A stretch of DNA of 64,000 nucleotides, from NCBI GenBank assembly GCA_944392815.1, contig CALXXY010000001.1, positions 64,001-128,000 of the forward strand, read 5' to 3'. The notes under the pieces were generated by a model that did no database searches, was not told the origin of the DNA, and was given only the letters and a program-made list of their open reading frames with translations. This stretch comes from an uncultured Alphaproteobacteria bacterium. GTDB taxonomy: Bacteria > Pseudomonadota > Alphaproteobacteria > Rs-D84. This document shows, in pieces, positions 1 through 64,000 of this stretch. The position numbers were made by a program, and so were the translations under genes. How positions within the stretch are numbered: the stretch's first letter is position 1; each line of letters opens with the position of its first letter.

Positions 1-580
1 GCGTTATCATGCTTTTTATATATTTCGCACCAACGTGGCGATTGCGACGAAAATTGTGTTCGTTTATTAATTGGGATATTTCGCGCATTAAAATGGACAG
101 CGTTTGCACCTGGTCTGCGGACAACACGTTTGAATTGGCGTTGTGGTATATTAAATTATCCAATTCGTCCCTGCATTCACGCAAAGATTTCATTGCTGCG
201 GCGGATATTTTTAATCGCGACGCCATGCGTGATATGCTGATGTCGCCCATGTTATTCAGTGTGGCAAATGTTAATTTGCCACGCAGGCCGATAATCTGGC
301 GAATAACCATGATTAATTTCAACAACAGCACATTGATTTTATCGCCCATATTGTTGGCCAGGGTCTTTTTTAACTGTTTGGATACGCGATAATTTGAATA
401 ATCATACAGCAAAAACACCAGCGGTATCGACAACAGTGACGCTGCGATGTTGTTTATCAAATCGGCGACACTGGGGTCATGAATGTCGTCTTTGGTGACT
501 ATGAATAAAACCCAACCGCCCGCGATTGACAACACGTACGGAATCATTTTCAGCAAAAAATCACGCAGATTAAATTTCAT
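1..580 (-). CDS. Hypothetical membrane protein (runs off window edge)
   Basis: Own translation from ATG at 580: MKFNLRDFLLKMIPYVLSIAGGWVLFIV..., two hydrophobic segments, open to position 1; absent from ORF track because it has no stop in the window. Confidence 0.7.
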   Translation of the reverse strand, partial: MKFNLRDFLLKMIPYVLSIAGGWVLFIVTKDDIHDPSVADLINNIAASLLSIPLVFLLYDYSNYRVSKQLKKTLANNMGDKINVLLLKLIMVIRQIIGLRGKLTFATLNNMGDISISRMASRLKISAAAMKSLRECRDELDNLIYHNANSNVLSADQVQTLSILMREISQLINEHNFRRNRHVGAKYIKSMIT

Positions 581-709
581 ACACATATTGTGCATTATCC
601 CGCGCGGGAAATATACAGGAACCTATGCCTGGCGATAGTGCTGGCAATGCTTGAAATTTTGCCCAAAATACACTATAATAGTGTGATGTGAAACAAGGGG
701 CGTTGTGTT

Positions 710-2959
710 ATGGCTGTAAAAATGAACGATTTTTTATTGGAATATTTCAAGCGAATGATTTTTCGCAGCATGTCAATTGAACAATTCGTTCATTATTGCG
801 ATTTCGTCAAGGCCGACGATATGGCCGGAAATATGAAGGAATGGCGCGATACCCTGTTGGAAAAAAACGCGGCCGGCGAATTGGTCACTGACGCGGCCGG
901 GCTGTACGTACGCAAAGATTATCCGGACCCGTTTGCCGGCGATTTTGAATTGGAACCCGCCGAGTGGGAAAAAATGTTTCGCGCGTTCAACAATGCTTTC
1001 CAGGAAATGGACGCGTATAAAAACAGTTTTAAATATGAAAAAAAGCCAACCGATTTCCTGAACAAATATTTTGGCAGCACTGGGCAATTGTTTTCGTATA
1101 CCACTGCAAGCATAGCGGCCGAAACAAAAATTGCGGAATTAAAAAACATATTGGAAACGCATGCGTCGCAATTAAGACCCAAATTAACTGGATTTTTTAA
1201 CGATGATTTTACATGGGACGATTTAATAACTGGGATTGCCGATAAAAAATACAATAAAAATCCATCGTTCCGTGAAAAAATGACCTCTATTGCAGAAGCG
1301 TTGGCCGCCGATACCCAGGTGACGGCAACGTCTGCGGTCTATTCTGTGGTTGGCAGAAAACTGGATTTTTCTGCTATTCGCGATGGATTTGATGGTGGGC
1401 CAATTAACCCCGCCAAAATGACGCAATTTCAATTATCGTATCGTGATTTATTGCGCGAATTGTACACCAATACCAAGGCATTCGAGTATTTTTCTGCACA
1501 CGACCCAACCAAAATTTCCAAATTATTGAACGAGGCCAAAGGCCGCCTGGATTATAATGACACGAACAGCAAGGGATATATTTCCCCAAAACGGCCGGAT
1601 ACGTTAACCCTGCCCCAGCGTATATCTGAATGGTGGGACAAAACGTATTCCAATTATCTGGAAAAATATGTCAAATTGACGCCGGATCGTATGTTCATTT
1701 CGCTGCAGGCCAAGGCGATTTTCCAGGAAATTGACAAACTGCATTTAAATCCGGCCGATGGACTGGATAAAGTGTTGGAAAATACCGATAAAATTTCCGG
1801 CAAGTTAAAGGCAAAATATAAAAAGGCCGCGGATCATTTTGAATGGTTTACCAAAACTTTGACCGAATTAAAAAATACTATGGGCAAAGGCAAAGCGTTT
1901 GAAAAGGCCCTGTCGAACGGTCATTCTATGAACATGTTGGTTCAGCAAATTATTATCAAGGCCGTCAACGAAAACAAAATTGACGAGGCCAAAACCACCC
2001 TGGAAATATTGCCTGTGTTGCGGTATGCGTACACGACCAGTCGCATAATGGACGTATTTAATAAATCTGATTTGACGATTTTTTCAGACAAAAGTTATTC
2101 ATGGAACACAAAAAATCCCGCCATGCAATTTATTACAAACGCCATGGATTTGGGAATTAAAAAGGCATTCCAACTGGCTGGGTACGGCATTACCATGGCA
2201 GGGAACGCAATCAATCGCATCGGTACGAAATTCAACGGCAAAATGGGCAAAGATTTACGCGACGCCCGCAATGCCAAGATGGACGAATGGTCCCAACAGC
2301 GCAGCGATTTAGAATCCAACGTATCACGATACGAAACAGAACGCAGTACAAAAAGTGCTGAATTACGCAGTTTGATTCGTGCTGGTAATTCGCCAATTCA
2401 ACTGAAACGCGACATCAGCGGATACGAACGCAGACGCGATTTGGCTTTGCAAAGTTTCAATCAAAGATTGGAAAAATTGACACAAATATGGGGAGTCATG
2501 ACGTATACCCCCGGCGTCAACAGGGCGGACATAGATATCCTGGGGGATATTATTTCCAGATTGCGCGATGATGTTAATGCTGATATCGATCCCGCCCAGA
2601 TTAGTGCCATTACCGATGTAAATATCCAGCGCGAAATAAACCGCATGTTGGCACGTCGAAACAATTTCATACAAAATGCCGATGATTTGCGGGATTCCCA
2701 AACAAAGTACCAGGAATTGGTTAATGCCAAAAATGCAGTCAAGGCATATGATGAATTAATTGACAAGGCCAACGAAGATTTGGCCAACTGGGACAGTAAT
2801 CACAAGGATAAATATGCTGAATTAATGGCGTATTGGGATTTGTGCAATTCTGGGTTTAATAAATCATGGTTTGGCAATCGCGACGCCCAACAGAAAAAAT
2901 TCACGAAAAACATGGTGCCGTTGGTCCAGGCACGTTTGGACGCATATCGCGTGGCCTGA
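710..2959 (+). CDS. Large hypothetical protein with coiled-coil C-terminal part (749 aa)
   Basis: Long ORF, upstream promoter-like TTGAAA..TACTAT/TATAAT; no recognisable catalytic motif. Confidence 0.75.
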   Translation: MAVKMNDFLLEYFKRMIFRSMSIEQFVHYCDFVKADDMAGNMKEWRDTLLEKNAAGELVTDAAGLYVRKDYPDPFAGDFELEPAEWEKMFRAFNNAFQEMDAYKNSFKYEKKPTDFLNKYFGSTGQLFSYTTASIAAETKIAELKNILETHASQLRPKLTGFFNDDFTWDDLITGIADKKYNKNPSFREKMTSIAEALAADTQVTATSAVYSVVGRKLDFSAIRDGFDGGPINPAKMTQFQLSYRDLLRELYTNTKAFEYFSAHDPTKISKLLNEAKGRLDYNDTNSKGYISPKRPDTLTLPQRISEWWDKTYSNYLEKYVKLTPDRMFISLQAKAIFQEIDKLHLNPADGLDKVLENTDKISGKLKAKYKKAADHFEWFTKTLTELKNTMGKGKAFEKALSNGHSMNMLVQQIIIKAVNENKIDEAKTTLEILPVLRYAYTTSRIMDVFNKSDLTIFSDKSYSWNTKNPAMQFITNAMDLGIKKAFQLAGYGITMAGNAINRIGTKFNGKMGKDLRDARNAKMDEWSQQRSDLESNVSRYETERSTKSAELRSLIRAGNSPIQLKRDISGYERRRDLALQSFNQRLEKLTQIWGVMTYTPGVNRADIDILGDIISRLRDDVNADIDPAQISAITDVNIQREINRMLARRNNFIQNADDLRDSQTKYQELVNAKNAVKAYDELIDKANEDLANWDSNHKDKYAELMAYWDLCNSGFNKSWFGNRDAQQKKFTKNMVPLVQARLDAYRVA

Positions 2960-3031
2960 TAAATTCCCCATTTTGCTGTTGAAACGTGACGCGGCCTGTG
3001 TTATGCTGGACGCCGTAACAAAGGGGATTTT

Positions 3032-4273
3032 ATGTACATACTTGCATTGAACTGTGGTTCTTCGTCACTGAAATATCAGGTTTTTGATGCTGATACTAAA
3101 CGCGCCGTTGTGGGCGGGAATGTGGAAAAAATCGGATTGCCGGATTCTTTTATCACACAAAAATACCCGGACGGCACCAAACAGCGCAAAGATACCGAAA
3201 TGAAAAATCATGACGAGGCATTAAATGTCGTTCTGTTTATGCTGCGCGACGCGTCCATCGACATGAATGAAATCGGCGGTGTTGGGCACCGCGTGGTTAT
3301 GGGGGGCGATAAATTTGCGTCGTCTGTGGAAATTACTGATGACGTGATTAAAACTATTGATGAATTGTCGCCGTTGGCGCCATTGCACAACCCGTCGGCA
3401 CTGATGGGAATTGTGACAGCAAAACAGTTGTTGCCCAACGCAAAACAGGTTGCTGTGTTTGATACCGCGTTTCACCAGACAATGCCTGATTATGCGTATC
3501 GCTATGCCGTGCCACACGCGTGGTACACTGAATTGGGCGTGCGCAGATACGGGTTCCACGGAACATCGCACCTGTACGTATCCAAACGCGCGGCCAAACT
3601 GTTGGGACGGCCGGCGTCTGAGTGTAATTTGGTGACGCTGCACATCGGTTCGGGCGCGTCGGCCACAGCAATTAAAAACGGTATTTCGGTTGATACTTCG
3701 CTGGGCATGACACCGTTGTCGGGGCTGACCATGGGAACGCGGCCGGGCGATGTTGATCCAGGTGTGATTTTGTACGTGATGGAACGGTTGCACCTGACGC
3801 CGGAACAAATGCAAAAACATTTGAACAAAGATTCTGGATTAATGGGACTGACGGAATGTTTCGTTGATCGCCGTGATGTGGAATCCAACCGCGACACTAA
3901 TGACAAATGCCGTTTGGCGATTGATATGGAATCGCACAACGTGAAAAAATACATTGGTGCATATATGGCCGAGTTGGGTCACACAGACGCGTTGGTGTTT
4001 ACCGCCGGCGTGGGCGAAAACGATGATTACCTGCGTGAAAAATTCTGTACAGGATTGGAAGAATTGGGAATCAAACTGGACCGCGAAAAAAATGCCGCCG
4101 CGTTGGCGCGCAAGGGTATTTCTGAAATGGAAATTTCCACCCCAGACAGCCCGGTAAAGGTATTCATGATTGCCACCAACGAAGAGTTGGTTATCGTCGA
4201 AGATACATTGGCCATCATGAACGGCACATATAATCCAAACCATTTGGAAATGGATTATTCATTCGCGAAATAA
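3032..4273 (+). CDS. ackA: Acetate kinase
   Basis: LNCGSSSLKY, GHRVV, APLHNP, VFDTAFHQT, RRYGFHGTSH, FTAGVGEN, TNEE motifs. Confidence 0.97.
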   Translation: MYILALNCGSSSLKYQVFDADTKRAVVGGNVEKIGLPDSFITQKYPDGTKQRKDTEMKNHDEALNVVLFMLRDASIDMNEIGGVGHRVVMGGDKFASSVEITDDVIKTIDELSPLAPLHNPSALMGIVTAKQLLPNAKQVAVFDTAFHQTMPDYAYRYAVPHAWYTELGVRRYGFHGTSHLYVSKRAAKLLGRPASECNLVTLHIGSGASATAIKNGISVDTSLGMTPLSGLTMGTRPGDVDPGVILYVMERLHLTPEQMQKHLNKDSGLMGLTECFVDRRDVESNRDTNDKCRLAIDMESHNVKKYIGAYMAELGHTDALVFTAGVGENDDYLREKFCTGLEELGIKLDREKNAAALARKGISEMEISTPDSPVKVFMIATNEELVIVEDTLAIMNGTYNPNHLEMDYSFAK

Positions 4274-4276
4274 CAA

Positions 4277-4334
4277 ACGGGGCATTCGCCCCGTTTGTTA
4301 TTAGAGTGAAGAGTGTAGAGTTTAGAGTGTAGAT
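4277..4334 (+). terminator. Intrinsic terminator followed by 7-nt periodic (t/a)agagtg repeats
   Basis: aaacggggc-attc-gccccgttt hairpin then tagagtg aagagtg tagagtt tagagtg; related copies at ~27545-27605 (+) and ~7490-7530 (-). Confidence 0.7.
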
Positions 4335-4338
4335 AATG

Positions 4339-4420
4339 TCCGCGCATATGCGCGGGATTTTATTACCGTTGCGGAATAAAGTTCCCCTCTGCGGAGGGGT
4401 GGGCAAAGCCCGGGGTGGTT
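4339..4420 (+). repeat. 82-bp REP-like direct repeat, copy 1 (cccctctgcggagggg palindrome)
   Basis: Near-identical to 5391-5472. Confidence 0.85.
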
Positions 4421-4746
4421 TATTCCATTGCACACGCCTGTTCGAATTCATATATGCCGGTGGTGTCTGTATACGATACACCCGCTGGGGCGTACATTAT
4501 GCACGACCCGCCGGGGTTGGATGCGATACAACTGGTTGCTGTGCCGGCGGACGTATAGCCCGTTGGGCATGAAGTGTTCGCGATGTCCATGTGTTCCTCG
4601 ACCACCGCGATATAACCCGACGGGCATGAAGTTGACGGCGCGCTTATTGCCTGCGCTGGCGGACCAACGACTACTCCACCTCCTACATCCAGGGCCATTG
4701 CAGATACCGGACAACATAATGCACATAAAATCAGTATTCTTTTCAT
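4420..4746 (-). CDS. Secreted Cys-rich small protein (cassette 1, gene B)
   Basis: Signal peptide, SCPSGY/SCPTGY repeats, ends ACAME; paralog of 12146-12424. Confidence 0.8.
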   Translation of the reverse strand: MKRILILCALCCPVSAMALDVGGGVVVGPPAQAISAPSTSCPSGYIAVVEEHMDIANTSCPTGYTSAGTATSCIASNPGGSCIMYAPAGVSYTDTTGIYEFEQACAME

Positions 4747-4757
4747 CGTCGCCCCCG

Positions 4758-5195
4758 TTAGTCAGACAAAGAACCAAACAACCTAGACCGAAAGGCCGGA
4801 TAGAAGTAGAGGTTGGTCGCACAGTTGTCCGCGCAATGCCGCTGGCAATAAATGGTCGCCGGGGCCGCGGAGTACACCCAGCGCGACACGGCGGGACTTA
4901 TCATACGACACCAGCAATATTTATTATCGTCAGGTGTGTTTGATGTATCCAGTTCTGTCGCCGTTTGATATCCTGACCCACCATCTGTACTGCTGCATAT
5001 TCCTATACCGCTTACCGGTGTGCTTACCCCGTATGTTGTACACGTAGATGCCCAATCGGTATGACGTTCGTAATCATCTATCGTACACGTCGTGCTGCTG
5101 TTCAAGGCCACGCACTTCGTCACGGCGTGGGCGCCGGTGGTGGTTATGGCGCAGAGCATTGCTCCGGCGATTAAAAACAGTTTCGAAATTTTCAT
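4758..5195 (-). CDS. Secreted Cys-rich protein (cassette 1, gene A)
   Basis: Start MKISKLFLIAG with GGGAG RBS; AVTKCVA...CWCRMISPAVSRWV...GSLSD; paralog of 11691-12134. Confidence 0.8.
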   Translation of the reverse strand: MKISKLFLIAGAMLCAITTTGAHAVTKCVALNSSTTCTIDDYERHTDWASTCTTYGVSTPVSGIGICSSTDGGSGYQTATELDTSNTPDDNKYCWCRMISPAVSRWVYSAAPATIYCQRHCADNCATNLYFYPAFRSRLFGSLSD

Positions 5196-5390
5196 TACTC
5201 TGACTCCCCTGTATGTCCCCATCGATTCGTGTTTGGGGGCCAATCCCCGCAGAATCCAAAGGGTGGTTTAGATCTGGCATTTGTTTAGTTGACGCAAGCC
5301 CAGAAATTCCACTATAATGTCCACATAGAAATGCCGAATCTAAACGACCGTTTATTTTCGGCATCTTTTTTTTGCATTTTTCGGCAGATT

Positions 5391-5472
5391 TCCGCGCATA
5401 CGCGCGGGATTTTATTACCGTTGCGGGGCAAAGTTCCCCTCTGCGGAGGGGTGGGCGAAGCTCGGGGTGGTT
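5391..5472 (+). repeat. 82-bp REP-like direct repeat, copy 2
   Basis: Near-identical to 4339-4420. Confidence 0.85.
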
Positions 5473-5571
5473 ATTATACCCCACCCCCCGACGGTCTGGC
5501 GACCGCCACCCCCCGCCCCAAAAATGGTGCGGTGGGCATTCTGCTTGGTTATTGTTCGGACATGCTCTCCC

Positions 5572-6030
5572 CTGTCATTCCCGCGCAGGCGGGAATAGGG
5601 TCTATTAAATTCATATCGCAGATTTCGTAATAATAAAAACACAACACAGAATTATCGCCCCAATTAAATAACTAATAACACACCAAGCCCTATTCCCGCC
5701 TGCGCGGGAATGACAGAATGTTTGTTGTGCGGGGCCCCGGGCGCGGGAATGACAAGAATTATTGTTTAAGGGATATTAAATTCCCGCCTTGTCCACCCCA
5801 CAAACACATTCGTGTTTGCGGGGGCCCCGGGCGCGGGAATGACAGGTTATGGGGAGTAAGTGCGCGTTCTTGAAATCTCTAACCACCCCGCCCGAACCAC
5901 CCACGCGACACGTCGCGCGGGGCCCGGTGTTGGGGCACCCCTCCAATGGAGGGGAACTTATTCCGCAACGAGACGAAGGCCAAGTTCCCCTCTGTGGAGG
6001 GGTGGCGCGCTTTGCGCGACGGGGTGGTCA
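5572..6030. repeat. Mosaic of palindromic repeats (dRS3-like ATTCCC-N8-GGGAAT and CCCCTC..GAGGGG REP-like units)
   Basis: Perfect 29-bp inverted repeat 5572-5600/5688-5716; further gcgcgggaatgaca units near 5740-5755 and 5830-5845; ccctccaatggaggg and cccctctgtggagggg palindromes. Confidence 0.8.
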
Positions 6031-6186
6031 TTGTGTCCCAGGGGTGGGGATTAATTTGCGGGGGTGACGATTGTACCGCCACCGGGCAGAACTGGTGTGA
6101 TTTCGCCCGCCGGCAGTTCAAGCCGCGACAACACGGGCTATTTCAGTTATGAACAAAATTGTCCCTATTCCAAGGGTTTTGGTCAA

Positions 6187-6510
6187 CTATAAAACGCGGG
6201 GAACGTTCATCTTGTGCTGCACAACATCGCGCGTCAGACGCCATTTCAGCGCACCGCGAACCAGTGCCATTTCGTCCGGGGTTAATTTGAAAATCGTGGC
6301 GCACGGCGTAATCGTTTGAAAAACTTCGCCATCGGAATACAGGCGCAACCCGCCGACATCGACCGCGTGCGATTCCGGCCGATCCATCACGAACGTTTGT
6401 GGCGTGTTAATCGCCGATATCAAATCAGACAACATTATCGTCCTGGTGGCGTATGGTTGGTGCGTGGCCAAAATTCTGTGCGCAGATATTAAAATATTTT
6501 CACGTTTCAT
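6187..6510 (-). CDS. Hypothetical protein
   Basis: ORF 6187-6555, likely start MKRENIL with AGGA upstream. Confidence 0.5.
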   Translation of the reverse strand: MKRENILISAHRILATHQPYATRTIMLSDLISAINTPQTFVMDRPESHAVDVGGLRLYSDGEVFQTITPCATIFKLTPDEMALVRGALKWRLTRDVVQHKMNVPRVL

Positions 6511-6725
6511 AATTTCAAATCCTGTCGTTGGTTGCGGGTCAGTATACCACCGCAATCATATTTGTCAACCGGTGCAGCGGAACGCTATACGGCACGATTT
6601 CATGTGGCGGATAAAAAAATTCATGCCGCGCGGTATTTTTTCTTGATTTTTTATTTTTTATATGTCAAAATAACCGCCGGACTTTGGAAATGGTGACGCT
6701 TGCGTCCCTTTTCCAGTTCAGTTTT

Positions 6726-6801
6726 GGGAACATAGCTCAGTTGGTAGAGCAAATGACTTTTAATCATTGGGTCCAGGGTTCGAGTCCCTGTGTTCCCACC
6801 A
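6726..6801 (+). tRNA. tRNA-Lys(UUU)
   Basis: GGGAACA acceptor stem, anticodon loop CT TTT AA, GGTTCGAGTCC T-arm, CCA end. Confidence 0.97.
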
Positions 6802-7035
6802 CGATAACCCGCGGTCCCCGCGGGATTTTTGTTTTTGGTGCATTTTGAAAATATAAGCACATATGAATTATTACCAATTGCAGTGCGGGATTAAATGGTG
6901 GTACAATGTATCCGTGCATTTCGCACAGGAGAGAGAAGCCCGCCCCGCCCGTTCGTGATTATTTGACCCAATCCCCGGGACGCCCAACAGGCGCACTGCG
7001 GCGGCAAATATTTGACGGACGGGGCGCGAATGTTG

Positions 7036-7386
7036 TTATTCTTTGATATAGCAATCACGCACGATTTCGTCATAATTTGCGGACGCGCGACGCGCAGTTT
7101 CAGATTTTGTGAATAATATCGCGCATTCTTTGAACGTTTCATTATTTGGGCAACCATAGCATGCCTTCATGGCGGTGGCGTCCAGCCGATTTAACGATGT
7201 TTTCGATATACATTTTTTCGTGATTTTGTCGAAAAACTGGGTGGCCTCGTCACAGCGAACGCATTCGTTTGCGGTGTGGTCTATGCCCTGATATGCGGTT
7301 GTTTCGCATTCGATACATTCGTTGGACGTTTTGCTGGCGCAATGGTGCGTGCCACAGGTACCTATTCCGACGCTTGTGCAGGGTTC
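7036..7386 (-). pseudogene. 5'-truncated fragment of a Cys-rich protein gene
   Basis: Own translation: open frame without a 5' start, ...CASKTSNECIECETTAYQGIDHTANECVRCDEATQFFD...KACYGCPNNETFKECA...DCYIKE*. Confidence 0.6.
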
Positions 7387-7422
7387 TCACACCCCATCGA
7401 TTGAACACCCATCGACATTTTT
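7346..7422 (-). repeat. 77-bp leader-like structured repeat, copy 1
   Basis: One mismatch vs 27651-27727; homologous to 11457-11531. Confidence 0.85.
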
Positions 7423-7529
7423 GGGTTATCGTGTTGCGCATTTTAATGCAAGGGGATTTTATGAACGGCGTGCGTATAGAACTGTGCTCTCTGCACTCTA
7501 ATAAAAAACGGGGGCGGGCCCCGTTTTTT

Positions 7530-9329
7530 TTATCCAACCAATTTTTGCCAAATTGTTTTGTGTTTGGCGGCTGGTTGTTTTTTGCGCCGACGACGTGGCG
7601 CGTTCATAGTTGTTTTTTTCGCGTCGATGTGTTGCGCGTTTTTCTTTTTCGCGTCAGTTGATGGCGCGTATGCGTTCAACAATTCTTCGGTTTTGTTTTG
7701 TTCGGGCGCGACGCGTTGGATTGAATATTGGTCTATATTCATCAAACTGTCATCGCCAACAATTACAATTTCCGTTTCGAATTCAGATTCCATCGCCGCC
7801 AATTCCGCGCGTTTATTATTCAACAAATAAATTGCCACATCGGTCGGAACTGTCATGATAATTTTCTGGGCACTTTTGGCCAGCAATTTTTCCTGCAGAT
7901 GACGGAACAGAATTATCGACGCGGTTTGAATCGACGGAACCACGCCCGCGCCCATACAGTGTGGACACTGGACATATGACGATTCCATAAAACTGCTGCG
8001 CAGACGTTGACGCGACAACATCAACACGCCGAAATTATTGATTTTAGCAACCTGGGTACGGGCACGATCGCGTTTCATAACCTCGCGCATTTTGGATTCC
8101 AGTTTGCGGTTGTTTTTTTCTTCTTCCATATCAATAAAATCGATTGCGACAATGCCCGCCAAATCACGCAGGCGCAATTGCAGGGCGATTTCTTCGGCGG
8201 CCTCGAGATTGGTATTCAGGGCCGTTTGTTCGATATCTTTTTCCTTTATCGCGCGCGATGAATTGACGTCGATTGTCACCATGGCTTCGGTCTGATTGAT
8301 AACCAGCGAACCACCAGACGGCAATTGCACGTATGGGCCGTGCATACCCTCGAGCTGTTTTTCAACGCCGGCTTTGACCATTAATGGAACAGCAGGGTCG
8401 CGATACTGCACCAATTGTTTGCGTGGCACACGGCCGTACATTTGCTGGAAATACTGTTTGGCGGCGTCATATGCCTCGTCCCCTTGGATAATCAAGACGT
8501 CTTCTTTGTCCGACAGGAAATCGCGCACAACGCGGCGCAACAGTGAATCTTCGGTGTGAATGGTGACGGGTGCCACTGATTCCAGTGTTGTTTTGCGGAT
8601 TTCATTCCACAAATTCACCAGGTAATCGTAATCTTTGGCAATATCAACCGCGTTCGCACCGAATGCAGCGGTACGCAAAACAACCGTCATGCCACGTGGT
8701 ATTTTTAATTCATGCAGAATTTCACGCAAACGCGCACGTTCGGATTTGTCCGAAATTTTTTTCGAAATACCATAACTGTTGCGTTTACGGGAATTTGGCA
8801 TCAACACAGCAAAACGACCCGCCAACGACAAATACGTTGTCATGGACGCGCCCTTTTGTCCGCGTTCTTCTTTGACGCCCTGGACCAGTAATATTTGTTT
8901 TGGTTTTATAACGTCCTGGATTTTAAATTCATGGGAACGTTTAAGCAGTTCTTTGTTATCCTCGCCCGCGCTGTGATCGTCGTATTCGGCGACTTCGTCG
9001 GCCTCGTCATCAGGGTCATCGTCGTCATCAACGATGTTGGCATGCGCCAATTCCAATAACTTTTTTTTCTGTTCTGGGGTCACCTGGTAATAATCGGGGT
9101 GAATTTCAGAAAACGGCAAAAATCCGTTTTTACCCGAACCGTAATCAACAAATGCCGCCTGCAAGGAAGGTTCGACGCGAATAACCTTGGCCAGATAAAT
9201 GTTGCCCTTTATCTGGGGTTTTGTGGTTGTTTCGACGTCAAAATCAGAAACACGATTGGTTGTGGTATCCACAACGACTACACGCGTTTCCTCCGGGTGG
9301 ACTGCGTCCACATAGATCTTCTTTGACAT
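7530..9329 (-). CDS. rne: Ribonuclease E/G family endoribonuclease
   Basis: KGNIYLAKVIRVEPSLQAAFVDYG, IDVNS, RLRDLAGIVAIDFIDM, CPHC Zn-link. Confidence 0.95.
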   Translation of the reverse strand: MSKKIYVDAVHPEETRVVVVDTTTNRVSDFDVETTTKPQIKGNIYLAKVIRVEPSLQAAFVDYGSGKNGFLPFSEIHPDYYQVTPEQKKKLLELAHANIVDDDDDPDDEADEVAEYDDHSAGEDNKELLKRSHEFKIQDVIKPKQILLVQGVKEERGQKGASMTTYLSLAGRFAVLMPNSRKRNSYGISKKISDKSERARLREILHELKIPRGMTVVLRTAAFGANAVDIAKDYDYLVNLWNEIRKTTLESVAPVTIHTEDSLLRRVVRDFLSDKEDVLIIQGDEAYDAAKQYFQQMYGRVPRKQLVQYRDPAVPLMVKAGVEKQLEGMHGPYVQLPSGGSLVINQTEAMVTIDVNSSRAIKEKDIEQTALNTNLEAAEEIALQLRLRDLAGIVAIDFIDMEEEKNNRKLESKMREVMKRDRARTQVAKINNFGVLMLSRQRLRSSFMESSYVQCPHCMGAGVVPSIQTASIILFRHLQEKLLAKSAQKIIMTVPTDVAIYLLNNKRAELAAMESEFETEIVIVGDDSLMNIDQYSIQRVAPEQNKTEELLNAYAPSTDAKKKNAQHIDAKKTTMNAPRRRRKKQPAAKHKTIWQKLVG

Positions 9330-9534
9330 TCAATAATCCTTTTGTGTTGTGGGCGTATGCAATGGCAAAAATCCGTCCCCGTGGGGCGTCCATGCCCATG
9401 CCAAGGGAATGCGCAACGATGATATACAGCGCATAACGAATTAATGAAAGCAGTGACAATACAAACACTTATATCTATCCCATTTCATACGTCAACCCCC
9501 AGCATAACATGCCAGGGCCACGCACGCAAGGCAT

Positions 9535-10563
9535 TTATTTTTTCCTGGATTTAATATTTTTTATTTTGGCGGGAATTTGGGGAATTATTTCACGCGCGTC
9601 GTTCACCCAGCGTTTCATGCGAACGCGCAACCAATGTTCGTATATGAAAAACAGCCCCCCCACCCCAATTAACGGCAACAGATAGTATATGATTCTGTAT
9701 GCCAACAGGGCGCCGAATATGTCCGCTTTGTCCACTGCGTCGGGCAACGCCAATAAAAATATACTTTCGAATACGCCGATACCACCGGGAACCTGGCTGA
9801 AAATGCCGGTTGCCTGGGCGATAACAAACAGGCCGATATATGTTCCAAATGGAATGTGCACAAACGGCAACAGGCAACAATACAGCACCAACCCGGCCAA
9901 AACACTGTCCGTCGCGCCCAAAATTATTTGCAACAACGCTGTTTTAGTGGTCGGAACCTGGAATTTAATTTTGCCGATGTTAATGTGTTTTTTGCTGAAA
10001 AATAATGTCGCCGCCAAATACGCCAACACAGCCGCCGCGCAGATTATAAACAGGGTATTAATGCCAACACTGGCACCAACTGACCTGTCCAAAATTTCGG
10101 TTGGCACCAGAAAATACCCCGCAATAACGATGGCTGAACACCCCAGGAAAAACGTAAATCCCGAAAAAGTTATCATTTTCACAATGTCGCCGCCACTGAT
10201 ACGCCAACGGGTATACAGACGGTACCGAATGGCGCCGCCACTGACGACCGCGTTGCCGGCATTGTTGCTGATTGCGAACCCCAACATGCCCGCCAACATC
10301 CATTTCCACCATGAAACGCGCGACGCCGCCCCGATATAGCGCAACGCCAAAAAATCATACAGCGACAAACACAAATACCCCAACAGGCACGCCAAACATG
10401 CCCCCACCAGATTTGCAATCGGAATATTAATCAGTGCGTGCGCAATGTCCGACAAACTGTATTCATGCAGTTGCCACCACAGCATAACTGCGGCCAATAA
10501 AAAGAAAAAAATGCCTGAATAACTGACTACTTTTTTGAACAGGCGTTTTGCCTTGACTGACAT
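9535..10563 (-). CDS. Lysylphosphatidylglycerol synthase TM-region / flippase-like membrane protein
   Basis: SGGAIRYRLY, VPGGIGVFE, LLAYRIIYYLLPL motifs; multiple TM helices. Confidence 0.88.
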   Translation of the reverse strand: MSVKAKRLFKKVVSYSGIFFFLLAAVMLWWQLHEYSLSDIAHALINIPIANLVGACLACLLGYLCLSLYDFLALRYIGAASRVSWWKWMLAGMLGFAISNNAGNAVVSGGAIRYRLYTRWRISGGDIVKMITFSGFTFFLGCSAIVIAGYFLVPTEILDRSVGASVGINTLFIICAAAVLAYLAATLFFSKKHINIGKIKFQVPTTKTALLQIILGATDSVLAGLVLYCCLLPFVHIPFGTYIGLFVIAQATGIFSQVPGGIGVFESIFLLALPDAVDKADIFGALLAYRIIYYLLPLIGVGGLFFIYEHWLRVRMKRWVNDAREIIPQIPAKIKNIKSRKK

Positions 10564-10686
10564 AAAAATCCTTTTCCGATTGTCCAGGATACACATATAC
10601 GCGACAAAAATCAAATGTAAAAAGCGTTGCAATCCTGAACATCTGTTATATAGTAATGTGAAATTTAAACAAAGGATATTTGAATT

Positions 10687-11403
10687 ATGATGCGTCCATC
10701 TTTGCGCCAGGCCACACAAATCCGCCCTGTTTCGATGGAAACAGCCGTTAACAAATGGGCCGAAGGGTCATGTTTAATCAAAATCGGCGGAACCCAGGTT
10801 TTATGTACTGCATCGGTGGAATTTAATCAGCCACTGTGGAAACGTTTGCAAAATAAAACTGGCGGTTGGGTGACGGCTGAATACGCCATGATTCCACGCG
10901 CAAACGGTACACGCAAATCGCGCGAGGCATTGTTAAAAGATCACCGCACCGCGGAAATTTCTCGACTGGTTGGGCGGGCGCTGCGCAGCGCGGTTGATAT
11001 GGGAAAACTGGGCAAACACACGATAACTGTCGACTGCGATGTGATTCAGGCCGATGGCGGCACGCGATGCGCCGCAATTACAGGTGGATATGTCGCATTG
11101 GTGTTGGCTGTGCGTTGGCTGATTGAACGTGGACGCATTGCTGAAAATCCTGTACGGGATTATGTTGCCGCGATTTCAGCGGGCATATTTAACGGCGAAT
11201 TAATTTTGGATTTGGATTATGACGAAGATTGCGTCGCAGAAATCGATTCTAATTTCGTGATGGCGGGCAATGGCGATTTGATTGAAATCCAGGCCACTGG
11301 TGAACAGCACCCATTTAATCGCGCCCAAATTGAACAGTTAATGGATATGGCCACCGATGGGTGCAAAAAATTAATCGAATTACAAAAACAAGTATTGGAA
11401 TAA
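10687..11403 (+). CDS. rph: Ribonuclease PH
   Basis: AEGSCLI, GWVTAEYAM, DCDVIQADGGTRCAAITG, LDLDYDED. Confidence 0.96.
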   Translation: MMRPSLRQATQIRPVSMETAVNKWAEGSCLIKIGGTQVLCTASVEFNQPLWKRLQNKTGGWVTAEYAMIPRANGTRKSREALLKDHRTAEISRLVGRALRSAVDMGKLGKHTITVDCDVIQADGGTRCAAITGGYVALVLAVRWLIERGRIAENPVRDYVAAISAGIFNGELILDLDYDEDCVAEIDSNFVMAGNGDLIEIQATGEQHPFNRAQIEQLMDMATDGCKKLIELQKQVLE

Positions 11404-11424
11404 AAAACGGGACATAAATGCCCC

Positions 11425-11453
11425 TTGCATTATTCACGTTAACGCGATATTAT
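11425..11453 (+). promoter_or_regulatory. Sigma70-like promoter of the c4-like leader and Cys-rich cassette 2
   Basis: TTGCAT-17bp-TATTAT. Confidence 0.6.
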
Positions 11454-11574
11454 ACGAATGTCAGCGGGTGTTCCGCTGATGGGGTGTCGAAACCTCTGCC
11501 TTAGCGTCGAACGGGAAAAAACTGGCGCGCACGCGCTGTTTTTATGCGACGTAAAATAAAAACTCCTGACCACG

Positions 11575-11640
11575 GGTCAGGAGGGTCACGAATATCAAAT
11601 AAGTGACACAATTCTAAGGATTGTTTCGAACCTCCTGACC
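11575..11640 (+). ncRNA. c4/P4-CI-like three-way-junction antisense RNA candidate
   Basis: P1 GGTCAGGAGG/CCTCCTGACC, P2 GTCAC/GTGAC, P3 ACAATTC/GGATTGT; GTTTCGA complementary to upstream TCGAAAC (11487-11493). Confidence 0.55.
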
Positions 11641-11690
11641 ACCAAATTTTTTGGTGGTTTTTCTTATTCAGAAAAAACAGGAGTAAAACA

Positions 11691-12134
11691 ATGAAATCGA
11701 AAATATTAATCGCCGGCGCAATACTGTGCGCAATAACCACCACCGGCGCCCACGCCGTGACCAAATGCGTCGCATTTGACAGCAGCACGAAATGTACGTC
11801 AGATTATACACAATACCAATATCATCCCGATTGGGCATCTACGTGTACAGCAAACGGGGTAAGCACACCGATAAGCGGTATAGCAATATGCAGTAGTACA
11901 AAAGGCGCATATCAATTCGTCACAGCAACAGAACTGGATATATCGTCTACACTTGACGAAAACCTGAATTGCTGGTGCAAAATGACAAGTCCCGCCGCGT
12001 CGCGGCGCTGGGTGTTCAACACCTCTTACTCGTCGGCCGGTTTTTGCGCCCGGGCTTGCGCGACCTACTGTGCGGACCGCTTCCAGGGCATTCCGACCAT
12101 GCGGTCTGCGATACTTGGTTCTCTGTCTGACTAA
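11691..12134 (+). CDS. Secreted Cys-rich protein (cassette 2, gene A)
   Basis: AGGAG RBS, signal peptide, AVTKCVA...CWCKMTSPAASRRWVF...GSLSD. Confidence 0.82.
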   Translation: MKSKILIAGAILCAITTTGAHAVTKCVAFDSSTKCTSDYTQYQYHPDWASTCTANGVSTPISGIAICSSTKGAYQFVTATELDISSTLDENLNCWCKMTSPAASRRWVFNTSYSSAGFCARACATYCADRFQGIPTMRSAILGSLSD

Positions 12135-12145
12135 CGGGGGCGACG

Positions 12146-12424
12146 ATGAAAAGAATAATTGTATTAGTCCTGGCAATTGCGCCGGTGTGCGCAATTGCCG
12201 CCGAACCGTCCACGTCATGCCCGTCGGGCTATACTGCGGTGGTCGAGGAACACATGGATATTGCGAACACTTCATGCCCATCGGGCTATACGTCCGTCGG
12301 CACAGCAACCAGTTGTATCGCGTCCAATCCCGGCGGCTCATGTATTATGTATGCACCGGTTGGGGTGTCCTATACAGACGCCACCGGCACATATGAATAC
12401 ACCGAGGCCTGCGCAATGGAATAA
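12146..12424 (+). CDS. Secreted Cys-rich small protein (cassette 2, gene B)
   Basis: Signal peptide, SCPSGY x2, ends ACAME. Confidence 0.8.
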   Translation: MKRIIVLVLAIAPVCAIAAEPSTSCPSGYTAVVEEHMDIANTSCPSGYTSVGTATSCIASNPGGSCIMYAPVGVSYTDATGTYEYTEACAME

Positions 12425-12560
12425 ACCACCCCGTCGCGCAAAGCGTGGCGATCCAGTAAATAAAAAGCACTGCGGGCGTTCGCCCGCAGACATATTGCAC
12501 TGGATTGCCACAGTCGTACGCCAACGTTTCCAACGTTGATCGTACTCCTTCGCAATGACA
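12425..12560. repeat. Composite palindromic element (RPE-like gcgtggcgatccag...ctggattgccac...cgcaatgac)
   Basis: Inverted arms gatccagt/actggatt; first 21 bp are the reverse complement of 6008-6028. Confidence 0.6.
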
Positions 12561-12663
12561 GGGACAGAGTATGCGAACGGCGGTTCGAACGGCTTTTTCG
12601 CCGGTTCGAATCCGTATCCTTGCACAGAAATAAAAAAACGCCCGTTGGGCGATTTTTTATTTC

Positions 12664-12741
12664 TGGGGCGGATAACCGGATTCGAACCGGCGACACCTGG
12701 TACCACAAACCAGTGCTCTAACCAACTGAGCTACATCCGCC
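12664..12741 (-). tRNA. tRNA-His(GUG) with encoded G-1 and C73
   Basis: G-GCGGATG...CTGGT TT GTG GT ACCAG...TATCCGC-C-CCA. Confidence 0.96.
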
Positions 12742-12752
12742 ATACTGAAACC

Positions 12753-12828
12753 TGGTGGAGCTGATCGGACTCGAACCGACGACCCCTTGCATGCCATGCA
12801 AGTGCTCTACCAACTGAGCTACAACCCC
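12753..12828 (-). tRNA. tRNA-Ala(GGC)
   Basis: GGGGTTG...CTTGC AT GGC AT GCAAG...CAGCTCCACCA, G3:U70 pair. Confidence 0.96.
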
Positions 12829-12908
12829 ATGCATTGCGCTATTTTATATTTCTTCTTGCAAAAAGTCAAATCAATTTGCTAACATTTTTTAACACAAGGA
12901 GTTTTACA

Positions 12909-13469
12909 ATGGATTATCAAGCGTTGAAAGCCGAAGTCGAACAAAAAACAAGCCAAACTTTGGACGTTTTACAAAATGAATATGCTGGTTTACGCACTGG
13001 ACGTGCGTCGGTGCACCTGCTGGACGGGGTGCGCGTGCCTGTGTATGGGTCTGATATGCCACTGAATCAGGTCGCAACTGTTGCCACACCAGACAACCAG
13101 ACATTGACTGTCACCGTTTGGGATATTAATAACGCGGGCGCCGTGGAAAAGGCAATTCGTGATTCTGGGTTGGGATTGAATCCGATGACCGCCGGCGGGG
13201 TTATTCGTTTGAACATGCCACCACTGACCGAAGAACGCAGAAAAGAGTTGACCAAGGTTGCCGGAAAATACGCCGAAGAAGCAAAAATTTCTATGCGCAA
13301 CATTCGCCAGGACGCCATGGGCAAAATTAAACGCGCCGTCACAGACAAAGAAATTTCCGAGGACGATCAGCGCAAATACGAAGACGACCTGCAAAAGGTG
13401 TTTGATAAACGCGCGGCCGATGTTGATGCGTTGGCCAAACAAAAAGAAGCCGACATCATGGCCGTTTAA
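12909..13469 (+). CDS. frr: Ribosome recycling factor
   Basis: LRTGRAS, LGLNP, PPLTEERRKEL; AAGGAG RBS. Confidence 0.97.
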   Translation: MDYQALKAEVEQKTSQTLDVLQNEYAGLRTGRASVHLLDGVRVPVYGSDMPLNQVATVATPDNQTLTVTVWDINNAGAVEKAIRDSGLGLNPMTAGGVIRLNMPPLTEERRKELTKVAGKYAEEAKISMRNIRQDAMGKIKRAVTDKEISEDDQRKYEDDLQKVFDKRAADVDALAKQKEADIMAV

Positions 13470-13496
13470 CTGTATTGCCCAGGGATAATATTCAAC

Positions 13497-14261
13497 ATGT
13501 TAAAATTATTTAAAAAGAAAACTGTTGCGTCTGAGATATGTGATGCGCCAAAAATTCCAAAACATATCGCATTTATTTGCGATGGTAATCGCCGCTGGGC
13601 CGAGGCCCGCGGCCTGCCCCCGTTGGCCGGGCACCAGGCGGGTATTGCCAATTTTGAAAATCTGGTCGATTGGTTTATCGCGCGGGGCGTGACAACGATT
13701 ACTTTTTTTCTGTTTTCCACGGAAAATTGGAACCGTTCCCAGGAAGAAGTCGATTTCCTGATGAATTTGTTCTATACCGAATTGGATAAAAACATGAAAC
13801 ACGCGTTGGAAAAAAATCTGCGTTATCGCGTGATTGGTTCGCGCGACAGATTGCCCGCGCGGTTGGCAAAAAAATGTGACGAGCTGGAGGCCGCATCAGC
13901 CGAAGGCACCGCGGGCACCGTTGTGTTTGCATTAAACTATGGCGGCCAGGACGAAATTATCACCGCGGTTAACGACGCAATCGAAGCGGGCGCGCCGGTC
14001 ACCAAAGAAACATTTGAAACGTTCCTGGATACTGGGGAATTGTTGCCCATTGATTTAATGGTGCGTACGAGCAATGAATTCAGAATATCTAATTTCCTGT
14101 TGTGGAAATTGGCATATGCTGAATTGCTGTTTTTGCCGCAGCATTGGCCTGATTTGGTGCGCAGCGAAAAATTATGGCAATATACGCTGGACGAATATGC
14201 CAAGCGCAATCGCCGGTTTGGTGGCGGAAAAAAGGCCAACTATTCCGGACGTAAAAAATAA
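13497..14261 (+). CDS. uppS: Undecaprenyl diphosphate synthase
   Basis: HIAFICDGNRRWA, FSTENWNR, NYGG, RTSNEFRISNFLLW. Confidence 0.96.
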   Translation: MLKLFKKKTVASEICDAPKIPKHIAFICDGNRRWAEARGLPPLAGHQAGIANFENLVDWFIARGVTTITFFLFSTENWNRSQEEVDFLMNLFYTELDKNMKHALEKNLRYRVIGSRDRLPARLAKKCDELEAASAEGTAGTVVFALNYGGQDEIITAVNDAIEAGAPVTKETFETFLDTGELLPIDLMVRTSNEFRISNFLLWKLAYAELLFLPQHWPDLVRSEKLWQYTLDEYAKRNRRFGGGKKANYSGRKK

Positions 14262-14276
14262 CAGGGGGTGTGTATT

Positions 14277-14927
14277 ATGGCTATGTCGAATACTGTAAAA
14301 CGGGTTGTTGTTGGTGCAGCTATGGCGGCGGTGGTGGCACTGGCCGCGGTGGGCGAATATTTTGGTGTGCCGGCGGTTAAATATCTGGCCATGTTGGTGG
14401 TGGCGGGTATGGTTGCTGAAATGATTATATGCATCGTCCACACCCCGCGCGATGTTGTGCACAAAAACATATGGGTGTTCGGCGGATTTTTACTGTGGCT
14501 GATTGTGATGTTTGTGGCCGCCGCATATGTGGGCACGCGCCCGTGGATTATGTTATTGTTGTTGTTAATTATTTGCTGTGCTGATATTGGCGCGTGGTTT
14601 TTTGGCCGTTTAATTGGTGGCGACAAAATGTGGGAACGTATTTCAGAACACAAAACGTGGGCTGGGCAAATTGCTGGCATTCTGTGCGGGACGTTTGCGT
14701 CGGTGATGTATGGGTTGCTGGGGGCTGATGTGTTCATGCCGCAACTGATGTGGATTGGTATCAGTGTCGCACTGTTGTCACAATACGGTGATTTAACCGC
14801 CAGTTGGATTAAACGCAAAATGGGACTGAAAGATTTTGGACGCATTTTGCCGGGGCATGGCGGATTGCTGGACAGATTTGACGGCTGGATTTATGCGTTG
14901 CCATTAATCTGGTTCGTGTTGTTGTAA
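14277..14927 (+). CDS. cdsA: Phosphatidate cytidylyltransferase
   Basis: DIGAWFFGR, KDFGRILPGHGGLLDRFD. Confidence 0.95.
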   Translation: MAMSNTVKRVVVGAAMAAVVALAAVGEYFGVPAVKYLAMLVVAGMVAEMIICIVHTPRDVVHKNIWVFGGFLLWLIVMFVAAAYVGTRPWIMLLLLLIICCADIGAWFFGRLIGGDKMWERISEHKTWAGQIAGILCGTFASVMYGLLGADVFMPQLMWIGISVALLSQYGDLTASWIKRKMGLKDFGRILPGHGGLLDRFDGWIYALPLIWFVLL

Positions 14928-14955
14928 AAAATTTTTGGGGTAAAGGAAGGGTATC

Positions 14956-16014
14956 ATGCAAATCGTTTTGGCCATTGTCGCATTGTTGATTGTTTTGGGT
15001 ATCGTGGTGTTTGTGCACGAACTGGGACATTTTTTGGCTGCGCGTTGGGCGGGTGTTCGCGTTGATACTTTTTCCATTGGGTTTGGGCCGGCCATTGTGA
15101 AATGGCATGACAAGCATGGAACTGTTTGGAAATTAGCGTGTTTGCCGTTGGGTGGATATGTGTCCATTTATGGCCAAGAAGATATGTTTGACCGCAAAAA
15201 ATATGCCGAACTGTCCGACGAAAAGAAAAAAGGACATTATCTGTCTGCGCCTGCGTGGAAACAGTTCATTATTGTTGCGGCCGGCGTCACTATGAATTTC
15301 ATTTTGGCGTGGTTGATTTATTCCGGCATATTTATGTTCCAACCAAAAGAAGTTCAATTGCCCGTCGTTGGCCAGGTTATCCAGGAAAGTATTGCGTTTG
15401 ATGCGGGGGTAAAACCTGGTGACGTTGTTATGCAAATTGATGGCGAAAAAATCACCAACTGGGGTGAATTAATTATCGCCAAAGAATTGGCATCGACACA
15501 CGATGCAGATGTATTATTGTTGCGCGGCGAAAATCTGGTGCGTGTGCAATTATCACCCGCAGAACGTTGGGGATTGGTCGCCGATGGCAGTAAAACTGAA
15601 TTACGCAAAAAGGGATTTTTTGACGGTCTGTATGCTGGGGCCCGCGAAACGTATTATCAATCAAAAACTTTGCTGGTTGTGTTAAAGCAAATTGTCACGG
15701 GTGAACGTTCATCCAAGCAATTGGGTTCTTTTATCACAATTGCCGAAGTTTCGGGCCAGGCATTGGCAATGGGAATCGTTGCATTATTATCAATTATTGC
15801 GTTGCTGTCGGTGAATTTAGGTGTTATAAATTTACTGCCGTTGCCAGTGCTGGACGGGGGGTATCTGTTGATTTTAATCATAGAAGCCATTACCCGGCGT
15901 AAACTGGGCGGGCGCGGTATGGAAATTGCTATTTTGGTCGGGTGGTTGTTCATAATTGGGCTGTTCGCGTTGACCATGTGGAATGATTTGGCACGTGTAT
16001 TTGGAATTAATTAA
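14956..16014 (+). CDS. rseP: RIP metalloprotease RseP (M50, PDZ)
   Basis: HELGH, FSIGFGP, NLLPLPVLDGG. Confidence 0.95.
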   Translation: MQIVLAIVALLIVLGIVVFVHELGHFLAARWAGVRVDTFSIGFGPAIVKWHDKHGTVWKLACLPLGGYVSIYGQEDMFDRKKYAELSDEKKKGHYLSAPAWKQFIIVAAGVTMNFILAWLIYSGIFMFQPKEVQLPVVGQVIQESIAFDAGVKPGDVVMQIDGEKITNWGELIIAKELASTHDADVLLLRGENLVRVQLSPAERWGLVADGSKTELRKKGFFDGLYAGARETYYQSKTLLVVLKQIVTGERSSKQLGSFITIAEVSGQALAMGIVALLSIIALLSVNLGVINLLPLPVLDGGYLLILIIEAITRRKLGGRGMEIAILVGWLFIIGLFALTMWNDLARVFGIN

Positions 16015-16015
16015 A

Positions 16016-18286
16016 ATGGATATAAAACAGTTTTTATTTACAACCACTGCTGTATTAATTGCGCCGGCCGCAATGGGTGCAACTGTGTCGCGCATCGATG
16101 TTTCAGGCAATCAGCGTATGGACGCTGAATCCGTGCGGATTTTGTCCGATGTGCGTGTTGGTGATAACGTTTCAGCCGAGGGCGCCAATCAAATCGCCAA
16201 ACGTTTACAGGAAAGCGGATATTTTTCACGTGTAAATGTCCGTATGTCTGGCAATGTCCTGAAAATAGATATTGTCGAGGCCCCAACCGTTAACCTGGTG
16301 ACGATCGAGGGGAACGATGAAATTTCCACCGATGATTTGAAAAAAGAACTGCGGTTGAAATCGCGCGATTCATATGATGAATCTGTTATCGGGGCGGACG
16401 TGCAACGTATGTTGACCCTGTACCAGCGCAAGGGTTTTTTCGGTACAACCATTGAACCCCAGAAAATCGAATTGGACGACAATCGGGTGAATGTTGTATA
16501 CGAAATTGACGAAGGTCACCCAACATATATCCGTCGCATTGATTTCAAAGGCAACAAAGTTTTTCGTGACCGCGATTTGCGTGACGCGATTTTGTCGCGC
16601 GAACATGCCTGGTGGCGGTTTATGACCCAATTCGACGTTTTCGACGAAGACAGAATTTTATATGACCAGCAGATGTTGCGCCAGTTTTATATGCGCAACG
16701 GTTATGTCGATATGAATGTGACGGACGCAAATGGTGTCTTTACGCCCGACCGGCAATATTATTCTGTGACATTTACCATTGACGAAGGCGAAAAATACGA
16801 TTTCGGGAAAATAACAATCAAAAATCCATTCCCTGATGTGCCTGATGATATTCTGTACGATGTTGTCGCAATGGACGATGGCGACACGTACAATATTGAT
16901 TTGGTGGACGAAACAATTTCAAATCTGCGCGGTGCGGTGGCGGATCATGGGTATGCGTTTATTACTGTGAATCCTGTGCCGACAAAAAATGATGATGACA
17001 ACACTATTGATATCGAATTCCAGATTGAAAAAACAAATCGTATTTATCTGAACAACATTAATATTCTGGGCAATGTTCGTACGTTTGATTCTGTTATTGA
17101 ACAATTGATTCCCATGCGTTCGGGCGATCCGTTTTCATTACAGACCATAGAAGAAGGCCGCCAAAATTTAATGCGCACACGTTATTTCAAAAGTGTGCAA
17201 ATGGTGCCCAATCGTATTGCTGATGCGAATATGATTAACCTGGATATCCAGGTCGAAGAACAACCCACGGGCGAATTGTCGGGTGGTTTTGGGTGGTCGA
17301 ATATCAATGGGTTTATGATTGACGCGGGGATTTCGGAATCCAATTTCATGGGCCGCGGCCAGGTTGTGCAACTGCGCGGATCCATCGCACAATATCAAAA
17401 ACAGGCATTGTTCAGTTTCACAGAACCGTATTTGTTCGGGCGGCCGCTGTCCGCGGGATTTGATGTATCGTATACCATGTATGATTATTCGTCACTGGGC
17501 GGATTTGGATACGATCGTGATTCTTTGACAGTGGCGGGACGCATGGGGTGGAAATTAACCGACCATTGGTCGCAAAATGTTCGTCTGTCTGCGGCATTTG
17601 ACCAGAATTACGATTTGAATTCAGAAACGGGCTGGCGCGATGCAGTGTTGTTCACACTGGGGACATATTTGCGTTATTACAATCTGGACACAAATTTTGA
17701 ACAAAATACTCATACCGGTGTCGTTGGTAATTTGGGTGTCGCATATACAGGGTTCGGGGGTACCGAAACATATATGCGGTATAATGCGGATATTATCGGT
17801 ATGGTAAAGTTTTTTGATGACCGGTGGCAATTGCGTTCGTCGTTGGAATTTGGGTTGATTCAGCCGCTGGACGATTCATATGTATCCCGTGTGTATCGGT
17901 ATTTCCTGGGTGGGGAATCACTGCGTGGGTTTGATATCGCGGGTGTGGGTTCACGAAATTGGTGGTACACCACGTATTCGCTGGGTGGGCTGTGGAAAAT
18001 AAACGGTTCAACACAGTTAAACTTTCCAATATTTATCCCAGATGAATATCAGGTAAAGGGTTTTGTGTTTGTCGACTATGGTATTCTGGGCAAGCCCCCA
18101 CACGAAGAATACACTTTTGCAGGTGTTCCGAACCTGATTGATACAGATATTCGTACGTCGGCCGGGTTTGGTATTTACTGGAATACGCCGATGGGACCAA
18201 TGAATTTTTCGTGGGGCTGGCCGCTGCGTATGAACGAATACGACCGCGAACAAAGATTCCTGTTGTCGTTCGAAACACAGTTCTGA
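16016..18286 (+). CDS. bamA: Outer membrane protein assembly factor BamA
   Basis: POTRA repeats, LRGF motif, TPMGPMNFSW, C-terminal Phe; synteny with rseP. Confidence 0.95.
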   Translation: MDIKQFLFTTTAVLIAPAAMGATVSRIDVSGNQRMDAESVRILSDVRVGDNVSAEGANQIAKRLQESGYFSRVNVRMSGNVLKIDIVEAPTVNLVTIEGNDEISTDDLKKELRLKSRDSYDESVIGADVQRMLTLYQRKGFFGTTIEPQKIELDDNRVNVVYEIDEGHPTYIRRIDFKGNKVFRDRDLRDAILSREHAWWRFMTQFDVFDEDRILYDQQMLRQFYMRNGYVDMNVTDANGVFTPDRQYYSVTFTIDEGEKYDFGKITIKNPFPDVPDDILYDVVAMDDGDTYNIDLVDETISNLRGAVADHGYAFITVNPVPTKNDDDNTIDIEFQIEKTNRIYLNNINILGNVRTFDSVIEQLIPMRSGDPFSLQTIEEGRQNLMRTRYFKSVQMVPNRIADANMINLDIQVEEQPTGELSGGFGWSNINGFMIDAGISESNFMGRGQVVQLRGSIAQYQKQALFSFTEPYLFGRPLSAGFDVSYTMYDYSSLGGFGYDRDSLTVAGRMGWKLTDHWSQNVRLSAAFDQNYDLNSETGWRDAVLFTLGTYLRYYNLDTNFEQNTHTGVVGNLGVAYTGFGGTETYMRYNADIIGMVKFFDDRWQLRSSLEFGLIQPLDDSYVSRVYRYFLGGESLRGFDIAGVGSRNWWYTTYSLGGLWKINGSTQLNFPIFIPDEYQVKGFVFVDYGILGKPPHEEYTFAGVPNLIDTDIRTSAGFGIYWNTPMGPMNFSWGWPLRMNEYDREQRFLLSFETQF

Positions 18287-18353
18287 TGTTTTTATATCTT
18301 GACCAGGGGGACGAATTTTTCTTATAATTCATTACAAGCCAAGGGGGAAAGTG

Positions 18354-18500
18354 ATGAAAAAAGTGCTGTTGGGATTGTTTGTTGTTTTGGCGTTGGCCGG
18401 GTGTGGCCAGATTTATGACCGCGAACCCGTGGGCGTTGGATATGACAACAATGAATTAAAATTAAGCCCATGCGCATGTATCATGGTGTTCCAGGCATAA
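18354..18500 (+). CDS. Small lipoprotein (48 aa), possible VirB7/TraV-like
   Basis: Own translation MKKVLLGLFVVLALAG-C-GQIYDREPVGVGYDNNELKLSPCACIMVFQA; lipobox LAGC; GGGGA RBS. Confidence 0.7.
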   Translation: MKKVLLGLFVVLALAGCGQIYDREPVGVGYDNNELKLSPCACIMVFQA

Positions 18501-18532
18501 TATACCTGGGGAATTCGTGGGGGGATTTTTAA

Positions 18533-19234
18533 TTGGATTATCCAAGCGATTTTAACACACCGGCATTCCCAGCCGGCCCGCGTATTGCCATATCCAGATT
18601 TATGGCGATTGCATCATGCGCGCTGTTTGTCGTTGTTATTGGATTATGTCTGGTTCTGTTGTGGGCCGCGCGTTCCCAGCGGATTGACCCATTTATTGTA
18701 TCTGTTGATGAAATAACCGGCGAATGGACCGTGGTCGGGCATTCGCATGGGGCCGGGCCGGTGGAATACCCTGCCCTGTGGTCGGTGCAGCAATCTGTGA
18801 TTGTGAATTTTGCGACAAATTGGTTCACGATTTCGGAAAATGTGGAAATAAATGACGCAATGTGGCAAACGTGCGAACGCGCGACTGATTGCGGCACGGA
18901 AAGCGATTTGAAATACGGTGACGCCGCGTGCGCGCTGTATTGCACCGCAGGCGAAGAATTATTTTCCAGGTTCGTATACGATGTTGTGCCCGCGCACCAG
19001 GCGCGCGTGACAAACGGCGAAATCTGGGCTGTGGATAAAACAAAAATCCAGGTTGTGCCCGCCGGACAAATTACCGACAATGGCGGAACATGGCGGATTT
19101 TTGCGACGGTACAATCGAACATATCGGGCGATATCGCGGTTGTCGCATTTGCCAAGGTTGCACGTGACACCGACCGATATCCGCAAACGTTGGGGTATTA
19201 TGTGGCTGATTTTAACGCGTACAAGATAAACTGA
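18533..19234 (+). CDS. Bitopic membrane protein, VirB8/TraE-like candidate
   Basis: N-terminal TM then IDPFIVSVDEITGE; C-terminal YPQTLGYYVADF resembles the VirB8 NPLGxxV end. Confidence 0.55.
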   Translation: MDYPSDFNTPAFPAGPRIAISRFMAIASCALFVVVIGLCLVLLWAARSQRIDPFIVSVDEITGEWTVVGHSHGAGPVEYPALWSVQQSVIVNFATNWFTISENVEINDAMWQTCERATDCGTESDLKYGDAACALYCTAGEELFSRFVYDVVPAHQARVTNGEIWAVDKTKIQVVPAGQITDNGGTWRIFATVQSNISGDIAVVAFAKVARDTDRYPQTLGYYVADFNAYKIN

Positions 19235-19875
19235 TGAAAAAACTGATTATGTTTTTGGCGGGGTTGATATTGCTGGGGCTGACCGGGGTGGCGTTGTATA
19301 TCACGGGCGGCGTGTTTGACGCGGGCATGTCACAGCGCATATTTCCGTATTTTTTTCAGCCGAATAATTTGTCTGACCGGCGGCCCGGGGTGCCCCAAAC
19401 GCCCGAGTATATGGGCGACGCAGAATTTATGGATTTGTTGGTGCGTAAATATATTAATGAATATTTTTATGCCGCCCCAGATCAGGAAAATATTGCACGG
19501 CGCACCGGCGCGAACAGTGCGTTGGCCCGTATGTCTGCGCCCGCGGTATTTGACGAATGGAACGCAAACGAGGGTGCGAAAATCCAGGAACTGGCCAAAC
19601 AAAAATCTATGCGAATTGCGCGCGTGATTGATAAAATTTTTCAACCCAGCGGCAGTCAATATTGGACTGTGAATTACGAATTAATCACCTGGGAAAAGCC
19701 GAACGATTTTTCTGTACCACCCGTTGTGACACGTGGTACAATGCACATGGACATAACGTTTCAAATGGGAATGCGGTCGACGGTCAGTTTGGACGTGTTG
19801 CACCAATATTTGGAAAATGGGGGCGACCCGGCGGCTGTATTTCAATTTCAGGTGAATCAGATTATTCAGGGATAG
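19234..19875 (+). CDS. Bitopic membrane protein, VirB8-like candidate
   Basis: TM, LVRKYINEYF, MSAPAVFDEW, C-terminal GDPAAVFQFQV; start overlaps previous stop. Confidence 0.5.
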   Translation: MKKLIMFLAGLILLGLTGVALYITGGVFDAGMSQRIFPYFFQPNNLSDRRPGVPQTPEYMGDAEFMDLLVRKYINEYFYAAPDQENIARRTGANSALARMSAPAVFDEWNANEGAKIQELAKQKSMRIARVIDKIFQPSGSQYWTVNYELITWEKPNDFSVPPVVTRGTMHMDITFQMGMRSTVSLDVLHQYLENGGDPAAVFQFQVNQIIQG

Positions 19876-19881
19876 TCAATA

Positions 19882-20664
19882 ATGCGGACACGGTTTATAA
19901 TTTTTGCGTTGGTATTATCTGGAATAACCGCCCAGGCAATGGCGGCAACTGATGAATTTGATTTCAACAATTTTGCCATAACTGAAACGGGCGATGCGGA
20001 TTTAACAACCGGCGATGTCACACTGAACGCGGGCGCGAATCCCATAACGGTCAGCAATTTTGATATTGCCGGCATTATGTTGGGTATGTCATTTGATGAT
20101 TTAGAGGCATTGTTTATCAAAACTAAAAGTGGTCTGTATTCCCCGCGGGAAAAGGACGCCGTTGTATATTCGATACAAAAAGAATGGAAATACAATCTGG
20201 ATTACGAATGCCGGCAACAGGGTATCGTTGTGCCCGATGAATTAAAGCAATGCGTGTATACGCTGGCGCGGGATCGGGGGTTGTTGTATGCGTCTGAATT
20301 GCACCTGGTGCGGGAAAATACGGGTGAAACGATTGATGTGTTTTTCACCAGCAACGCTGATGACAACGTGGTGTGGCGCATTTTATACAACAACGACGTG
20401 AACGAGATAGAGGGCGCACACGAAAAATTTGCCGACCAGCGCGAGAAAAAAATCCTGGCGTTCTGGCAAAGTGTTTTGGACAAATATGGTGCGCCCAATT
20501 CCGGGACAGACAAATGGATTTCGACAAATAATTCATATGACCCGATGATGACGGCGTATTATGGGTCGCTGGATTTGGTGGATATGGGCCGATATACGTC
20601 CGACATTGCCGAAAATATTCAAAGTGCCCGCGAAAATTTCCAGGCCAAACCATACGCGTTTTAA
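19882..20664 (+). CDS. Secreted hypothetical protein
   Basis: Signal peptide ending AQAMA; acidic mature part. Confidence 0.75.
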   Translation: MRTRFIIFALVLSGITAQAMAATDEFDFNNFAITETGDADLTTGDVTLNAGANPITVSNFDIAGIMLGMSFDDLEALFIKTKSGLYSPREKDAVVYSIQKEWKYNLDYECRQQGIVVPDELKQCVYTLARDRGLLYASELHLVRENTGETIDVFFTSNADDNVVWRILYNNDVNEIEGAHEKFADQREKKILAFWQSVLDKYGAPNSGTDKWISTNNSYDPMMTAYYGSLDLVDMGRYTSDIAENIQSARENFQAKPYAF

Positions 20665-20732
20665 CACCCGACAAATAACTTTACAAATTAAAACTATGTT
20701 TATACAATAGGCATACTATTAGGAGTTTTTTT

Positions 20733-21593
20733 ATGCCACGAGTGTCTGTATTGATGCCCACATATAATGCAGAAAAATATGTTAGTGCGGCGATTGAATC
20801 AATCTTGAACCAAACTTTTACAGATTTTGAATTTATTATCATAAATGATGGTAGTACGGATAACACCCTGCAAATCGTACGTGATTACGCCAAACAGGAC
20901 AAGCGTATTAAATTTATTGATAACAAAAAGAACAGTGGCATTGCCAAAGTTCGTAATCAATTATTAGATATTGCAAAAGGTACATATATCGCATATCAAG
21001 ATTCTGATGATATTTCATTACCAAATAGATTAGAAAAACAAGTTCAATATCTGGATACAAATAAAAACATTACTGTTGTTGGCGGCGGAATGAAAACATT
21101 TCCAAGACAAGAATTGATGACGGCGCCAGAAAACCCGAAAATTCTTGATTTTTATACGGCAAACGCCTGTTTTAATCCGACTGTTATGATACGAAAGTCC
21201 GATATAGATTCAATAAATTTACGTTATGATGAAACCTTACAAACCGCTGAAGATTATGATTTTTGGACCAAATTGGTTAAGCGATATAACATTTATAATA
21301 TGCCAGACGTATTAATAAATTATCGTGTATTGGATACCAGTTTATCACACAATAATCCACATCTTGATGAATGTAATAAAAAAGTTCAAAATAACATATT
21401 AAACTTTTTAACAAGTAATAAAAATACTGCTACCAGCTTATCTATAAAATACAGAATATTGCTGTTTGGTTTTCTGCCGCTGTTCAAACAAAAATACTCC
21501 AGGATATATTTATTTGACATCATCCCACTGTTAAAGAAACGTGGTTCTTGGTGGTATCTGTTTGATTTTATCCCGGTGTTCACAAAAAGGTAA
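20733..21593 (+). CDS. Glycosyltransferase family 2
   Basis: VSVLMPTYN, IIINDGSTD, DSDD, EDYDFW. Confidence 0.93.
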   Translation: MPRVSVLMPTYNAEKYVSAAIESILNQTFTDFEFIIINDGSTDNTLQIVRDYAKQDKRIKFIDNKKNSGIAKVRNQLLDIAKGTYIAYQDSDDISLPNRLEKQVQYLDTNKNITVVGGGMKTFPRQELMTAPENPKILDFYTANACFNPTVMIRKSDIDSINLRYDETLQTAEDYDFWTKLVKRYNIYNMPDVLINYRVLDTSLSHNNPHLDECNKKVQNNILNFLTSNKNTATSLSIKYRILLFGFLPLFKQKYSRIYLFDIIPLLKKRGSWWYLFDFIPVFTKR

Positions 21594-21601
21594 TTTTTAC
21601 A

Positions 21602-22489
21602 ATGACTAAACGCCTATTTATTTTTGCGGGGTATGACAAATTTCAACGTGTTGATGATACGTTATTATATTACCTAAATTCTTTGTCGGCGTTGGGTGAT
21701 ATTGTATTCAATATGGACAATGATTTGCCCGACGATGAATTGGCCAAAATCACCGCGATTCCACACGTTTTGTATGCAGCCGCACACAGGCATGGTGAAT
21801 ATGATTTTGGTTCGTACAAACGTGGATACATCTGGGCGCGGGACAATAAAATTTTGGACAAATATGATTGGGTGTATTTGGTGAATGATTCCGTATTCGG
21901 GCCATTCGTGCCACTGGAACCATTGATTGAAAAAATGGAAAACAGCGGTGCAGATTTCACAGGTATGTTGCGGCAGATTTTCACCCATTTGGACAACACA
22001 ATACATTCGTGGTTTACCGGACTGTCCAAGTCGATTGTAAATTCTGATTTTTTTAATGATTTTATCTGTAATGTTCACAATTATTCCAATAAATACGATG
22101 TAATTGTGCGATGTGAATTACGATTGAATCATTTAATCACAGCACGTGGATATAAAACTTTTGCCGTATTTGATAATACCGTGGATAATTGGGTTTACTG
22201 CAATCCCGTTAAATTATTGGAATATGATTTTCCATTTTTGAAAAAAAGTGCGCTGTTTCATATATCGGATTTCTGGCAATTATACGCGTTTGCCGATGAA
22301 TCAACCATGGATATGGTGCGCGCGTATACAGATAAATATGAATTATTTTTAAACCCCACTGTGAAATACGCACGAATTTATCAGTTCGCCCCATTCGGGT
22401 TGCCTGTATTCAGTATATATAAACGAGGGCATTCTTATAAATATTACCTGTTCGATGTCATTCCATTTTGCAGGGTTATCAAAAAATAA
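21602..22489 (+). CDS. Rhamnan synthesis F (RgpF)-like protein, copy 1
   Basis: RLFIFAGYD, YDFGSYKRG, LVNDSVFGP, HSWF, PFLKK. Confidence 0.82.
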   Translation: MTKRLFIFAGYDKFQRVDDTLLYYLNSLSALGDIVFNMDNDLPDDELAKITAIPHVLYAAAHRHGEYDFGSYKRGYIWARDNKILDKYDWVYLVNDSVFGPFVPLEPLIEKMENSGADFTGMLRQIFTHLDNTIHSWFTGLSKSIVNSDFFNDFICNVHNYSNKYDVIVRCELRLNHLITARGYKTFAVFDNTVDNWVYCNPVKLLEYDFPFLKKSALFHISDFWQLYAFADESTMDMVRAYTDKYELFLNPTVKYARIYQFAPFGLPVFSIYKRGHSYKYYLFDVIPFCRVIKK

Positions 22490-22500
22490 AGTTTAACAAA

Positions 22501-23391
22501 TTGGTCAAACGTTTATTTATTTTTGCCGGGTATGACAAATTTCAGCGTGTTGATGATACGCTGTTATATTACCTGAATTCTTTATCGGTGTTAGGGGATA
22601 TTATATTCAATATGGATAATGATTTACCCGATGATGAATTGTCAAAAATCACCGCGGTTCCCAATATGTTATCCGCAACCGCACACAGGCATGGTGAATA
22701 CGATTTTGGTTCGTACAAACGTGGATATATTTGGGCGCGGGACAATAAAATTTTGGACAAGTATGATTGGGTGTATCTGGTGAACGATTCCGTATTCGGG
22801 CCCGCGTTTGATTTGGCACACACGTTGTACAATTTGGAATCTGGCGACGCTGATTTTGTCGGTATGGTATGCAATACCACCCCAAACATTGCGCCGCATA
22901 TTCAATCGTGGTTTGTTGGGGTACGCAGGAATGTTGCCCTGTCCGCGGTGCTGCACGATTTTATTACGTCTGTCCACGCGCAATCCGATATTAGCGCGGT
23001 TATTGGCAAATATGAAATTGGGCTGACAACTGTATTGGAACAGCACGGATATAAATACACAACTGTATTTAACGACGCAACGGCCAAAATGTATTGGAAC
23101 CCGATTAAAATAATACGTGGTGGCGTGCCGTTTATAAAGAAAAAATCTTTGCCCCGGGTGCGCGATATCAATCATTTATATAAAATATTGCCGCCGCAAT
23201 TGGCGCGCGAAATTGGTGAATATGCGGTACGCTATGATGTGGACATTGCAAAAAATGAATGCGTATACCGTTTAACAGTTTTTGGGGCACCTGTTATGTC
23301 AATATACCAAAGAAAACACCCGGGGCATATCATACGAAAAACATATCTGTTCGGGTTTATCCCAATTCGAAAAACAGTGCAAACGTGTTGA
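22501..23391 (+). CDS. RgpF-like protein, copy 2 (TTG start inferred)
   Basis: Same motifs, HIQSWF, KYEIGLT, PFIKK. Confidence 0.8.
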   Translation: MVKRLFIFAGYDKFQRVDDTLLYYLNSLSVLGDIIFNMDNDLPDDELSKITAVPNMLSATAHRHGEYDFGSYKRGYIWARDNKILDKYDWVYLVNDSVFGPAFDLAHTLYNLESGDADFVGMVCNTTPNIAPHIQSWFVGVRRNVALSAVLHDFITSVHAQSDISAVIGKYEIGLTTVLEQHGYKYTTVFNDATAKMYWNPIKIIRGGVPFIKKKSLPRVRDINHLYKILPPQLAREIGEYAVRYDVDIAKNECVYRLTVFGAPVMSIYQRKHPGHIIRKTYLFGFIPIRKTVQTC

Positions 23392-23446
23392 TATTGCCCG
23401 TAAAAAACGCTGGACTTGCGGGGACGCATCCCTTATACTGGCACAC

Positions 23447-24355
23447 ATGACAAAGCGTTTATTTATTTTTGCGGGGTATGACAAATTTCAACGTGTTGAT
23501 GATACGTTATTATATTACCTAAATTCTTTGTCGGCGTTGGGTGATATTGTATTCAATATGGACAATGATTTGCCCGACGATGAATTGGCCAAAATCACCG
23601 CGATTCCACACGTTTTGTATGCAGCCGCACACAGGCATGGTGAATATGATTTTGGTTCGTACAAACGTGGATACATCTGGGCGCGGGACAATAAAATTTT
23701 GGACAAATATGATTGGGTGTATTTGGTGAATGATTCCGTATTCGGGCCATTCGTGCCACTGGAACCATTGATTGAAAAAATGGAAAACAGCGGTGCGGAT
23801 TTCACGGGTATGTTATATTTCAAACACGAAGTGACAGAATGTTTGCAATCTTGGTTTCTGGGGTTAAACAAACAAATTGTTCAATCTGATATTTTCGATA
23901 ATTTCATATCCAGCATAACGGCCCAACCTGATAAACATACCGTCGTTTTTAAATATGAAATGCGGTTATCACGTCTGTTGCAGACATATGGGTATACACG
24001 TTTTGGATTATACCAGCAAATATATACAGATATAATATACGACAACCCGGTTAATTTATTAATTCGCGGATTTCCGTTTTTGAAAAAAATTGCAAAGTAC
24101 AATTTGGAACGAATAACGTGGCTGTATCCATTCGCCGACCAGCCAGTAATTGACGATGTTATAAAGTATGTTGACCGCTATCAACTGTACCGGCCAGACA
24201 TACAGACAAAATATATAAAAACGGCGCGGTTGACCGTATTTGGAATTCCGATATTCAGTATTGCAAATCGACGCGATTCATACAAAATATACCTGTTTGA
24301 TTTGATTCCAATTTGTAAATATTACGACAGACGTTTATTAAAACCAAAGGAATAA
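23447..24355 (+). CDS. RgpF-like protein, copy 3
   Basis: N-terminal ~120 aa identical to copy 1. Confidence 0.82.
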   Translation: MTKRLFIFAGYDKFQRVDDTLLYYLNSLSALGDIVFNMDNDLPDDELAKITAIPHVLYAAAHRHGEYDFGSYKRGYIWARDNKILDKYDWVYLVNDSVFGPFVPLEPLIEKMENSGADFTGMLYFKHEVTECLQSWFLGLNKQIVQSDIFDNFISSITAQPDKHTVVFKYEMRLSRLLQTYGYTRFGLYQQIYTDIIYDNPVNLLIRGFPFLKKIAKYNLERITWLYPFADQPVIDDVIKYVDRYQLYRPDIQTKYIKTARLTVFGIPIFSIANRRDSYKIYLFDLIPICKYYDRRLLKPKE

Positions 24356-24361
24356 ATACAC

Positions 24362-24970
24362 ATGTTGTTCAAAAGGCATAAAAAATCAGATGTGTATCAC
24401 GTGTGGCGCCAAAGGAATCCGCACAATGACACTTATATTGCCCAATGGACCAATATCGATCGTATAAGTGTTGGGCGTGGTTCATATGGATATTTGTATG
24501 TGTTAAATGCCAGTGATAAAGATGTCCATCTGCGGATTGGAAATTACGTGTCAATTGGTAATCATGTGTGTTTTATTCTGGCCAGTGAACACCCGCATAA
24601 ATATTTGTCCACATATCCATGGCGTGTAAAATGCGGCGGCGAACAGTGCGAAGCACTGTCCAAGGGGGATATTATTATTGACGATGATGTTTGGATTGGT
24701 TTTGGTGCCATCATTAATTCTGGGGTGCACATTGGTCAGGGCGCGATTATTGCGTCTGGGGCCGTGGTCGTACACGATGTGCCGCCGTATGCGATTGTTG
24801 GGGGCAACCCTGCCCGTGTTATAAAATATCGCTTTGAACCAGAAATTATAGAAAAATTGATAAAATTTGATTTTTCAAAAATTAAAATCGATAAACATAA
24901 CTTGGATATTTTGTACAGGGAGCTGACGCCAGAAAATATAGATAATATTTTGCATCAGCTGCAGGAGTAA
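24362..24970 (+). CDS. CatB-related hexapeptide O-acetyltransferase
   Basis: [37 protein letters not shown]. Confidence 0.9.
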
Positions 24971-24974
24971 ACAT

Positions 24975-25898
24975 ATGAATATCAAAATATTGGTGTGCTA
25001 TCACAAAAAAGACGTTTTGTATAAAAGCAATATTTTGGTGCCGATACACTGTGGGCGCGCTGTGGCAACAGAAAAGCACAAGGACGGTCAAATCAGCGCG
25101 GGCGATTACGATTGGCTGTTGCGCAATACAATTGGCGATGATACCGGTGACAATATTTCCAAATTAAATCGCGAAGTAAACGAAATGACCGCCATTTATT
25201 GGGCGTGGAAAAACTATGACAAATTGGGTAATCCCGACTTCATAGGGTTGTGCCACTACAGACGTTTATTTAATTTTGCCGATACAACGAAAAATCCATT
25301 GATGCACCGAGCATTCCCATATTTGTTTGGAAATACGAAATGGTGTGTAAAAAAATTATTACAAAAAAATCAATGCGTGTTAACAACGCCCGATGATTTT
25401 AATACAGAACCGGTATTACAGTGTACATGCCCGGCATTTGATAACATGTTGAATTTATCGGAAAAATATCACCCCAGATTGTATGCCGCACAAACCAGCA
25501 ATCAACGCGAACATTTGTTTTACGGCAAAAATATGTTCATTATGTCGCGTGATGATTTTTTTGATTATTGCAATGAAATATTCCCAATTATGTTTGACAT
25601 ACTGAACAATGAAAATCGTGGTGATTTGTTTATAAAATCTTTAACCGGTTATACCGAAGGGCTGTCAACATGGCTGCCCAGGTTGACGGGTTATGTAATG
25701 GAATATGTTTCATCGCTGTATTTTCTGTATCTGTCACATAACAGAAAAACTGCTGTGGTGAATTTTCAAATGATGCGTGCGCATTCTTCTGTTGCCAGAT
25801 GGTTGCTTTCTGTGGATAACAGAAAAATTCACGACAAAAAATACAAAGTTCTAATTCTGTTCGGATTCATATTTAAATTGCACGAGGTGACAAAATGA
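24975..25898 (+). CDS. DUF4422-like glycosyltransferase (possible galactofuranosyltransferase)
   Basis: ILVCYHK, GDDTGDNIS, EMTAIYWAWKN, IGLCHYRR. Confidence 0.85.
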   Translation: MNIKILVCYHKKDVLYKSNILVPIHCGRAVATEKHKDGQISAGDYDWLLRNTIGDDTGDNISKLNREVNEMTAIYWAWKNYDKLGNPDFIGLCHYRRLFNFADTTKNPLMHRAFPYLFGNTKWCVKKLLQKNQCVLTTPDDFNTEPVLQCTCPAFDNMLNLSEKYHPRLYAAQTSNQREHLFYGKNMFIMSRDDFFDYCNEIFPIMFDILNNENRGDLFIKSLTGYTEGLSTWLPRLTGYVMEYVSSLYFLYLSHNRKTAVVNFQMMRAHSSVARWLLSVDNRKIHDKKYKVLILFGFIFKLHEVTK

Positions 25899-26989
25899 AA
25901 AACTTGATCGTCGGTTGCGGTATTTCAGGCGCCAGTTTGGCACGATTGCTGGCTGAACATGGCGAACAGGTTATTATCATCGATTCCAAAAATCATATCG
26001 CTGGCAATATTTATGATTATTATGATTCCGGCATTTGCGTGCACAAATATGGCACGCATATTTTTCACACTGCGAATAAAACTGTGTGGGATTTTATCAG
26101 CCGTTTTTGCCAATGGTATCCATATCAGCACAAAGTTCGCGGCCTGATAGACGGGCAAATCGTGCCGATTCCATTTAATCTGAATACTTTGCACGCCGTG
26201 TTTCCGGATTCGTTGGCCAATAAAATCGAACAAAAATTGTTGGATAATTTCGGCCTGAATACCAAAGTGCCCATTCTGGAATTACGCAAAAAAGACGACC
26301 CTGATTTACAATTTTTGGCACAATATGTTTATGACAAAATCTTTTTGGAATATACGCTGAAACAGTGGGGACAAACGCCCGATGAAATCGATCCGGCGGT
26401 ATCTGGACGCGTACCAGTGTACGTTTCACGCGACGACAGATATTTTCAGGATAAATACCAGGGAATTCCCATCGGGGGCTATACCGCAATGGTTAAAAAT
26501 ATGCTGAATCATGAAAATATAACTGTGCGGTTAAACACGCCGTTTGACGCGGGCATGGAATATGATCGACTGTTTTGGACCGGCAGCATTGACGAGTTTT
26601 TTGGATATAAATACGGGGCATTGCCATATCGCAGTGAACGCTTTGAATTCATTACTTTCCCATTCGAACGGTTCCAGGACGTGGCTGTTGTAAACTATCC
26701 ATGCAATTACGATTTCACGCGAATTGGTGAATATAAACATTTCCTGAATGACCAATCTGGCAACACAATTGTGTCGTATGAATATCCTGAACCGTTCCAG
26801 GACGGCAAAAACGATCGATTTTATCCCATTGCTAACCCGCAAAACGCTGAACTGTACAGCAAATACCTGGGCATGGCGAACGAATTGAACAATGTGTATT
26901 TCCTGGGGCGGTTGGGGGATTATAAATACTATGACATGGACAAAGCCGTCGCGCGCAGTTTCGATGTGTTTAATTCACTGAAAAAATGA
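25895..26989 (+). CDS. glf: UDP-galactopyranose mutase
   Basis: HKYGTHIFHT, YTLKQWG, YFQDKYQGIP, GRLGDYKYYDMD. Confidence 0.96.
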   Translation: MKNLIVGCGISGASLARLLAEHGEQVIIIDSKNHIAGNIYDYYDSGICVHKYGTHIFHTANKTVWDFISRFCQWYPYQHKVRGLIDGQIVPIPFNLNTLHAVFPDSLANKIEQKLLDNFGLNTKVPILELRKKDDPDLQFLAQYVYDKIFLEYTLKQWGQTPDEIDPAVSGRVPVYVSRDDRYFQDKYQGIPIGGYTAMVKNMLNHENITVRLNTPFDAGMEYDRLFWTGSIDEFFGYKYGALPYRSERFEFITFPFERFQDVAVVNYPCNYDFTRIGEYKHFLNDQSGNTIVSYEYPEPFQDGKNDRFYPIANPQNAELYSKYLGMANELNNVYFLGRLGDYKYYDMDKAVARSFDVFNSLKK

Positions 26990-27327
26990 CATCGTATACC
27001 ACTGGGATTTGGGCGGAATTTGTGGCGTGCATGTATTTGCGGCTGCACGGGTTTCGCATATTGCGCCGGCGATATGTGACCGGGCGATATACTGGGCGCG
27101 CAGAAATAGACATCATTGCACGGCGCGGAAATTTACTGATTTTTGTCGAAGTCAAACGCCGCCACGATGTTATAACTGGGCTGGACGCGGTCACAGCGGC
27201 ACAATCTGTGCGCCTGCGCCGGGCGGCGGAAACATACATTGCGCGCGAACAGTGGCGCGGTGACGCACGTTTTGATATCATAGTGGTCGCGCCGCATAAA
27301 ATCAGTTGGATTCGCGGGGCAATATAG
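26986..27327 (+). CDS. YraN family (UPF0102) nuclease-like protein
   Basis: EIDIIARRGNLLIFVEVKRR, RFDII. Confidence 0.9.
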   Translation: MTSYTTGIWAEFVACMYLRLHGFRILRRRYVTGRYTGRAEIDIIARRGNLLIFVEVKRRHDVITGLDAVTAAQSVRLRRAAETYIAREQWRGDARFDIIVVAPHKISWIRGAI

Positions 27328-27395
27328 TTTGACATTGCAAAATGACTGTTTGTCCGTTATAATGCAGTATGCTTTTTACGTGAAAAGGAGAAACC

Positions 27396-27542
27396 ATGAA
27401 AAAAGTAATGTTGGCATTGTTCGCCGTTTTGACACTGTCCGCCTGTATGGGGCATTATAAACAGGGCAATTGCGAATACGATTTCCTGCTGCACAAAGAC
27501 ATTTCCATTTCCAAATGGATTGGCGCAGCAACAGGTTGCTAA
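27396..27542 (+). CDS. Small lipoprotein, YhfL/DUF4223-like (48 aa)
   Basis: Own translation MKKVMLALFAVLTLSA-C-MGHYKQGNCEYDFLLHKDISISKWIGAATGC; resembles YhfL CxYDYLLHPAISISK; AAGGAG RBS, downstream terminator. Confidence 0.8.
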   Translation: MKKVMLALFAVLTLSACMGHYKQGNCEYDFLLHKDISISKWIGAATGC

Positions 27543-27650
27543 ATAAAACCGGGGCATTCGCCCCGTTTTTATTAGAGTGTAGAGTGAAGAGTTTAGAGTG
27601 TAGATGTTGTCCGCGACAAAGCATCGATTGTTATCGCCTGCGCGCAATTT

Positions 27651-27727
27651 TGCGTGCCACAGGTACCTATTCCGACGCTTGTGCAGGGTTCTCACACCCC
27701 ATCGATGGAACACCCATCGACATTTTT
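27651..27727 (-). repeat. 77-bp leader-like structured repeat, copy 2
   Basis: One mismatch vs 7346-7422. Confidence 0.85.
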
Positions 27728-27782
27728 ATGTTGATGTTTAGTATTGCTTTGCCGTGGCTGGGACGATAGAATTATATGCGTT

Positions 27783-28502
27783 ATGAAATACATTGATGTT
27801 CATTGTCATTTACAAAATGCAGATAATATTGGCGCAACACTGAACGCCGCGCAATCGGTGGGTGTGTGCGGCGCGATCTGCAATGCCACCGCGCCGGACG
27901 ATTGGGCACGGGTGCGACAAATTGCGCGCGAATATAAATCTGTGCGCGGGGCAATTGGTGTGCACCCGTGGCGCATTCATGATTTATCGGGCGACGCATG
28001 GGCGCGCGATATGTATGATATTCTGTGCGACAATCCAGATTTGATGATCGGCGAATGCGGGCTGGATAAATTTCACCCAGACATGTCGCAACAATTGAAC
28101 GTATTTAACACGCAATTACAAATGGCTGCGGAATTGGGGCGGCCTGTGTTTATTCACTGCGTTGGGGCGTGGGACAAAATGTTTCAGATTTTAAAATCGC
28201 GCAAATCGCATTTGCCGATGATAATGGTGGCGCATGCTTTTAATGGATCCGCCGAGATACTGACGCGATTAATTAACGAATATAATTTTTATATTTCAGC
28301 GTCCCCAATGATTCTGGATAATAGGCGCACGCGATTGCTGGACGCGATGCGTGGCGCGCCCATTAATCGGATTTTAATCGAAAGTGACGGCACCAATCCG
28401 GCCGACGTTATTTCTGTGGCGGGGCGCGTGGCAGATATAAAAAATGTTGCGCAATCTGAAATCGCCGATATTATTTATAAAAACACCATCGGGATTTTAT
28501 AG
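27783..28502 (+). CDS. TatD family hydrolase
   Basis: IDVHCH, GVHPW, IGECGLD, IHC, ESD. Confidence 0.92.
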   Translation: MKYIDVHCHLQNADNIGATLNAAQSVGVCGAICNATAPDDWARVRQIAREYKSVRGAIGVHPWRIHDLSGDAWARDMYDILCDNPDLMIGECGLDKFHPDMSQQLNVFNTQLQMAAELGRPVFIHCVGAWDKMFQILKSRKSHLPMIMVAHAFNGSAEILTRLINEYNFYISASPMILDNRRTRLLDAMRGAPINRILIESDGTNPADVISVAGRVADIKNVAQSEIADIIYKNTIGIL

Positions 28503-28503
28503 C

Positions 28504-29223
28504 ATGGACGCTTTGCACAGAACATCTTTGTTATTGGGTGCGGACGCAGTTGCCAAACTGCGTGGGGCGACTGTTATGGTTGTGGGGTGTGGCGCCGTTG
28601 GTTCGTTCGCGGCCGAGGCCCTGGCCCGCACCGGCGTTGGACACATAATTTTAATTGATTCAGATGTTATAGAAGAATCAAATATAAATCGCCAATTGTT
28701 CGCGCTGCAATCCACCCTGGGGTTGCCAAAGGTTGATGTCGCGGCGGCACGCATTCATGATATTAATCCAAACATTCGCGTGACGCCGATGAAACTGTTT
28801 TTTGATGATACAACAGTGTTGGATTTTACGCCAGATTTCGTAATCGACGCGATTGATTCTGTGCCGTCAAAAATCGCGCTGTACAAATGGTGCGCCATGC
28901 GACGTGCGCCGTTTATATCCAGTATGGGGGCCGCACGAAAATTTGACCCCACACAAATTAAAATCGCAAAAATATCAAAAACGACGGTTTGCCCATTGGC
29001 CGCAAAAATTCGAAAACTGGTGCGCGCGGAACGGTTGCCAGATTTTTATGTGGTGTATTCGACTGAACCCGCTGCGCCGGTTTCGCAATCTGATGGCGCG
29101 CGCGTTTTCGGTTCGTTGATAACTGTGACGGGCACGTTCGGATTAATGGCCGCGAATTTCGCGATTAATTCGATATTATCGCGGGGCGAACAATTGCGGC
29201 AACATGCGCCCGCACATATGTAA
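28504..29223 (+). CDS. tcdA: tRNA threonylcarbamoyladenosine dehydratase (ThiF family)
   Basis: GCGAVGSFAAEALARTG, SNINRQ, DAIDS, SSMGAA, CPLA. Confidence 0.88.
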   Translation: MDALHRTSLLLGADAVAKLRGATVMVVGCGAVGSFAAEALARTGVGHIILIDSDVIEESNINRQLFALQSTLGLPKVDVAAARIHDINPNIRVTPMKLFFDDTTVLDFTPDFVIDAIDSVPSKIALYKWCAMRRAPFISSMGAARKFDPTQIKIAKISKTTVCPLAAKIRKLVRAERLPDFYVVYSTEPAAPVSQSDGARVFGSLITVTGTFGLMAANFAINSILSRGEQLRQHAPAHM

Positions 29224-29355
29224 AAATTCCCAAATTTCCGCGCCCAGGAACGTTTTCCCATTTGCAGTATTACGATTGCAACGCGTGCATAAAGTGGGTA
29301 TAATTATCGTGTCTTTACCAAAGACATTTTACACTCACGAAAGGAGAAAAAACAG

Positions 29356-29571
29356 ATGAGAGGACTGACAACATATGTGTTAATGCCACTGACGATTATC
29401 GGTGCCCTGAACTGGGGATTGATTGGAATCTTTGGCTTTGACTTGGTTGCGTTCATTTTTGGCCCGATGACCATCGCCAGCAGCATTGTGTACAGCATAA
29501 TAGGTATTGCTGCGTTGGTTTGGGTTATTTGGATGTTTATCGACAGACCAAAACACAGCAACGAACGCTGA
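29356..29571 (+). CDS. DUF378 membrane protein
   Basis: IIGALNWGLIGIFGFDLVAFIFG. Confidence 0.9.
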   Translation: MRGLTTYVLMPLTIIGALNWGLIGIFGFDLVAFIFGPMTIASSIVYSIIGIAALVWVIWMFIDRPKHSNER

Positions 29572-29681
29572 ACATAGTGTCAAAACAGTATTTTCATGTC
29601 AATCGCCCCTGGTGGGGCGTTTTTATATAGTTGACAAAATAAAATCATTTGCTATTATTTTGTCAACCAAGGTAATATAAC

Positions 29682-30425
29682 ATGTTTATTCCGAAAATTA
29701 GATATGAACACATTGTTTTAAATGACGAATATATTACGCGTTTGCGCAACAAAACGTGGGATCCACGTGGGGCGTATATGTGCCCACAAACACGCGAAAT
29801 CGTCATATGCCGATACAGTGTCGATGAAAATGCAAACCTGTCGCCCGCTGAAAGAGCACATATGACGATGGCGTGCAGATTGTTGGAAGAAAAAGAAACC
29901 GAACTTGTCGCGCATGAATCCAAGCATATGGACAATTGGATTGTTGATTGGCGCCGCGTAATTCGAACATATTATGAATATTTGGCGCTGCATATGCTGG
30001 ACGAATTGTCTGCCCTGGCGGCGGGGTTCACACATCTGTACACGCACCCAGGGCCGGAACAAATGGGTCCGGCGCTGCGCAACGCCGCAAAATATTATAT
30101 GGGTTGCAATTATATCGGCACATATATGAATGAAATAACGCCTGCGATTAATCGTTCCATTCAAAATGGCGATGCCAGATTAGTGAAATTGGAAAATTGG
30201 GCGCACGAGCATCATCGCAGTTCTTTGTATTCGCCACAATTCCAGGACGCTGTGCGATTGTTTTTCACATTCGGCAACACGTGTATTTTTGATAAACCGT
30301 ATTTCAGTCAATTAAGTAAAATGGACGAATGGCGCGAATTTAAATCAGACCTGATAAAAATTCGCCGTGGCCATTTTGATACACTGCACCGTGTGATTGA
30401 CAAAAAAACCGCACATATACGATAA
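29682..30425 (+). CDS. Hypothetical protein with HExxH motif
   Basis: LVAHESKH followed by DELSA; own TTGACA..TATTAT promoter. Confidence 0.6.
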   Translation: MFIPKIRYEHIVLNDEYITRLRNKTWDPRGAYMCPQTREIVICRYSVDENANLSPAERAHMTMACRLLEEKETELVAHESKHMDNWIVDWRRVIRTYYEYLALHMLDELSALAAGFTHLYTHPGPEQMGPALRNAAKYYMGCNYIGTYMNEITPAINRSIQNGDARLVKLENWAHEHHRSSLYSPQFQDAVRLFFTFGNTCIFDKPYFSQLSKMDEWREFKSDLIKIRRGHFDTLHRVIDKKTAHIR

Positions 30426-30432
30426 CACATTG

Positions 30433-31722
30433 TTAAATTAAATCGCCGGATTTAATGTATTCTGGGGTGCCGGGCCGTAACGATTTGCGGGCACGGGTGG
30501 CGTATTTGCGTGCCAATTCCGGTTTGTTCATCATGTGATAATATTCGGCGCGCGCCCAATCGGCACGTCCGTCATCGTATGCCCGCGCCAGAACCCAATA
30601 TGTCAGTGGCATTGGCGTGGCCAGCAATGCACGTTTGCACATTTCAATGGCACGGTCACGGTCGCCTGGCTTGTTTCGTTCGGTCAATACCAATGCCAGC
30701 GCAGTTTCTATCTGGGGGGCGTTGCTGGTTAATGTTAATGATTTTTCATATGCGTCAACGCTGTCATCATAATGCCCCAATTGGTATTCTATGTCGCCCA
30801 ACAATTCATAAAAATATGGATTATTCGGATTACGCGATATCAGTGTTAATGTACCCACGCGCGCATCGTCCAGATTGCCCGCCTGCATGCGGGCAATTGC
30901 ACGCGCATACAATGCCGCGTCCGATGTGTCTGAATTCGGATATGCGGTTGCAACATTTGCGGCGTTGTCCAGATATCCGATTAATTTGGCACGCACCAGT
31001 TCAAATTCTGCGCGTTGTTCATCGGTTGGCGCGTTTGTCGGCGTGTAATCATCGTCCAATGTTTCAATGTGTGTTCGCACATTCGCCAGGCGTTCCGCCG
31101 TCAATGGGTGGTTTATTCTGTTCGGATTTATTCGCGATTCCAGCGCGCCGGTCATATGTTCCATTTGCTCGAACACCTGGATAAATCCATTCGGATTTAA
31201 TTTCGCCCGCAGCATTAATTTCAACCCCATGTCGTCGGCGATGCGTTCCTCGTCCCGGGTGAATGCCAGCATGGATTGCTGGGCCACGCCGCTGGAACCG
31301 GCCAATACCCCCGCCCCCAACGACGGATCACCGCCCGCGGCCATTAATCCGATACCCAATGCCTGAATCAACATTGTGCGCGTCATTTCAGCACTCATAC
31401 GATCGGCCATTTGCGCCATGTGGCCGCCCAAAGTATGCCCCAATTCGTGGGCGACAACGGCCTGTAATGCGTCGGGCGATTTTATTTGTGTCAACAGGCC
31501 TGTGTATACATACACATCTTCGCCCCCCATAACAAACGCATTGAATTCGTTTTCACCAATAATATGCACCCGCAGGCGGCCGTCTGGGATATTTGCAGCC
31601 GCGGCCAACGGCGCAATTAATTCTGTGATAACGCGTTCGGTTTCTGTATCGTTTATCAGCGACGCACCATGCGCAGGAATCGAAAATACGGCACATAAAA
31701 ATAATACCAGAATTTTACGCAC
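30433..31722 (-). CDS. M48 family metalloprotease with TPR (BepA/YfgC-like)
   Basis: FNAFV, AHELGH, FTRDEERIAD, HPLTAERL; signal peptide. Confidence 0.9.
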   Translation of the reverse strand: MRKILVLFLCAVFSIPAHGASLINDTETERVITELIAPLAAAANIPDGRLRVHIIGENEFNAFVMGGEDVYVYTGLLTQIKSPDALQAVVAHELGHTLGGHMAQMADRMSAEMTRTMLIQALGIGLMAAGGDPSLGAGVLAGSSGVAQQSMLAFTRDEERIADDMGLKLMLRAKLNPNGFIQVFEQMEHMTGALESRINPNRINHPLTAERLANVRTHIETLDDDYTPTNAPTDEQRAEFELVRAKLIGYLDNAANVATAYPNSDTSDAALYARAIARMQAGNLDDARVGTLTLISRNPNNPYFYELLGDIEYQLGHYDDSVDAYEKSLTLTSNAPQIETALALVLTERNKPGDRDRAIEMCKRALLATPMPLTYWVLARAYDDGRADWARAEYYHMMNKPELARKYATRARKSLRPGTPEYIKSGDLI

Positions 31723-33769
31723 TGATGTTTACCCCACGATCAAATATAAACATTAAATCACGCGTCCACGCGTCCATTTCAACCATATCACGCGCCGCGG
31801 ACGCAGCCAATTTGAACAAATCCCTGTGGCGAACATAATCCACAAAATGGTAATTTATCCACCCACTTTGGCGGGTGCCCAATAACTCGCCAGTGCCACG
31901 CATAATTAAATCCTGTTCGGCGATGGCAAAACCGTCGTCTGTTTCGGTTAATACGTCCAATCGTTTCAGGCCCGTTTCGCTGATATTGCGCCCGTACAGC
32001 AATATGCAATATGATTGCAAATTTCCGCGCCCAACACGACCGCGCAACTGGTGCAACGCCGCCAGTCCAAAACGTTCTGCGTTTTCAATAACGATGATTG
32101 TCGCACGGGGGACGTCTATGCCAACCTCGATAACCGTGGTGGCGACGAGTATTTTCATGTCGGAATTATCGTCTGCGAATTTGGCCATGACGGCGTCACG
32201 CTGTTTTTTATCCATTTGGCCGTGTACCAGACCCGCATGCGGAAATATTTTTTTCAATTCATCAAAACGCGCATTAACAGCGGTTAAATCCGATACTTCG
32301 GATTCCATAACCAATGGACATACCCAAAACACTTTGGCCCCAGAATCAATTTGCAATTTCAATCGCGCAATTAATTCGCCAACGCGCGCAATCGGCAATT
32401 TTGTCGTGATAATGGGTAATCGGCCGGCGGGCTTTTCATTTATAATCGACACGTCCATATCGCCGTATATTGTCATGGACAGCGTGCGCGGAATCGGCGT
32501 TGCGGACAGTGCCAACAAATCTGGATTTGCGCCCTTGGCACGTAATGATTCGCGCTGGGAAACGCCAAAGCGATGTTGTTCGTCCACGATAACCAATCCC
32601 AAATCTTTGTATTCCACATCGTCGGAAAACAGCGCATGCGTGCCGACAACTATTTTCGTACGCCCGGAACGCAATGATACCAATTTTTCACGGCGGGGGG
32701 CGCCCTTGTCCCGGCCGGTCAGGATATCGCACACCAATCCCATTTTATCGCACATGGGTTTTATTTTTGCATAGTGTTGTTGCGCCAGTGTATCCGTTGG
32801 TGCCAGCAATGCCGTTTGCGCACCTGATTCCGCCATTTTTACTGCGGCCGCCAATGCGACGATCGTTTTACCACTGCCCACGTCGCCCTGGACCAGGCGC
32901 ATCATGGGCACATCGCGCGACATATCGTCAAATATTTCACGCAGCGTACGCATTTGCGCCCCGGTTAATTCAAACGGCAATGTGGCGTAAAATTTTCGCA
33001 TTAAATCATGTTTTTGTGGCCGCACAGTGCGACGATTGCGAACGTCCATGCGATTACGGCGGCTGATAACTATGGCCGATTGATGTGCCAACAATTCCCA
33101 ATACGCCAATTTTACAACGTACTGGGAATTCGGTAATAAATCATCGCCTGATTCTGGATAATGCACATGACGCAAAGCATCGAAAAATTCGCGCACGTTT
33201 GAATCAGGTTCCCCATTTATTTTTTCGGGCAATATGTTAAAAATCTGGTCGCGAACATTGGCAAATGTTTTTTGGGTTAACCCTTCGCCTGATGGATAGA
33301 TTGCCTGGATTGACGGGATTTTATCCGCATTTTGCATTTCTTCGATAAAATCAGGGTGATTAATTGTCGGGCGCGTGGTGCGTTCCAATTTTCCACTGAC
33401 CATGCGCCATTCGCCAATCGGTAATTTTTTCAGCCAATAATCTAAAAAATTCACATTGAAAAATTGAATGACGACACTGTTGCCCATTTTATCGTTGCAG
33501 ACAATCTGGGTCGGGCGACGATGACCACGAAACGCCCCGCCCGCCCGATGGGATTTGACCAATAACGGAATTGTTATAACATCGCCCGGTTGTGCCGCGT
33601 CCACGTTTTCAGTAATTTCGCGTGCACGAACGTATGCCGGCGTGTGCAACAAAAAATCCAACACACGCCGCCCCCCCAGGACGTCTGCAAATCGCGCGGC
33701 CAAAACAGGACCAACGCCCTTGATAAATTGCAAATCTGTGTTCAAAAATTCAAATAATTCACGTTTCAT
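31715..33769 (-). CDS. recG: ATP-dependent DNA helicase RecG
   Basis: QGDVGSGKT, DEQHRFGV, SATPIPRTL, LHQLRGRVGRG. Confidence 0.97.
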   Translation of the reverse strand: MKRELFEFLNTDLQFIKGVGPVLAARFADVLGGRRVLDFLLHTPAYVRAREITENVDAAQPGDVITIPLLVKSHRAGGAFRGHRRPTQIVCNDKMGNSVVIQFFNVNFLDYWLKKLPIGEWRMVSGKLERTTRPTINHPDFIEEMQNADKIPSIQAIYPSGEGLTQKTFANVRDQIFNILPEKINGEPDSNVREFFDALRHVHYPESGDDLLPNSQYVVKLAYWELLAHQSAIVISRRNRMDVRNRRTVRPQKHDLMRKFYATLPFELTGAQMRTLREIFDDMSRDVPMMRLVQGDVGSGKTIVALAAAVKMAESGAQTALLAPTDTLAQQHYAKIKPMCDKMGLVCDILTGRDKGAPRREKLVSLRSGRTKIVVGTHALFSDDVEYKDLGLVIVDEQHRFGVSQRESLRAKGANPDLLALSATPIPRTLSMTIYGDMDVSIINEKPAGRLPIITTKLPIARVGELIARLKLQIDSGAKVFWVCPLVMESEVSDLTAVNARFDELKKIFPHAGLVHGQMDKKQRDAVMAKFADDNSDMKILVATTVIEVGIDVPRATIIVIENAERFGLAALHQLRGRVGRGNLQSYCILLYGRNISETGLKRLDVLTETDDGFAIAEQDLIMRGTGELLGTRQSGWINYHFVDYVRHRDLFKLAASAARDMVEMDAWTRDLMFIFDRGVNISA

Positions 33770-33836
33770 ATACTATAAAATTAGTCAAATTCGACACATT
33801 TTGCAATCGATTTCGTTGTTTGCACCAAATACCGTT

Positions 33837-34097
33837 TTATTGTATCACTGCGGTTTTTATCAGGGCGACGTCTTCGCGGATTGTGTCGATTTTTATTTGC
33901 AACTGCCCCAGGCCTGTTTCCAATATCGTTGTGCGATTTTCCAACGCTGTCAGGCGGTTGTCCGCGCGGTGCAGTTCATCTATTGATGAATCCTGGCGCG
34001 CGGCCCAATATATTACGCCCGCGATGAATACGATTAAAAACCAACTGTTGCGTAAAAAATCCAACAATCCCATTACACTGTTGGATTGTGATGTCAT
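33837..34097 (-). CDS. Small TM plus coiled-coil protein at end of virion module (holin/XhlA-like)
   Basis: One TM (WFLIVFIAGVIYW) plus heptad tail; coupled to upstream gene. Confidence 0.6.
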   Translation of the reverse strand: MTSQSNSVMGLLDFLRNSWFLIVFIAGVIYWAARQDSSIDELHRADNRLTALENRTTILETGLGQLQIKIDTIREDVALIKTAVIQ

Positions 34098-34291
34098 TAT
34101 TTCCCCCGTTGTATCATGTTTTCAATTTGATGTACCAGTGCACGTTGGGCTTCGATTCCGCGCAGTTCTGCGTCGGTGGCGTTCGGACCCAATGTACGTT
34201 CGATTGTAATTTTGCGCAAATGTTGTAATACCATCGCGCCGGCTGCAGTACTGAAAGTGCGCGCATAATTTTGTTCCAAATCTTTGTTCAT
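34097..34291 (-). CDS. Bbp19-like phage protein downstream of portal
   Basis: TFSTAAGAMVLQHL...AELRGIEAQRALVHQI; position after portal. Confidence 0.7.
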   Translation of the reverse strand: MNKDLEQNYARTFSTAAGAMVLQHLRKITIERTLGPNATDAELRGIEAQRALVHQIENMIQRGK

Positions 34292-35526
34292 AATATATTC
34301 CCCTGGGTCAAAGTTTCTGCCATTGTCATTTTTGTAATCGGTGCGATGTATTTTAATTCTGCGTCGCTGTGCAGTGTGATTTTTTCAATCACGCCACGGC
34401 GCGATAAAATCTGCAGCCCGCGTTCCACCAATGGGTGAATAAACTCGTGCAACAGTCGCCCGTATGTCGCGCCCAGAATTCTGGCCATGTCTGCATTACG
34501 CGCCAGGATTTCTGTGGCGGTCATTTCTTTTTCAGACAGCAATCCCAATCTGTCGGCCAATAATGTGTGACGGATACGATCACGCAAATCAGTCAATATA
34601 ATTTGTGATACATCGAAATTCGCCCCGGACGATAATGGCGTCAGTCCTGATGAACCGACGGCTTTTGGTATGATGGCGCCTGGTGTCAGGTTTATATTAG
34701 ACAAATTTATCACGCCGTCATCGTCGGCCTGCCATATGCCAGACACGGCGATTGTTGCGTTTTTCAAAACCAGTTCCACAACTTTGTTGGCTGTTTTTAT
34801 ATCCGGCAATGCGCGCAGCACTGGGCCACGGCCGTATTGTTCACCACTGGCCACGGACCAGCGAAATATTATGTATGGATTTGTTTCGAATGTGCCGGTT
34901 GCGACAATGTTATTTTCCAATTCGCCGCCGACGTCCAACCATGCTGTAAAATCCGATCCGACCAAACTTTGCACCAGGCGCAACTGTGTTTCTGGGTCTG
35001 ATTTTATTGTATCGCGCAAATTTGATGGTGGCGTCCAATTAGGATATTTTTCCAATACCTGGCGTGCGGACATGGTGGCCGTATGAAATACTGCACCCGG
35101 CAAAATGGCCAGGTCGCGCATAGGAATCGCGGTAAACGAAAACGCAGACGCGGCACCAATCGGATTTTCCGCCATAAACAGGCATGCCGTGCCCAGCACT
35201 ATCAAATCCATATAGCATTGATGGATTGTGGTATAAAAATTAGAATCGTTCAGATTCGCACGCAATGCCGCACAGGCCGCAGTGGCGTCCGGGGAATCCG
35301 CACTTTCGGGCACCAATGATACCCACAGTGATTCTGGTGGCGTCAGCAACGAATAAATAGATGCCGCCAAATTATCGGCTGCGTCCGCGGCGGTGGCATC
35401 GAATACCAATGCTGCGTCGTCATCAGATGTTGGCATTGTATAACGTTGGGCCATGTCCCATCTGTTCAGCCATGGTGTACGCATATCCAATGCGCGACGA
35501 TACATTTGTTGTAAATTTTTTTGCAT
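34288..35526 (-). CDS. Podovirus-type portal / head-tail connector
   Basis: FDATAADAADNLAASI, RWSVASGEQYGRGP, ALPDIKTAN, MTATEI, LGATYGRL. Confidence 0.9.
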   Translation of the reverse strand: MQKNLQQMYRRALDMRTPWLNRWDMAQRYTMPTSDDDAALVFDATAADAADNLAASIYSLLTPPESLWVSLVPESADSPDATAACAALRANLNDSNFYTTIHQCYMDLIVLGTACLFMAENPIGAASAFSFTAIPMRDLAILPGAVFHTATMSARQVLEKYPNWTPPSNLRDTIKSDPETQLRLVQSLVGSDFTAWLDVGGELENNIVATGTFETNPYIIFRWSVASGEQYGRGPVLRALPDIKTANKVVELVLKNATIAVSGIWQADDDGVINLSNINLTPGAIIPKAVGSSGLTPLSSGANFDVSQIILTDLRDRIRHTLLADRLGLLSEKEMTATEILARNADMARILGATYGRLLHEFIHPLVERGLQILSRRGVIEKITLHSDAELKYIAPITKMTMAETLTQGNIL

Positions 35527-35551
35527 GTTTATATACCTTTTGGTTGATGGT

Positions 35552-36400
35552 TTATATTTTGAAATTCGTGTTTGCATTAAAAATTTTTGGGGTGCGCCCA
35601 ATCGGGTGCACTGGCGTTGGAACGGCCGATACAGCGCCCGCGACTGCGTCCAGGCCATCGTCGTGACCAATTGTGCCGCTGGGCGTCCAACCCAGCATTT
35701 CTGCCAATAATGGTGTTGATTGAATACGCGTGTGCGCATGCAGGCGGCCGGACGTTAAAACAGGTTCAATTGCGTCCAGAATTCTGGTTTCTTTTTTCCA
35801 ATGGTTAACCACATTTTGAATCGTTATGGTTATGTTTTTTCGTGCCGACACGTCCCGCATTATTTCCGGCAACGCATTGCCAATGCCGTTTGTTTCTATG
35901 TTTATTCGGCGCATGCCATGGCGCTGCATAAATTCCAGCACCATTTCGCATTGGCGTGCCAGTGGGTGTAATTCGTCGTCTGGCACCAATAAATATACGA
36001 TGTCGTGCACGAATATATGTCGCGTTTTATCATCGCGATATATCAATGCGCATACACTGCCGTCGGAATTTTTACGCCCGGTGGACGGATCCCAATACAT
36101 TGTCGCGCCAGTGATTGTATATTCGCCAATGCGCGCGGTATGCACATTAAAGTCATCGTTGTACATACGCAATGCGTCTGGATCCAATTTCGCCCTGTCG
36201 GGGGCAATAAATTCCAACATCATTTGTGCAGAAAAATATCGCGCCCCGACCGCATTACGCAGTTCGTCTATGCGCGCAGGCGGAAATAATTCCGGCCAGG
36301 CGGGCGTGCCGTCTGGGGAAATTATCGGTATTTTTAATTCACGATATCCCCGCAAAAAAGGCGTTGAAAAACTAAAATTTTTATATACCATATCTGACAT
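35552..36400 (-). CDS. Terminase large subunit, C-terminal nuclease half (start 36400 or 36391)
   Basis: WPELF, FSAQMML, YWDPS, IETNGIG, KETRI, HDDGLDA RNaseH-like motifs. Confidence 0.85.
   Translation of the reverse strand: MSDMVYKNFSFSTPFLRGYRELKIPIISPDGTPAWPELFPPARIDELRNAVGARYFSAQMMLEFIAPDRAKLDPDALRMYNDDFNVHTARIGEYTITGATMYWDPSTGRKNSDGSVCALIYRDDKTRHIFVHDIVYLLVPDDELHPLARQCEMVLEFMQRHGMRRINIETNGIGNALPEIMRDVSARKNITITIQNVVNHWKKETRILDAIEPVLTSGRLHAHTRIQSTPLLAEMLGWTPSGTIGHDDGLDAVAGAVSAVPTPVHPIGRTPKIFNANTNFKI
36360..36368 (+). repeat. 9-bp direct repeat GGCGTTGAA, left copy
   Basis: Identical to 39715-39723; brackets the block interrupting terminase. Confidence 0.5.
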
Positions 36401-37952
36401 GGACTTTACCCCGAAAACATTGCCGAATAATCTGGAGGCCGAACAGGCCGTTCTGGCCGCGGTGTTAATGAACAACCGCGCGTTGGAACGTGTGTCTGAA
36501 TTTCTGCGACCGGAACATTTTTCGCACCCTGCGCACCAGGAAATTTACAAATTGGCCGAACGGCAATTTGCCGCCGGAATACCGTTTGATATCATCACGG
36601 CCAAAAACTATCTGGATCAACAGGGCGTGTTGGAATCTGTGGGTGGCGTGGAATATCTGACGCAATTGGCGTCTGCGGGCGCAACCGTGGTGAACGTCGA
36701 ACAATACGGGCGCATAGTTTATGAAAACGCCATGCGACGCGAATTAATCAACCTGGGGCAATCCATTACCGATGCCGCTTTTGTCGAGGATTTGGATAAT
36801 CCTGTCACTGCACAAATCGAAACGGCCGAACAAAAATTATTTGAAATGGCGTCGACCGGCATTTCTGAACGCGAGGTTGCACCCATATCCACCGCATTAC
36901 AGGACGCATTGAAAGAGGCCGAAATCGCATACAAGGCCGATGGACAACTGTCTGGGTTGACAACTGGGTTGACCGCGTTGGATAAATCCATCAGTGGTCT
37001 GCACCATTCCGATTTGATTATTATTGCCGGTCGTCCCGCAATGGGAAAAACCACGCTGGCGATGAATATCGCGTTTAATGCCGCGAATGCTATTTTATAC
37101 GGTCGCGCCAACGAACGGTACAAAGGCGCCGTGGTGTTTTTCAGTTTGGAAATGTCAAAATCCCAATTGGCGGCGCGTGTGTTATCGTCGCAATCGAAAA
37201 TTCCTGCGTCTGCCATGCGCGAAGGGTCACTGACCGACGAAGATTTCCTGAAAATGTCACAGTATGCCGATGCTATTAGCAAAGTGCCTTTGTACATTGA
37301 TGATACGCCTGGAATGTCTGTGCCGATGTTGCGGACACGCGCGCGTCGTTTGGCACGCAAATGTGGCGGCATTGCGTTAATCGTAATTGACTATTTGCAA
37401 TTGATGACGTCACCCGGTGGCAAAAACAAGGATAATCGTGTCCAGGAATTATCCGAAATCACGCGCGGTCTGAAAATGCTGGCCAAGGAACTGGATGTGC
37501 CTGTTATTGCCCTGTCCCAGTTGTCGCGCAGTGTTGAATCGCGCGATGACAAACGGCCCCAGTTGTCTGATTTGCGTGAATCTGGGTCCATCGAACAGGA
37601 CGCCGACATTGTTATGTTTACATATCGCGAAGAATACTATCTGGAAAATCGCGACCCGTCACAGCGCATTTCCGGCAATGCCAACGAAAAAATTATCGAA
37701 AGTTTCCAAAAACGTTTGGAACGCGCACGTGGCAAAGCCGATGTGATTATCGGGAAAAATCGTCATGGACGGCCTGAAACTGTGCACATGGCATTTTTCG
37801 GCGATTACAGTTTGTTTGACAATCTGGAAGAAACCAATGCCCGCGGCGAAAATGATTTCAATAATCCGACCGAGGGTATGCCTGATGTCGATATGTCTGA
37901 ACAGCCAACGCCGATTGATGCGGACGCCATTCCAGACGATATGCCGCTGTAA
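36399..37952 (+). CDS. dnaB: Replicative DNA helicase
   Basis: PNNLEAEQAVL, AGRPAMGKT, FSLEM, IDYLQL, LSQLSR, DLRESGSIEQDAD, KNRHG. Confidence 0.97.
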   Translation: MDFTPKTLPNNLEAEQAVLAAVLMNNRALERVSEFLRPEHFSHPAHQEIYKLAERQFAAGIPFDIITAKNYLDQQGVLESVGGVEYLTQLASAGATVVNVEQYGRIVYENAMRRELINLGQSITDAAFVEDLDNPVTAQIETAEQKLFEMASTGISEREVAPISTALQDALKEAEIAYKADGQLSGLTTGLTALDKSISGLHHSDLIIIAGRPAMGKTTLAMNIAFNAANAILYGRANERYKGAVVFFSLEMSKSQLAARVLSSQSKIPASAMREGSLTDEDFLKMSQYADAISKVPLYIDDTPGMSVPMLRTRARRLARKCGGIALIVIDYLQLMTSPGGKNKDNRVQELSEITRGLKMLAKELDVPVIALSQLSRSVESRDDKRPQLSDLRESGSIEQDADIVMFTYREEYYLENRDPSQRISGNANEKIIESFQKRLERARGKADVIIGKNRHGRPETVHMAFFGDYSLFDNLEETNARGENDFNNPTEGMPDVDMSEQPTPIDADAIPDDMPL

Positions 37953-38022
37953 ACATTTTATGCTTGCCAAACGCATCTAAATTGACTAAAATTTTTGTCA
38001 AGAAATTCCAAGGAGATTTGCG

Positions 38023-39030
38023 ATGGCCCAAGAAGAAATAATTTTCCCAAATAATATCAGAAATATTCGTTTGGCCAATGGCATGAAAATGACTGAATTG
38101 GCACGCCAGGCAAATTTATCGCTGTCGGCGGTATCCAAAATCGAAAAAGGTGTACGCCGTTTAAATCAAAAACAATTATTGAATATTTGTAATATTTTGG
38201 GTTGCAAATTATCCGATATTTTTATCAAGGAATCTGATGACGTTGCCGGCCAATGGCAAAGCGAAATCAAACGCCGTCTGAATGATAACGAAGACAGTGG
38301 TCTGAAAATTTTTGGCAGCGGGCTGCGCAAAATTCGCCAACAGTCGGGCAAAACTATTGCCCAGGCCGCGGCCGATGCCGGTATGACATTGTCTGTGTAT
38401 CATAAAATCGAGGTCGGCCAGCGCGAAATTTACGAAAACGAAATTGAACCTTTGGCCAAATCGTTTGGATATACTGCTGAATCCATGTTGGATAAAATCG
38501 CGACTTTGTATAAATCTGGCGAATTGAACAAGCAGATTAACAAGGTCAAAGAACGCGTTAAATCCGTATTGGTGCCGGGTAATCCATTGTCTGGAATCGA
38601 TGTGCACAGCAGTTTGTATGGTGCAAAATTATACGACAGCGCACGCAAAAAATTGGTGCCTGTGTTCGGTGCGCCATCGGGCAAAGCAATCGCGTTCAAA
38701 AAATCTGACAAAACAATGATTGTTGCCCCCATGCCGCTGGAGGGTCATTCTGGCATATATGCGATTATCCCGAATTCCAAACGGTTGGGCGGTTTTATCC
38801 CAGAACATGCCTATGTTTTTGCAGACGCCGACACGCCGGCCGCGATTGGTGATTTGGCTGTTTGCATTGATACAGATTTTAATTCGTTGGATTCAAATGA
38901 CACCGCTGTGGCACAAATCGCTGTTGTTCGCACAGATTCGCGGGGCAAAATTTACGGCCAGATTTCTGCGCCCGAAGAAAAAATCGTCGCCCCCACCATG
39001 CACAAGGTTGTCATGATTGTCATGGAATAA
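38023..39030 (+). CDS. Transcriptional regulator with two XRE HTH domains
   Basis: NNIRNIR..ELARQANLSLSAVSKIEKG and LRKIR..AADAGMTLSVYHKIEVG. Confidence 0.85.
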   Translation: MAQEEIIFPNNIRNIRLANGMKMTELARQANLSLSAVSKIEKGVRRLNQKQLLNICNILGCKLSDIFIKESDDVAGQWQSEIKRRLNDNEDSGLKIFGSGLRKIRQQSGKTIAQAAADAGMTLSVYHKIEVGQREIYENEIEPLAKSFGYTAESMLDKIATLYKSGELNKQINKVKERVKSVLVPGNPLSGIDVHSSLYGAKLYDSARKKLVPVFGAPSGKAIAFKKSDKTMIVAPMPLEGHSGIYAIIPNSKRLGGFIPEHAYVFADADTPAAIGDLAVCIDTDFNSLDSNDTAVAQIAVVRTDSRGKIYGQISAPEEKIVAPTMHKVVMIVME

Positions 39031-39057
39031 TTCCATAACCCCAGGGAGAGAGCACAC

Positions 39058-39732
39058 ATGAAAGCCAAAGCCAGCACAGTTGCACAGAAATTGTTAAATC
39101 TGTATCGCCAGGAACATGTTATTTTCGGCGGCTGGGCCGCGGTTAATCGCGTTTTTGTGGACGAAGCCACCGATGACGTAATACATGAATTGCGCAATTT
39201 GCCAACCGGGAAAAATCTGGTGCGGCATATTGAAAATTTACGCAGTGGCAAAACCCCCATGGATTCAATCGAACGCGAATTGTTGCCGTACGATGGATTG
39301 ATGGACGAAACTGTGGCAACGGTGCCTTTGACGGCCGCAGAATGGGCGGAATTGGAATCCGGTATTGATGCGTTCACAACCGACCAAAATGGACTGGACG
39401 AAATTCAACAATTAAATGTTGTAAAAAAATTCGGCGACCAATGGTTGGTGGCTATACGTGCTGCATTAAATGCCCGGCCTGATTTGTTGGAAAAATGGTC
39501 GGTTATCAACAAAACATATCGCGCGTATTATTTGTGGAAAGTGGCCAGTGATATGTTAACCCAGCCGCTGTCTGAACGTGCGCGCGCGCAATTACAGGCC
39601 GACATGCCCGAATACGAAACGTATTTGCCAATGTTTGGTGATGCCGGCAATGAATTGTTGGAAAAACTGCGTTCGTTTATTTCCACAACAATCCCCGATG
39701 AAACGAACGACGATGGCGTTGAATCCATTTAA
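39058..39732 (+). CDS. Hypothetical protein
   Basis: 224-aa ORF with GGGAGAG RBS; stop overlaps terminase N-half stop. Confidence 0.75.
   Translation: MKAKASTVAQKLLNLYRQEHVIFGGWAAVNRVFVDEATDDVIHELRNLPTGKNLVRHIENLRSGKTPMDSIERELLPYDGLMDETVATVPLTAAEWAELESGIDAFTTDQNGLDEIQQLNVVKKFGDQWLVAIRAALNARPDLLEKWSVINKTYRAYYLWKVASDMLTQPLSERARAQLQADMPEYETYLPMFGDAGNELLEKLRSFISTTIPDETNDDGVESI
39715..39723 (+). repeat. 9-bp direct repeat GGCGTTGAA, right copy
   Basis: Identical to 36360-36368. Confidence 0.5.
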
Positions 39733-40331
39733 TCGTCTGTTGTTCTGTAAATAGTATCCAATGTGTGCGGTGTGCCGATATAAATCATTGTACCGGTCGG
39801 CGACAAAATAAAATCCAATTCGCGCAGACGTTCACGCAATGTTTCCCGTTTTTGCGATGTGTTGCTGGTGTTGGGAACCTCGACATCGTCACATATAATC
39901 AAATCCGATCGCAGACCAGTAATGTTGCCGTGAATGCCCTGGCATATGACAGACGGTTCACGAATGCCAACCGGGCGATTTACGGTTATACGGCCACTGG
40001 CCCATTCTTTTTTTACGTCCGGGATTAAATCGGCACACATTGGGTGATTTTCCAATATGTGCCGAATATGCGACACCATACGTGACGCCAGGCCGTTTTC
40101 CGCAGACAGGATTAAAATCCTGGTGCTGGGGCGCATATGCAACACACATGCTGCAAAAATGCCAACAACTGTGGATTTGCCAGAATGCCTGAACGCCATC
40201 AGCAATCCACGATGCGGTGCGTCATTTAACACCGACACCAAAAATTCCATGATTTTTTTGTGGTGCGCCGGTGTGGTTAATCCCAAAACTTGGTTCCATG
40301 CGTCCAGGAAATTATAAAATTCGGCCAGCAT
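39729..40331 (-). CDS. Terminase large subunit, N-terminal ATPase half
   Basis: Walker A AFRHSGKST, ITGLRSD, Walker B LIICDDVE, coupling motif YIGTPH. Confidence 0.88.
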   Translation of the reverse strand: MLAEFYNFLDAWNQVLGLTTPAHHKKIMEFLVSVLNDAPHRGLLMAFRHSGKSTVVGIFAACVLHMRPSTRILILSAENGLASRMVSHIRHILENHPMCADLIPDVKKEWASGRITVNRPVGIREPSVICQGIHGNITGLRSDLIICDDVEVPNTSNTSQKRETLRERLRELDFILSPTGTMIYIGTPHTLDTIYRTTDD

Positions 40332-40336
40332 ATAAT

Positions 40337-40684
40337 TTAACCCAACAAATCGTCAAATTTATCCAATACCATTTGCAACAAATTTGGACGTGTGGCCCGA
40401 ATTTGTTTTAATTTTTCTGTGTTTGATTTACGTTTTTCGTCGTACGGTTTGGCGGTTTCTGATTTCAATCGCGCCAATACTGCACTGGTACTCATACTGC
40501 GGCCAGACGCCCCTGACGCACCGTATTTGGCACGTTGGGTTGCCAGTGTTTTTTTGACCAGATTCGTTTTTTCACGTGCGTCGGACGCCATGTCCGCCAA
40601 TATTTTTTGACGTTCATTTTCGGCCTGTTTTTTGGAATCGTTATATCCCAATACGGTCGTGACATCTGATACCAATTGTCCCAT
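40337..40684 (-). CDS. Putative internal virion/ejection protein (T7 gp14-like position)
   Basis: LATQRAKYGASG motif, small helical protein after tail tube B. Confidence 0.6.
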   Translation of the reverse strand: MGQLVSDVTTVLGYNDSKKQAENERQKILADMASDAREKTNLVKKTLATQRAKYGASGASGRSMSTSAVLARLKSETAKPYDEKRKSNTEKLKQIRATRPNLLQMVLDKFDDLLG

Positions 40685-40705
40685 TTTTATTTCCTTTGGT
40701 TAAAT

Positions 40706-42421
40706 TTATATTGTGTAATTTCCGTATACGCCAACAGACAAAATCGTTGTTGGCAACTGTTCGTTGCTGGATATTGTCCACGGCGCAGTTATGCAATTTT
40801 GCTGGGTTCCCAGTATATTGACTGATACGTCACCACTGTATCCAGGGGCGGCGGCGTCATATATATTATCTGGGAACGGGGCACGCATGCCGTTTATGAA
40901 CAAAGTTTTTGTATCCAGCGTACGCGCCACTATTTTTCTGATACGCAATTTACGCGCGTTATGGCCAGATGCCCGCACAGGCAACGCTGATGCTGTATAT
41001 GAAAAATCATATTGCGACGCATCAGATAATGCTGTATCGGAAAAAGTTTCCAAATAACACGTGTCGCCACGCGCAACAACCACGTATGTTTTGCCCGCTA
41101 TGGTGGCCACTGATTTAAATGTGCCGTCGGTTTTATATCGCGCCCATGCAGAAATGCCCAGCGCGGAATTTTGATTCAGTACCGCCATATTGCCGTCTGT
41201 CATTACAACAAACAATTGACGCGTGTTTTCGTTATACGATATGTCCGTGGGCGTGTTCATTAAATGTTTTGCCTGGGTACATAAATCACGCGCATTGTAA
41301 TTTTCACCCAATGCGTCCAGCGTTAATTCGCGAATGTCCTGTTCGGTGGCGGAAATAAATACTGTGGCACCTTCGATTTTTTGCGGCGGCAAATAACGCG
41401 TGGCAACGCTGCCGACTGATGTGTGTTGTTTGATTTCAATTGACGATGGGGTCAAAGGTTTGCTGGATATCGCCCATTCGCCTGAATTAGTCAAAATTTG
41501 CAAATTGTCACTGCTGACCAATGTGCAGATTTGTTGGCGCTGTTGCGATAATAATGTGACGAAAATAGATTCGTCGTCCAGGCCCGTGCCAACATTAAAA
41601 TTATTATACTGGCCCACCCGCGACGCCCATATACCACTGGGCCACGATGGGGTTCCGCCGAAAATCAATCTGTCTTGGTGATATGTGACACTGCACGGCC
41701 AACCGCGACGGTCGCTGAATGCGGATTCGTACCAATCTGTGACGGGGTCGGACGGCAAATTATATTGCGAATTTGTATACGCGTATACTACAGTCGGACT
41801 GACGTATTCCGTGATTCGCCACTGATTATTTAACAACAACAGGTACCCACCAACAGAATTTTGTGTCCAAAACGCTTTGTTGGTGGTAAATGTTGCCGTG
41901 TTATTGCCCGCGCTGTTTGCGGTCACGGTAATATTAATGGTCGCTGCGTCATCGAATTTCATGAATGGCATGTTTAATGTCATATCTGAATCATTGCGTT
42001 TGAATTCGAACGGAACCAATTCGAAATTCACAGATCCCATTTGTAAAATACAGGGCTGATATTTTGGGTGAACGAATATCATCGTGCCATTTCGCTGGGC
42101 ATATTGAATTTTCGGATAATCATCAAAATCCCATTCGAATAATAAATCACATATAACCGTTGCACCGTCGTATATCAACATATGCCCATCAGTCAATGCC
42201 AATATATAATTTTCTGTTTCACTGACTGAAAATGGTATCAGGCGCGCAGACGATGTTAATGTGTCAACTGTGGCCAAACCGCGGCGCCGGCGCAGTCCAC
42301 CACCAGCGATAACGTCCATATTTTCCAAATACGACAATCCGTTTAAATTATCGCGTGCGTAAAATTCCGGGGAAACTTCGCCGTCTGCGAACGAGTTTTG
42401 GGTTTTAATAAAATCTGTCAT
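40706..42421 (-). CDS. Tail tubular protein B / nozzle (podovirus-type)
   Basis: QNSFADGEVSP, GGLRRRRG, RLIPFS, GWPCSVTYHQDRLIFGG. Confidence 0.8.
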   Translation of the reverse strand: MTDFIKTQNSFADGEVSPEFYARDNLNGLSYLENMDVIAGGGLRRRRGLATVDTLTSSARLIPFSVSETENYILALTDGHMLIYDGATVICDLLFEWDFDDYPKIQYAQRNGTMIFVHPKYQPCILQMGSVNFELVPFEFKRNDSDMTLNMPFMKFDDAATINITVTANSAGNNTATFTTNKAFWTQNSVGGYLLLLNNQWRITEYVSPTVVYAYTNSQYNLPSDPVTDWYESAFSDRRGWPCSVTYHQDRLIFGGTPSWPSGIWASRVGQYNNFNVGTGLDDESIFVTLLSQQRQQICTLVSSDNLQILTNSGEWAISSKPLTPSSIEIKQHTSVGSVATRYLPPQKIEGATVFISATEQDIRELTLDALGENYNARDLCTQAKHLMNTPTDISYNENTRQLFVVMTDGNMAVLNQNSALGISAWARYKTDGTFKSVATIAGKTYVVVARGDTCYLETFSDTALSDASQYDFSYTASALPVRASGHNARKLRIRKIVARTLDTKTLFINGMRAPFPDNIYDAAAPGYSGDVSVNILGTQQNCITAPWTISSNEQLPTTILSVGVYGNYTI

Positions 42422-42436
42422 GTTGTACCCCCGATA

Positions 42437-42958
42437 TTAAAATCGAACGTTTATCAGTGAAAAATTTTCTATATTTTCATGGGCGGCCGACGATGCGCTG
42501 TCTATGAATTTCGCAGATTGTAATTCTGTTTCATACAAAGCCGCCAGCATGCGAAACACGTTTTGGTCGCCTGTTAAAGGAATGCAAAATTCCATTGCCA
42601 ATTTTGTTGCCGCCAAAGACGTAAAATATCCCGGAAATTTATCCGGCGCGACGCGGACTGTGGCGTTTATAGTAATATTTTCCGATGGCGATATTATTTC
42701 GTTGCCGATAATTTCACCACTGCATTTTAATATGCGCAAACATTCCGCCGGAATTATAAAATTTCCATCGCTGTTTTTGTTCAGTTTGAATTTTCGTGTG
42801 GCAAATCGCCATGGGTGCATGGCCAGCAATGTATCCACCACAGAATCATACAAAGTGCGCGACAATTGCGCAGCCGGTGTATCGTCTGTTAATGACTGGA
42901 TCGGCCGTTCCCCCAATTTCAGCAATGCCAAAGAACACAAATCTATTTTCGTTTGCAT
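42437..42958 (-). CDS. Tail tubular protein A / adaptor
   Basis: IDLCSLALLKLGERPIQSL, LLAMHPWRFA, PAECLR. Confidence 0.8.
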   Translation of the reverse strand: MQTKIDLCSLALLKLGERPIQSLTDDTPAAQLSRTLYDSVVDTLLAMHPWRFATRKFKLNKNSDGNFIIPAECLRILKCSGEIIGNEIISPSENITINATVRVAPDKFPGYFTSLAATKLAMEFCIPLTGDQNVFRMLAALYETELQSAKFIDSASSAAHENIENFSLINVRF

Positions 42959-42981
42959 AAATTCCCCCATAGGTCACAAAT

Positions 42982-43016
42982 AAAAATCCGGGGCAACAAC
43001 CTGCCCCGGTATAAAA
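42982..43016 (-). terminator. Intrinsic terminator after capsid and small capsid-associated gene
   Basis: ccggggca/tgccccgg hairpin followed by T-run on minus strand. Confidence 0.65.
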
Positions 43017-43019
43017 AAG

Positions 43020-43247
43020 TTATGACAATGCGCCAACCGTGATACTGTCACCAACTGTGACTGTTTTAATAGACGTTGCGTCCGACGCGTTTATGATAAC
43101 CATATCGCCCGTATTCATCAATGTTTTCACATCATCAAAATATCCAGACGCGCCGATTGTCGCCATCGTTTCGGCTGCGGCATAATGCCACAATGTAAAT
43201 CCGTTTGCATACGCAATTACGGACAGATTTTTATTTTGAAACGCCAT
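43020..43247 (-). CDS. Small conserved capsid-associated protein
   Basis: NLSVIAYANGFTLWHY...GYF..GD; directly after capsid; AAGGA RBS. Confidence 0.7.
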   Translation of the reverse strand: MAFQNKNLSVIAYANGFTLWHYAAAETMATIGASGYFDDVKTLMNTGDMVIINASDATSIKTVTVGDSITVGALS

Positions 43248-43279
43248 TGATTTTTTCCTTTGTATTTATTGGTTGTTAA

Positions 43280-44098
43280 TTAATCTTTGCATTTGATACG
43301 AACGATACCAGTGTCGTCAATCATGACTGCGCCCTGGGACATGCTGTTGCTGATGAAATGAGCCGCCCGTTCGCCGTGCCATGAAATATCTGTTTTTACT
43401 TCCTGGCCACAGGCATGACCGATGCTGGTTGCGTGATACATGAAACAGTCACGCTTGGACGTGTCCGACAACGGTAAATCGTTGTACAGAACCCATGTTA
43501 TGCCCAACCACTGTTTGGACGCCCCGCCAGATATCAATGGCAGATTGTCGCCCACGTAATCGCCGGATACAAATTCATCTATCCCCAGCAATTCATTCCA
43601 TTGGTGCACGCCAATGACTGCAAATCTGCGGCCATCATCGGGAACATCGTTTTCATTTAACACTTCCAATGCGGACAAAATTAAATCTTTGGTCAGACCG
43701 GTTGAATAATCGCCCACAGATGTTGTGGCGGACGACATTGCGCCAACAATCAATTCGTCTGTTTTGCGCCCCAGTGCATACGCACCAGCAGACGCAACAA
43801 CACGACGTTCGTCAATGTTGGTTTTTAATTCGTCCAATGCGTCAACCCAATCACCCGCATAATAGTCCTGCAAAATACATTCCACAGGTTCGTGATTCAA
43901 ATTCATCACAGGCACAATACCGTGACGCGATTTTGTGCTGGCGGTGCCACGACCAACCTTTTGGAAAGTGGTGGACGCACCGACAACCCCAGATTTGCTG
44001 CGTACCGTGGCACGCAGTTTTGTGCCCATTTGCTGATATGCCAAATGGACGTCGGCTTCGAACTGTTTGACAAAGACCTGATCAACTGAAACAGACAT
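43280..44098 (-). CDS. Major capsid protein
   Basis: FVKQFEADVHLAYQQMGTKLR, DWVDALDELK, AYALGRKTDELI, NDVPDDGR, GAVMID. Confidence 0.87.
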   Translation of the reverse strand: MSVSVDQVFVKQFEADVHLAYQQMGTKLRATVRSKSGVVGASTTFQKVGRGTASTKSRHGIVPVMNLNHEPVECILQDYYAGDWVDALDELKTNIDERRVVASAGAYALGRKTDELIVGAMSSATTSVGDYSTGLTKDLILSALEVLNENDVPDDGRRFAVIGVHQWNELLGIDEFVSGDYVGDNLPLISGGASKQWLGITWVLYNDLPLSDTSKRDCFMYHATSIGHACGQEVKTDISWHGERAAHFISNSMSQGAVMIDDTGIVRIKCKD

Positions 44099-44295
44099 TA
44101 TTAATTTCCTTTTGCTGTAAAAAATAAAAAAAGACGTAATAAAAAATTACGTCGGTAAATTTTATGATTATGGTTGTGCACATAAACATATGCGCCATAT
44201 ACATAAAACAAATTGGGTCCGTTATCGGATTGTCCAAAAAAATATTCAATCAGACGAAATAAAATCTGATTGAATATTTTATGCGGGGGCAATTA

Positions 44296-44320
44296 AAAAT
44301 CCCCGGAATTCCGGGGATTA
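44296..44320 (-). terminator. Hairpin terminator after histone-like gene
   Basis: aatccccgg-aatt-ccggggatt with T-run on minus strand. Confidence 0.65.
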
Positions 44321-44322
44321 TA

Positions 44323-44676
44323 TTATTTTTTCTTTGCACATGCTTTTTTTACCGGTTTTTTCGCAACAACTTTTTTTGCGACCGGTTTTTTCGCTGCTAC
44401 TTTTTTAACAGCAACTTTTTTTGCAGGTGCTTTTTTAGCAACAACTTTTTTTGCAACTGGTTTTTTCACCGCTGCTTTTTTAGCAACTGGTTTTTTCGCT
44501 GCAACTGGTTTTTTAACTGCTACTTTTTTAGCAACAGGTTTTTTTGCAACAACTTTTTTTGCTGCTGGTTTTTTGGCAAGTGCTTTTTTAGCAACTGGTT
44601 TCTTTGCAACCGGTTTGGCAGCCGGCTTTTTCGCGGCGGCTTTCTTTGCGGCTGGTTTCAAGAATGTGAATGCCAT
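44323..44676 (-). CDS. Histone H1-like Lys/Ala/Val/Pro-rich DNA-binding protein (Hc2-like)
   Basis: ~20 [10 protein letters not shown] pentapeptide repeats; AAGGAG RBS before MAFTFLK. Confidence 0.85.
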
Positions 44677-44780
44677 TCTTCTCTCCTTTTTATTTTTTGG
44701 ATAGAACAAATTTCTTTTGTTCTTACTTTTATTTTATATGAAAGAAAAAAAATAGTAAAGAAGAAAGTGCATTTTTTTCA

Positions 44781-45437
44781 TCACGAATATAATTTTTTAA
44801 ATCCATTTTCAATTTTGCGAACGTATTCTGGATCCATATCGCGCCAATATTTTGGATCGCGCATCATGCGACGCAGTTCATCATCTGTTAAATTTTTTTG
44901 TGGCGCATCATTGGTTTCAATCGATGGTTCCATCGTTTGCATCATCGCGTAAATGCTGCGGATTCCCTGGGGTGTAGCGCACAGAGTTTCAAACGCATCA
45001 CGTGGTAAATATTTTTCGCCGAACGAATTTATTGCATTTAATGCGTCACACATTTTTTGTTCATCGCCGAAAAAATTTTTTAATTCACTGATTGCATTTG
45101 TTTCATTTTGCACATCAAATAATTCTGATAACACAGGTGTTAAAAATTCTTCTGCGATACGATAAATTTGTTCAACCTGGGACGAAGTTAATCCAATTTC
45201 AAAAAATTTTTCGCGCAACGATTCGTCATCAAACAATTCATTTGTCGGATATTCAGACGAATCATTTGGCACACCAATTGCACGATTAAATTTGGCACGT
45301 GTGTCTGCATCGCTGTCTGCGTTTGGCACAGAAACCATCGTTCCGATTTTCTTTTCCAATTCAGAATATGATTTTAATAATGCGGCTGTGTTTAATGTAC
45401 CGTCTTTATTCAGAAATTTTTCTGGAATGTTTTCCAT
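44781..45437 (-). CDS. Capsid assembly/scaffolding protein
   Basis: IPEKF..LLKSYSELEKK, C-terminal MMRDPKYWRD..F.KLY; upstream of capsid. Confidence 0.78.
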   Translation of the reverse strand: MENIPEKFLNKDGTLNTAALLKSYSELEKKIGTMVSVPNADSDADTRAKFNRAIGVPNDSSEYPTNELFDDESLREKFFEIGLTSSQVEQIYRIAEEFLTPVLSELFDVQNETNAISELKNFFGDEQKMCDALNAINSFGEKYLPRDAFETLCATPQGIRSIYAMMQTMEPSIETNDAPQKNLTDDELRRMMRDPKYWRDMDPEYVRKIENGFKKLYS

Positions 45438-45627
45438 TTGTGTTCCTTTTGTTTTCGCTGGATTTACGCAGAAAATAAATTCCGCCCAATGTAAATATTG
45501 ATTGCAGCATTGTGAATATATCTGTATCACCAACCAAATACGCGCCCAGTGCTGATAATATTCCAATGCTTGATATTATGTATGTTCTGTGTCCGGATAA
45601 AAATCCGCCACTGATAATTTTTTTCAT
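45406..45627 (-). CDS. Holin-like small membrane protein
   Basis: GHRTYI + two TM segments + basic tail; next to hydrolase. Confidence 0.6.
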   Translation of the reverse strand: MKKIISGGFLSGHRTYIISSIGILSALGAYLVGDTDIFTMLQSIFTLGGIYFLRKSSENKRNTNGKHSRKISE

Positions 45628-45644
45628 AACCTGTCCATTTTGTA

Positions 45645-46055
45645 TTACAGATAAAACAACAATCCATCTATGTCGGCGATATACCCACGCGCAGTCGCCC
45701 AATCTGGTATCAATCCATCATGGTGAAAACGCGTCGCGCCATTGCAACAATCCGGCAACAGGCCATGCAACATTCTGCGTGCCACGCGCACACACATTTG
45801 AAATCCGGAATCTGTCGACGTCACAGACAATAATTCATTATCCGGTGATGCAGGATTTAACACTGGGAATAAATCTGCGTCCAATGCGACGTCCACAACA
45901 CATCTGTGCGTGGCCACCGCGGAATTATAAATCATGGACGTTAACGCTTCGACCACACGCAATGATACAGCGTGTGTTTCTGCATATACTGTACGCGCAA
46001 TTTTATACGCCACAGATTGCAATTCATCTGTGTTTTTAATTAATGTCAATTGCAT
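45645..46055 (-). CDS. SleB/Hydrolase_2-like cell wall hydrolase (divergent)
   Basis: IARTVYAE, GATRFH, PDWA, LLFY motifs. Confidence 0.7.
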   Translation of the reverse strand: MQLTLIKNTDELQSVAYKIARTVYAETHAVSLRVVEALTSMIYNSAVATHRCVVDVALDADLFPVLNPASPDNELLSVTSTDSGFQMCVRVARRMLHGLLPDCCNGATRFHHDGLIPDWATARGYIADIDGLLFYL

Positions 46056-46168
46056 GTGCTGAATGCCCCTGTGATTGTTGAAATAAAAAATGGGCCGCAA
46101 CAAAGTGCGACCCAAAATAAAAATCCGCCGGTTTCCCGCGGACATACTTTTACCTGTTCATGCGTTCT

Positions 46169-46197
46169 ATAGTATCATATTTGAACACAAAAGTCAA
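46169..46197 (-). promoter_or_regulatory. Sigma70-like promoter at head of virion module
   Basis: TTGACT-17bp-TACTAT on minus strand. Confidence 0.55.
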
Positions 46198-46208
46198 GAA
46201 AATAATTT

Positions 46209-46889
46209 TTACATGCTGATTTCGTCACCATAGGCCAGCATATAACGCGACCCATTTCGCAGCACCAGCGCACCATTTTCATTTATTCCAATCAGTTCAA
46301 CATTATCACCGCGATATTTTACGATTTTATTTAATCCTGTGGCCAAATCCATCCAGCGCGCGCGCACCAATGGAAAATCTGCACGCCGCCATTTGTCCAA
46401 ATTTTTCATAAGTTTATTTAACAATTCCGTTTTATCCACAGACGCATAATTATCCAATTTTGTCGTTTTATACTGTGGTACGGTCGGATTTGTTTTTATA
46501 TTAATTCCAATACCCACAATGACAAAACGTGCGGCGTATTCGATTAAAATCCCACACACCTTGGCCCCGTCTATTAATATATCGTTTGGCCATTTAATTT
46601 TGGGGTGAATGCCGAACGCAATCAATGTTTCCGCCACCGCCACCGCAACAACATATGACAGACGCGGATCACGTTCGTCGCATTCAAAAATAAAACTGAC
46701 GTACAAATTACCATGATGCGACACCCATGTGCGTTGATACCGACCGCGGCCCGCGGATTGCGCCTGGGCCATGATGACGGTATGATCGCGGGCCTGGCCC
46801 ATGGCGACCAGTTCCAGTGCATATGTTTGCGTGCTGGGGATTTTATCAAACGAAATTAATTTATATCCGGCCAAGTTTATATACCCCAT
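46209..46889 (-). CDS. birA: Biotin--[acetyl-CoA-carboxylase] ligase
   Basis: QSAGRGR, KWPNDIL, KVCGILIE, GIGIN; no HTH domain. Confidence 0.93.
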   Translation of the reverse strand: MGYINLAGYKLISFDKIPSTQTYALELVAMGQARDHTVIMAQAQSAGRGRYQRTWVSHHGNLYVSFIFECDERDPRLSYVVAVAVAETLIAFGIHPKIKWPNDILIDGAKVCGILIEYAARFVIVGIGINIKTNPTVPQYKTTKLDNYASVDKTELLNKLMKNLDKWRRADFPLVRARWMDLATGLNKIVKYRGDNVELIGINENGALVLRNGSRYMLAYGDEISM

Positions 46890-47283
46890 CTGAATTTATT
46901 ATGAAATCACGCCCGAACGTTTTGCGCAATTGATATATAGACGTATCCACTGTATGCGTTGTGGCGTTCGGGGAATATCCCAACGCGGTCCGCAAATCAG
47001 ACGCCGACATTCCGCCCGTTTTATGCAACAGCAACACTATTTGCGCCTGGGTATACGGCAAATGAACGCTGCGGCCAAAAATCTGGTGCAGTTGTTGAAT
47101 GTTGCCATCAATTGCGTTTTGTATGGCGGTTTTAATCGCGATTGGCGTGGCCGGCATATTTATGTCCAGCCCATCAAAATCCACGCATGTGGCGTCCATG
47201 ACGTCGGACACAGTCGCACCGAATTCAGATAAAATCTGGCGCCAAACTGGGTCTGATGAAAAAATTTTTATTCCGTTTAACAT
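46861..47283 (-). CDS. OmpR-type winged-helix domain protein lacking a full receiver domain
   Basis: LGYSPNATTHTVDTSIYQLRK..I..GVYKL. Confidence 0.75.
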   Translation of the reverse strand: MLNGIKIFSSDPVWRQILSEFGATVSDVMDATCVDFDGLDINMPATPIAIKTAIQNAIDGNIQQLHQIFGRSVHLPYTQAQIVLLLHKTGGMSASDLRTALGYSPNATTHTVDTSIYQLRKTFGRDFIINSDGVYKLGRI

Positions 47284-47376
47284 CTGCTATCCCCAGAATA
47301 ATAAATGCCTGCCCCATTGTCCAACAAAAAAGACCGCGTTATATTCCGCGGTCAGATGTATCCAAAACGCATGGCG

Positions 47377-47625
47377 TTATCGGTCGTGACCAGTATTTTG
47401 CGGTTCTATGAATTTGGTAAAATCCTGGATACTGGCACCAGTTGACGACAAAATTTTTGAAATACTGTTTGTCGACGGCCAGCGCGGTTGGCCTTCTTTG
47501 GACCAACGTTTGCTTTTGTTGAATGTGGTTGGGTCCAAACCACTGCATTTCGCCAGCCCAGAACAAGACATACCATGTTCGGTTGCAAAGCGTTCTATGG
47601 CCCGCCAGACATCTTCGTGTGTCAT
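47377..47625 (-). CDS. Stand-alone HTH regulator (N-terminal domain of alphaproteobacterial HTH-S24 family), copy 1
   Basis: HEDVWRAI..SGLAK..GLDPTTFNKSKR..G.PRWPST. Confidence 0.85.
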   Translation of the reverse strand: MTHEDVWRAIERFATEHGMSCSGLAKCSGLDPTTFNKSKRWSKEGQPRWPSTNSISKILSSTGASIQDFTKFIEPQNTGHDR

Positions 47626-47833
47626 TTTCTCTCTCCTGTGGTTAAATTTGGGGCATATGCTCGCTGTGGGACATATGTCTGGTATTGATTTTATTCCAGT
47701 TCACACCCACAGACAACAAGGACCATTTCCTATTTCCGCAGAAATCCGGGGTTTCTGTTCCTAAAAATAACACTAAAAAATAAATTTGACAAAAATACTT
47801 GACAAATAGCAATTTATGTATTACATTTCGATT

Positions 47834-48025
47834 CGTCAAAGGGGGCAACCCCTGCGGCTGGGTTGAAAAACCCATATTGGGGTTCAGGGATTCAGACTCC
47901 CTCCTACATTCTCTCTCCTCTGGACTCTGGACCCCAAATTCAGTTTAGAATGCCCATTTCTTTTTCTCCTTTCCTTCCTTTCGGGGCATTCGGAAACACC
48001 GGCGGGCAACCGCCGGCGTTTTTTG
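47834..48025 (+). ncRNA. Candidate sRNA with CU-rich anti-Shine-Dalgarno loops
   Basis: TTGACA-17-TACATT promoter (47799-47827), tandem hairpins with pyrimidine loops, GC-rich terminator with T-run. Confidence 0.65.
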
Positions 48026-48036
48026 TATTTATAAAA

Positions 48037-48963
48037 TTATTTGGAAAATACAGAAAATAATTCCCAATGCGCGCTGCCGACAAATTGGTCGATTGGGACT
48101 AACGTTGTCATTTTATATCCGCCACGTGTCAATATATTTGAATCACGCCGCCAGGTCGCTGGATTGCACGACACATATATCACCCGCGACACACGGCTGT
48201 TGACGAGTTCCCTGCATTGGGCGAACGCGCCGGCACGCGGCGGGTCCATAACCACACAATCATATTGATTTAACATACCAACAGTCAACGGGTGGGTAAA
48301 CAAATCGCGTTTCATGCCCGCGCCCATTATGTCAAAACCATCGGCATTTAACGCAAATGTAAAATTCCCCAGTCCACAGAACAAATCTGCCACGCGCGTG
48401 CACCCCTGGGCCGCGGCAACCACCATATCACGCATGGCACGTTCACTGGCAACCGTTGGTTGCAAAAACGCGTTTGGTGGGTATTCCACACTGTGGCCGT
48501 CAAAATCAATTATCGGTGTGGCGCGTTGCATAACCGTGCGATTGCCCCATGTAAAACGTATCACGCCGGGTAGTTTTTCAACCGCATTCTTTAATTCCGA
48601 TGAAAAATACGGCACCACAGACGTCACGGCCACATCAATACCATTTTCGCACAGCGTGACCAGGCATGCCCCCGCCCCACCCCACGGCAATGCCGCCAGG
48701 CGCGGAATAATCGCGTTGATTTCTGGGCACAGCAACGGGCACGCGCCAATTTTGACTATATTTTTAGAACGATGTTGATAAAAACCAAACGCGCCGTCCG
48801 CAAATGCGAAATCTGCACGTCTGCGGGTGGCGGGCGGCGTCCACACAGGGGCGCCCGTTATTGGCAATGCTGATATTTCTGATAATTTTTTATCATGATA
48901 ATCTGGGGCCGCAAAATCATATTTGCAACCACCACAAACACCAAAAAACGGACACGTTTTCAT
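48037..48963 (-). CDS. RNA (uracil-5-)methyltransferase, RlmD/TrmA family, compact
   Basis: CPFFGVCGGC, AFLQ, DLFCGLG, DPPRAG, YVSCNP, DQF..HWE. Confidence 0.88.
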   Translation of the reverse strand: MKTCPFFGVCGGCKYDFAAPDYHDKKLSEISALPITGAPVWTPPATRRRADFAFADGAFGFYQHRSKNIVKIGACPLLCPEINAIIPRLAALPWGGAGACLVTLCENGIDVAVTSVVPYFSSELKNAVEKLPGVIRFTWGNRTVMQRATPIIDFDGHSVEYPPNAFLQPTVASERAMRDMVVAAAQGCTRVADLFCGLGNFTFALNADGFDIMGAGMKRDLFTHPLTVGMLNQYDCVVMDPPRAGAFAQCRELVNSRVSRVIYVSCNPATWRRDSNILTRGGYKMTTLVPIDQFVGSAHWELFSVFSK

Positions 48964-48969
48964 ATTATA

Positions 48970-49629
48970 TTAAAAATGCACACGCGCCCCCACACGGAAC
49001 TGATGTCCGGCGGGCGCAAAATCTGATATCGCACCGAATTCAGGCGAAAACATATACATGTATCTGTACCCGAAATCCAGCGCAAAATATTGTCCCAATT
49101 CCACCGACAACCCGGCCATGGCCGCCAAAGCCGGCGTTATTTTATGCCCCAACGACGTATCGTCCGATGAATTCCATGATACACCGGCCCCCACGCCGAC
49201 ATATGGTACCATACGCTGGTGATAAAACAGACGATACAGGTTGCCTATGCGGGCGTCAAATATTGCGTTAATCATTGCGGTGTCGGCCGTTAAATTAAAC
49301 GCGTCCCATTTGGCCGATGTGCGGATATAGTTTGCCTCTATCCTGAAAATGTCAAATGCGCGAACGCCGGCGACAACCTCGAACGAAGAGGTTGTTTTTC
49401 CCGATACATGTGTCACATCGTCTGCGCCATTGTTCCACAATGTAAAATCATACATGCCACCAACGTAAAACCGACGCAGACGGGCCAACGCCTGGGAATC
49501 GGCGCCGGACACCGTTTGTTCCACCGGCATATCAATTTGTTCCACGCGATAGGGAATCGCCGCATTTGCGACCATTGGCAACATACACAAAGCACTGATT
49601 ATTATTTTCGATTTCATTTTATTCCCCAT
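48970..49629 (-). CDS. Outer membrane beta-barrel (Opa/porin-like)
   Basis: Signal peptide, VPYVGVGAG, DFGYRY, C-terminal Phe. Confidence 0.82.
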   Translation of the reverse strand: MGNKMKSKIIISALCMLPMVANAAIPYRVEQIDMPVEQTVSGADSQALARLRRFYVGGMYDFTLWNNGADDVTHVSGKTTSSFEVVAGVRAFDIFRIEANYIRTSAKWDAFNLTADTAMINAIFDARIGNLYRLFYHQRMVPYVGVGAGVSWNSSDDTSLGHKITPALAAMAGLSVELGQYFALDFGYRYMYMFSPEFGAISDFAPAGHQFRVGARVHF

Positions 49630-49634
49630 CTTTA

Positions 49635-50399
49635 TCAGAAATTCACACGGAACGATGCCATAATATTGCTGATGTTATCAACACCGCCGGCACGCACGTC
49701 CCAGCCGAATCCGTTGCCTATCATCATTTGATATTGGTACATGATATCAATACCAATCAAATCATTTAACATAACATTAAATCCCAATGTGGCGCGTGGC
49801 GCAGCAATTACAAATCCGCCCGCCCCACCAGGGCCATCAAATTGATACCCCCCCGCCGCCGCACCAACGCCCATAAATGGCACGAAACGACGACGATACG
49901 TAATATCCCCAGTTTGTACATAGCGGCGTGCAAAATCAAAATACAGCATACCACCCAATGTTTGATATGACGCGCCAGCGTTATCAATGTCTGAAAATTC
50001 AAATGTAGATTCCTGGAAATCTATTTCCGTGCGAACATACGACGACAAATTCCACCCCAGGCCGATTTGGGTTGTCCAACTGTTGCGGCTGTCATATGCA
50101 ACATCGCCAACATGTGCGGCGTCGGTTGCAAACGGCAAATTCATTCCAGCCCCGGCACGCACGTACATTGATGTTGGAATAAACATCTGGATTTCATCAT
50201 TATACCCAGCATCGGCCGTTTGGTACACGTCCAGTCCCAATTCGCCGGGCGCGGCATCAGGCGTATCAACATTTGCCTGGGCACCGATTAAATCCAGGCC
50301 GCGTGTGACCTCGGCCACGAAATCGTCTGCGCTGTATTCCGCGAATGCCGGCGATATTATTAAAACCGACAAAATCCCCAAACACGATATTTTTTTCAT
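49635..50399 (-). CDS. Outer membrane beta-barrel protein
   Basis: Signal peptide, VRTEID, VPFMGVG, C-terminal RVNF. Confidence 0.8.
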   Translation of the reverse strand: MKKISCLGILSVLIISPAFAEYSADDFVAEVTRGLDLIGAQANVDTPDAAPGELGLDVYQTADAGYNDEIQMFIPTSMYVRAGAGMNLPFATDAAHVGDVAYDSRNSWTTQIGLGWNLSSYVRTEIDFQESTFEFSDIDNAGASYQTLGGMLYFDFARRYVQTGDITYRRRFVPFMGVGAAAGGYQFDGPGGAGGFVIAAPRATLGFNVMLNDLIGIDIMYQYQMMIGNGFGWDVRAGGVDNISNIMASFRVNF

Positions 50400-50486
50400 A
50401 TTTTATTCACCCAATTTCATTGATGATAAAATTTTAACATAAATTGAAACTTGATTCCAGCCCGTTTTATTCGTACCATTCAAAAT

Positions 50487-51320
50487 ATGAAGAAAAACGT
50501 GAAAAAATCAGATAAAAAAATAGCCCTGATTGCGGGCGCATTGGATTTGCCGTTTTTTACGCGCGACGCGTTGCGTCGGGCGGGCTGGGACGTGTATGTT
50601 GTTGGGCTGACCCCATTTTATGATCCACGGTTAAAACCTGACATTGCCGTGCGTCCAGCGGGCGGTTGGCCGGCGGTGCGACAATTTCGCAAACGTGGGA
50701 TAAAAAAATTAACCTTTGTCGGGGCATTGGGTCACCCAAATTTGGCGGCACTGCGGCCTGATTTATGGTCAATTGGATTACTGTTCAGTATTTTAAAACA
50801 TCAACGGGGGTATGATTCTATGGCGGTTGCATTAAACAAGGCGTTGGAAAAACGTGGGTTCGAAATTGTCGCGGCCCAGGACGTGGCGCCTGAATTGACG
50901 TTTCAGCACGCAGGCGTGCAAACCAAAACAAAACCCAGCACACGTGATGAACGTGATATCAAACGCGCGATTGATGTATCGCATACTATTGGCGCGGCGG
51001 ATATCGGCGCATCTGTGGTGGTTGATAAACAGGTCATCGCGGTCGAGGCCGCCGAAGGCACCGCAAAAATGTTGGAACGCGTTGTTGAAATGCGAAAAAA
51101 TCATCGCCGCGCCAGTGGCGTGTTTGCCAAAATGACCAAACCCGGCCAGGATTTAAGAATCGATATTCCAGCCATAGGGGTGGATACTGTTAATGCTGTG
51201 GCGGCGGCGAAATTGCGCGGAATTGTCGTTAACACGAAAACGTGTTTCGTTGTCGACCGCGACGCAGTCATCAAACGCGCAAATGAATTGAAAATATTCA
51301 TTGTCGCCGTGGACGAATAA
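50487..51320 (+). CDS. lpxI: UDP-2,3-diacylglucosamine diphosphatase LpxI
   Basis: IALIAG..LP, DIG, AVEAAEGT, KPGQDLRIDIPAIG. Confidence 0.9.
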   Translation: MKKNVKKSDKKIALIAGALDLPFFTRDALRRAGWDVYVVGLTPFYDPRLKPDIAVRPAGGWPAVRQFRKRGIKKLTFVGALGHPNLAALRPDLWSIGLLFSILKHQRGYDSMAVALNKALEKRGFEIVAAQDVAPELTFQHAGVQTKTKPSTRDERDIKRAIDVSHTIGAADIGASVVVDKQVIAVEAAEGTAKMLERVVEMRKNHRRASGVFAKMTKPGQDLRIDIPAIGVDTVNAVAAAKLRGIVVNTKTCFVVDRDAVIKRANELKIFIVAVDE

Positions 51321-51324
51321 AAAA

Positions 51325-52542
51325 TCAGTTATTATATTTCAGAATTTTTTCAAAAAATTCGCGTGCTGATTTGCGTCTGCTGCGACCGGGAATCCAACAA
51401 CTGCACAGCCGTACGATTAATTTTTTAACACGCCGGGCAAATGTTTTGCTGTGCGTTTTATTATATGCCGACAACATTACGTTATATTCATACACTGTGC
51501 GTGCGTCGACGAATAAATCCTGGTATGAAAATTTAAATTTCGCCCATTTCAAAAAATCTGTAAAATATTTTGTTGCACCAATAATTTGCGGGCAATCAGT
51601 GAAATGGCCGGTTGGCGTGGATTCCACACTGGCCCATACCAGCACAAAATCCAAACCAACTGTTTGATTTATCAGATTTTGCACCGGCACAGAATCGTCC
51701 ACGGCGGTGTTTCTTTTCAGTTGAATGACTGTGCCACCGGGGCGCATAAACAACGCCAAATGCAACGCAGTGCCCGCACACCCCGCCAAATATTTACAAT
51801 GCCGCATTAATGATATTTGACGCGCAACAGACAACTGTTCCGGATAAATTACATGATATCCATTATTTTCAAATATTTTTTGGATACGTTCTTCGCCGAA
51901 TGTTTTACGTGCCCCCATGGCCAAACGCGACACGTATATTTTGTCATAATGTTCGCCATCGTCTGGAACATTATCCGCAATTGTCCGGCATATATCCGCC
52001 ATTTCGCATGATGAATATGCACATAAATCAGTCGCCTGGGTCGGGACGTACAATGTATTGAACGATGTACTGTCATGTGCACAGATAATATTTTCACGCG
52101 GAATTCCCAACAAATTCAATATTTCCATTGAGTACGATGGGATTTCGTCATTTCCCGGTAATACAAACACGTATTTACAATTACGATATTTTTTATCCAA
52201 AATCGGATATGTGCGATTCAGCCCTTCGCATAACAAATGCCCAAAATGCCGAACCCACCAACCACCATCGCAATAAACAGCGTCGGCATCAACATGACGG
52301 ACTTTATCAGGGTTGCAATGTGGTACGGCGCGTTTACGATACGTATTGTTGCGTCTGTGGGCGGATTCAGGGACAAATTTTCCATTGGCATCACACACAC
52401 CAAATGTTTCATTTTTAATATCAACAGCCACAATACCATTGGGAACAGCGCGCACGTGCAAATTTTGTTTTATTTCCACGGGCGCAGATAAAACCTTGTT
52501 ATAATGTGCGATATATTCGTCTGGAATAAATAATTTATACAT
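51325..52542 (-). CDS. Glycosyltransferase family 61 protein
   Basis: HFGHLLCE, KIYVSR, PEQLS..QI, GTALH. Confidence 0.82.
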   Translation of the reverse strand: MYKLFIPDEYIAHYNKVLSAPVEIKQNLHVRAVPNGIVAVDIKNETFGVCDANGKFVPESAHRRNNTYRKRAVPHCNPDKVRHVDADAVYCDGGWWVRHFGHLLCEGLNRTYPILDKKYRNCKYVFVLPGNDEIPSYSMEILNLLGIPRENIICAHDSTSFNTLYVPTQATDLCAYSSCEMADICRTIADNVPDDGEHYDKIYVSRLAMGARKTFGEERIQKIFENNGYHVIYPEQLSVARQISLMRHCKYLAGCAGTALHLALFMRPGGTVIQLKRNTAVDDSVPVQNLINQTVGLDFVLVWASVESTPTGHFTDCPQIIGATKYFTDFLKWAKFKFSYQDLFVDARTVYEYNVMLSAYNKTHSKTFARRVKKLIVRLCSCWIPGRSRRKSAREFFEKILKYNN

Positions 52543-52640
52543 TTTTGTCCTGTTTTATGTGCTGTATGTTAAATCAGTGCCACTGTTTTTGCAATAAAAA
52601 TCCGCCCAAACGGGCGGATTTTTATATTAAACCGTATGTT

Positions 52641-52970
52641 TTACTGTTTTACGATTTCATTCACCGTCACAGTGAATACCACGTCCTGGCCCGCCAATTC
52701 AGGCACATAATTTTCCGGGAATGTGATATTAATGTCACGTGTTTCGCCCTGTTCCATGCCAACCAACTGTTCTTCGAACCCGGGGACAAATTGACCACTG
52801 CCCAATACCAATGGGAAATTGGTGGCTGTACCGCCAGCGAATGCCACGCCATCTTTGTGTCCGGCGAAATCGATAATAACTGTGTCGCCATTTTGCGCGC
52901 CAGCATTACTGTCGCACGCGGTCAAAAACATTGCGCCACAAATCGCAACCGCAGAAAATAATTTTTTCAT
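52641..52970 (-). CDS. Lipoprotein FKBP-type peptidyl-prolyl isomerase
   Basis: Lipobox LTAC; GDTVIIDF, LGSGQFVPGFEEQLVG, FPENY. Confidence 0.87.
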   Translation of the reverse strand: MKKLFSAVAICGAMFLTACDSNAGAQNGDTVIIDFAGHKDGVAFAGGTATNFPLVLGSGQFVPGFEEQLVGMEQGETRDINITFPENYVPELAGQDVVFTVTVNEIVKQ

Positions 52971-53017
52971 GTTAATCCTCCGTATCATTTTTGTAAATTT
53001 TCATTTTATTTTCCCCC

Positions 53018-53581
53018 TTAATTGTTATACACACATCTGAATCCGTATTCACGCATGGTTGTGCCTTCGGCCTCTACCCTGTAATCGAAATATGGTGTTG
53101 GGCGCATAACGTCAAACGATGGGCGGTCATAAACCAAAACTATGCTGTCGGCATTACGGCCACAAATACGTTTCATTTCGTAATCTGCAACCTTGGCCAG
53201 GACGGTACGCGCATCGCCATCGATATCCATACCATCAGCATTTTGTATCAAACGCAGACGCATTTCGCGCAAATCGGTATTGCCCAACAGAATCTGGACC
53301 CGCACCATGGTGCCACGATATTCCTGCCACCGGGTTTCCATGCGCGCAGTATTCCAACGATTGTTGCTGGCTTCCTTTTCTGCATCTGTTTTTGGTTTAT
53401 ACGAATCAATGTTTGAATATTGGTTATCAGATTGCATAAATGTGCTGGTACGTTCGTTATACAGTGGCGCGTCTGCACCGCCGGCGGCGAAATCGTCCGT
53501 ATTATACGGCGTATCATTCCCAGTATTGCATGCGCCCAATATGAACGCAGAACACAACATAAACAGCAAAGTTTTTTTCAT
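53018..53581 (-). CDS. Hypothetical lipoprotein
   Basis: MKKTLL..LGAC lipobox. Confidence 0.75.
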   Translation of the reverse strand: MKKTLLFMLCSAFILGACNTGNDTPYNTDDFAAGGADAPLYNERTSTFMQSDNQYSNIDSYKPKTDAEKEASNNRWNTARMETRWQEYRGTMVRVQILLGNTDLREMRLRLIQNADGMDIDGDARTVLAKVADYEMKRICGRNADSIVLVYDRPSFDVMRPTPYFDYRVEAEGTTMREYGFRCVYNN

Positions 53582-53657
53582 TTTTTTCTCTCTTTTTTGT
53601 AATTTTATCAAATAAAGCATTTTGATTCAAGTCACGATTTATGATAAAATTAATCTG

Positions 53658-54617
53658 ATGTCAAATGTAGTTCTGGAATCTTTGCTGAAACCATTGGAAG
53701 AATTCTATAAACCATCGTTTGTAGAAGAAATCGCCATTAATCACGAGGGCGAGGTCTGGATGCGCCTGCATGGTGCACGGGTGCCGTGGGTGGCGTACAA
53801 CGCCCAGGCATTGACCAAACAATATTTAATTGATTTAATTCATACGGTCGCAAATATTTATGAACGGCCGTTTGATCCTGTGCATGGTATGCCTGTGGTA
53901 TATGCCACTTTGCCCGGCAATCACAGATTTACGGCCATCGCCGGCCCCAATGTGCAATACGATGACCGCGATGTGACCGGTGGCGTGGCATTAAATATCC
54001 GCGGGACGTCTGCGCCGGATACTTCATTTGAAAACTATCATTTAAAACGTGGCGAAAAATTAATTCGGGTTAAACCGCGCGAATCTGTGCGACCCGATGA
54101 TCCGTACGACAGATTGATGTCCGCCATTAATGACGGCAGTCCTATTTTAATCAGTGGCGCAACCGCGACCGGGAAAACAACGTTTTTAAATCATATGCTG
54201 ACGCTGATTGATAAAAACAGCCGTGTCATTACGGTCGAAGATGCGCGGGAAATCCGCGTTCCACAGCCCAATCGTGTGCATTTTATATTGTCACGTACCG
54301 AACAAACGAACGATTTTAACTATGCCAGATTACTGGATTTGGTTGTTCGTATGACGCCAGACGTTATAATTGGTGGCGAAATTTCGACTGATAATGCGGC
54401 CGTGTTGTGGGAAATGTTGGGAACCGGCCATGACCATTTTTACACCACTATTCATGCCGAAAGTGCCGAGGCCGCCTATGCCGCGTTTGCGGATCGTATT
54501 TTGCATACCCAGCCCGCATATGACCGAACTGATTTAATTGCAGAAATGAAAAGAAAAATTCGCGTTGTGCAATTATCTCGTGATGGGGCCTTGCGCGCGG
54601 TGACAGAAGTGGTATAA
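53658..54617 (+). CDS. VirB11/CpaF-family secretion ATPase
   Basis: EEIAIN, SGATATGKTT, TVEDARE, RMTPDVIIGGEI, TGH, TIHA. Confidence 0.88.
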   Translation: MSNVVLESLLKPLEEFYKPSFVEEIAINHEGEVWMRLHGARVPWVAYNAQALTKQYLIDLIHTVANIYERPFDPVHGMPVVYATLPGNHRFTAIAGPNVQYDDRDVTGGVALNIRGTSAPDTSFENYHLKRGEKLIRVKPRESVRPDDPYDRLMSAINDGSPILISGATATGKTTFLNHMLTLIDKNSRVITVEDAREIRVPQPNRVHFILSRTEQTNDFNYARLLDLVVRMTPDVIIGGEISTDNAAVLWEMLGTGHDHFYTTIHAESAEAAYAAFADRILHTQPAYDRTDLIAEMKRKIRVVQLSRDGALRAVTEVV

Positions 54618-54654
54618 TCTGCGCATACAAAAATAAAACACAAAGGATTAAATT

Positions 54655-54843
54655 ATGACAGCACAACCGAACAGAGCCAAAACTACGCGCGATATGGCGG
54701 CCGCCATGCGCGAGTTAGAGGCGAAAAAACTGCGCGACGCAGAAAAACGCGAACAAGAATTACTGGAACGGCGTGGATTGATTGACGTATTGTTGTTATT
54801 GCCGGATAAAATAAAACAATTATTTAAATCGCATAACAGATAA
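54655..54843 (+). CDS. Small hypothetical protein
   Basis: AAGGA RBS, followed by terminator hairpin. Confidence 0.55.
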   Translation: MTAQPNRAKTTRDMAAAMRELEAKKLRDAEKREQELLERRGLIDVLLLLPDKIKQLFKSHNR

Positions 54844-54872
54844 TAAAAAAGTCCCATTTTTGGGACTTTTTA

Positions 54873-55190
54873 TTATTCACGCATTAATTTTGATTTCATA
54901 CGTTCGTATTCGGCCTTGGTAATAACCTTGTCTTTATATAATTTCGCCAATTTTTCCAATTTATCCAATTCATTAAATCCAACAGAATCATCGCCACAAA
55001 ACAGCGACATCAGCAACGCTATGAACCATGTCAGGCCGAAAAACACGCCAAATATCGACAATATGATAATTGCGTTTTTGGTGCCGCCCGTCACGCCACG
55101 CGCATTCGCAATTAAAATCGGAATTGCCAAAAATGCCCCGAATATAAATGCGATACACAACATCACGATAAATGCAACTATGTATTCCAT
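54873..55190 (-). CDS. Superinfection-immunity (Imm)-like membrane protein with SHOCT tail
   Basis: IPILIANARG..AIIIL..TWFIALLMS; LEKLAKL...ITKAEYERMKSKLM. Confidence 0.7.
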   Translation of the reverse strand: MEYIVAFIVMLCIAFIFGAFLAIPILIANARGVTGGTKNAIIILSIFGVFFGLTWFIALLMSLFCGDDSVGFNELDKLEKLAKLYKDKVITKAEYERMKSKLMRE

Positions 55191-55275
55191 ATCTTTTCCC
55201 CCCTTGGTTATATACATGGATATTATAGCGCAACTGTACCCGATTTTCAATTCCGGTGCATATTGTAAAAATATT

Positions 55276-57339
<2,064 letters not shown>

Positions 57340-57585
57340 TTATCGCCGTTCGTATTCTGGCGGGAAATAGTTGGCGAATTCTGCCCAGGTGGTGTTCGTC
57401 GCGTTCATAATTTTAACCAAACTGCCAACAGACATCCAATGCGGGCGGCCGTCTGGGCCGTGACGTTTGCTTTTGTTCAATGCGGTCAAATCCAATCCAC
57501 TTAATTGCGCCATGCGCGAACATGAAATATTGTGCGCCGCGGCCAAGTTATCTATTGCACGCCAAAACATAGCATTAGTCACCAT
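57340..57585 (-). CDS. Stand-alone HTH regulator, copy 2
   Basis: WRAIDNLA..GLDLTALNKSKR..DGRPHW; paralog of 47377-47625. Confidence 0.8.
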   Translation of the reverse strand: MVTNAMFWRAIDNLAAAHNISCSRMAQLSGLDLTALNKSKRHGPDGRPHWMSVGSLVKIMNATNTTWAEFANYFPPEYERR

Positions 57586-57749
57586 TTTTACCCTCCGATA
57601 TTTTTTAGAATTATGCGTTTATCGCTTGGTGTACTTGAACATATTCTAATTATGATTGAGTTCCCATCAAAAATCAATCGTTTTCTCTAGGACGTTTTTC
57701 ATAATTAAAAATCCCCCAATTGGGGGATTTTTACGATAACCTGGTGCGA

Positions 57750-58571
57750 TTATTGTTTGTTCTGTTCGTCCAGACCATGCAGCAATACTTCCTTTAAATC
57801 ATTTGGAATCATGCCTGTGGTGGAATAGCCACAGTCAACATGGTGCACTTCGCCGGTGACGGCACTGGACAAATCGCTGAACAAATACACGGCCGCGCCG
57901 GATACATCGTCCAACGTCATATTGCGACGCAGTGGCGTTTGTTCCGCGTTCAGGCGCAACATGGATTTCATGCCGCCCACACCCGATGACGCCAATGTCA
58001 TAATCGGACCCGCGCTGATTGCATTGATGCGGATTTTATCACGCCCCAGGTCAGACGCCAGATAGCGAACACTGCTGTCCAGGGCAGATTTCGCAACGCC
58101 CATGACGTTATAATTCGGGACTGATTTTTCCCCGCCATAGTATGTTAATGTGACAATGCTGCCGCCGTCGGTCATTAATTTGGACGCACGGCGTGTCAAA
58201 TCAACCAACGAATACACAGACACGTCCATGGTGTTTTTGAAATTCGCACGGGTTGTATCGGCATAGCGACCCGTTAATTCATTTTTATCTGAAAACGCAA
58301 TTGCGTGCAACATGCCGTCCAGTTTGCCCCATTCCTGTTCGATTTTGTTGAACAAATCGTCCATCTGTTCATCATTTTGAACATTGCATTCCTGGACAAA
58401 TTTCGCGCCGATGGATTCAGCCAACGGACGAACACGCTTTTCCAAATTTGGCATAGCATACGGCATGGCGATTTCTGCGCCCTCGTCATGGGCACGCTTT
58501 GCAATAGCCCACGCCATGGACCAATCGTTTGCAACGCCAGTGATTAAAATCTTTTTTCCTTTTAATAACAT
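57750..58571 (-). CDS. fabI: Enoyl-ACP reductase
   Basis: GKKILITGVAN, HAIAF, YNVMGVAKSAL, NAISAGPI. Confidence 0.95.
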   Translation of the reverse strand: MLLKGKKILITGVANDWSMAWAIAKRAHDEGAEIAMPYAMPNLEKRVRPLAESIGAKFVQECNVQNDEQMDDLFNKIEQEWGKLDGMLHAIAFSDKNELTGRYADTTRANFKNTMDVSVYSLVDLTRRASKLMTDGGSIVTLTYYGGEKSVPNYNVMGVAKSALDSSVRYLASDLGRDKIRINAISAGPIMTLASSGVGGMKSMLRLNAEQTPLRRNMTLDDVSGAAVYLFSDLSSAVTGEVHHVDCGYSTTGMIPNDLKEVLLHGLDEQNKQ

Positions 58572-58691
58572 TTTGCTTCCTCTATGTTTTTTATTGGACG
58601 GGGAAAAATATATCACCAAAAAAGCAAAATCGCAATGAATAAAAAAAATACTTGAAATGGGATTTAAAAGGTTATATGATATGCGGGCTGT

Positions 58692-58767
58692 TCGGGCATA
58701 GTTCAGTCGGTAGAACAACGGACTGTTAATCCGTATGTCACTGGTTCGAGTCCAGTTGCCCGAGCCA
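58692..58767 (+). tRNA. tRNA-Asn(GUU)
   Basis: TCGGGCA acceptor, ACGGA CT GTT AA TCCGT, CCA end. Confidence 0.96.
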
Positions 58768-58947
58768 AGATTTCCGCAGATTTCTGCGGATTTTCTTTAC
58801 TTTTGCCACGGCAATTCATTCCGGTATAAAAAGTACACAAATGTCATATTTTGATAAAAAAGTACATATTTGTACACGTAAAAAAACATCCAAAAAAACA
58901 CATCAACACCAAGCACACAAAGGGTTTGAACGATTTTATTATGACTT

Positions 58948-59265
58948 ATGCGACACACGGACTACATATATGTACTTTTTTATAAAAGACTGGACTTTCG
59001 TCGAAAGATATTGATGAATGCGACAACCCTAAAAGGATTGTCTATGAAATATAAACATTTTCGGGAAATTGAACCCAGTAATAAGACGGATTTTATTATG
59101 CTTTATTTCGCAGCATGCCGATCATTGCACGAGTTAGAAAACGCTATCCGCAGAACGAACAATGGCAACCTAACCTGCCGACAGACGTGGTTGCTCCGCC
59201 GCATCCAGCACAAATTATTCCAAATGGCAGCATCTTGGAAAAAGGAAACCCATAAAAAGTTATAA
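58948..59265 (+). CDS. Hypothetical protein (start uncertain)
   Basis: ORF inside islet followed by hairpin. Confidence 0.35.
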   Translation: MRHTDYIYVLFYKRLDFRRKILMNATTLKGLSMKYKHFREIEPSNKTDFIMLYFAACRSLHELENAIRRTNNGNLTCRQTWLLRRIQHKLFQMAASWKKETHKKL

Positions 59266-59282
59266 TTCTTATGGGGTTATTA

Positions 59283-60515
59283 TTACAAACAATCTCTCAG
59301 ATCTTTATTATATTGCAACATAGTCGGTTGATTGTCTGGGTTATATAAGATATTTTTCTGATCAAAGTTCAGTTCTACAGCATTGCCATGATGATCAATC
59401 AACAAAATATCATTGCCTCTAGACTGCATTTCAATGTTTCTGTTACGGTTTTGAGTTATTATTGCGTGTCTATAGGCATCTATGTAAACCATATTTTCCC
59501 ATTTATCGAATAATTTATACTGTTCTGGACTTTCCGCCCAAGACAAAGGAACGACATGATGCAATTCAAATCCCGCTGTTCTTTTAACCTTATGCTTATT
59601 GAAATACGCATCCTTCTCAGCTATCGAACGAGTCATAACATCAATTATTTCGCCAGCTTTCGTTTTTATCTTATGCGTTGATAAATTCAGGTCATCCCCT
59701 ACCACATCAAAATGGGGACTTTGTGCTAACAAATGATAAACTTGGTCTATTTTATTTTTCCAATTATGCCAATCTCGCTGTGCAGTCTTATCCCCATCAA
59801 AATTTTCTGGTTTTAATTTATCAGACAAAATCTCTATAACTTTTATTTGCAGATATTTGCCTAACCTGCGATATGTGTGTATCAAATCAACACACTGTTC
59901 TAAAGTTATAGAAAAACTCGTTCCCGAATCTACGGCAGAAACAAAAAACATAAATTCATATTTTGTAATCGTACCGATATGATATTCAGGTTCCTTCAAT
60001 AATTGTAAAGCAATTTCTATATATCCACCCAACAAAGTATCTATCGCCTTTGTAAAAATAAATGATCTATTCAACAGATCTCTTTCTCTGATAAACTTTA
60101 CGCCATCTGGTGATAACGACACATATTTTGGCGATATGCGCCCGTACGGCGAAATAACATTTCTATTCTTGTCATATCTAGTTATCAGCCCCATACGGTG
60201 TAAGTCAACGAAAATGTTTTTGCGTATTGAGTCTTGAGTTCCCTTTCCAACGGCTGCGTTAACTTCCTCACAAAACCTAGCATAATCGTATTCATCTATT
60301 GTGTTTTCTGGCCGTTTCTTTGAATCGGTATCCCTTATTCTCAAAAGTTGATTATTTGGGGCATACCTATCCAAACACATAAGCATTTTATAAATTTCAT
60401 CCATATCATAACGATTATGTTCTGACGAAACACCACCGCGATAATTAACATCATTAACTCTTGCATCTATAAAAGATAACGCCTCGTTTGGACTCAATCC
60501 ACTAACATAAATCAT
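59283..60515 (-). CDS. Type IIS restriction endonuclease, MboII-like (HNH)
   Basis: NYRG..SEHNRYD, GTQDSIRKNIFVD, FELHHVVPL; recalled similarity to R.MboII. Confidence 0.8.
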   Translation of the reverse strand: MIYVSGLSPNEALSFIDARVNDVNYRGGVSSEHNRYDMDEIYKMLMCLDRYAPNNQLLRIRDTDSKKRPENTIDEYDYARFCEEVNAAVGKGTQDSIRKNIFVDLHRMGLITRYDKNRNVISPYGRISPKYVSLSPDGVKFIRERDLLNRSFIFTKAIDTLLGGYIEIALQLLKEPEYHIGTITKYEFMFFVSAVDSGTSFSITLEQCVDLIHTYRRLGKYLQIKVIEILSDKLKPENFDGDKTAQRDWHNWKNKIDQVYHLLAQSPHFDVVGDDLNLSTHKIKTKAGEIIDVMTRSIAEKDAYFNKHKVKRTAGFELHHVVPLSWAESPEQYKLFDKWENMVYIDAYRHAIITQNRNRNIEMQSRGNDILLIDHHGNAVELNFDQKNILYNPDNQPTMLQYNKDLRDCL

Positions 60516-61303
60516 TGCACTACCCCTAGATTATTTTTTGTTAACTCTACATATTTTTTTGATTTGTCAGCACAAATATAGTTTCTATGCAATTTTTTTG
60601 CAACAACAGCTGTTGTTCCACTACCAACAAAACAATCCAAAACAAGTTCTCCTTTATTTGAACTCGCCAAAATCATGCGTTCAATCATTTCCTCTGGTTT
60701 TGGTGTGACATGCTGTTGTTTTTGCACTTTGCCATTAACTTTATTCTTGTGACGCTGACTTGTTATATGCCATACTTCGCCACACAATCTACCATTCGGA
60801 TTTGGAAACCAACGCTTACCATTTTTTAATATTCCTTTCGTTTTTGCGGCTTCTATTCTGTCTGTAGATTCATACGGAACACGTATGTCGTTATAATTGA
60901 AAGTATATTTATTAGATTTTGTAAAAAACAATATACTCTCTTGGCCATTCGCATATTTTTTTGTAGATGTACCAAGCCCGTCCCTTTTGTCCCAAGTGAT
61001 CCAATTTTGAAACACCAATCCACGTTTTAATAAATGTTGTAAAATAAACGCGCAATTAAAAGGTGTATTAAAAATATATATACTTCCTGTATCTTTCAAT
61101 TTTGGTATAAGTGCGTCTATCCATTTTTTTGTAAATTTCATAAAATCATCATGCGATGCAAATGTATCCCAATCAGCTTTTCCCATATTGTAGGGTGGAT
61201 CTATAACAGCCAAATCAACAGATGAGTTCTTTACCTGTTTCAGGAAGTTCATACAATCCATATTATAAATTTCGTTAATCGCCAAACAACCCATCGCTAG
61301 CAC
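60512..61303 (-). CDS. N6-adenine DNA methyltransferase, M1.MboII-like (beta class)
   Basis: DPPYN, GILKNGKRWFPNPNGRLCGEVW, TPKP, DCFVGSGTT. Confidence 0.9.
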   Translation of the reverse strand: MLAMGCLAINEIYNMDCMNFLKQVKNSSVDLAVIDPPYNMGKADWDTFASHDDFMKFTKKWIDALIPKLKDTGSIYIFNTPFNCAFILQHLLKRGLVFQNWITWDKRDGLGTSTKKYANGQESILFFTKSNKYTFNYNDIRVPYESTDRIEAAKTKGILKNGKRWFPNPNGRLCGEVWHITSQRHKNKVNGKVQKQQHVTPKPEEMIERMILASSNKGELVLDCFVGSGTTAVVAKKLHRNYICADKSKKYVELTKNNLGVVQ

Positions 61304-62129
61304 CTAACTTTCTATTGATTATATCTTTGTAATGATCATACAATTCATATCCTACAAAATGTCTCTTGTTTTCTTTTGCAACTTTAAGTGTCGTTCCGCT
61401 ACCAGCGAAAGGATCCAGTATCAATTCACCAACAAAAGAATACAATCTAATCAATCTGCGAGCTATTTCTTCTGGCATAATCGCTGAATGTATACCAAAA
61501 GCAAGGTCTCCTTTTCCGGGAATTGGGATATTCCAGATCTGCTTTGTATACTCAACCCACTCTTGTTGTGTCAGTTGACTGGCATCTTTTATTTCTTGCG
61601 GCAAACCATTTTCAGGATTCCCCTCCTTCACAAATACTACTATGAATTCACACGAATTCTGAGCATAAAAATTACGTGGATATGGGTAGCTACCAAACAT
61701 CAATTTCTTTGACGAATTTGTTCTATTCCATATAAATAAATCTAACAAAAACAATTTGGTATTTTTTAATATTGACTGTTGTATGTGACTCTGCAAATCA
61801 AAAATGTCCCTGTTATAGTGCGTGCACATTTGGGATTTCAACATCGGCATCAACGGAACATTTATACACAATTTACCGTTTGGCTTCAACACCCTTTCGC
61901 ATTCTTTCCAAATTTTTACCAAACCAGCAATATAATCATCAAAATCGGCATAAGCCCCCATATCATCACACTTCCTTTCAGAATGTTTACAATCTTGGTG
62001 GCCATCTTTACTGTAATCTTTTATGTTAAAATATGGCGGAGATGTCACAATAACCTGAACCGAATTATCCGGCAATTCCGACATTTTTTCCGAACTTTTG
62101 TAGAAAACTTTATCGATGTATTCTTTCAT
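61275..62129 (-). CDS. N4-cytosine DNA methyltransferase, M2.MboII-like
   Basis: TSPPY, DPFAGSGTT. Confidence 0.85.
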   Translation of the reverse strand: MKEYIDKVFYKSSEKMSELPDNSVQVIVTSPPYFNIKDYSKDGHQDCKHSERKCDDMGAYADFDDYIAGLVKIWKECERVLKPNGKLCINVPLMPMLKSQMCTHYNRDIFDLQSHIQQSILKNTKLFLLDLFIWNRTNSSKKLMFGSYPYPRNFYAQNSCEFIVVFVKEGNPENGLPQEIKDASQLTQQEWVEYTKQIWNIPIPGKGDLAFGIHSAIMPEEIARRLIRLYSFVGELILDPFAGSGTTLKVAKENKRHFVGYELYDHYKDIINRKLGASDGLFGD

Positions 62130-62381
62130 TTTCTTTCCTTGTTAAAAACTTAGCCCAAAACAATGGATAATGTCAAGCTAACAATCATAAAACACATAAG
62201 TCTTTGATATTATATAACACTTGAAAAAATTACTGTTTTTGTGTATGATTTCATTGTTTGCCAGAGAGTTTCCTTTTTGGCTTAGTGCATTGCCGTAATG
62301 CCTATTAGAAAGGGAGGCAATATAATATTGTATCTGAGCCCGATGAGCTTGAACTCATCAAATAACAAAAAGGATGTCAAC

Positions 62382-62492
62382 ATGGTAAAATACCAAATTG
62401 GCAGAAGTGCTGTGACAGGACGTTTTGTACCAGTTAGGGCTGCGCAAAACAAACCTCGCACACACGTTGTTGAAACTATAAAGAAAAAGTAG
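62382..62492 (+). CDS. Small basic peptide (36 aa)
   Basis: MVKYQIGRSAVTGRFVPVRAAQNKPRTHVVETIKKK; AAGGA RBS; TTGAAA-17-TATGAT promoter at 62221-62249. Confidence 0.7.
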   Translation: MVKYQIGRSAVTGRFVPVRAAQNKPRTHVVETIKKK

Positions 62493-62558
62493 TTTTAACG
62501 TTCTCTCTGGCAGACATTATACCACATTTTCAACAAAAAGTATACTGTAAATTACTAT

Positions 62559-63443
62559 TTATCCAAATACAAATCGTTCTGCATTACGTTTTTGGGTTTC
62601 ATTAAAAAGTTTTACTAGCACATCTGGACAACGTGCAGCTTCACCAGTTATAGAACACCTGAAAGCATCGCTTATTACTACAGGTATACCCTTCATCATG
62701 ACTTTTAACAATCTTGTTCTCGATTCTTCTGCCATAGGTCCAGCAGTCAATGTAAGCATGAGTTTGGATGATATCGGCAAAAATATCTGTGAATGCGGCA
62801 AATCAAAGCCTGTTATTTCACCTTTATATTCTATACTTGCCAAATGGTTATTCAATATCGTTGGATTATCAGATGTAATAAACTTTTCTTTTCCCGTAGC
62901 TTTTAACAACAACCATTCCATTGATGCTATGGCATCACGAACATCCCCATTATGCTCCACATCGTATAAAAAATTATAACTTATCACTCTGGCTACATTG
63001 TCATCTACCCCGACATCTTCGCAACAAAGTGTTTTTTTCACGTTTCCATCTGCATCTACTAGATCAAACAATGGTATATTATTTGCTTGTAAAAAAGCTT
63101 TAACATGATTTACATATTTTCGTGTTCTGTAAAATTGGCATAAAATCAAATCTTCCAAAATTTGAAAATTTTCGTCTGTGAACCACCCAATTGATTCTGT
63201 TTTCACAATTTTATCAACAATTGGAGCAGCCTTATCTTCCAAACCTGCATATTGTTTTTCTAATGATACCTTTCCCTTATTTGTATTCAAATTATAAAAA
63301 TACTTTTCTTGTGCGACATTCATGATATTTGCAGAATATGTCTTGTTTTCGATCAAGTCTGTTACGTCAATGGTCTTGCCATCTGCACAAAAGTGTTTCA
63401 ATAAGAACCTTGGTACATAATGTTGCCTTTTTGTATCTGCCAT
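62559..63443 (-). CDS. DUF4238 domain protein
   Basis: RQHYVPRFLLKHF, FITSDNP, FLPISSKL. Confidence 0.82.
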   Translation of the reverse strand: MADTKRQHYVPRFLLKHFCADGKTIDVTDLIENKTYSANIMNVAQEKYFYNLNTNKGKVSLEKQYAGLEDKAAPIVDKIVKTESIGWFTDENFQILEDLILCQFYRTRKYVNHVKAFLQANNIPLFDLVDADGNVKKTLCCEDVGVDDNVARVISYNFLYDVEHNGDVRDAIASMEWLLLKATGKEKFITSDNPTILNNHLASIEYKGEITGFDLPHSQIFLPISSKLMLTLTAGPMAEESRTRLLKVMMKGIPVVISDAFRCSITGEAARCPDVLVKLFNETQKRNAERFVFG

Positions 63444-63569
63444 TTATATTTCCACGCTATCTGCACATACGACGTATAAAAAGGCGATTGGTGGACATAC
63501 GATACACCAAAATACGAACCAGCCTTTTTTAATAAAAACTGCTTTTCTTGGTTCTTGTTGTTTTGCCAT
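63444..63569 (-). CDS. Small membrane peptide upstream of DUF4238
   Basis: GAGGT RBS, MAKQQEPRK..WFVFWCIVCPPIAFLYVV; stop abuts next start. Confidence 0.5.
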   Translation of the reverse strand: MAKQQEPRKAVFIKKGWFVFWCIVCPPIAFLYVVCADSVEI

Positions 63570-63900
63570 CTTATACCTCGTTGTTTTGTAATTTTTTTCT
63601 TTTTTAACCATAGTATAAAGCCGGTGTTTTAGCAACTGATTTTGATTAACTAAATCGTAACGATATCGTGGACGAAATCGTTTACGATATCGTAAAAAAC
63701 AGAATGTATTCTCTCACACGATTTCGTTACGAGAGAATGTATATAATGTACTCTTTTTTATACTATTGAATACTGTTTTTGACCAATCTAAAAATGTACA
63801 TATTTGCATACTACTTTCCATTTTTACACAACAGTACACAATAAAAACCCCTAATTTCTGCGTATTACAGCCGATTTTTTTGACACTGGAACTGTTGCTA

Positions 63901-63943
63901 TTAATCCGTATGTCACTGGTTCGAGTCCAGTTGCCCGAGCCAA
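63901..63943 (+). repeat. attR: duplicated 3' half of tRNA-Asn
   Basis: ttaatccgtatgtcactggttcgagtccagttgcccgagccaa identical to 58726-58768. Confidence 0.92.
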
Positions 63944-64000
63944 AGATTTCCCGCAGACTTCTGCGGATTTTTTTGTTGTTTTGGGGGTGTTGATACCCCT

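What the first reader, a model, noticed from the sequence alone, without database searches (positions are those of the whole stretch)
33837..46197. Domesticated podovirus-like virion module: candidate new gene transfer agent
Seen: co-oriented minus-strand genes for a SleB-like hydrolase, holin-like protein, scaffold, major capsid, small capsid protein, tail tube A and B, internal protein, terminase, portal and Bbp19-like protein. All have open frames, with a head promoter and a post-capsid terminator. No integrase, att sites, phage polymerase/primase or tail fibre is present in the window. The module lies between recG and birA, is interleaved with host dnaB, and looks host-like in composition. 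Established: RcGTA-type elements are siphovirus-like virion-only clusters kept under selection. Inference: this is a vertically inherited, non-excisable, short-tailed GTA-like particle system distinct from RcGTA. I recall similar capsid and small-protein sequences in Rhodospirillales chromosomes.
Basis: partly seen in the sequence, partly recalled or inferred. Interest (0 to 1): 0.92.

Follow-up and report, generated by a model that had tools for sequence, protein, structure and literature searches.

The report
Domesticated short-tailed phage particle genes
A tiny-genome chicken-gut bacterium has inherited, with its chromosome, the head, stubby-tail, DNA-packaging and lysis genes of a T7-shaped phage and kept them under selection, so it probably makes its own virus-like DNA-carrying particles, though none has yet been seen.

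Summary
Window 33837-46055 carries hydrolase, holin-like, scaffold, capsid, decoration stub, adaptor, nozzle, gp14-like, terminase, portal and Bbp19-like genes, all open. The cell's only dnaB is interleaved.

New or corrected points:
- The large terminase is two genes. It is split in 20 of 20 loci from six families of the order. It is one frame in 33 of 38 relatives outside the order.
- The post-capsid terminator is conserved in 72 of 81 loci. The proposed "head promoter" is not supported.
- A tail-fibre gene and a spanin gene lie on other contigs.

Evidence for domestication:
- The capsid gene is in 38 of 41 genomes of order Rs-D84 (Candidatus Enterousia and kin).
- Gene order is fixed in 60 of 60 Enterousia loci.
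- dN/dS is 0.24 or lower, and the capsid is as constrained as dnaB.
- The module tree shares 15 of 18 splits with the rpoB tree.
- Composition is host-like. No recombinase and no att repeats lie nearby.

Elsewhere in Alphaproteobacteria the same capsid family behaves like a mobile prophage.

Verdict: a domesticated podophage particle system, most likely GTA-like. Particles, cargo and transfer are untested. I found no paper describing it. This scan reported the same cluster before in at least eight other genomes.

The parts
45645..46055 (-). Cell-wall hydrolase (SleB/CwlJ-type, endolysin-like). The probable start is ATG 46055. The longer ORF reaching 46145 would run through the birA terminator.
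   Evidence: PF07486 Hydrolase_2 in 8 of 11 homologues, best E 3.7e-9; window copy itself has no Pfam hit. phrog_938 endolysin, E 1.7e-4. Start choice.
45406..45627 (-). Holin-like 73-aa membrane protein. It has hydrophobic segments and a basic C-terminus. It sits between the hydrolase and the scaffold gene and overlaps the scaffold start by 32 nt.
   Evidence: ORF. tblastn hit in 68 of 81 Enterousia-type loci and 15 of 21 order loci; hydropathy profile. The function is inferred from size, topology and position only.
44781..45437 (-). Scaffold (T7 gp9-type capsid assembly protein), 218 aa from ATG 45437.
   Evidence: PF05396, E 5.1e-11. phrog_3742. Start with RBS. Median pN 0.200 and dN/dS 0.19.
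44323..44676 (-). Lys/Ala/Pro-rich histone-H1-like protein of 117 aa, built of 15-nt repeats. It may be a module component or a host nucleoid protein lodged in the module.
   Evidence: PF07382 HC2, E 6e-18, on the longer 128-aa ORF 44323-44709, below the curated cut-off (66.1 vs 40... score 66.1 bits). Found in the same position in 10 of 10 genus loci and 5 of 5 loci of family f3, but in none of the 6 loci of f2, f4, f5 and f6. Only ORF of this composition in the genome. 15-nt repeat family. In-frame 18-nt and 12-nt indels between strains.
43280..44098 (-). Major capsid protein (HK97 fold, LME-1/BPP-1-type family PF19821).
   Evidence: PF19821, E 6.6e-71. PDB 9eg4_A (LME-1 capsid protein), E 7.5e-25. 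Single copy in the genome. dN/dS 0.025-0.044 against the four closest species.
43020..43247 (-). Small capsid protein of 75 aa. [quoted passage not shown]
   Evidence: phrog_18004, E 5.6e-14. 9eg4_H residues 31-88, E 0.005. LME-1 paper passages.
42988..43009 (-). Intrinsic terminator after the capsid genes: 9-bp stem with 7 G-C pairs, followed by a T-run.
   Evidence: A hairpin of <= -8 kcal/mol plus T-run occurs in this gap in 72 of 81 loci, with different stem sequences. Control gaps: 1 of 81, 1 of 78, 0 of 78, 0 of 67.
42437..42970 (-). Tail adaptor (T7 gp11 type, 'tube A').
   Evidence: phrog_394, E 8.8e-33. PDB 8ck1_E, E 3e-6, and 9efk_T, E 2e-4.
40706..42421 (-). Tail nozzle (T7 gp12 type, 'tube B'), 571 aa.
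   Evidence: phrog_376, E 8.6e-86. PDB 8ck1_A 'tail nozzle', E 1.4e-29, and 9efk_M.
40337..40684 (-). 115-aa protein, a possible short gp14-like internal virion protein.
   Evidence: PF24072 T7_gp14 in 7 of 11 homologues at E<=5, best 0.0016; window copy 0.059, below the cut-off. Atlas lead at rank 16, score 0.90. The evidence is weak.
39729..40331 (-). terN: N-terminal piece of the large terminase, carrying the ATPase core with Walker A, Walker B and the GTPH motif. It is a separate 200-aa gene.
   Evidence: phrog_38 positions 271-460, E 2.1e-40. T7 gp19 residues 21-215 (4bij_A, 8dgc_E). G51/K52/S53, D148/D149/E151 and G186-H189 are invariant in 12 sequences from 6 families. It is its own frame in 20 of 20 loci.
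39058..39732 (+). 224-aa host gene of unknown function. It is paired with the HTH gene across the order and is not a phage gene.
   Evidence: No family found. It follows the HTH gene in 7 of 11 other-family genomes, away from the module.
38023..39030 (+). Host regulator with two XRE-type HTH domains, 335 aa.
   Evidence: PF01381 x2. Present in 11 of 11 other-family genomes, not beside the module. Median pN 0.139.
36399..37952 (+). dnaB, the cell's only replicative helicase gene. It lies between the two terminase pieces.
   Evidence: PF03796 and PF00772. Only DnaB_C match in the genome. Single copy at 41-55% identity in 11 of 11 other-family genomes, elsewhere in the chromosome. Start at ATG 36399.
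35552..36400 (-). terC: C-terminal piece of the large terminase, carrying the rest of the ATPase fold plus the RNase-H-like nuclease. Its ATG (36400-36398) overlaps the dnaB ATG by 2 nt within CATG.
   Evidence: phrog_38 positions 466-707, E 2.8e-38. A profile hits T7-type TerL 8dgc_E residues 410-527, E 0.004. WDPS (D104), ETNGIG (E169) and DDGLDA (D247, D248, D251) are invariant in 12 sequences. Start-codon overlap in 44 of 74 loci.
34288..35526 (-). Portal (T7 gp8 type), 412 aa from ATG 35526.
   Evidence: PF12236, E 1.1e-78. 9efk_A, E 8.7e-16. Median pN 0.137 and dN/dS 0.06.
34097..34291 (-). Bbp19-like small phage protein.
   Evidence: PF25181, E 2.6e-10. Present in 58 of 60 loci.
33837..34097 (-). 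86-aa protein with one N-terminal membrane segment and a coiled C-terminus. It is the last gene of the module and its role is unknown (perhaps lysis-related).
   Evidence: phrog_736, E 7e-4. Hydropathy profile. Atlas gives no named family. Present in 58 of 60 loci.
46091..46114 (-). birA terminator, which marks the upstream edge of the module.
   Evidence: A hairpin plus T-run occurs in the birA-to-hydrolase gap in 68 of 68 loci.

Best explanation
The stretch is a phage-derived particle module that the bacterial lineage owns.

Origin (shown or supported by comparison): an ancestor of the order Rs-D84 captured the head, short-tail, packaging and lysis genes of a temperate T7/LME-1-type podophage. 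It lost integration, replication, the large ejection proteins and most of the fibre. The module has since passed down with the chromosome under purifying selection, to the point that host genes (dnaB, a regulator pair, perhaps an H1-like protein) are lodged inside it.

How it most likely works (inferred):
1. In some cells the scaffold, capsid and decoration stub are made in excess. The conserved terminator behind them keeps tail and packaging genes at a lower level.
2. Portal, adaptor and nozzle build a stubby tail. A fibre encoded elsewhere attaches through its T7-type N-domain.
3. The two terminase pieces associate into one ATPase-nuclease and fill heads with chromosomal DNA.
4. Holin-like protein, SleB-type hydrolase and a distant spanin pair lyse the producer cell.
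5. The particles deliver DNA to sister cells, probably only as far as the periplasm, since gp15/gp16-type ejection proteins are missing. The retained ComEC, ComM and DprA would then take it in.

This would be a gene-transfer-agent-like viriform of independent, podoviral origin.
For: Gene identities.

Fixation:
- Capsid gene in 38 of 41 order genomes and 24 of 24 in the genus, nearly always one copy.
- At least 537 matching stretches among species-representative genomes. The best 80 are all Enterousia or uncultured alphaproteobacterial gut MAGs.
- All 60 evaluable loci of those 80 share the arrangement birA-hydrolase-scaffold-capsid-...-terN | p224-HTH-dnaB | terC-portal.

Selection:
- Against the four closest species every module gene has dN/dS <= 0.24. 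Capsid is 0.025-0.044 and dnaB 0.029-0.034.
- Median pN among 10 genus loci: capsid 0.100, portal 0.137, dnaB 0.174, birA 0.235.
- Catalytic motifs of both terminase pieces are invariant across 6 families.

Vertical descent: the module tree shares 15 of 18 splits with the rpoB tree. Shuffled labels reach at most 3 in 2000 trials.

Not mobile:
- Nearest recombinase gene is about 75 kb away.
- No att repeats.
- Host-like composition, while an island control sits at the 96th percentile.

Contrast outside the order:
- One-frame TerL in 33 of 38 loci.
- 676-aa fibre.
- Flanks not shared in 8 of 10 same-family pairs; the other two are a same-genus pair with shared flanks and a pair with two flank ORFs matching at shifted positions.

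Two-piece terminase:
- Predicted complex ipSAE 0.90, 0.89, 0.90; best of 3 controls 0.00.
- The mark was reached by 58 of 80 solved complexes and 2 of 110 mismatched pairs.
- Runs agree in >= 98% of contacts, and partner pLDDT is 79-81.
- terC residues 11-26 lie against the Walker-A strand of terN.
- This may pass from likeness to solved one-chain terminases, so it shows likeness, not binding.

Accessory parts elsewhere:
- Fibre with PF03906 N-domain on contig 7.
- Spanin phrog_1275 on contig 4.
- ComEC, DprA and ComM are present.

Conserved post-capsid terminator: 72 of 81 loci.
Against: - No particle, cargo or transfer has been observed. The RNA library laid gave only short, low-depth contigs on module and host genes alike.
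- T7-type terminases normally cut at specific sites, and no small terminase was found, so random packaging is assumed, not shown.
- The closest solved capsid (LME-1) is T=7. A head of that size would hold the whole 12-kb module, unlike RcGTA.
- gp15/gp16-type ejection proteins are absent, and the fibre is short: 336 aa here and about 185 aa in 37 of 60 relatives.
- The module was not found in 3 of 41 order genomes (completeness 92%, 80%, 63%), which also lack a portal match. One genome has an in-frame TAA in the capsid gene. It is therefore dispensable in some lineages.
- Topology tests are not clean. The module data disfavour the rpoB topology (AU p = 0.043), and the rpoB data reject the module topology (p = 2e-5). 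The discordance is confined to three genomes inside the genus.
- ComEC, DprA and ComM also pass the cut-off in 8-10 of 14 control genomes, so they add little.
- The same genome holds a serine-recombinase island with an intact terminase.
Confidence: 0.55

Rival explanations
1. The module is domesticated but serves something other than gene exchange among kin. These bacteria lack most biosynthesis and may live on other cells. The particles could therefore be a delivery or attack device aimed at partner or competitor cells. They could instead act as a decoy or packaging trap against infecting podophages, or as a programmed-lysis and DNA-release device.
For: All the evidence for fixation and selection applies equally. 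The fibre receptor domain is modular and has several paralogues per genome in relatives, which suggests changing targets. Ejection proteins are missing. The Rs-D84 paper infers a partner-dependent lifestyle (passages).
Against: The ATPase and nuclease motifs of the terminase and the portal are conserved, which points to DNA-filled heads and away from an empty or protein-delivery particle. No toxin or effector gene lies in the module. Nothing tested here links it to defence; I did not scan the module against PADLOC.
Confidence: 0.25
2. The particles mainly serve mobile islands. Serine-recombinase islands that bring their own intact terminase (with a ParB-methylase and a small phrog_26239 protein) would use the resident head and tail genes to spread, in the way satellites use helper phages.
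For: An island at G000:C1 about 169.6-188.7 kb carries a 489-aa TerL of the same PHROG family (E 5.4e-89). It also has a 124-aa upstream gene, a ParB-methyltransferase and a 529-aa serine integrase.
Against: The island TerL is patchy, in 8 of 41 genomes and only in the genus, whereas the module is in 38 of 41. The resident terminase pieces keep their own catalytic motifs under selection. The island TerL is only about 25% identical to terN and terC, so its fit to this portal is unknown.
Confidence: 0.1
3. It is still a virus-like mobile element: a prophage or capsid-forming satellite whose integration and replication genes lie elsewhere, or which uses a helper.
For: Related clusters outside the order look like prophages: about 18-kb proviruses, one-piece TerL, variable flanks. 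IMG/VR lists Enterousia-type contigs as viral.
Against: The locus and gene order are the same in 60 of 60 Enterousia species loci. The essential dnaB sits inside it. The module tree largely tracks rpoB. There is no recombinase within about 75 kb and no att repeats. Composition is host-like.
Confidence: 0.05
4. It is a decaying prophage remnant without function.
For: The terminase gene is in two pieces. The fibre and ejection genes are reduced or lost. One relative has a stop in the capsid gene.
Against: No internal stops in the six genes rechecked (portal, scaffold, hydrolase, terC, capsid, dnaB) in 10 genus loci. Among 60 further loci only a few stops appear inside best matches (portal 5, terN 1). 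Two such stops seen in other loci lay in the alignment overhang at a neighbouring or own terminal stop (L034 portal; L017 terN); the six were not inspected. dN/dS is 0.03-0.24 while synonymous sites are saturated. The split terminase has persisted through the divergence of six families with invariant catalytic residues.
Confidence: 0.03

Closest known systems
Legionella phage LME-1 (PDB 9EG4 capsid, 9EFK portal-tail; Sci Adv 2025, PMC12407071, passages read)
   Same: Capsid, head-decoration base, portal, adaptor and nozzle are sequence-homologous (E 7.5e-25, 0.005, 8.7e-16, 2e-4 and 2.9e-9). The order capsid-decoration-adaptor-nozzle matches the ORF numbering of the PDB chains (orf16, orf17, orf18); the position of the LME-1 capsid gene in that order was not checked. 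Both have T7-like short-tail architecture.
   Different: LME-1 is an infectious temperate phage with terminase, internal virion proteins and long fibres. Here the decoration protein is a 75-aa stub and the fibre is short and encoded elsewhere. TerL is two genes. No integration or replication genes are present, and the module is fixed in the chromosome.
RcGTA-type gene transfer agents of Alphaproteobacteria (Rhodogtaviriformidae; PMC9662315, passages read)
   Same: Both are structural-plus-packaging clusters inherited with the host and evolving slowly. Accessory genes (fibre, lysis) are scattered elsewhere in the genome. The recipient competence genes are present.
   Different: The origin is unrelated. 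RcGTA is siphovirus-like with a small T=3 oblate head holding about 4 kb (passage). This module is T7-type, its nearest solved capsid is T=7, and its terminase is split. No CtrA box lies in the module. Function has been shown for RcGTA but not here.
FpGTA of Faecalibacterium prausnitzii (Nat Commun 2026, PMC12946183, passages read)
   Same: It is a gut-bacterial GTA-like element, probably podovirus-like, encoded at more than one locus.
   Different: FpGTA is in Firmicutes, and its DNA packaging was shown by long reads of particle DNA. [quoted passage not shown] Homology to the present genes was not tested here.
BaGTA of Bartonella (Bartogtaviriformidae; PMC9662315, passages read)
   Same: It is alphaproteobacterial, with particles reported as tailless or short-tailed. 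Its genes sit beside a replication-linked feature and it co-evolves with its hosts.
   Different: BaGTA sequences were not at hand, so homology is untested. Indirectly, the Sulfitobacter phages that nest in the BaGTA TerL clade are not among the eight organism first-words (Vibrio, Pelagibacter and six others) that account for all 123 phage records matching this capsid. BaGTA relies on run-off replication, and nothing of that kind was seen here.
T7 gp19 large terminase (PDB 4BIJ, 8DGC)
   Same: terN aligns with residues 21-215 and keeps Walker A, Walker B and the coupling motif. A terC profile aligns with residues 410-527.
   Different: It is one polypeptide in T7 and in 33 of 38 relatives outside the order. 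Here it is two genes throughout the order. The cut lies inside the ATPase fold, not at the domain linker.
Pelagibacter phage EXVC031P Hodr and Vibrio podophages (INPHARED records)
   Same: These are the closest cultured-phage capsids: 43% and 32% identity over the full length.
   Different: They are free 31-34-kb phages. Cellular copies in other Alphaproteobacteria (58-64% identity) are closer to Enterousia than any phage on record.

Membership tests
Gene transfer agent / viriform (general definition) | Phage-derived structural genes resident in the host chromosome, inherited vertically and kept by selection | tested here: met
   Capsid gene in 38 of 41 genomes. 60 of 60 loci syntenic. 15 of 18 tree splits shared with rpoB. 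dN/dS <= 0.24.
Gene transfer agent / viriform (general definition) | No means of its own for excision or replication | tested here: met
   No recombinase match in the window; the nearest is about 75 kb away. No att-like repeats. The only replication gene is the host's single dnaB.
Gene transfer agent / viriform (general definition) | Particles are produced and released | not testable with these tools
   Only contigs of one RNA library could be laid. They show neither level nor strand.
Gene transfer agent / viriform (general definition) | Heads are filled with more or less random host DNA rather than the element's own genome | not testable with these tools
   No particle-DNA run was offered. 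No small terminase or pac site was identified.
Gene transfer agent / viriform (general definition) | A particle cannot carry all genes needed to make it | tested here: inconclusive
   The nearest solved capsid is T=7, which would hold the 12-kb module. However, the fibre (contig 7) and spanin (contig 4) genes are dispersed. The head size is unknown.
Gene transfer agent / viriform (general definition) | DNA is delivered to and recombined in recipient cells | not testable with these tools
   ComEC, DprA and ComM are present but also common in controls.
RcGTA-type (Rhodogtaviriformidae) | Homology to the RcGTA head-tail cluster (siphovirus tail, HK97-type genes g1-g15) | tested here: not met
   All hits are to T7-type families (PF12236, PF19821, PF05396, phrog_394, phrog_376, phrog_38). 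No tail-tube or tape-measure genes are present.
BaGTA-type (Bartogtaviriformidae) | Homology of TerL and capsid to BaGTA | not tested
There is only an indirect hint against it.
T7/LME-1-type podophage (a virus or prophage) | T7-type portal, scaffold, capsid, adaptor, nozzle and TerL | tested here: met
T7/LME-1-type podophage (a virus or prophage) | Complete genome with replication or integration genes, ejection proteins, a full fibre and a one-piece terminase | tested here: not met
   None of these is in the module. TerL is split in 20 of 20 order loci.
Phage satellites (PICI, capsid-forming PICI, PLE) | Integrase, att sites, own replication and helper dependence; patchy distribution | tested here: not met
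   No integrase or att sites. Presence is near-universal and the site is fixed.

The most novel reading that the evidence does not exclude
Rs-D84 bacteria run a previously unknown class of gene transfer agent built from a T7-type podophage.
- Its packaging motor has worked as two separate polypeptides since before the six families diverged.
- Its large, LME-1-like heads would move tens of kilobases (several percent of a 0.9-Mb chromosome) per particle.
- In Enterousia the second terminase gene and the portal operon start back-to-back with the cell's only dnaB, with start codons sharing CATG. Particle production would then be wired by transcriptional interference to the replication state of the cell.
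- The system would be the main route of recombination that lets these sub-megabase genomes escape mutational decay.
- Accessory serine-recombinase islands with their own terminase would ride in the same particles.
Probability: 0.15. Interest if true: 0.92.

Novelty: new variant of a known kind. Interest (0 to 1): 0.78.

Why it matters
Only a handful of independent phage domestications into gene transfer agents are known. Those formally classified are siphovirus-like or poorly defined in shape. The first podovirus-like one (FpGTA, Firmicutes) was published in January 2026.

A T7-type system fixed across a whole order of uncultured, sub-megabase gut Alphaproteobacteria would add a further independent origin. 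It would also raise three questions:
- Why do extremely reduced genomes spend more than 1% of their DNA on particle genes?
- How does a terminase work when it is split inside the ATPase fold? I found no paper describing such a terminase.
- How far can host and ex-phage genes become interlocked, given that the only replicative helicase gene lies between the two halves and shares its start-codon bases with one of them?

The contrast with mobile, one-piece-terminase relatives elsewhere in the class gives a natural before-and-after series for studying domestication.

Tried and rejected
RNA and virome evidence: the look-up of sequencing runs offered chicken-gut DNA runs, four 'METAGENOMIC RNA-Seq' runs that behave like DNA, and one metatranscriptome (X20, share 0.15). 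It offered no particle-fraction library. Laying X20, X15, X16 and X1 on window 31000-50000 gave only short, low-depth X20 contigs on portal, terC/dnaB, HTH, nozzle, adaptor/p75 and also recG. These are contigs, so they carry no strand, level or ends, and DNA carry-over is possible. No verdict on expression.

CtrA control: TTAA-N7-TTAA occurs 3 times in the window against 3.07 expected, and never in the module.

Head promoter: sigma-70-like hits are not enriched.

terC alone against the PDB: no hit. Only the profile reached T7-type TerL, at E 0.004.

p86 and p115 in the protein Atlas: only unnamed clusters near the top.

p166 alone in Pfam: nothing.

I found no reverse transcriptase among the ORFs scanned there and dropped it. 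I did not search the genome for RVT_1.

One ancient class-wide GTA: considered after PF19821 turned up in 111 of 401 class genomes. I rejected it because same-family pairs outside the order mostly do not share flanks: 8 of 10 share none, one same-genus pair does, and one pair shares two flank ORFs at shifted positions. Their capsids are also often less alike than each is to Enterousia, and TerL and fibre are intact.

dnaB as a phage helicase: rejected. It is the only DnaB_C match in this genome and has one full-length copy in each of 11 other-family genomes, away from the module, except that G032's is split across two contigs.

Technical failures:
- First tree run with IQ-TREE bootstrap timed out. 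FastTree was used instead.
- One search used too strict a flank rule (0 evaluable loci) and was redone.
- The portal and scaffold values were artefacts of wrong starts and were redone.

Literature:
- 'Enterousia': 16 papers.
- 'Rs-D84': 12 papers.
- 'gene transfer agent' + 'podovirus': 62 papers, 15 listed.
- 'gene transfer agent' + 'T7-like': 19 papers, 12 listed.
- 'split terminase': 0 papers.
- 'large terminase' + 'split' + 'two separate genes': 1 paper, irrelevant by its listing.
None describes this cluster, judged by title, abstract or the passages read. The Rs-D84 genome paper has 0 occurrences of phage, capsid or gene transfer. Supplements were not seen. LME-1 table S3 and BaGTA table S5 could bear on gene correspondences.

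Full report
WHAT IS THERE. The window is G000:C1:64001-128000 of a 927,230-bp, 18-contig genome that is 96.8% complete. Capsid relatives in named records place it in Candidatus Enterousia, order Rs-D84; the closest is Ca. Enterousia intestinigallinarum at 92%. Sequencing runs holding the stretch are chicken-gut metagenomes.

The minus strand between recG (31715-33769) and birA (46209-46889) carries the following genes, read from the birA side:
- a SleB/CwlJ-type hydrolase
- a 73-aa holin-like ORF
- a T7 gp9-type scaffold
- a Lys/Ala-rich H1-like ORF
- a PF19821 capsid
- a 75-aa small capsid protein
- an adaptor
- a nozzle
- a 115-aa weakly gp14-like protein
- the N-terminal piece of a T7-type large terminase
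- then three plus-strand genes: a 224-aa ORF, a 2xHTH regulator and dnaB
- the C-terminal terminase piece
- a portal
- a Bbp19-like protein
- an 86-aa membrane protein

Solved-structure matches tie capsid, small capsid protein, portal, adaptor and nozzle to Legionella phage LME-1 (9EG4, 9EFK). Adaptor and nozzle also match phage Carin-1 (8CK1). LME-1 is a T=7 podophage with a T7-like tail (passages).

THE TERMINASE IS IN TWO PIECES, AND THE SPLIT IS OLD. terN matches phrog_38 positions 271-460 and T7 gp19 residues 21-215, and keeps Walker A, Walker B and GTPH. terC matches positions 466-707 and keeps the nuclease motifs WDPS, ETNGIG and DDGLDA. In 20 of 20 loci from six families of the order, terN ends in its own frame of 203-240 aa and is never in one frame with terC. 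This holds even in the five loci where the two are adjacent. dnaB lies between them only in the window's genus: 10 of 10 loci including the window, and 60 of 60 further species loci. In family f3 the portal lies between them.

Outside the order the picture differs. 33 of 38 loci with both parts have them in one open frame; in 4 the hits overlap and in 1 they are far apart. One such gene gives a single phrog_38 match over positions 273-709. The gene was therefore cut in the ancestor of Rs-D84, and the pieces were later moved apart. The reading 'dnaB inserted into a terminase gene' is not quite right.

The cut lies inside the ATPase fold. In the predicted complex, terC residues 11-26 pair with the Walker-A strand (terN 41-50) and with terN 184-199. 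The score was ipSAE 0.90, 0.89 and 0.90, with the best of 3 controls at 0.00. The mark was reached by 58 of 80 solved complexes and 2 of 110 mismatched pairs. Contacts agree in at least 98% across runs, and partner pLDDT is 79-81. Because one-chain terminases have been solved, this pass may reflect likeness only.

FINE ANATOMY.
- The dnaB ATG (36399-36401) and the terC ATG (36400-36398, minus strand) share two bases within CATG.
- The same overlap occurs in 44 of 74 loci. In the other 30 the extrapolated terC start codon is not ATG, and the two 5' ends lie within 31 nt.
- There is thus no intergenic room. Each promoter must lie in the other gene, or terC-portal is reached by read-through antisense to dnaB.
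- A GC-rich hairpin with a T-run follows the small capsid gene. It recurs with different stem sequences in 72 of 81 loci, against 1 of 81, 1 of 78, 0 of 78 and 0 of 67 in four other short gaps of the module. This is the layout that in T7 sets capsid excess over tail proteins (recalled).
- A terminator also follows birA in 68 of 68 loci. Such sites are no more frequent than in shuffles: 41 against 35 +/- 5.4.

DOMESTICATION.
- Presence: the capsid gene is in 38 of 41 genomes sampled from the order, 24 of 24 in the genus, and nearly always once. The three without it (92%, 80% and 63% complete) also lack a portal match.
- Selection: synonymous sites are saturated even against the closest species (dS > 1), yet dN/dS is 0.025-0.044 for the capsid, 0.037-0.065 for the portal, 0.05-0.13 for the terminase pieces and at most 0.24 for any module gene. 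dnaB gives 0.029-0.034. Among 10 genus loci the capsid has the lowest pN of the neighbourhood, at 0.100.
- Descent: a tree of capsid + adaptor + nozzle + terN + scaffold for 21 genomes shares 15 of 18 splits with the rpoB tree, including all inter-family relationships. Shuffled labels share at most 3 in 2000 trials. When only genus labels are shuffled, the observed 15 exceeds the maximum of 14.
- Against a perfect match: the module data disfavour the rpoB topology (AU p = 0.043, 1000 replicates), and the rpoB data reject the module topology (p = 2e-5). The conflict concerns three genomes inside the genus.
- Immobility: none of the 4 tyrosine-recombinase or 6 serine-recombinase matches in the genome lies in the window. 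No att-like repeats flank the module.
- Composition: module GC of 0.451 is at the 27th percentile and its tetranucleotide distance at the 45th percentile of 256 windows of the genome's own DNA. A known island scores at the 96th percentile.
- Host genes inside: dnaB is the only DnaB_C match in the genome. It has one full-length copy (41-55% identity) elsewhere in the chromosome in each of 11 other-family genomes, G032's being split across two contigs. The HTH gene is in 11 of 11 of those genomes, followed by the 224-aa gene in 7, also away from the module.

WHAT WAS LOST AND WHAT LIES ELSEWHERE. No small terminase, no gp15/gp16-type ejection proteins and no polymerase were found among the module ORFs.

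The genome has one fibre gene, 336 aa with a T7 fibre N-domain (PF03906, 26-30 bits against a cut-off of 25.2). It lies on contig 7 between der and a beta-propeller lipoprotein gene that I take to be BamB-like by eye; no family search was run on it. In 37 of 60 related loci a fibre stub of about 185 aa sits between the gp14-like gene and terN. The window and 22 others lack it there. The C-terminal domain of the fibre has paralogues, in several genomes right behind the last module gene. ComEC, DprA and ComM are retained, but they also pass the cut-off in 8-10 of 14 control genomes.

The K/A/P-rich ORF between scaffold and capsid is the only ORF of that composition in the genome. It holds the same position in 10 of 10 genus loci and 5 of 5 f3 loci, but in none of the six loci of the other four families. 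It varies by in-frame repeat indels between strains. Whether it is a packaged DNA-binding protein or a host nucleoid gene lodged there is open.

RELATIVES OUTSIDE THE ORDER. The capsid family is in 111 of 401 evenly drawn genomes of the class, in 90 of 294 genera. It also appears in many IMG/VR proviruses of about 18 kb from high-GC genomes, at 58-64% identity. That is closer than any phage on record: Pelagibacter phage Hodr reaches 43% and Vibrio podophages 32%, among 123 matching records out of 50,697.

Those copies carry portal-Bbp19-scaffold ... capsid-decoration-adaptor-nozzle ... a 676-aa fibre, a one-piece TerL and a hydrolase. In ten same-family pairs, flanks are shared only in the one same-genus pair, apart from two flank ORFs that match at shifted positions in one further pair (L257/L258). 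Capsid identity within pairs (25-88%) is often below each member's identity to Enterousia. I read them as a widespread temperate podophage lineage of Alphaproteobacteria, from which the Rs-D84 module descends, and not as one ancient GTA.

MECHANISM AND RIVALS. That this is a host-owned, selected, phage-derived module I take as shown. That it makes DNA-filled particles follows from the joint conservation of scaffold, capsid, portal and both catalytic halves of the terminase. That the cargo is host DNA and is passed to other cells is inference by analogy with GTAs.

Points against a simple GTA reading:
- T7-type terminases are usually site-specific.
- No small terminase was found.
- A T=7 head would hold the whole module.
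- The module was lost in some lineages.
- No expression or particle data exist.

Rival readings are another domesticated use (delivery or attack, decoy, lysis), service to terminase-bearing islands, residual mobility, and decay. They are weighed in their own sections.

An 18.8-kb serine-recombinase island about 42 kb beyond the window carries an intact TerL of the same PHROG family, with a ParB-methylase and a small upstream gene. This TerL is only about 25% identical to terN and terC and is patchy, in 8 of 41 genomes. It therefore does not make the module self-mobile, but it might exploit the particles.

NOVELTY. I found no description in print; the searches are listed under Tried and rejected. 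The main genome paper on Rs-D84 does not mention phage, capsid or gene transfer. FpGTA (Firmicutes) is presented as the first podovirus-like GTA-like element.

This scan has reported the same cluster before in at least eight other genomes, with the same reading. Those notes gave me the leads to the name Enterousia, to LME-1 and to the spanin pair, and I checked each of them here.

I cannot tell whether earlier agents saw the following, but they are established here:
- the terminase split is order-wide and pre-dates the dnaB arrangement
- relatives outside the order have a one-frame terminase
- the dnaB and terC start codons overlap
- the post-capsid terminator is conserved, with controls
- the fibre gene has relocated in this genome
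- the capsid family behaves like a prophage elsewhere in the class

Noticed in passing
G000:C1:169642-188671 (about 42 kb beyond the window end); TerL at C1:178957-180423; locus L062: A serine-recombinase island carries an intact 489-aa terminase of the same PHROG family as the split one. It also holds a ParB-methyltransferase and a 124-aa phrog_26239 gene just upstream. The TerL is patchy, in 8 of 41 relatives at 31-65% identity. The island might ride in the resident particles.
   Followed up: partly
window 4420-5243 (-) and 11691-12424 (+): Two inverted, duplicated pairs of small Cys-rich secreted proteins flank rne, a membrane protein gene and rph. No reverse transcriptase was seen among the ORFs scanned there.
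   Followed up: partly
window 36364-36401: A promoter-like site (TTGAAA, 16 nt, TACCAT) ends 7 nt before the dnaB ATG, and no Shine-Dalgarno sequence precedes that ATG. dnaB may therefore be translated from a leaderless mRNA.
   Followed up: no
window 44781-45437 (scaffold gene): Synonymous divergence of the scaffold gene (dS 0.56-0.88) is well below that of its neighbours (1.2-2.5) against the same four species. Possible causes are codon-usage selection in a highly expressed gene or an overlapping constraint.
   Followed up: no
window 44332-44646: The K/A-rich ORF is built of 15-nt repeats. It differs between strains by in-frame 18-nt and 12-nt indels.
   Followed up: partly
G000:C7:22107-23114 (L059 1495-2505) and relatives: The C-terminal domain of the fibre (residues 200-305) recurs in 2-4 separate small ORFs per genome in many relatives, often just downstream of the last module gene. 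This suggests swappable receptor-binding modules.
   Followed up: partly
class-wide; loci L194-L268: PF19821 capsids with the same gene order occur in 111 of 401 evenly drawn Alphaproteobacteria genomes, and as proviruses of about 18 kb in high-GC isolates. A conserved protein of about 508 aa with no family precedes the portal there.
   Followed up: partly
G032:C30:23390-24187; G030:C23:21959-23392; G227:C9:47420-48283: Single in-frame stops appear in a capsid gene (TAA), a dnaB gene (TAA) and another capsid gene (TGA) of three MAGs. These could be sequencing errors, pseudogenes or recoding; this was not examined.
   Followed up: no
window 20000-27000 and 58000-64000: Two low-GC stretches (0.35-0.40, against about 0.45-0.50 around them) were not examined.
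   Followed up: no
L102 (CAVGNU010000006.1): A record titled Bacteroides fragilis carries an Enterousia-type module with a capsid 88% identical. It is probably a mis-binned or mislabelled contig.
   Followed up: no

What the first reader, a model, noticed from the sequence alone, without database searches (positions are those of the whole stretch)
35552..40331. Large terminase split into separate ATPase and nuclease genes by a dnaB operon
Seen: 39729-40331 encodes only the ATPase domain (Walker A FRHSGKST, Walker B ICDDVE) and ends just after GTPH..TIY. 35552-36400 encodes only the linker and RNaseH-like nuclease (PFLRGY..WPELF, WDPS, ETNG, HDDGLDA). Between them, on the opposite strand, lie dnaB, a double-XRE regulator and a hypothetical gene. 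The break falls at the inter-domain linker and both halves keep their catalytic residues. The nuclease-half ATG (36398-36400) overlaps the dnaB ATG (36399-36401), and the dnaB promoter lies inside its first codons. Inference: a two-chain packaging motor whose nuclease expression is antagonistic to, or coupled with, the essential replicative helicase.
Basis: partly seen in the sequence, partly recalled or inferred. Interest (0 to 1): 0.9.

Follow-up and report, generated by a model that had tools for sequence, protein, structure and literature searches.

The report
Anciently split terminase flanking host dnaB
A tiny-genome gut bacterium keeps a tamed short-tailed-phage particle gene set whose DNA-packaging enzyme is made as two separate, well-preserved proteins, with the cell's only replication helicase gene sitting between the two genes.

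Summary
terL-N (39729-40331, -) and terL-C (35552-36400, -) are two intact genes of a T7-type large terminase. They are separated by dnaB, a double-HTH regulator and an unknown gene on the + strand.

It is not a misassembly. The same layout is in 73 of 80 Candidatus Enterousia loci (the other 7 are cut by contig ends), including a circular long-read genome.

dnaB did not cause the split. Throughout the order Rs-D84 (237 of 251 genomes) the terminase is two ORFs broken at the same residue. In sister families a small-RNA gene fills the gap, not dnaB. Other Alphaproteobacteria carry an intact ~495-aa orthologue in the same gene module.

The break is not at the ATPase/nuclease linker. It lies inside the ATPase fold, after the GTPH motif. 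A complex model (0.87, best control 0.00) has the C-half's first strand complete the ATPase sheet.

Both halves are under purifying selection (dN/dS 0.11 and 0.16-0.18), and every catalytic residue is invariant.

The dnaB promoter does lie in terL-C's first 15 codons, where synonymous sites are frozen. Antagonism with dnaB is untested, and dnaB's orientation differs in sister genera.

The scan has reported this split at least ten times in other Enterousia genomes. I found no paper describing it.

The parts
39729..40331 (-). terL-N: 200-aa N-half of a T7-type large terminase. It carries Walker A (GKS), Walker B plus the catalytic Glu (DDVE) and the GTPH motif, and stops 5 codons after TIY.
   Evidence: NF033889 scores 223.5 bits (cut-off 150) over model positions 1-191. 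It aligns to PDB 8dgc_E residues 29-215. G51 K52 S53, D148 D149 E151 and G186-H189 are invariant in 33 sequences.
35552..36400 (-). terL-C: 282-aa C-half (279 aa if started at Met4, 36391). Residues ~14-66 are the last part of the ATPase domain. The RNase H-like nuclease runs from ~78-100 onward.
   Evidence: PF22530 7e-9. Best fold match is 8dgc_E at E 3.8e-11. W103 D104 P105, E169 N171 G172 and D247 D248 D251 are invariant in 32 sequences.
36399..37952 (+). dnaB, the only replicative helicase gene found in this genome. It is host-type and orthologous to a dnaB located elsewhere in sister families.
36356..36394 (+). dnaB core promoter (-35 TTGAAA, -10 TACCAT at 36364-36391), embedded in codons 3-15 of terL-C on the other strand.
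   Evidence: promoter scan. (motif conserved in 73 loci). (synonymous-codon identity 0.88-1.00 for codons 3-15, against a gene mean of 0.47).
38023..39030 (+). Regulator with two XRE-type HTH domains plus a C-terminal domain. It is a core gene of the order.
39058..39732 (+). Unknown 224-aa protein. It travels with the regulator, and its stop codon shares TTAA with the terL-N stop.
   Evidence: no family in Pfam, PHROGs or NCBIfam.
34288..35526 (-). T7-type portal (head-tail connector), directly downstream of terL-C. The likely start is Met72 of the long ORF.
   Evidence: PF12236 1.1e-78, match starts at residue 74..
40337..40684 (-). 115-aa protein directly upstream of terL-N. It is a small-terminase candidate by position only.
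   Evidence: no family. (intact elements have a 95-111-aa ORF in the same place). This assignment is inference.
40706..42421 (-). Tail tubular protein B-like.
   Evidence: phrog_376, 8.6e-86.
42437..42970 (-). Tail tubular protein A-like.
   Evidence: phrog_394, 8.8e-33.
43280..44098 (-). Major capsid protein.
   Evidence: PF19821, 6.6e-71.
44781..45566 (-). T7-type scaffold (capsid assembly) protein. The true start is probably downstream of 45566.
   Evidence: PF05396, 5.1e-11..
45645..46145 (-). 166-aa protein with a weak endolysin match. In intact elements its homologue follows TerL.
   Evidence: phrog_938, 1.7e-4..
33837..34291 (-). Two small genes (64 and 86 aa) that follow the portal throughout the order.
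47834..48025 (+). Small-RNA gene with two hairpins whose CU-rich loops never vary. Its homologue fills the terL-N/terL-C gap in sister lineages.

Best explanation
The two genes encode one large terminase in two chains.

Shown:
- An intact T7-type TerL of about 495 aa still exists in many other Alphaproteobacteria, in the same particle module (portal, scaffold, capsid, tubular A/B, TerL, lysin).
- In every Rs-D84 family where I read the junction, the gene is broken at the same point, after the GTPH..TIY motif, with a clean stop codon and a new start codon.
- dnaB is absent from the gap in sister families.
- Three different layouts with dnaB in the gap exist within the Enterousia family.
- In Enterousia the dnaB promoter occupies terL-C's first 15 codons.

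Inferred:
- The gene underwent fission in the common ancestor of the order Rs-D84.
- The N-chain carries strands 1-4 of the ATPase core, with Walker A, Walker B and the coupling motif.
- The C-chain supplies the last core strand (the ..LKIPI.. segment), the lid helices and the RNase H-like nuclease. The ATPase would then be complete only when the chains associate.
- The pair serves a vertically inherited, immobile podovirus-type particle system, most likely like a gene transfer agent (GTA).
- Host genes later moved into the gap: first dnaB, then the regulator pair, followed by an inversion of dnaB.
- Transcription of terL-C and the portal gene has to run head-on through the promoter of an essential gene.
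For: Conservation:
- 73 of 80 genus loci show the identical layout, with a gap of 3295-3413 nt. The other 7 are cut by contig ends. A circular long-read genome (L075) is among the 73.
- The exact N-half protein is on 183 contigs.
- Order-wide, 237 of 251 genomes and 24 of 26 genera match. Every listed N-half row ends at query position ~199-205 in an open frame of 198-251 aa. Best E-values are only 1e-40 to 1e-76, against 1e-84 to 1e-195 for single-ORF hits elsewhere in the class.
- Sister families have a stop right after TIY, a spacer, and then an ATG with its own Shine-Dalgarno sequence.

Ancestry:
- Intact 450-510-aa relatives are the top hits of the N-half profile, and they continue into C-half-like sequence.
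- These sit in the same gene module.

Selection:
- dN/dS is 0.11 for the N-half (76 sequences, none with stops) and 0.16-0.18 for the C-half (74 sequences, none with stops). For comparison, lipB is 0.16 and dnaB 0.07.
- All catalytic residues are invariant.

Binding model:
- The complex model scores 0.87; the best of 3 controls scores 0.00. The mark was reached by 58 of 80 solved complexes and 2 of 110 mismatched pairs. The runs agree in at least 93% of contacts, and the partner's pLDDT is at least 79.
- The interface joins C-half residues 14-26 to N-half residues 41-48 in a parallel register.

Host genes and promoter:
- dnaB and the regulator are unlinked and lie elsewhere in 5 sister genomes.
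- Three dnaB-in-gap layouts exist within the family.
- The promoter is embedded in terL-C.
Against: - There is no protein, particle or clean RNA evidence. The one metatranscriptome that holds the locus gives only 2-4x contigs, and DNA carry-over is not excluded.
- The complex score may reflect likeness to solved single-chain TerL structures (8DGC, 4BIJ), so it shows likeness and not binding.
- One sister genome (G029) keeps the N-half next to the portal gene, with no C-half found.
- G358 has no C-half or portal at the usual place.
- 14 of 251 genomes, some 97-98% complete, lack the terminase. Two loci carry a deletion that removes tubB, p115 and the 5' end of terL-N. The system is therefore dispensable.
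- No conserved promoter for terL-C shows up as synonymous constraint in the first 40 codons of dnaB.
- dS is close to saturation (median ~1.3), so the dN/dS values are rough.
Confidence: 0.7

Rival explanations
1. The halves are rejoined after transcription or translation, by a group I/II intron, trans-splicing, an intein or translational bypass, as in other interrupted terL genes.
For: Interrupted terL genes that are restored by splicing are common in phages. Jug phages are one example (PMC12880540, passages read). An intein is reported in mycobacteriophage Momo TerL (PMC4472892). Candidate bypassing has been proposed in Streptomyces phages (PMC10732093).
Against: - Rfam finds no intron in four sister-family loci at E up to 1.
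- The N-half ends in a stop inside sequence that still aligns with intact TerL. The C-half has its own ATG and Shine-Dalgarno sequence.
- The two chains together (200 + 282 aa) match intact relatives of 481-505 aa, which leaves no room for intein halves.
- Pfam shows no Hint/intein domain.
- In Enterousia the gap holds three opposite-strand genes. In sister families it holds an sRNA gene with its own promoter and terminator.
Confidence: 0.04
2. This is a decaying prophage remnant, and the two ORFs are pseudogene fragments that happen to remain open.
For: The cluster lacks recognisable fibre, internal-core, replication and integration genes in the ORFs I scanned. Some lineages have lost it or deleted parts of it.
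Against: - None of 76 N-half and none of 74 C-half sequences has a stop.
- dN/dS is 0.11-0.18, like housekeeping genes.
- Catalytic residues are invariant across families at 31-52% identity.
- The break point is conserved across an order.
- Protein distances co-vary with the flanking host gene lipB (rho 0.47-0.69).
Confidence: 0.04
3. The halves have separate jobs. The N-half would be a stand-alone packaging or other ATPase, and the C-half a stand-alone nuclease or resolvase, with no stable heterodimer.
For: G029 keeps the N-half beside the portal gene with no C-half detected. In G358 the C-half is not at the locus. The C-half fold also resembles RuvC-type resolvases.
Against: - The N-half would lack the last core strand of its ATPase fold. 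The model places that strand of the C-half against the Walker A strand with low error.
- The C-half's N-terminal FL.G(F/Y)..LKIP segment has no nuclease role, yet it is nearly invariant.
- Both halves co-occur in 36 of the 38 relatives that have the N-half.
Confidence: 0.12
4. Assembly artefact, or a recent insertion private to this genome.
For: The genome is a metagenome-assembled draft in 18 contigs.
Against: The same junctions are in 73 of 80 loci from many studies, in a circular long-read chromosome, on 183 contigs, and in contigs of another study's run that bridge the terL-N side of the junction.
Confidence: 0.01

Closest known systems
T7-type large terminase (T7 gp19, PDB 4BIJ; PhiV-1 TerL, PDB 8DGC; NCBIfam NF033889; PHROG 38)
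   Same: The sequence family, the order of motifs, the ATPase-then-nuclease architecture, and the neighbourhood of portal, scaffold, capsid and tubular proteins A/B.
   Different: It is two polypeptides instead of one. The break lies inside the ATPase fold. The total length is about 100 aa shorter than the 582-586-aa phage enzymes. It is encoded in a bacterial chromosome with host genes between the halves.
Intact ~495-aa TerL of the small podovirus-like module found in other Alphaproteobacteria and in 17-22-kb IMG/VR contigs (P0004 and relatives)
   Same: 46-58% identity to the N-half. The C-terminal ..F.I ending is the same. The module has the same gene set: portal, p64, scaffold, capsid, tubular A/B, TerL, lysin.
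   Different: It is a single ORF, with a 10-17-residue link where Rs-D84 has a stop codon, a gap and a start codon. Its distribution is patchy: 46 of 301 class genomes, counting G000 and two other Enterousia genomes. Whether those elements are prophages or are also domesticated was not examined.
Gene transfer agents, especially the podovirus-like FpGTA of Faecalibacterium (PMC12946183; abstract and passages read)
   Same: A compact head, packaging and short-tail gene set with no replication genes. It is near-ubiquitous in a gut lineage and inherited with the chromosome.
   Different: FpGTA has experimental particles, proteomics and ~9-kb packaged host DNA, and a single terL. Here nothing has been shown experimentally, terL is in two genes, and the sequence families were not compared.
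terL genes interrupted by group I introns, inteins or homing-endonuclease genes (Jug phages, PMC12880540; Momo, PMC4472892)
   Same: A terminase reading frame interrupted by foreign DNA.
   Different: Those are repaired by RNA or protein splicing to give one chain. Here no intron or intein was found, and each half has its own translation signals.

Membership tests
T7-type large terminase (NF033889 / PHROG 38) | Scores above the curated family cut-off | tested here: inconclusive
   N-half scores 223.5 bits against a cut-off of 150 (met). C-half alone scores 110.1 bits (below the cut-off). The two cover model positions 1-191 and 231-500. The intact relative P0004 scores 398 bits.
T7-type large terminase (NF033889 / PHROG 38) | ASCE ATPase motifs: Walker A, Walker B with catalytic Glu, coupling motif | tested here: met
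   G51 K52 S53, D148 D149 E151 and G186 T187 P188 H189 are invariant in 33 sequences from several families. The motif names are recalled from general knowledge.
T7-type large terminase (NF033889 / PHROG 38) | C-terminal RNase H-like nuclease with acidic metal-binding residues | tested here: met
   D104, E169, D247, D248 and D251 are invariant in 32 sequences. PF22530 7e-9. The AF2 model matches 8dgc_E at E 3.8e-11 and many terminase nuclease domains.
T7-type large terminase (NF033889 / PHROG 38) | Single polypeptide that carries both domains | tested here: not met
   There are two ORFs with a stop and a start in every Rs-D84 genome shown.
Gene transfer agent (viriform) | Phage-derived particle genes inherited vertically under purifying selection, at a fixed chromosomal place | tested here: met
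   Same neighbours (recG, lipB) and same order in 73 of 80 loci. dN/dS is 0.07-0.30 for the 15 genes tested. Distances co-vary with lipB. Found in 237 of 251 genomes of the order.
Gene transfer agent (viriform) | No replication, integration or excision genes; cannot move as a unit | tested here: inconclusive
   None appeared among the ORFs scanned between 33.8 and 46.2 kb. The sole dnaB lies inside the cluster. The rest of the genome was not scanned for integrases or missing tail genes.
Gene transfer agent (viriform) | Particles are produced and package random host DNA | not testable with these tools
   This needs particle purification and sequencing of protected DNA.
Intron- or intein-interrupted terL | A self-splicing intron or intein between the halves | tested here: not met
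   No intron family at E up to 1 in L048-L051. No Hint domain. The chain lengths add up to the intact length.
CcsR / 'CCUCCUCCC-motif' small RNAs (Rfam RF02791), for the RNA in the gap of sister lineages | Reaches the Rfam gathering score | tested here: not met
   13.1 bits against a gathering score of 65.3. The resemblance is in architecture only: hairpins with CU-rich loops.

The most novel reading that the evidence does not exclude
The terminase is an obligate heterodimer whose ATPase core is completed in trans. It arose when a small-RNA gene landed in a surface loop of terL in the ancestor of Rs-D84. In Enterousia the promoter of the only replicative helicase now sits inside the first 15 codons of the nuclease half. 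Late-gene transcription into terL-C and the portal gene, and dnaB transcription, would then exclude each other. That would make a built-in switch between chromosome replication and DNA packaging in cells committed to releasing podovirus-type gene-transfer particles.
Probability: 0.12. Interest if true: 0.85.

Novelty: new variant of a known kind. Interest (0 to 1): 0.6.

Why it matters
Large terminases are treated as single-chain motors. A natural two-chain version has survived the radiation of a whole bacterial order, with the cut inside the ATPase fold. It offers a ready-made split system for asking how the ATPase core, lid and nuclease communicate during packaging.

It also marks the particle cluster as domesticated and not a dead prophage. 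The only dnaB lies inside it, so it cannot leave as a phage genome. This adds a second candidate podovirus-type gene transfer agent in gut bacteria, this time in genomes under 1 Mb, where every retained gene is presumably paid for.

An essential promoter embedded in a phage-derived coding sequence is a clean case of dual constraint on DNA, and it can be tested directly.

Tried and rejected
Intron search. Rfam at E up to 1 on four sister loci found only tRNAs and chance-level hits.

PDB sequence search with the C-half found nothing at E up to 1. The fold search did find matches.

RNA evidence.
- One search found 12 runs, all kept as contigs.
- A true metatranscriptome (X5, share 0.19) has 2-4x contigs over parts of the portal gene, the terL-C/dnaB junction, dnaB, the regulator, terL-N and tubular A/B.
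- Neither strand nor level can be read from these, and DNA carry-over is not excluded. This is no evidence of expression or of silence.
- X12 held next to nothing.

Promoter scan. The region is not enriched in promoter-like sites (36 found, against 29.8 +/- 4.8 in shuffles). Only the site before dnaB gains weight, and that comes from conservation.

Search for a terL-C promoter, taken as synonymous constraint inside dnaB. There is no block in the first 40 codons. The best window, at codons 409-412 (z = 3.2), is unexplained.

Sulfitobacter phage PhiGT1 prophage family (PMC10386132, passages read). Its terminase is P22-like, so it is not related.

Bacillus phage Slash (PMC3861416) and the jumbo-phage overview (PMC7824862) do not describe a split terminase.

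G225 first looked like a second split. It is a frameshift: the halves are in frames 0 and 1, with a 25-nt gap.

In-frame stops in the scaffold, portal and lysin matches all lie in the first ~45 residues of over-long query ORFs. They are not pseudogenes.

Claims that something is not in print rest on searches and the passages read. The Enterousia genome paper PMC12306168 has no occurrence of phage, terminase, capsid, prophage or gene transfer agent.

Full report
WHAT IS THERE

The window is G000:C1:64001-128000 of a 927-kb, 96.8%-complete genome. Relatives are labelled Candidatus Enterousia. This is an uncultured gut alphaproteobacterium of the GTDB order Rs-D84, whose members all have reduced genomes (PMC12306168, passages).

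On the minus strand, between recG and lipB, lies a compact T7-like particle gene set:
- a weak endolysin-like gene
- scaffold (PF05396)
- capsid (PF19821)
- tubular proteins A and B
- a 115-aa gene
- terL-N
- terL-C
- portal (PF12236)
- two small genes

Between terL-N (39729-40331) and terL-C (35552-36400) lie three + strand genes:
- dnaB (36399-37952), the only dnaB found in the genome
- a regulator with two XRE-type HTH domains (38023-39030)
- an unknown 224-aa gene (39058-39732)

Both junctions have zero length. The start codons of terL-C and dnaB share CATG. The stop codons of terL-N and the unknown gene share TTAA.

IT IS REAL AND OLD

Of 80 loci fetched with the capsid protein from one genome per species, 73 show the same order and strands, with 3295-3413 nt between the halves. 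The other 7 end at a contig edge before terL-C. One of the 73 is a circular 958,618-bp long-read chromosome. The exact N-half protein is recorded on 183 contigs from three sources.

In a draw of 41 relatives, the N-half was found in 38 and the C-half in 36. In every case the N-half sits in an open frame of about 200-240 aa.

In a draw of 251 genomes of the order, I searched with an intact relative as query. 237 genomes and 24 of 26 genera matched. Most genomes gave two separate matches. Every listed N-half row ended at query residue ~199-205. Best E-values were 1e-40 to 1e-76 (150 of 468 rows were listed). Single-ORF hits elsewhere in the class reach 1e-84 to 1e-195. I therefore saw no intact terL in Rs-D84.

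THE SPLIT PREDATES THE dnaB INSERT

In five sister-family loci the N-half ORF stops within 1-5 codons after GTPH..(T/S)IY. An AT-rich spacer of 174-550 nt follows. The C-half then starts with its own ATG, often behind a good Shine-Dalgarno sequence, a few residues before the conserved FL.G(F/Y)..LKIP segment.

In those genomes dnaB and the regulator are elsewhere, and they are not linked to each other. In one further family the portal gene lies between the halves.

Inside the Enterousia family I found four layouts:
- halves adjacent, with a 516-nt spacer (L176)
- terL-N, dnaB, terL-C, all on one strand (L172)
- terL-N, then the unknown gene and the regulator reversed, then dnaB and terL-C forward (L173)
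- the Enterousia layout, with all three genes reversed (L177 and the genus)

The simplest history is one fission in the ancestor of the order, later arrival of dnaB and then the regulator pair, and then an inversion. The order of these later steps is inferred, not shown.

WHERE IT CAME FROM

A profile of 33 N-halves, searched against 1.84 billion representative proteins, finds intact proteins of 450-510 aa as its best hits. Their sequences run from the N-half motifs, through a 10-17-residue link, into FL.(G/E/D)F..L.IP and on to a C-terminus like that of terL-C.

With one of them (P0004) as query, 46 of 301 evenly drawn alphaproteobacterial genomes match; G000 and two other Enterousia genomes are among the 46. 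Almost all of the rest match as one ORF of about 490-500 aa. Twelve IMG/VR contigs also match, several of them 17-22 kb long.

In those loci the gene order is portal, small gene, scaffold, capsid, tubular A, tubular B, 1-6 kb of other genes, TerL, lysin-like gene. The Rs-D84 cluster is thus a rearranged, slimmed derivative of a module that still has a one-piece terminase.

The nearest isolated phages are distant:
- T7-like Pseudomonas phages, 36-37% identity for the N-half
- a Pelagibacter phage, 43% identity for the capsid

WHERE THE CUT FALLS

The N-half aligns to residues 29-215 of the 586-aa PhiV-1 terminase (8dgc_E) and to residues 18-210 of a 582-aa Pseudomonas phage TerL. The nuclease part of the C-half (residues 101-258) aligns to residues 364-531 of that phage protein. 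C-half residues 1-100 therefore correspond to the last ~150 residues of the phage ATPase domain.

Pfam's N-terminal terminase model is only covered to position 115 of 215 by the N-half match. NF033889 places the cut between model positions 191 and 231.

The AF2 model of the C-half (pLDDT 83.9) has a disordered start, two helices at 41-60, and the nuclease sheet from residue 78. Its best structural match is 8dgc_E, followed by many terminase nuclease domains and RuvC.

In the complex model the contacts with least error run 41:19/20, 43:21/22, 45:23/24, 47:25/26 (N-half:C-half). That is a parallel strand pairing between the strand before Walker A and the ..LKIPI.. segment. The N-half tail (187-199) lies beside it.

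From general knowledge of ASCE ATPases (strand order 5-1-4-3-2; recalled, not tested), this is strand 5 supplied in trans. The cut is in a variable surface loop inside the ATPase domain.

DO THE HALVES WORK?

Selection:
- Pairwise Nei-Gojobori dN/dS, over pairs with dS 0.1-1.5, is 0.11 for the N-half (76 sequences) and 0.16-0.18 for the C-half (74 sequences). No sequence has an internal stop.
- For comparison: 0.07 for capsid and dnaB, 0.08 for the regulator, 0.16 for lipB.
- dS is high (median ~1.3), so these values are rough.

Conserved residues:
- Across families at 45-52% (N-half) and 30-36% (C-half) identity, Walker A, Walker B with its Glu, GTPH and the five acidic nuclease residues never change.

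Predicted binding:
- The complex prediction scored 0.88, 0.87 and 0.87, against 0.00 for the best of three controls.
- The mark was reached by 58 of 80 solved complexes and 2 of 110 mismatched pairs. The runs agree in at least 93% of contacts, and the partner's pLDDT is at least 79.
- Single-chain TerL structures are solved, so this pass may come from likeness. It shows that the two chains can be laid onto the TerL fold. It does not show that they bind.

Vertical descent:
- Protein distances of both halves co-vary with those of the flanking host gene lipB (Spearman 0.47 and 0.69; dnaB against lipB is 0.68; 59 loci; the pairs are not independent).

THE dnaB PROMOTER INSIDE terL-C

Upstream of dnaB, all 73 loci and the window share a motif with -35 TTGAAA and a -10 like TA(C/T)(C/T)AT.
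- In 51 loci the two start codons overlap. The -10 element is then about 7 nt from the dnaB ATG, which suggests a leaderless or nearly leaderless dnaB message. This is inference.
- In 22 loci there are 14, 17 or 32 extra bases carrying an AAGGA-type ribosome site.

Synonymous-codon identity in terL-C is 0.88-1.00 for codons 3-15 and drops to about 0.45 afterwards. The gene mean is 0.47, and 8-codon windows reach z = 4.3. This is direct evidence that these 40 bases serve two masters.

The first 40 codons of dnaB show no such block. Where terL-C and the portal gene get their transcription is therefore open. terL-N and the unknown gene converge with overlapping stops and no room for a terminator. 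Read-through from the late operon, antisense to the three host genes, is possible but unshown. The co-directional layouts in two sister genera show it is not an ancestral requirement.

A SMALL RNA IN THE ANCESTRAL GAP

The spacers of the sister lineages are not empty. Each has a near-consensus promoter (TTGACA, 17 nt, TAnnnT), followed by one or two hairpins with ~25-30-nt CU-rich loops and a terminator, just before the C-half's ribosome site.

The same element is single-copy in this genome at window 47834-48025 (+), 1.7 kb beyond the cluster. It is present in 66 of 80 genus loci at the same relative place. In 33 aligned species both loops are invariant, while the stems change in a compensatory way.

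I built a covariance model from those 33 sequences and searched with it:
- It finds the spacer of L176 (81.5 bits, E 4.7e-18), L051 (38 bits, 2.6e-7) and L048 (25 bits, 4.9e-4).
- It gives weak, non-significant hits (E 0.1-0.6) just downstream of terL-N in six more loci.
- It finds nothing in six loci that have an intact TerL.

Rfam's CcsR1 family, which it resembles in build, scores only 13.1 bits against a gathering score of 65.3. The ancestral layout was probably terL-N, sRNA, terL-C. Whether the RNA gene caused the fission or moved in afterwards cannot be told.

WHAT THE SYSTEM IS

The cluster is immobile, since the only dnaB is inside it. It is inherited with the chromosome, under selection, and nearly universal in the order. 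It is also dispensable:
- 14 of 251 genomes lack the terminase, among them genomes 97-98% complete and a single-contig genome rated 91% complete.
- Two loci carry a deletion of tubular B, the 115-aa gene and the 5' end of terL-N.

This is the signature of a gene-transfer-agent-like particle system. The closest described case is the podovirus-like FpGTA of Faecalibacterium, for which particles and ~9-kb packaged host DNA were shown (PMC12946183, abstract and passages). Here, particle production and DNA packaging are inferred only.

EARLIER NOTES OF THIS SCAN

After my own analysis I found that the scan had already reported this split in at least ten other Enterousia genomes, with the same main verdict, and had noted the cluster as a GTA candidate on this stretch. 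One of those notes gave me the FpGTA paper.

As far as the few lines shown of those notes allow me to tell, this report adds:
- the position of the cut inside the ATPase fold
- the intact orthologues and their module
- the alternative dnaB layouts in sister genera
- the synonymous-site proof of the embedded promoter
- the sRNA in the ancestral gap

LITERATURE

Searches found no description of this element, of a stably two-gene terminase in a cellular lineage, or of phage-like genes in Rs-D84. Known interrupted terL genes are repaired by introns or inteins, or possibly by bypassing. Supplements were closed.

Noticed in passing
window 47799-48025 (+): A single-copy small-RNA gene. It has a promoter (TTGACA-17-TACATT), two hairpins with invariant CU-rich (anti-Shine-Dalgarno-like) loops, compensatory stem changes across 33 species, and a terminator. 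Rfam CcsR1 scores only 13.1 bits. Its homologue lies between terL-N and terL-C in sister lineages (L176, L051, L048).
   Followed up: partly
L141-L170 (other Alphaproteobacteria; IMG/VR contigs of 17-22 kb): A compact podovirus-like module (portal, scaffold, capsid, tubular A/B, intact ~495-aa TerL, lysin) matches in 46 of 301 evenly drawn alphaproteobacterial genomes of 0.9-6.5 Mb (three of them Enterousia, with the split form). I did not examine whether these are small prophages or a wider family of domesticated particles.
   Followed up: partly
L089 and L119 (genus loci): Two species lack tubular protein B and the 115-aa gene, and have a 5'-altered or truncated terL-N (146 aa in L119). The rest of the cluster is still present. 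This looks like recent loss of function.
   Followed up: no
P0043 (210 aa; on a 1.47-Mb contig): An N-half-like protein with a different amino-acid make-up ends shortly after the same TIY motif. It may be an independent cut at the same loop in another lineage.
   Followed up: no
L165 (G225:C20), locus 9564-10944: TerL of an unrelated alphaproteobacterium is in two frames with a 25-nt gap. This is a frameshift (error, pseudogene or recoding), not a clean fission.
   Followed up: partly
window 44281-44952 (+): A 223-aa ORF lies antisense to the 3' end of the scaffold gene. It has translated matches of 30-68% identity in the relatives' loci. A two-way terminator hairpin sits at 44298-44319. It may be a real gene or a shadow of the conserved scaffold frame.
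   Followed up: no
window 36389-36400 (-): Public gene calls start terL-C mostly at Met4 (279 aa on 85 contigs) and rarely at Met1 (282 aa on 6 contigs). The true start decides whether the two start codons overlap in this species.
   Followed up: partly
L172 (G386:C5), locus 9790-10070: In the genus where dnaB is co-directional with the halves, the dnaB/terL-C spacer holds a tandem direct repeat of ~40 nt, each copy with a hairpin.
   Followed up: no
window 37623-37634 region (dnaB codons 409-412): This is the strongest synonymous-site conservation inside dnaB (z = 3.2). It is unexplained, and could be codon bias at a conserved motif or an embedded signal.
   Followed up: no
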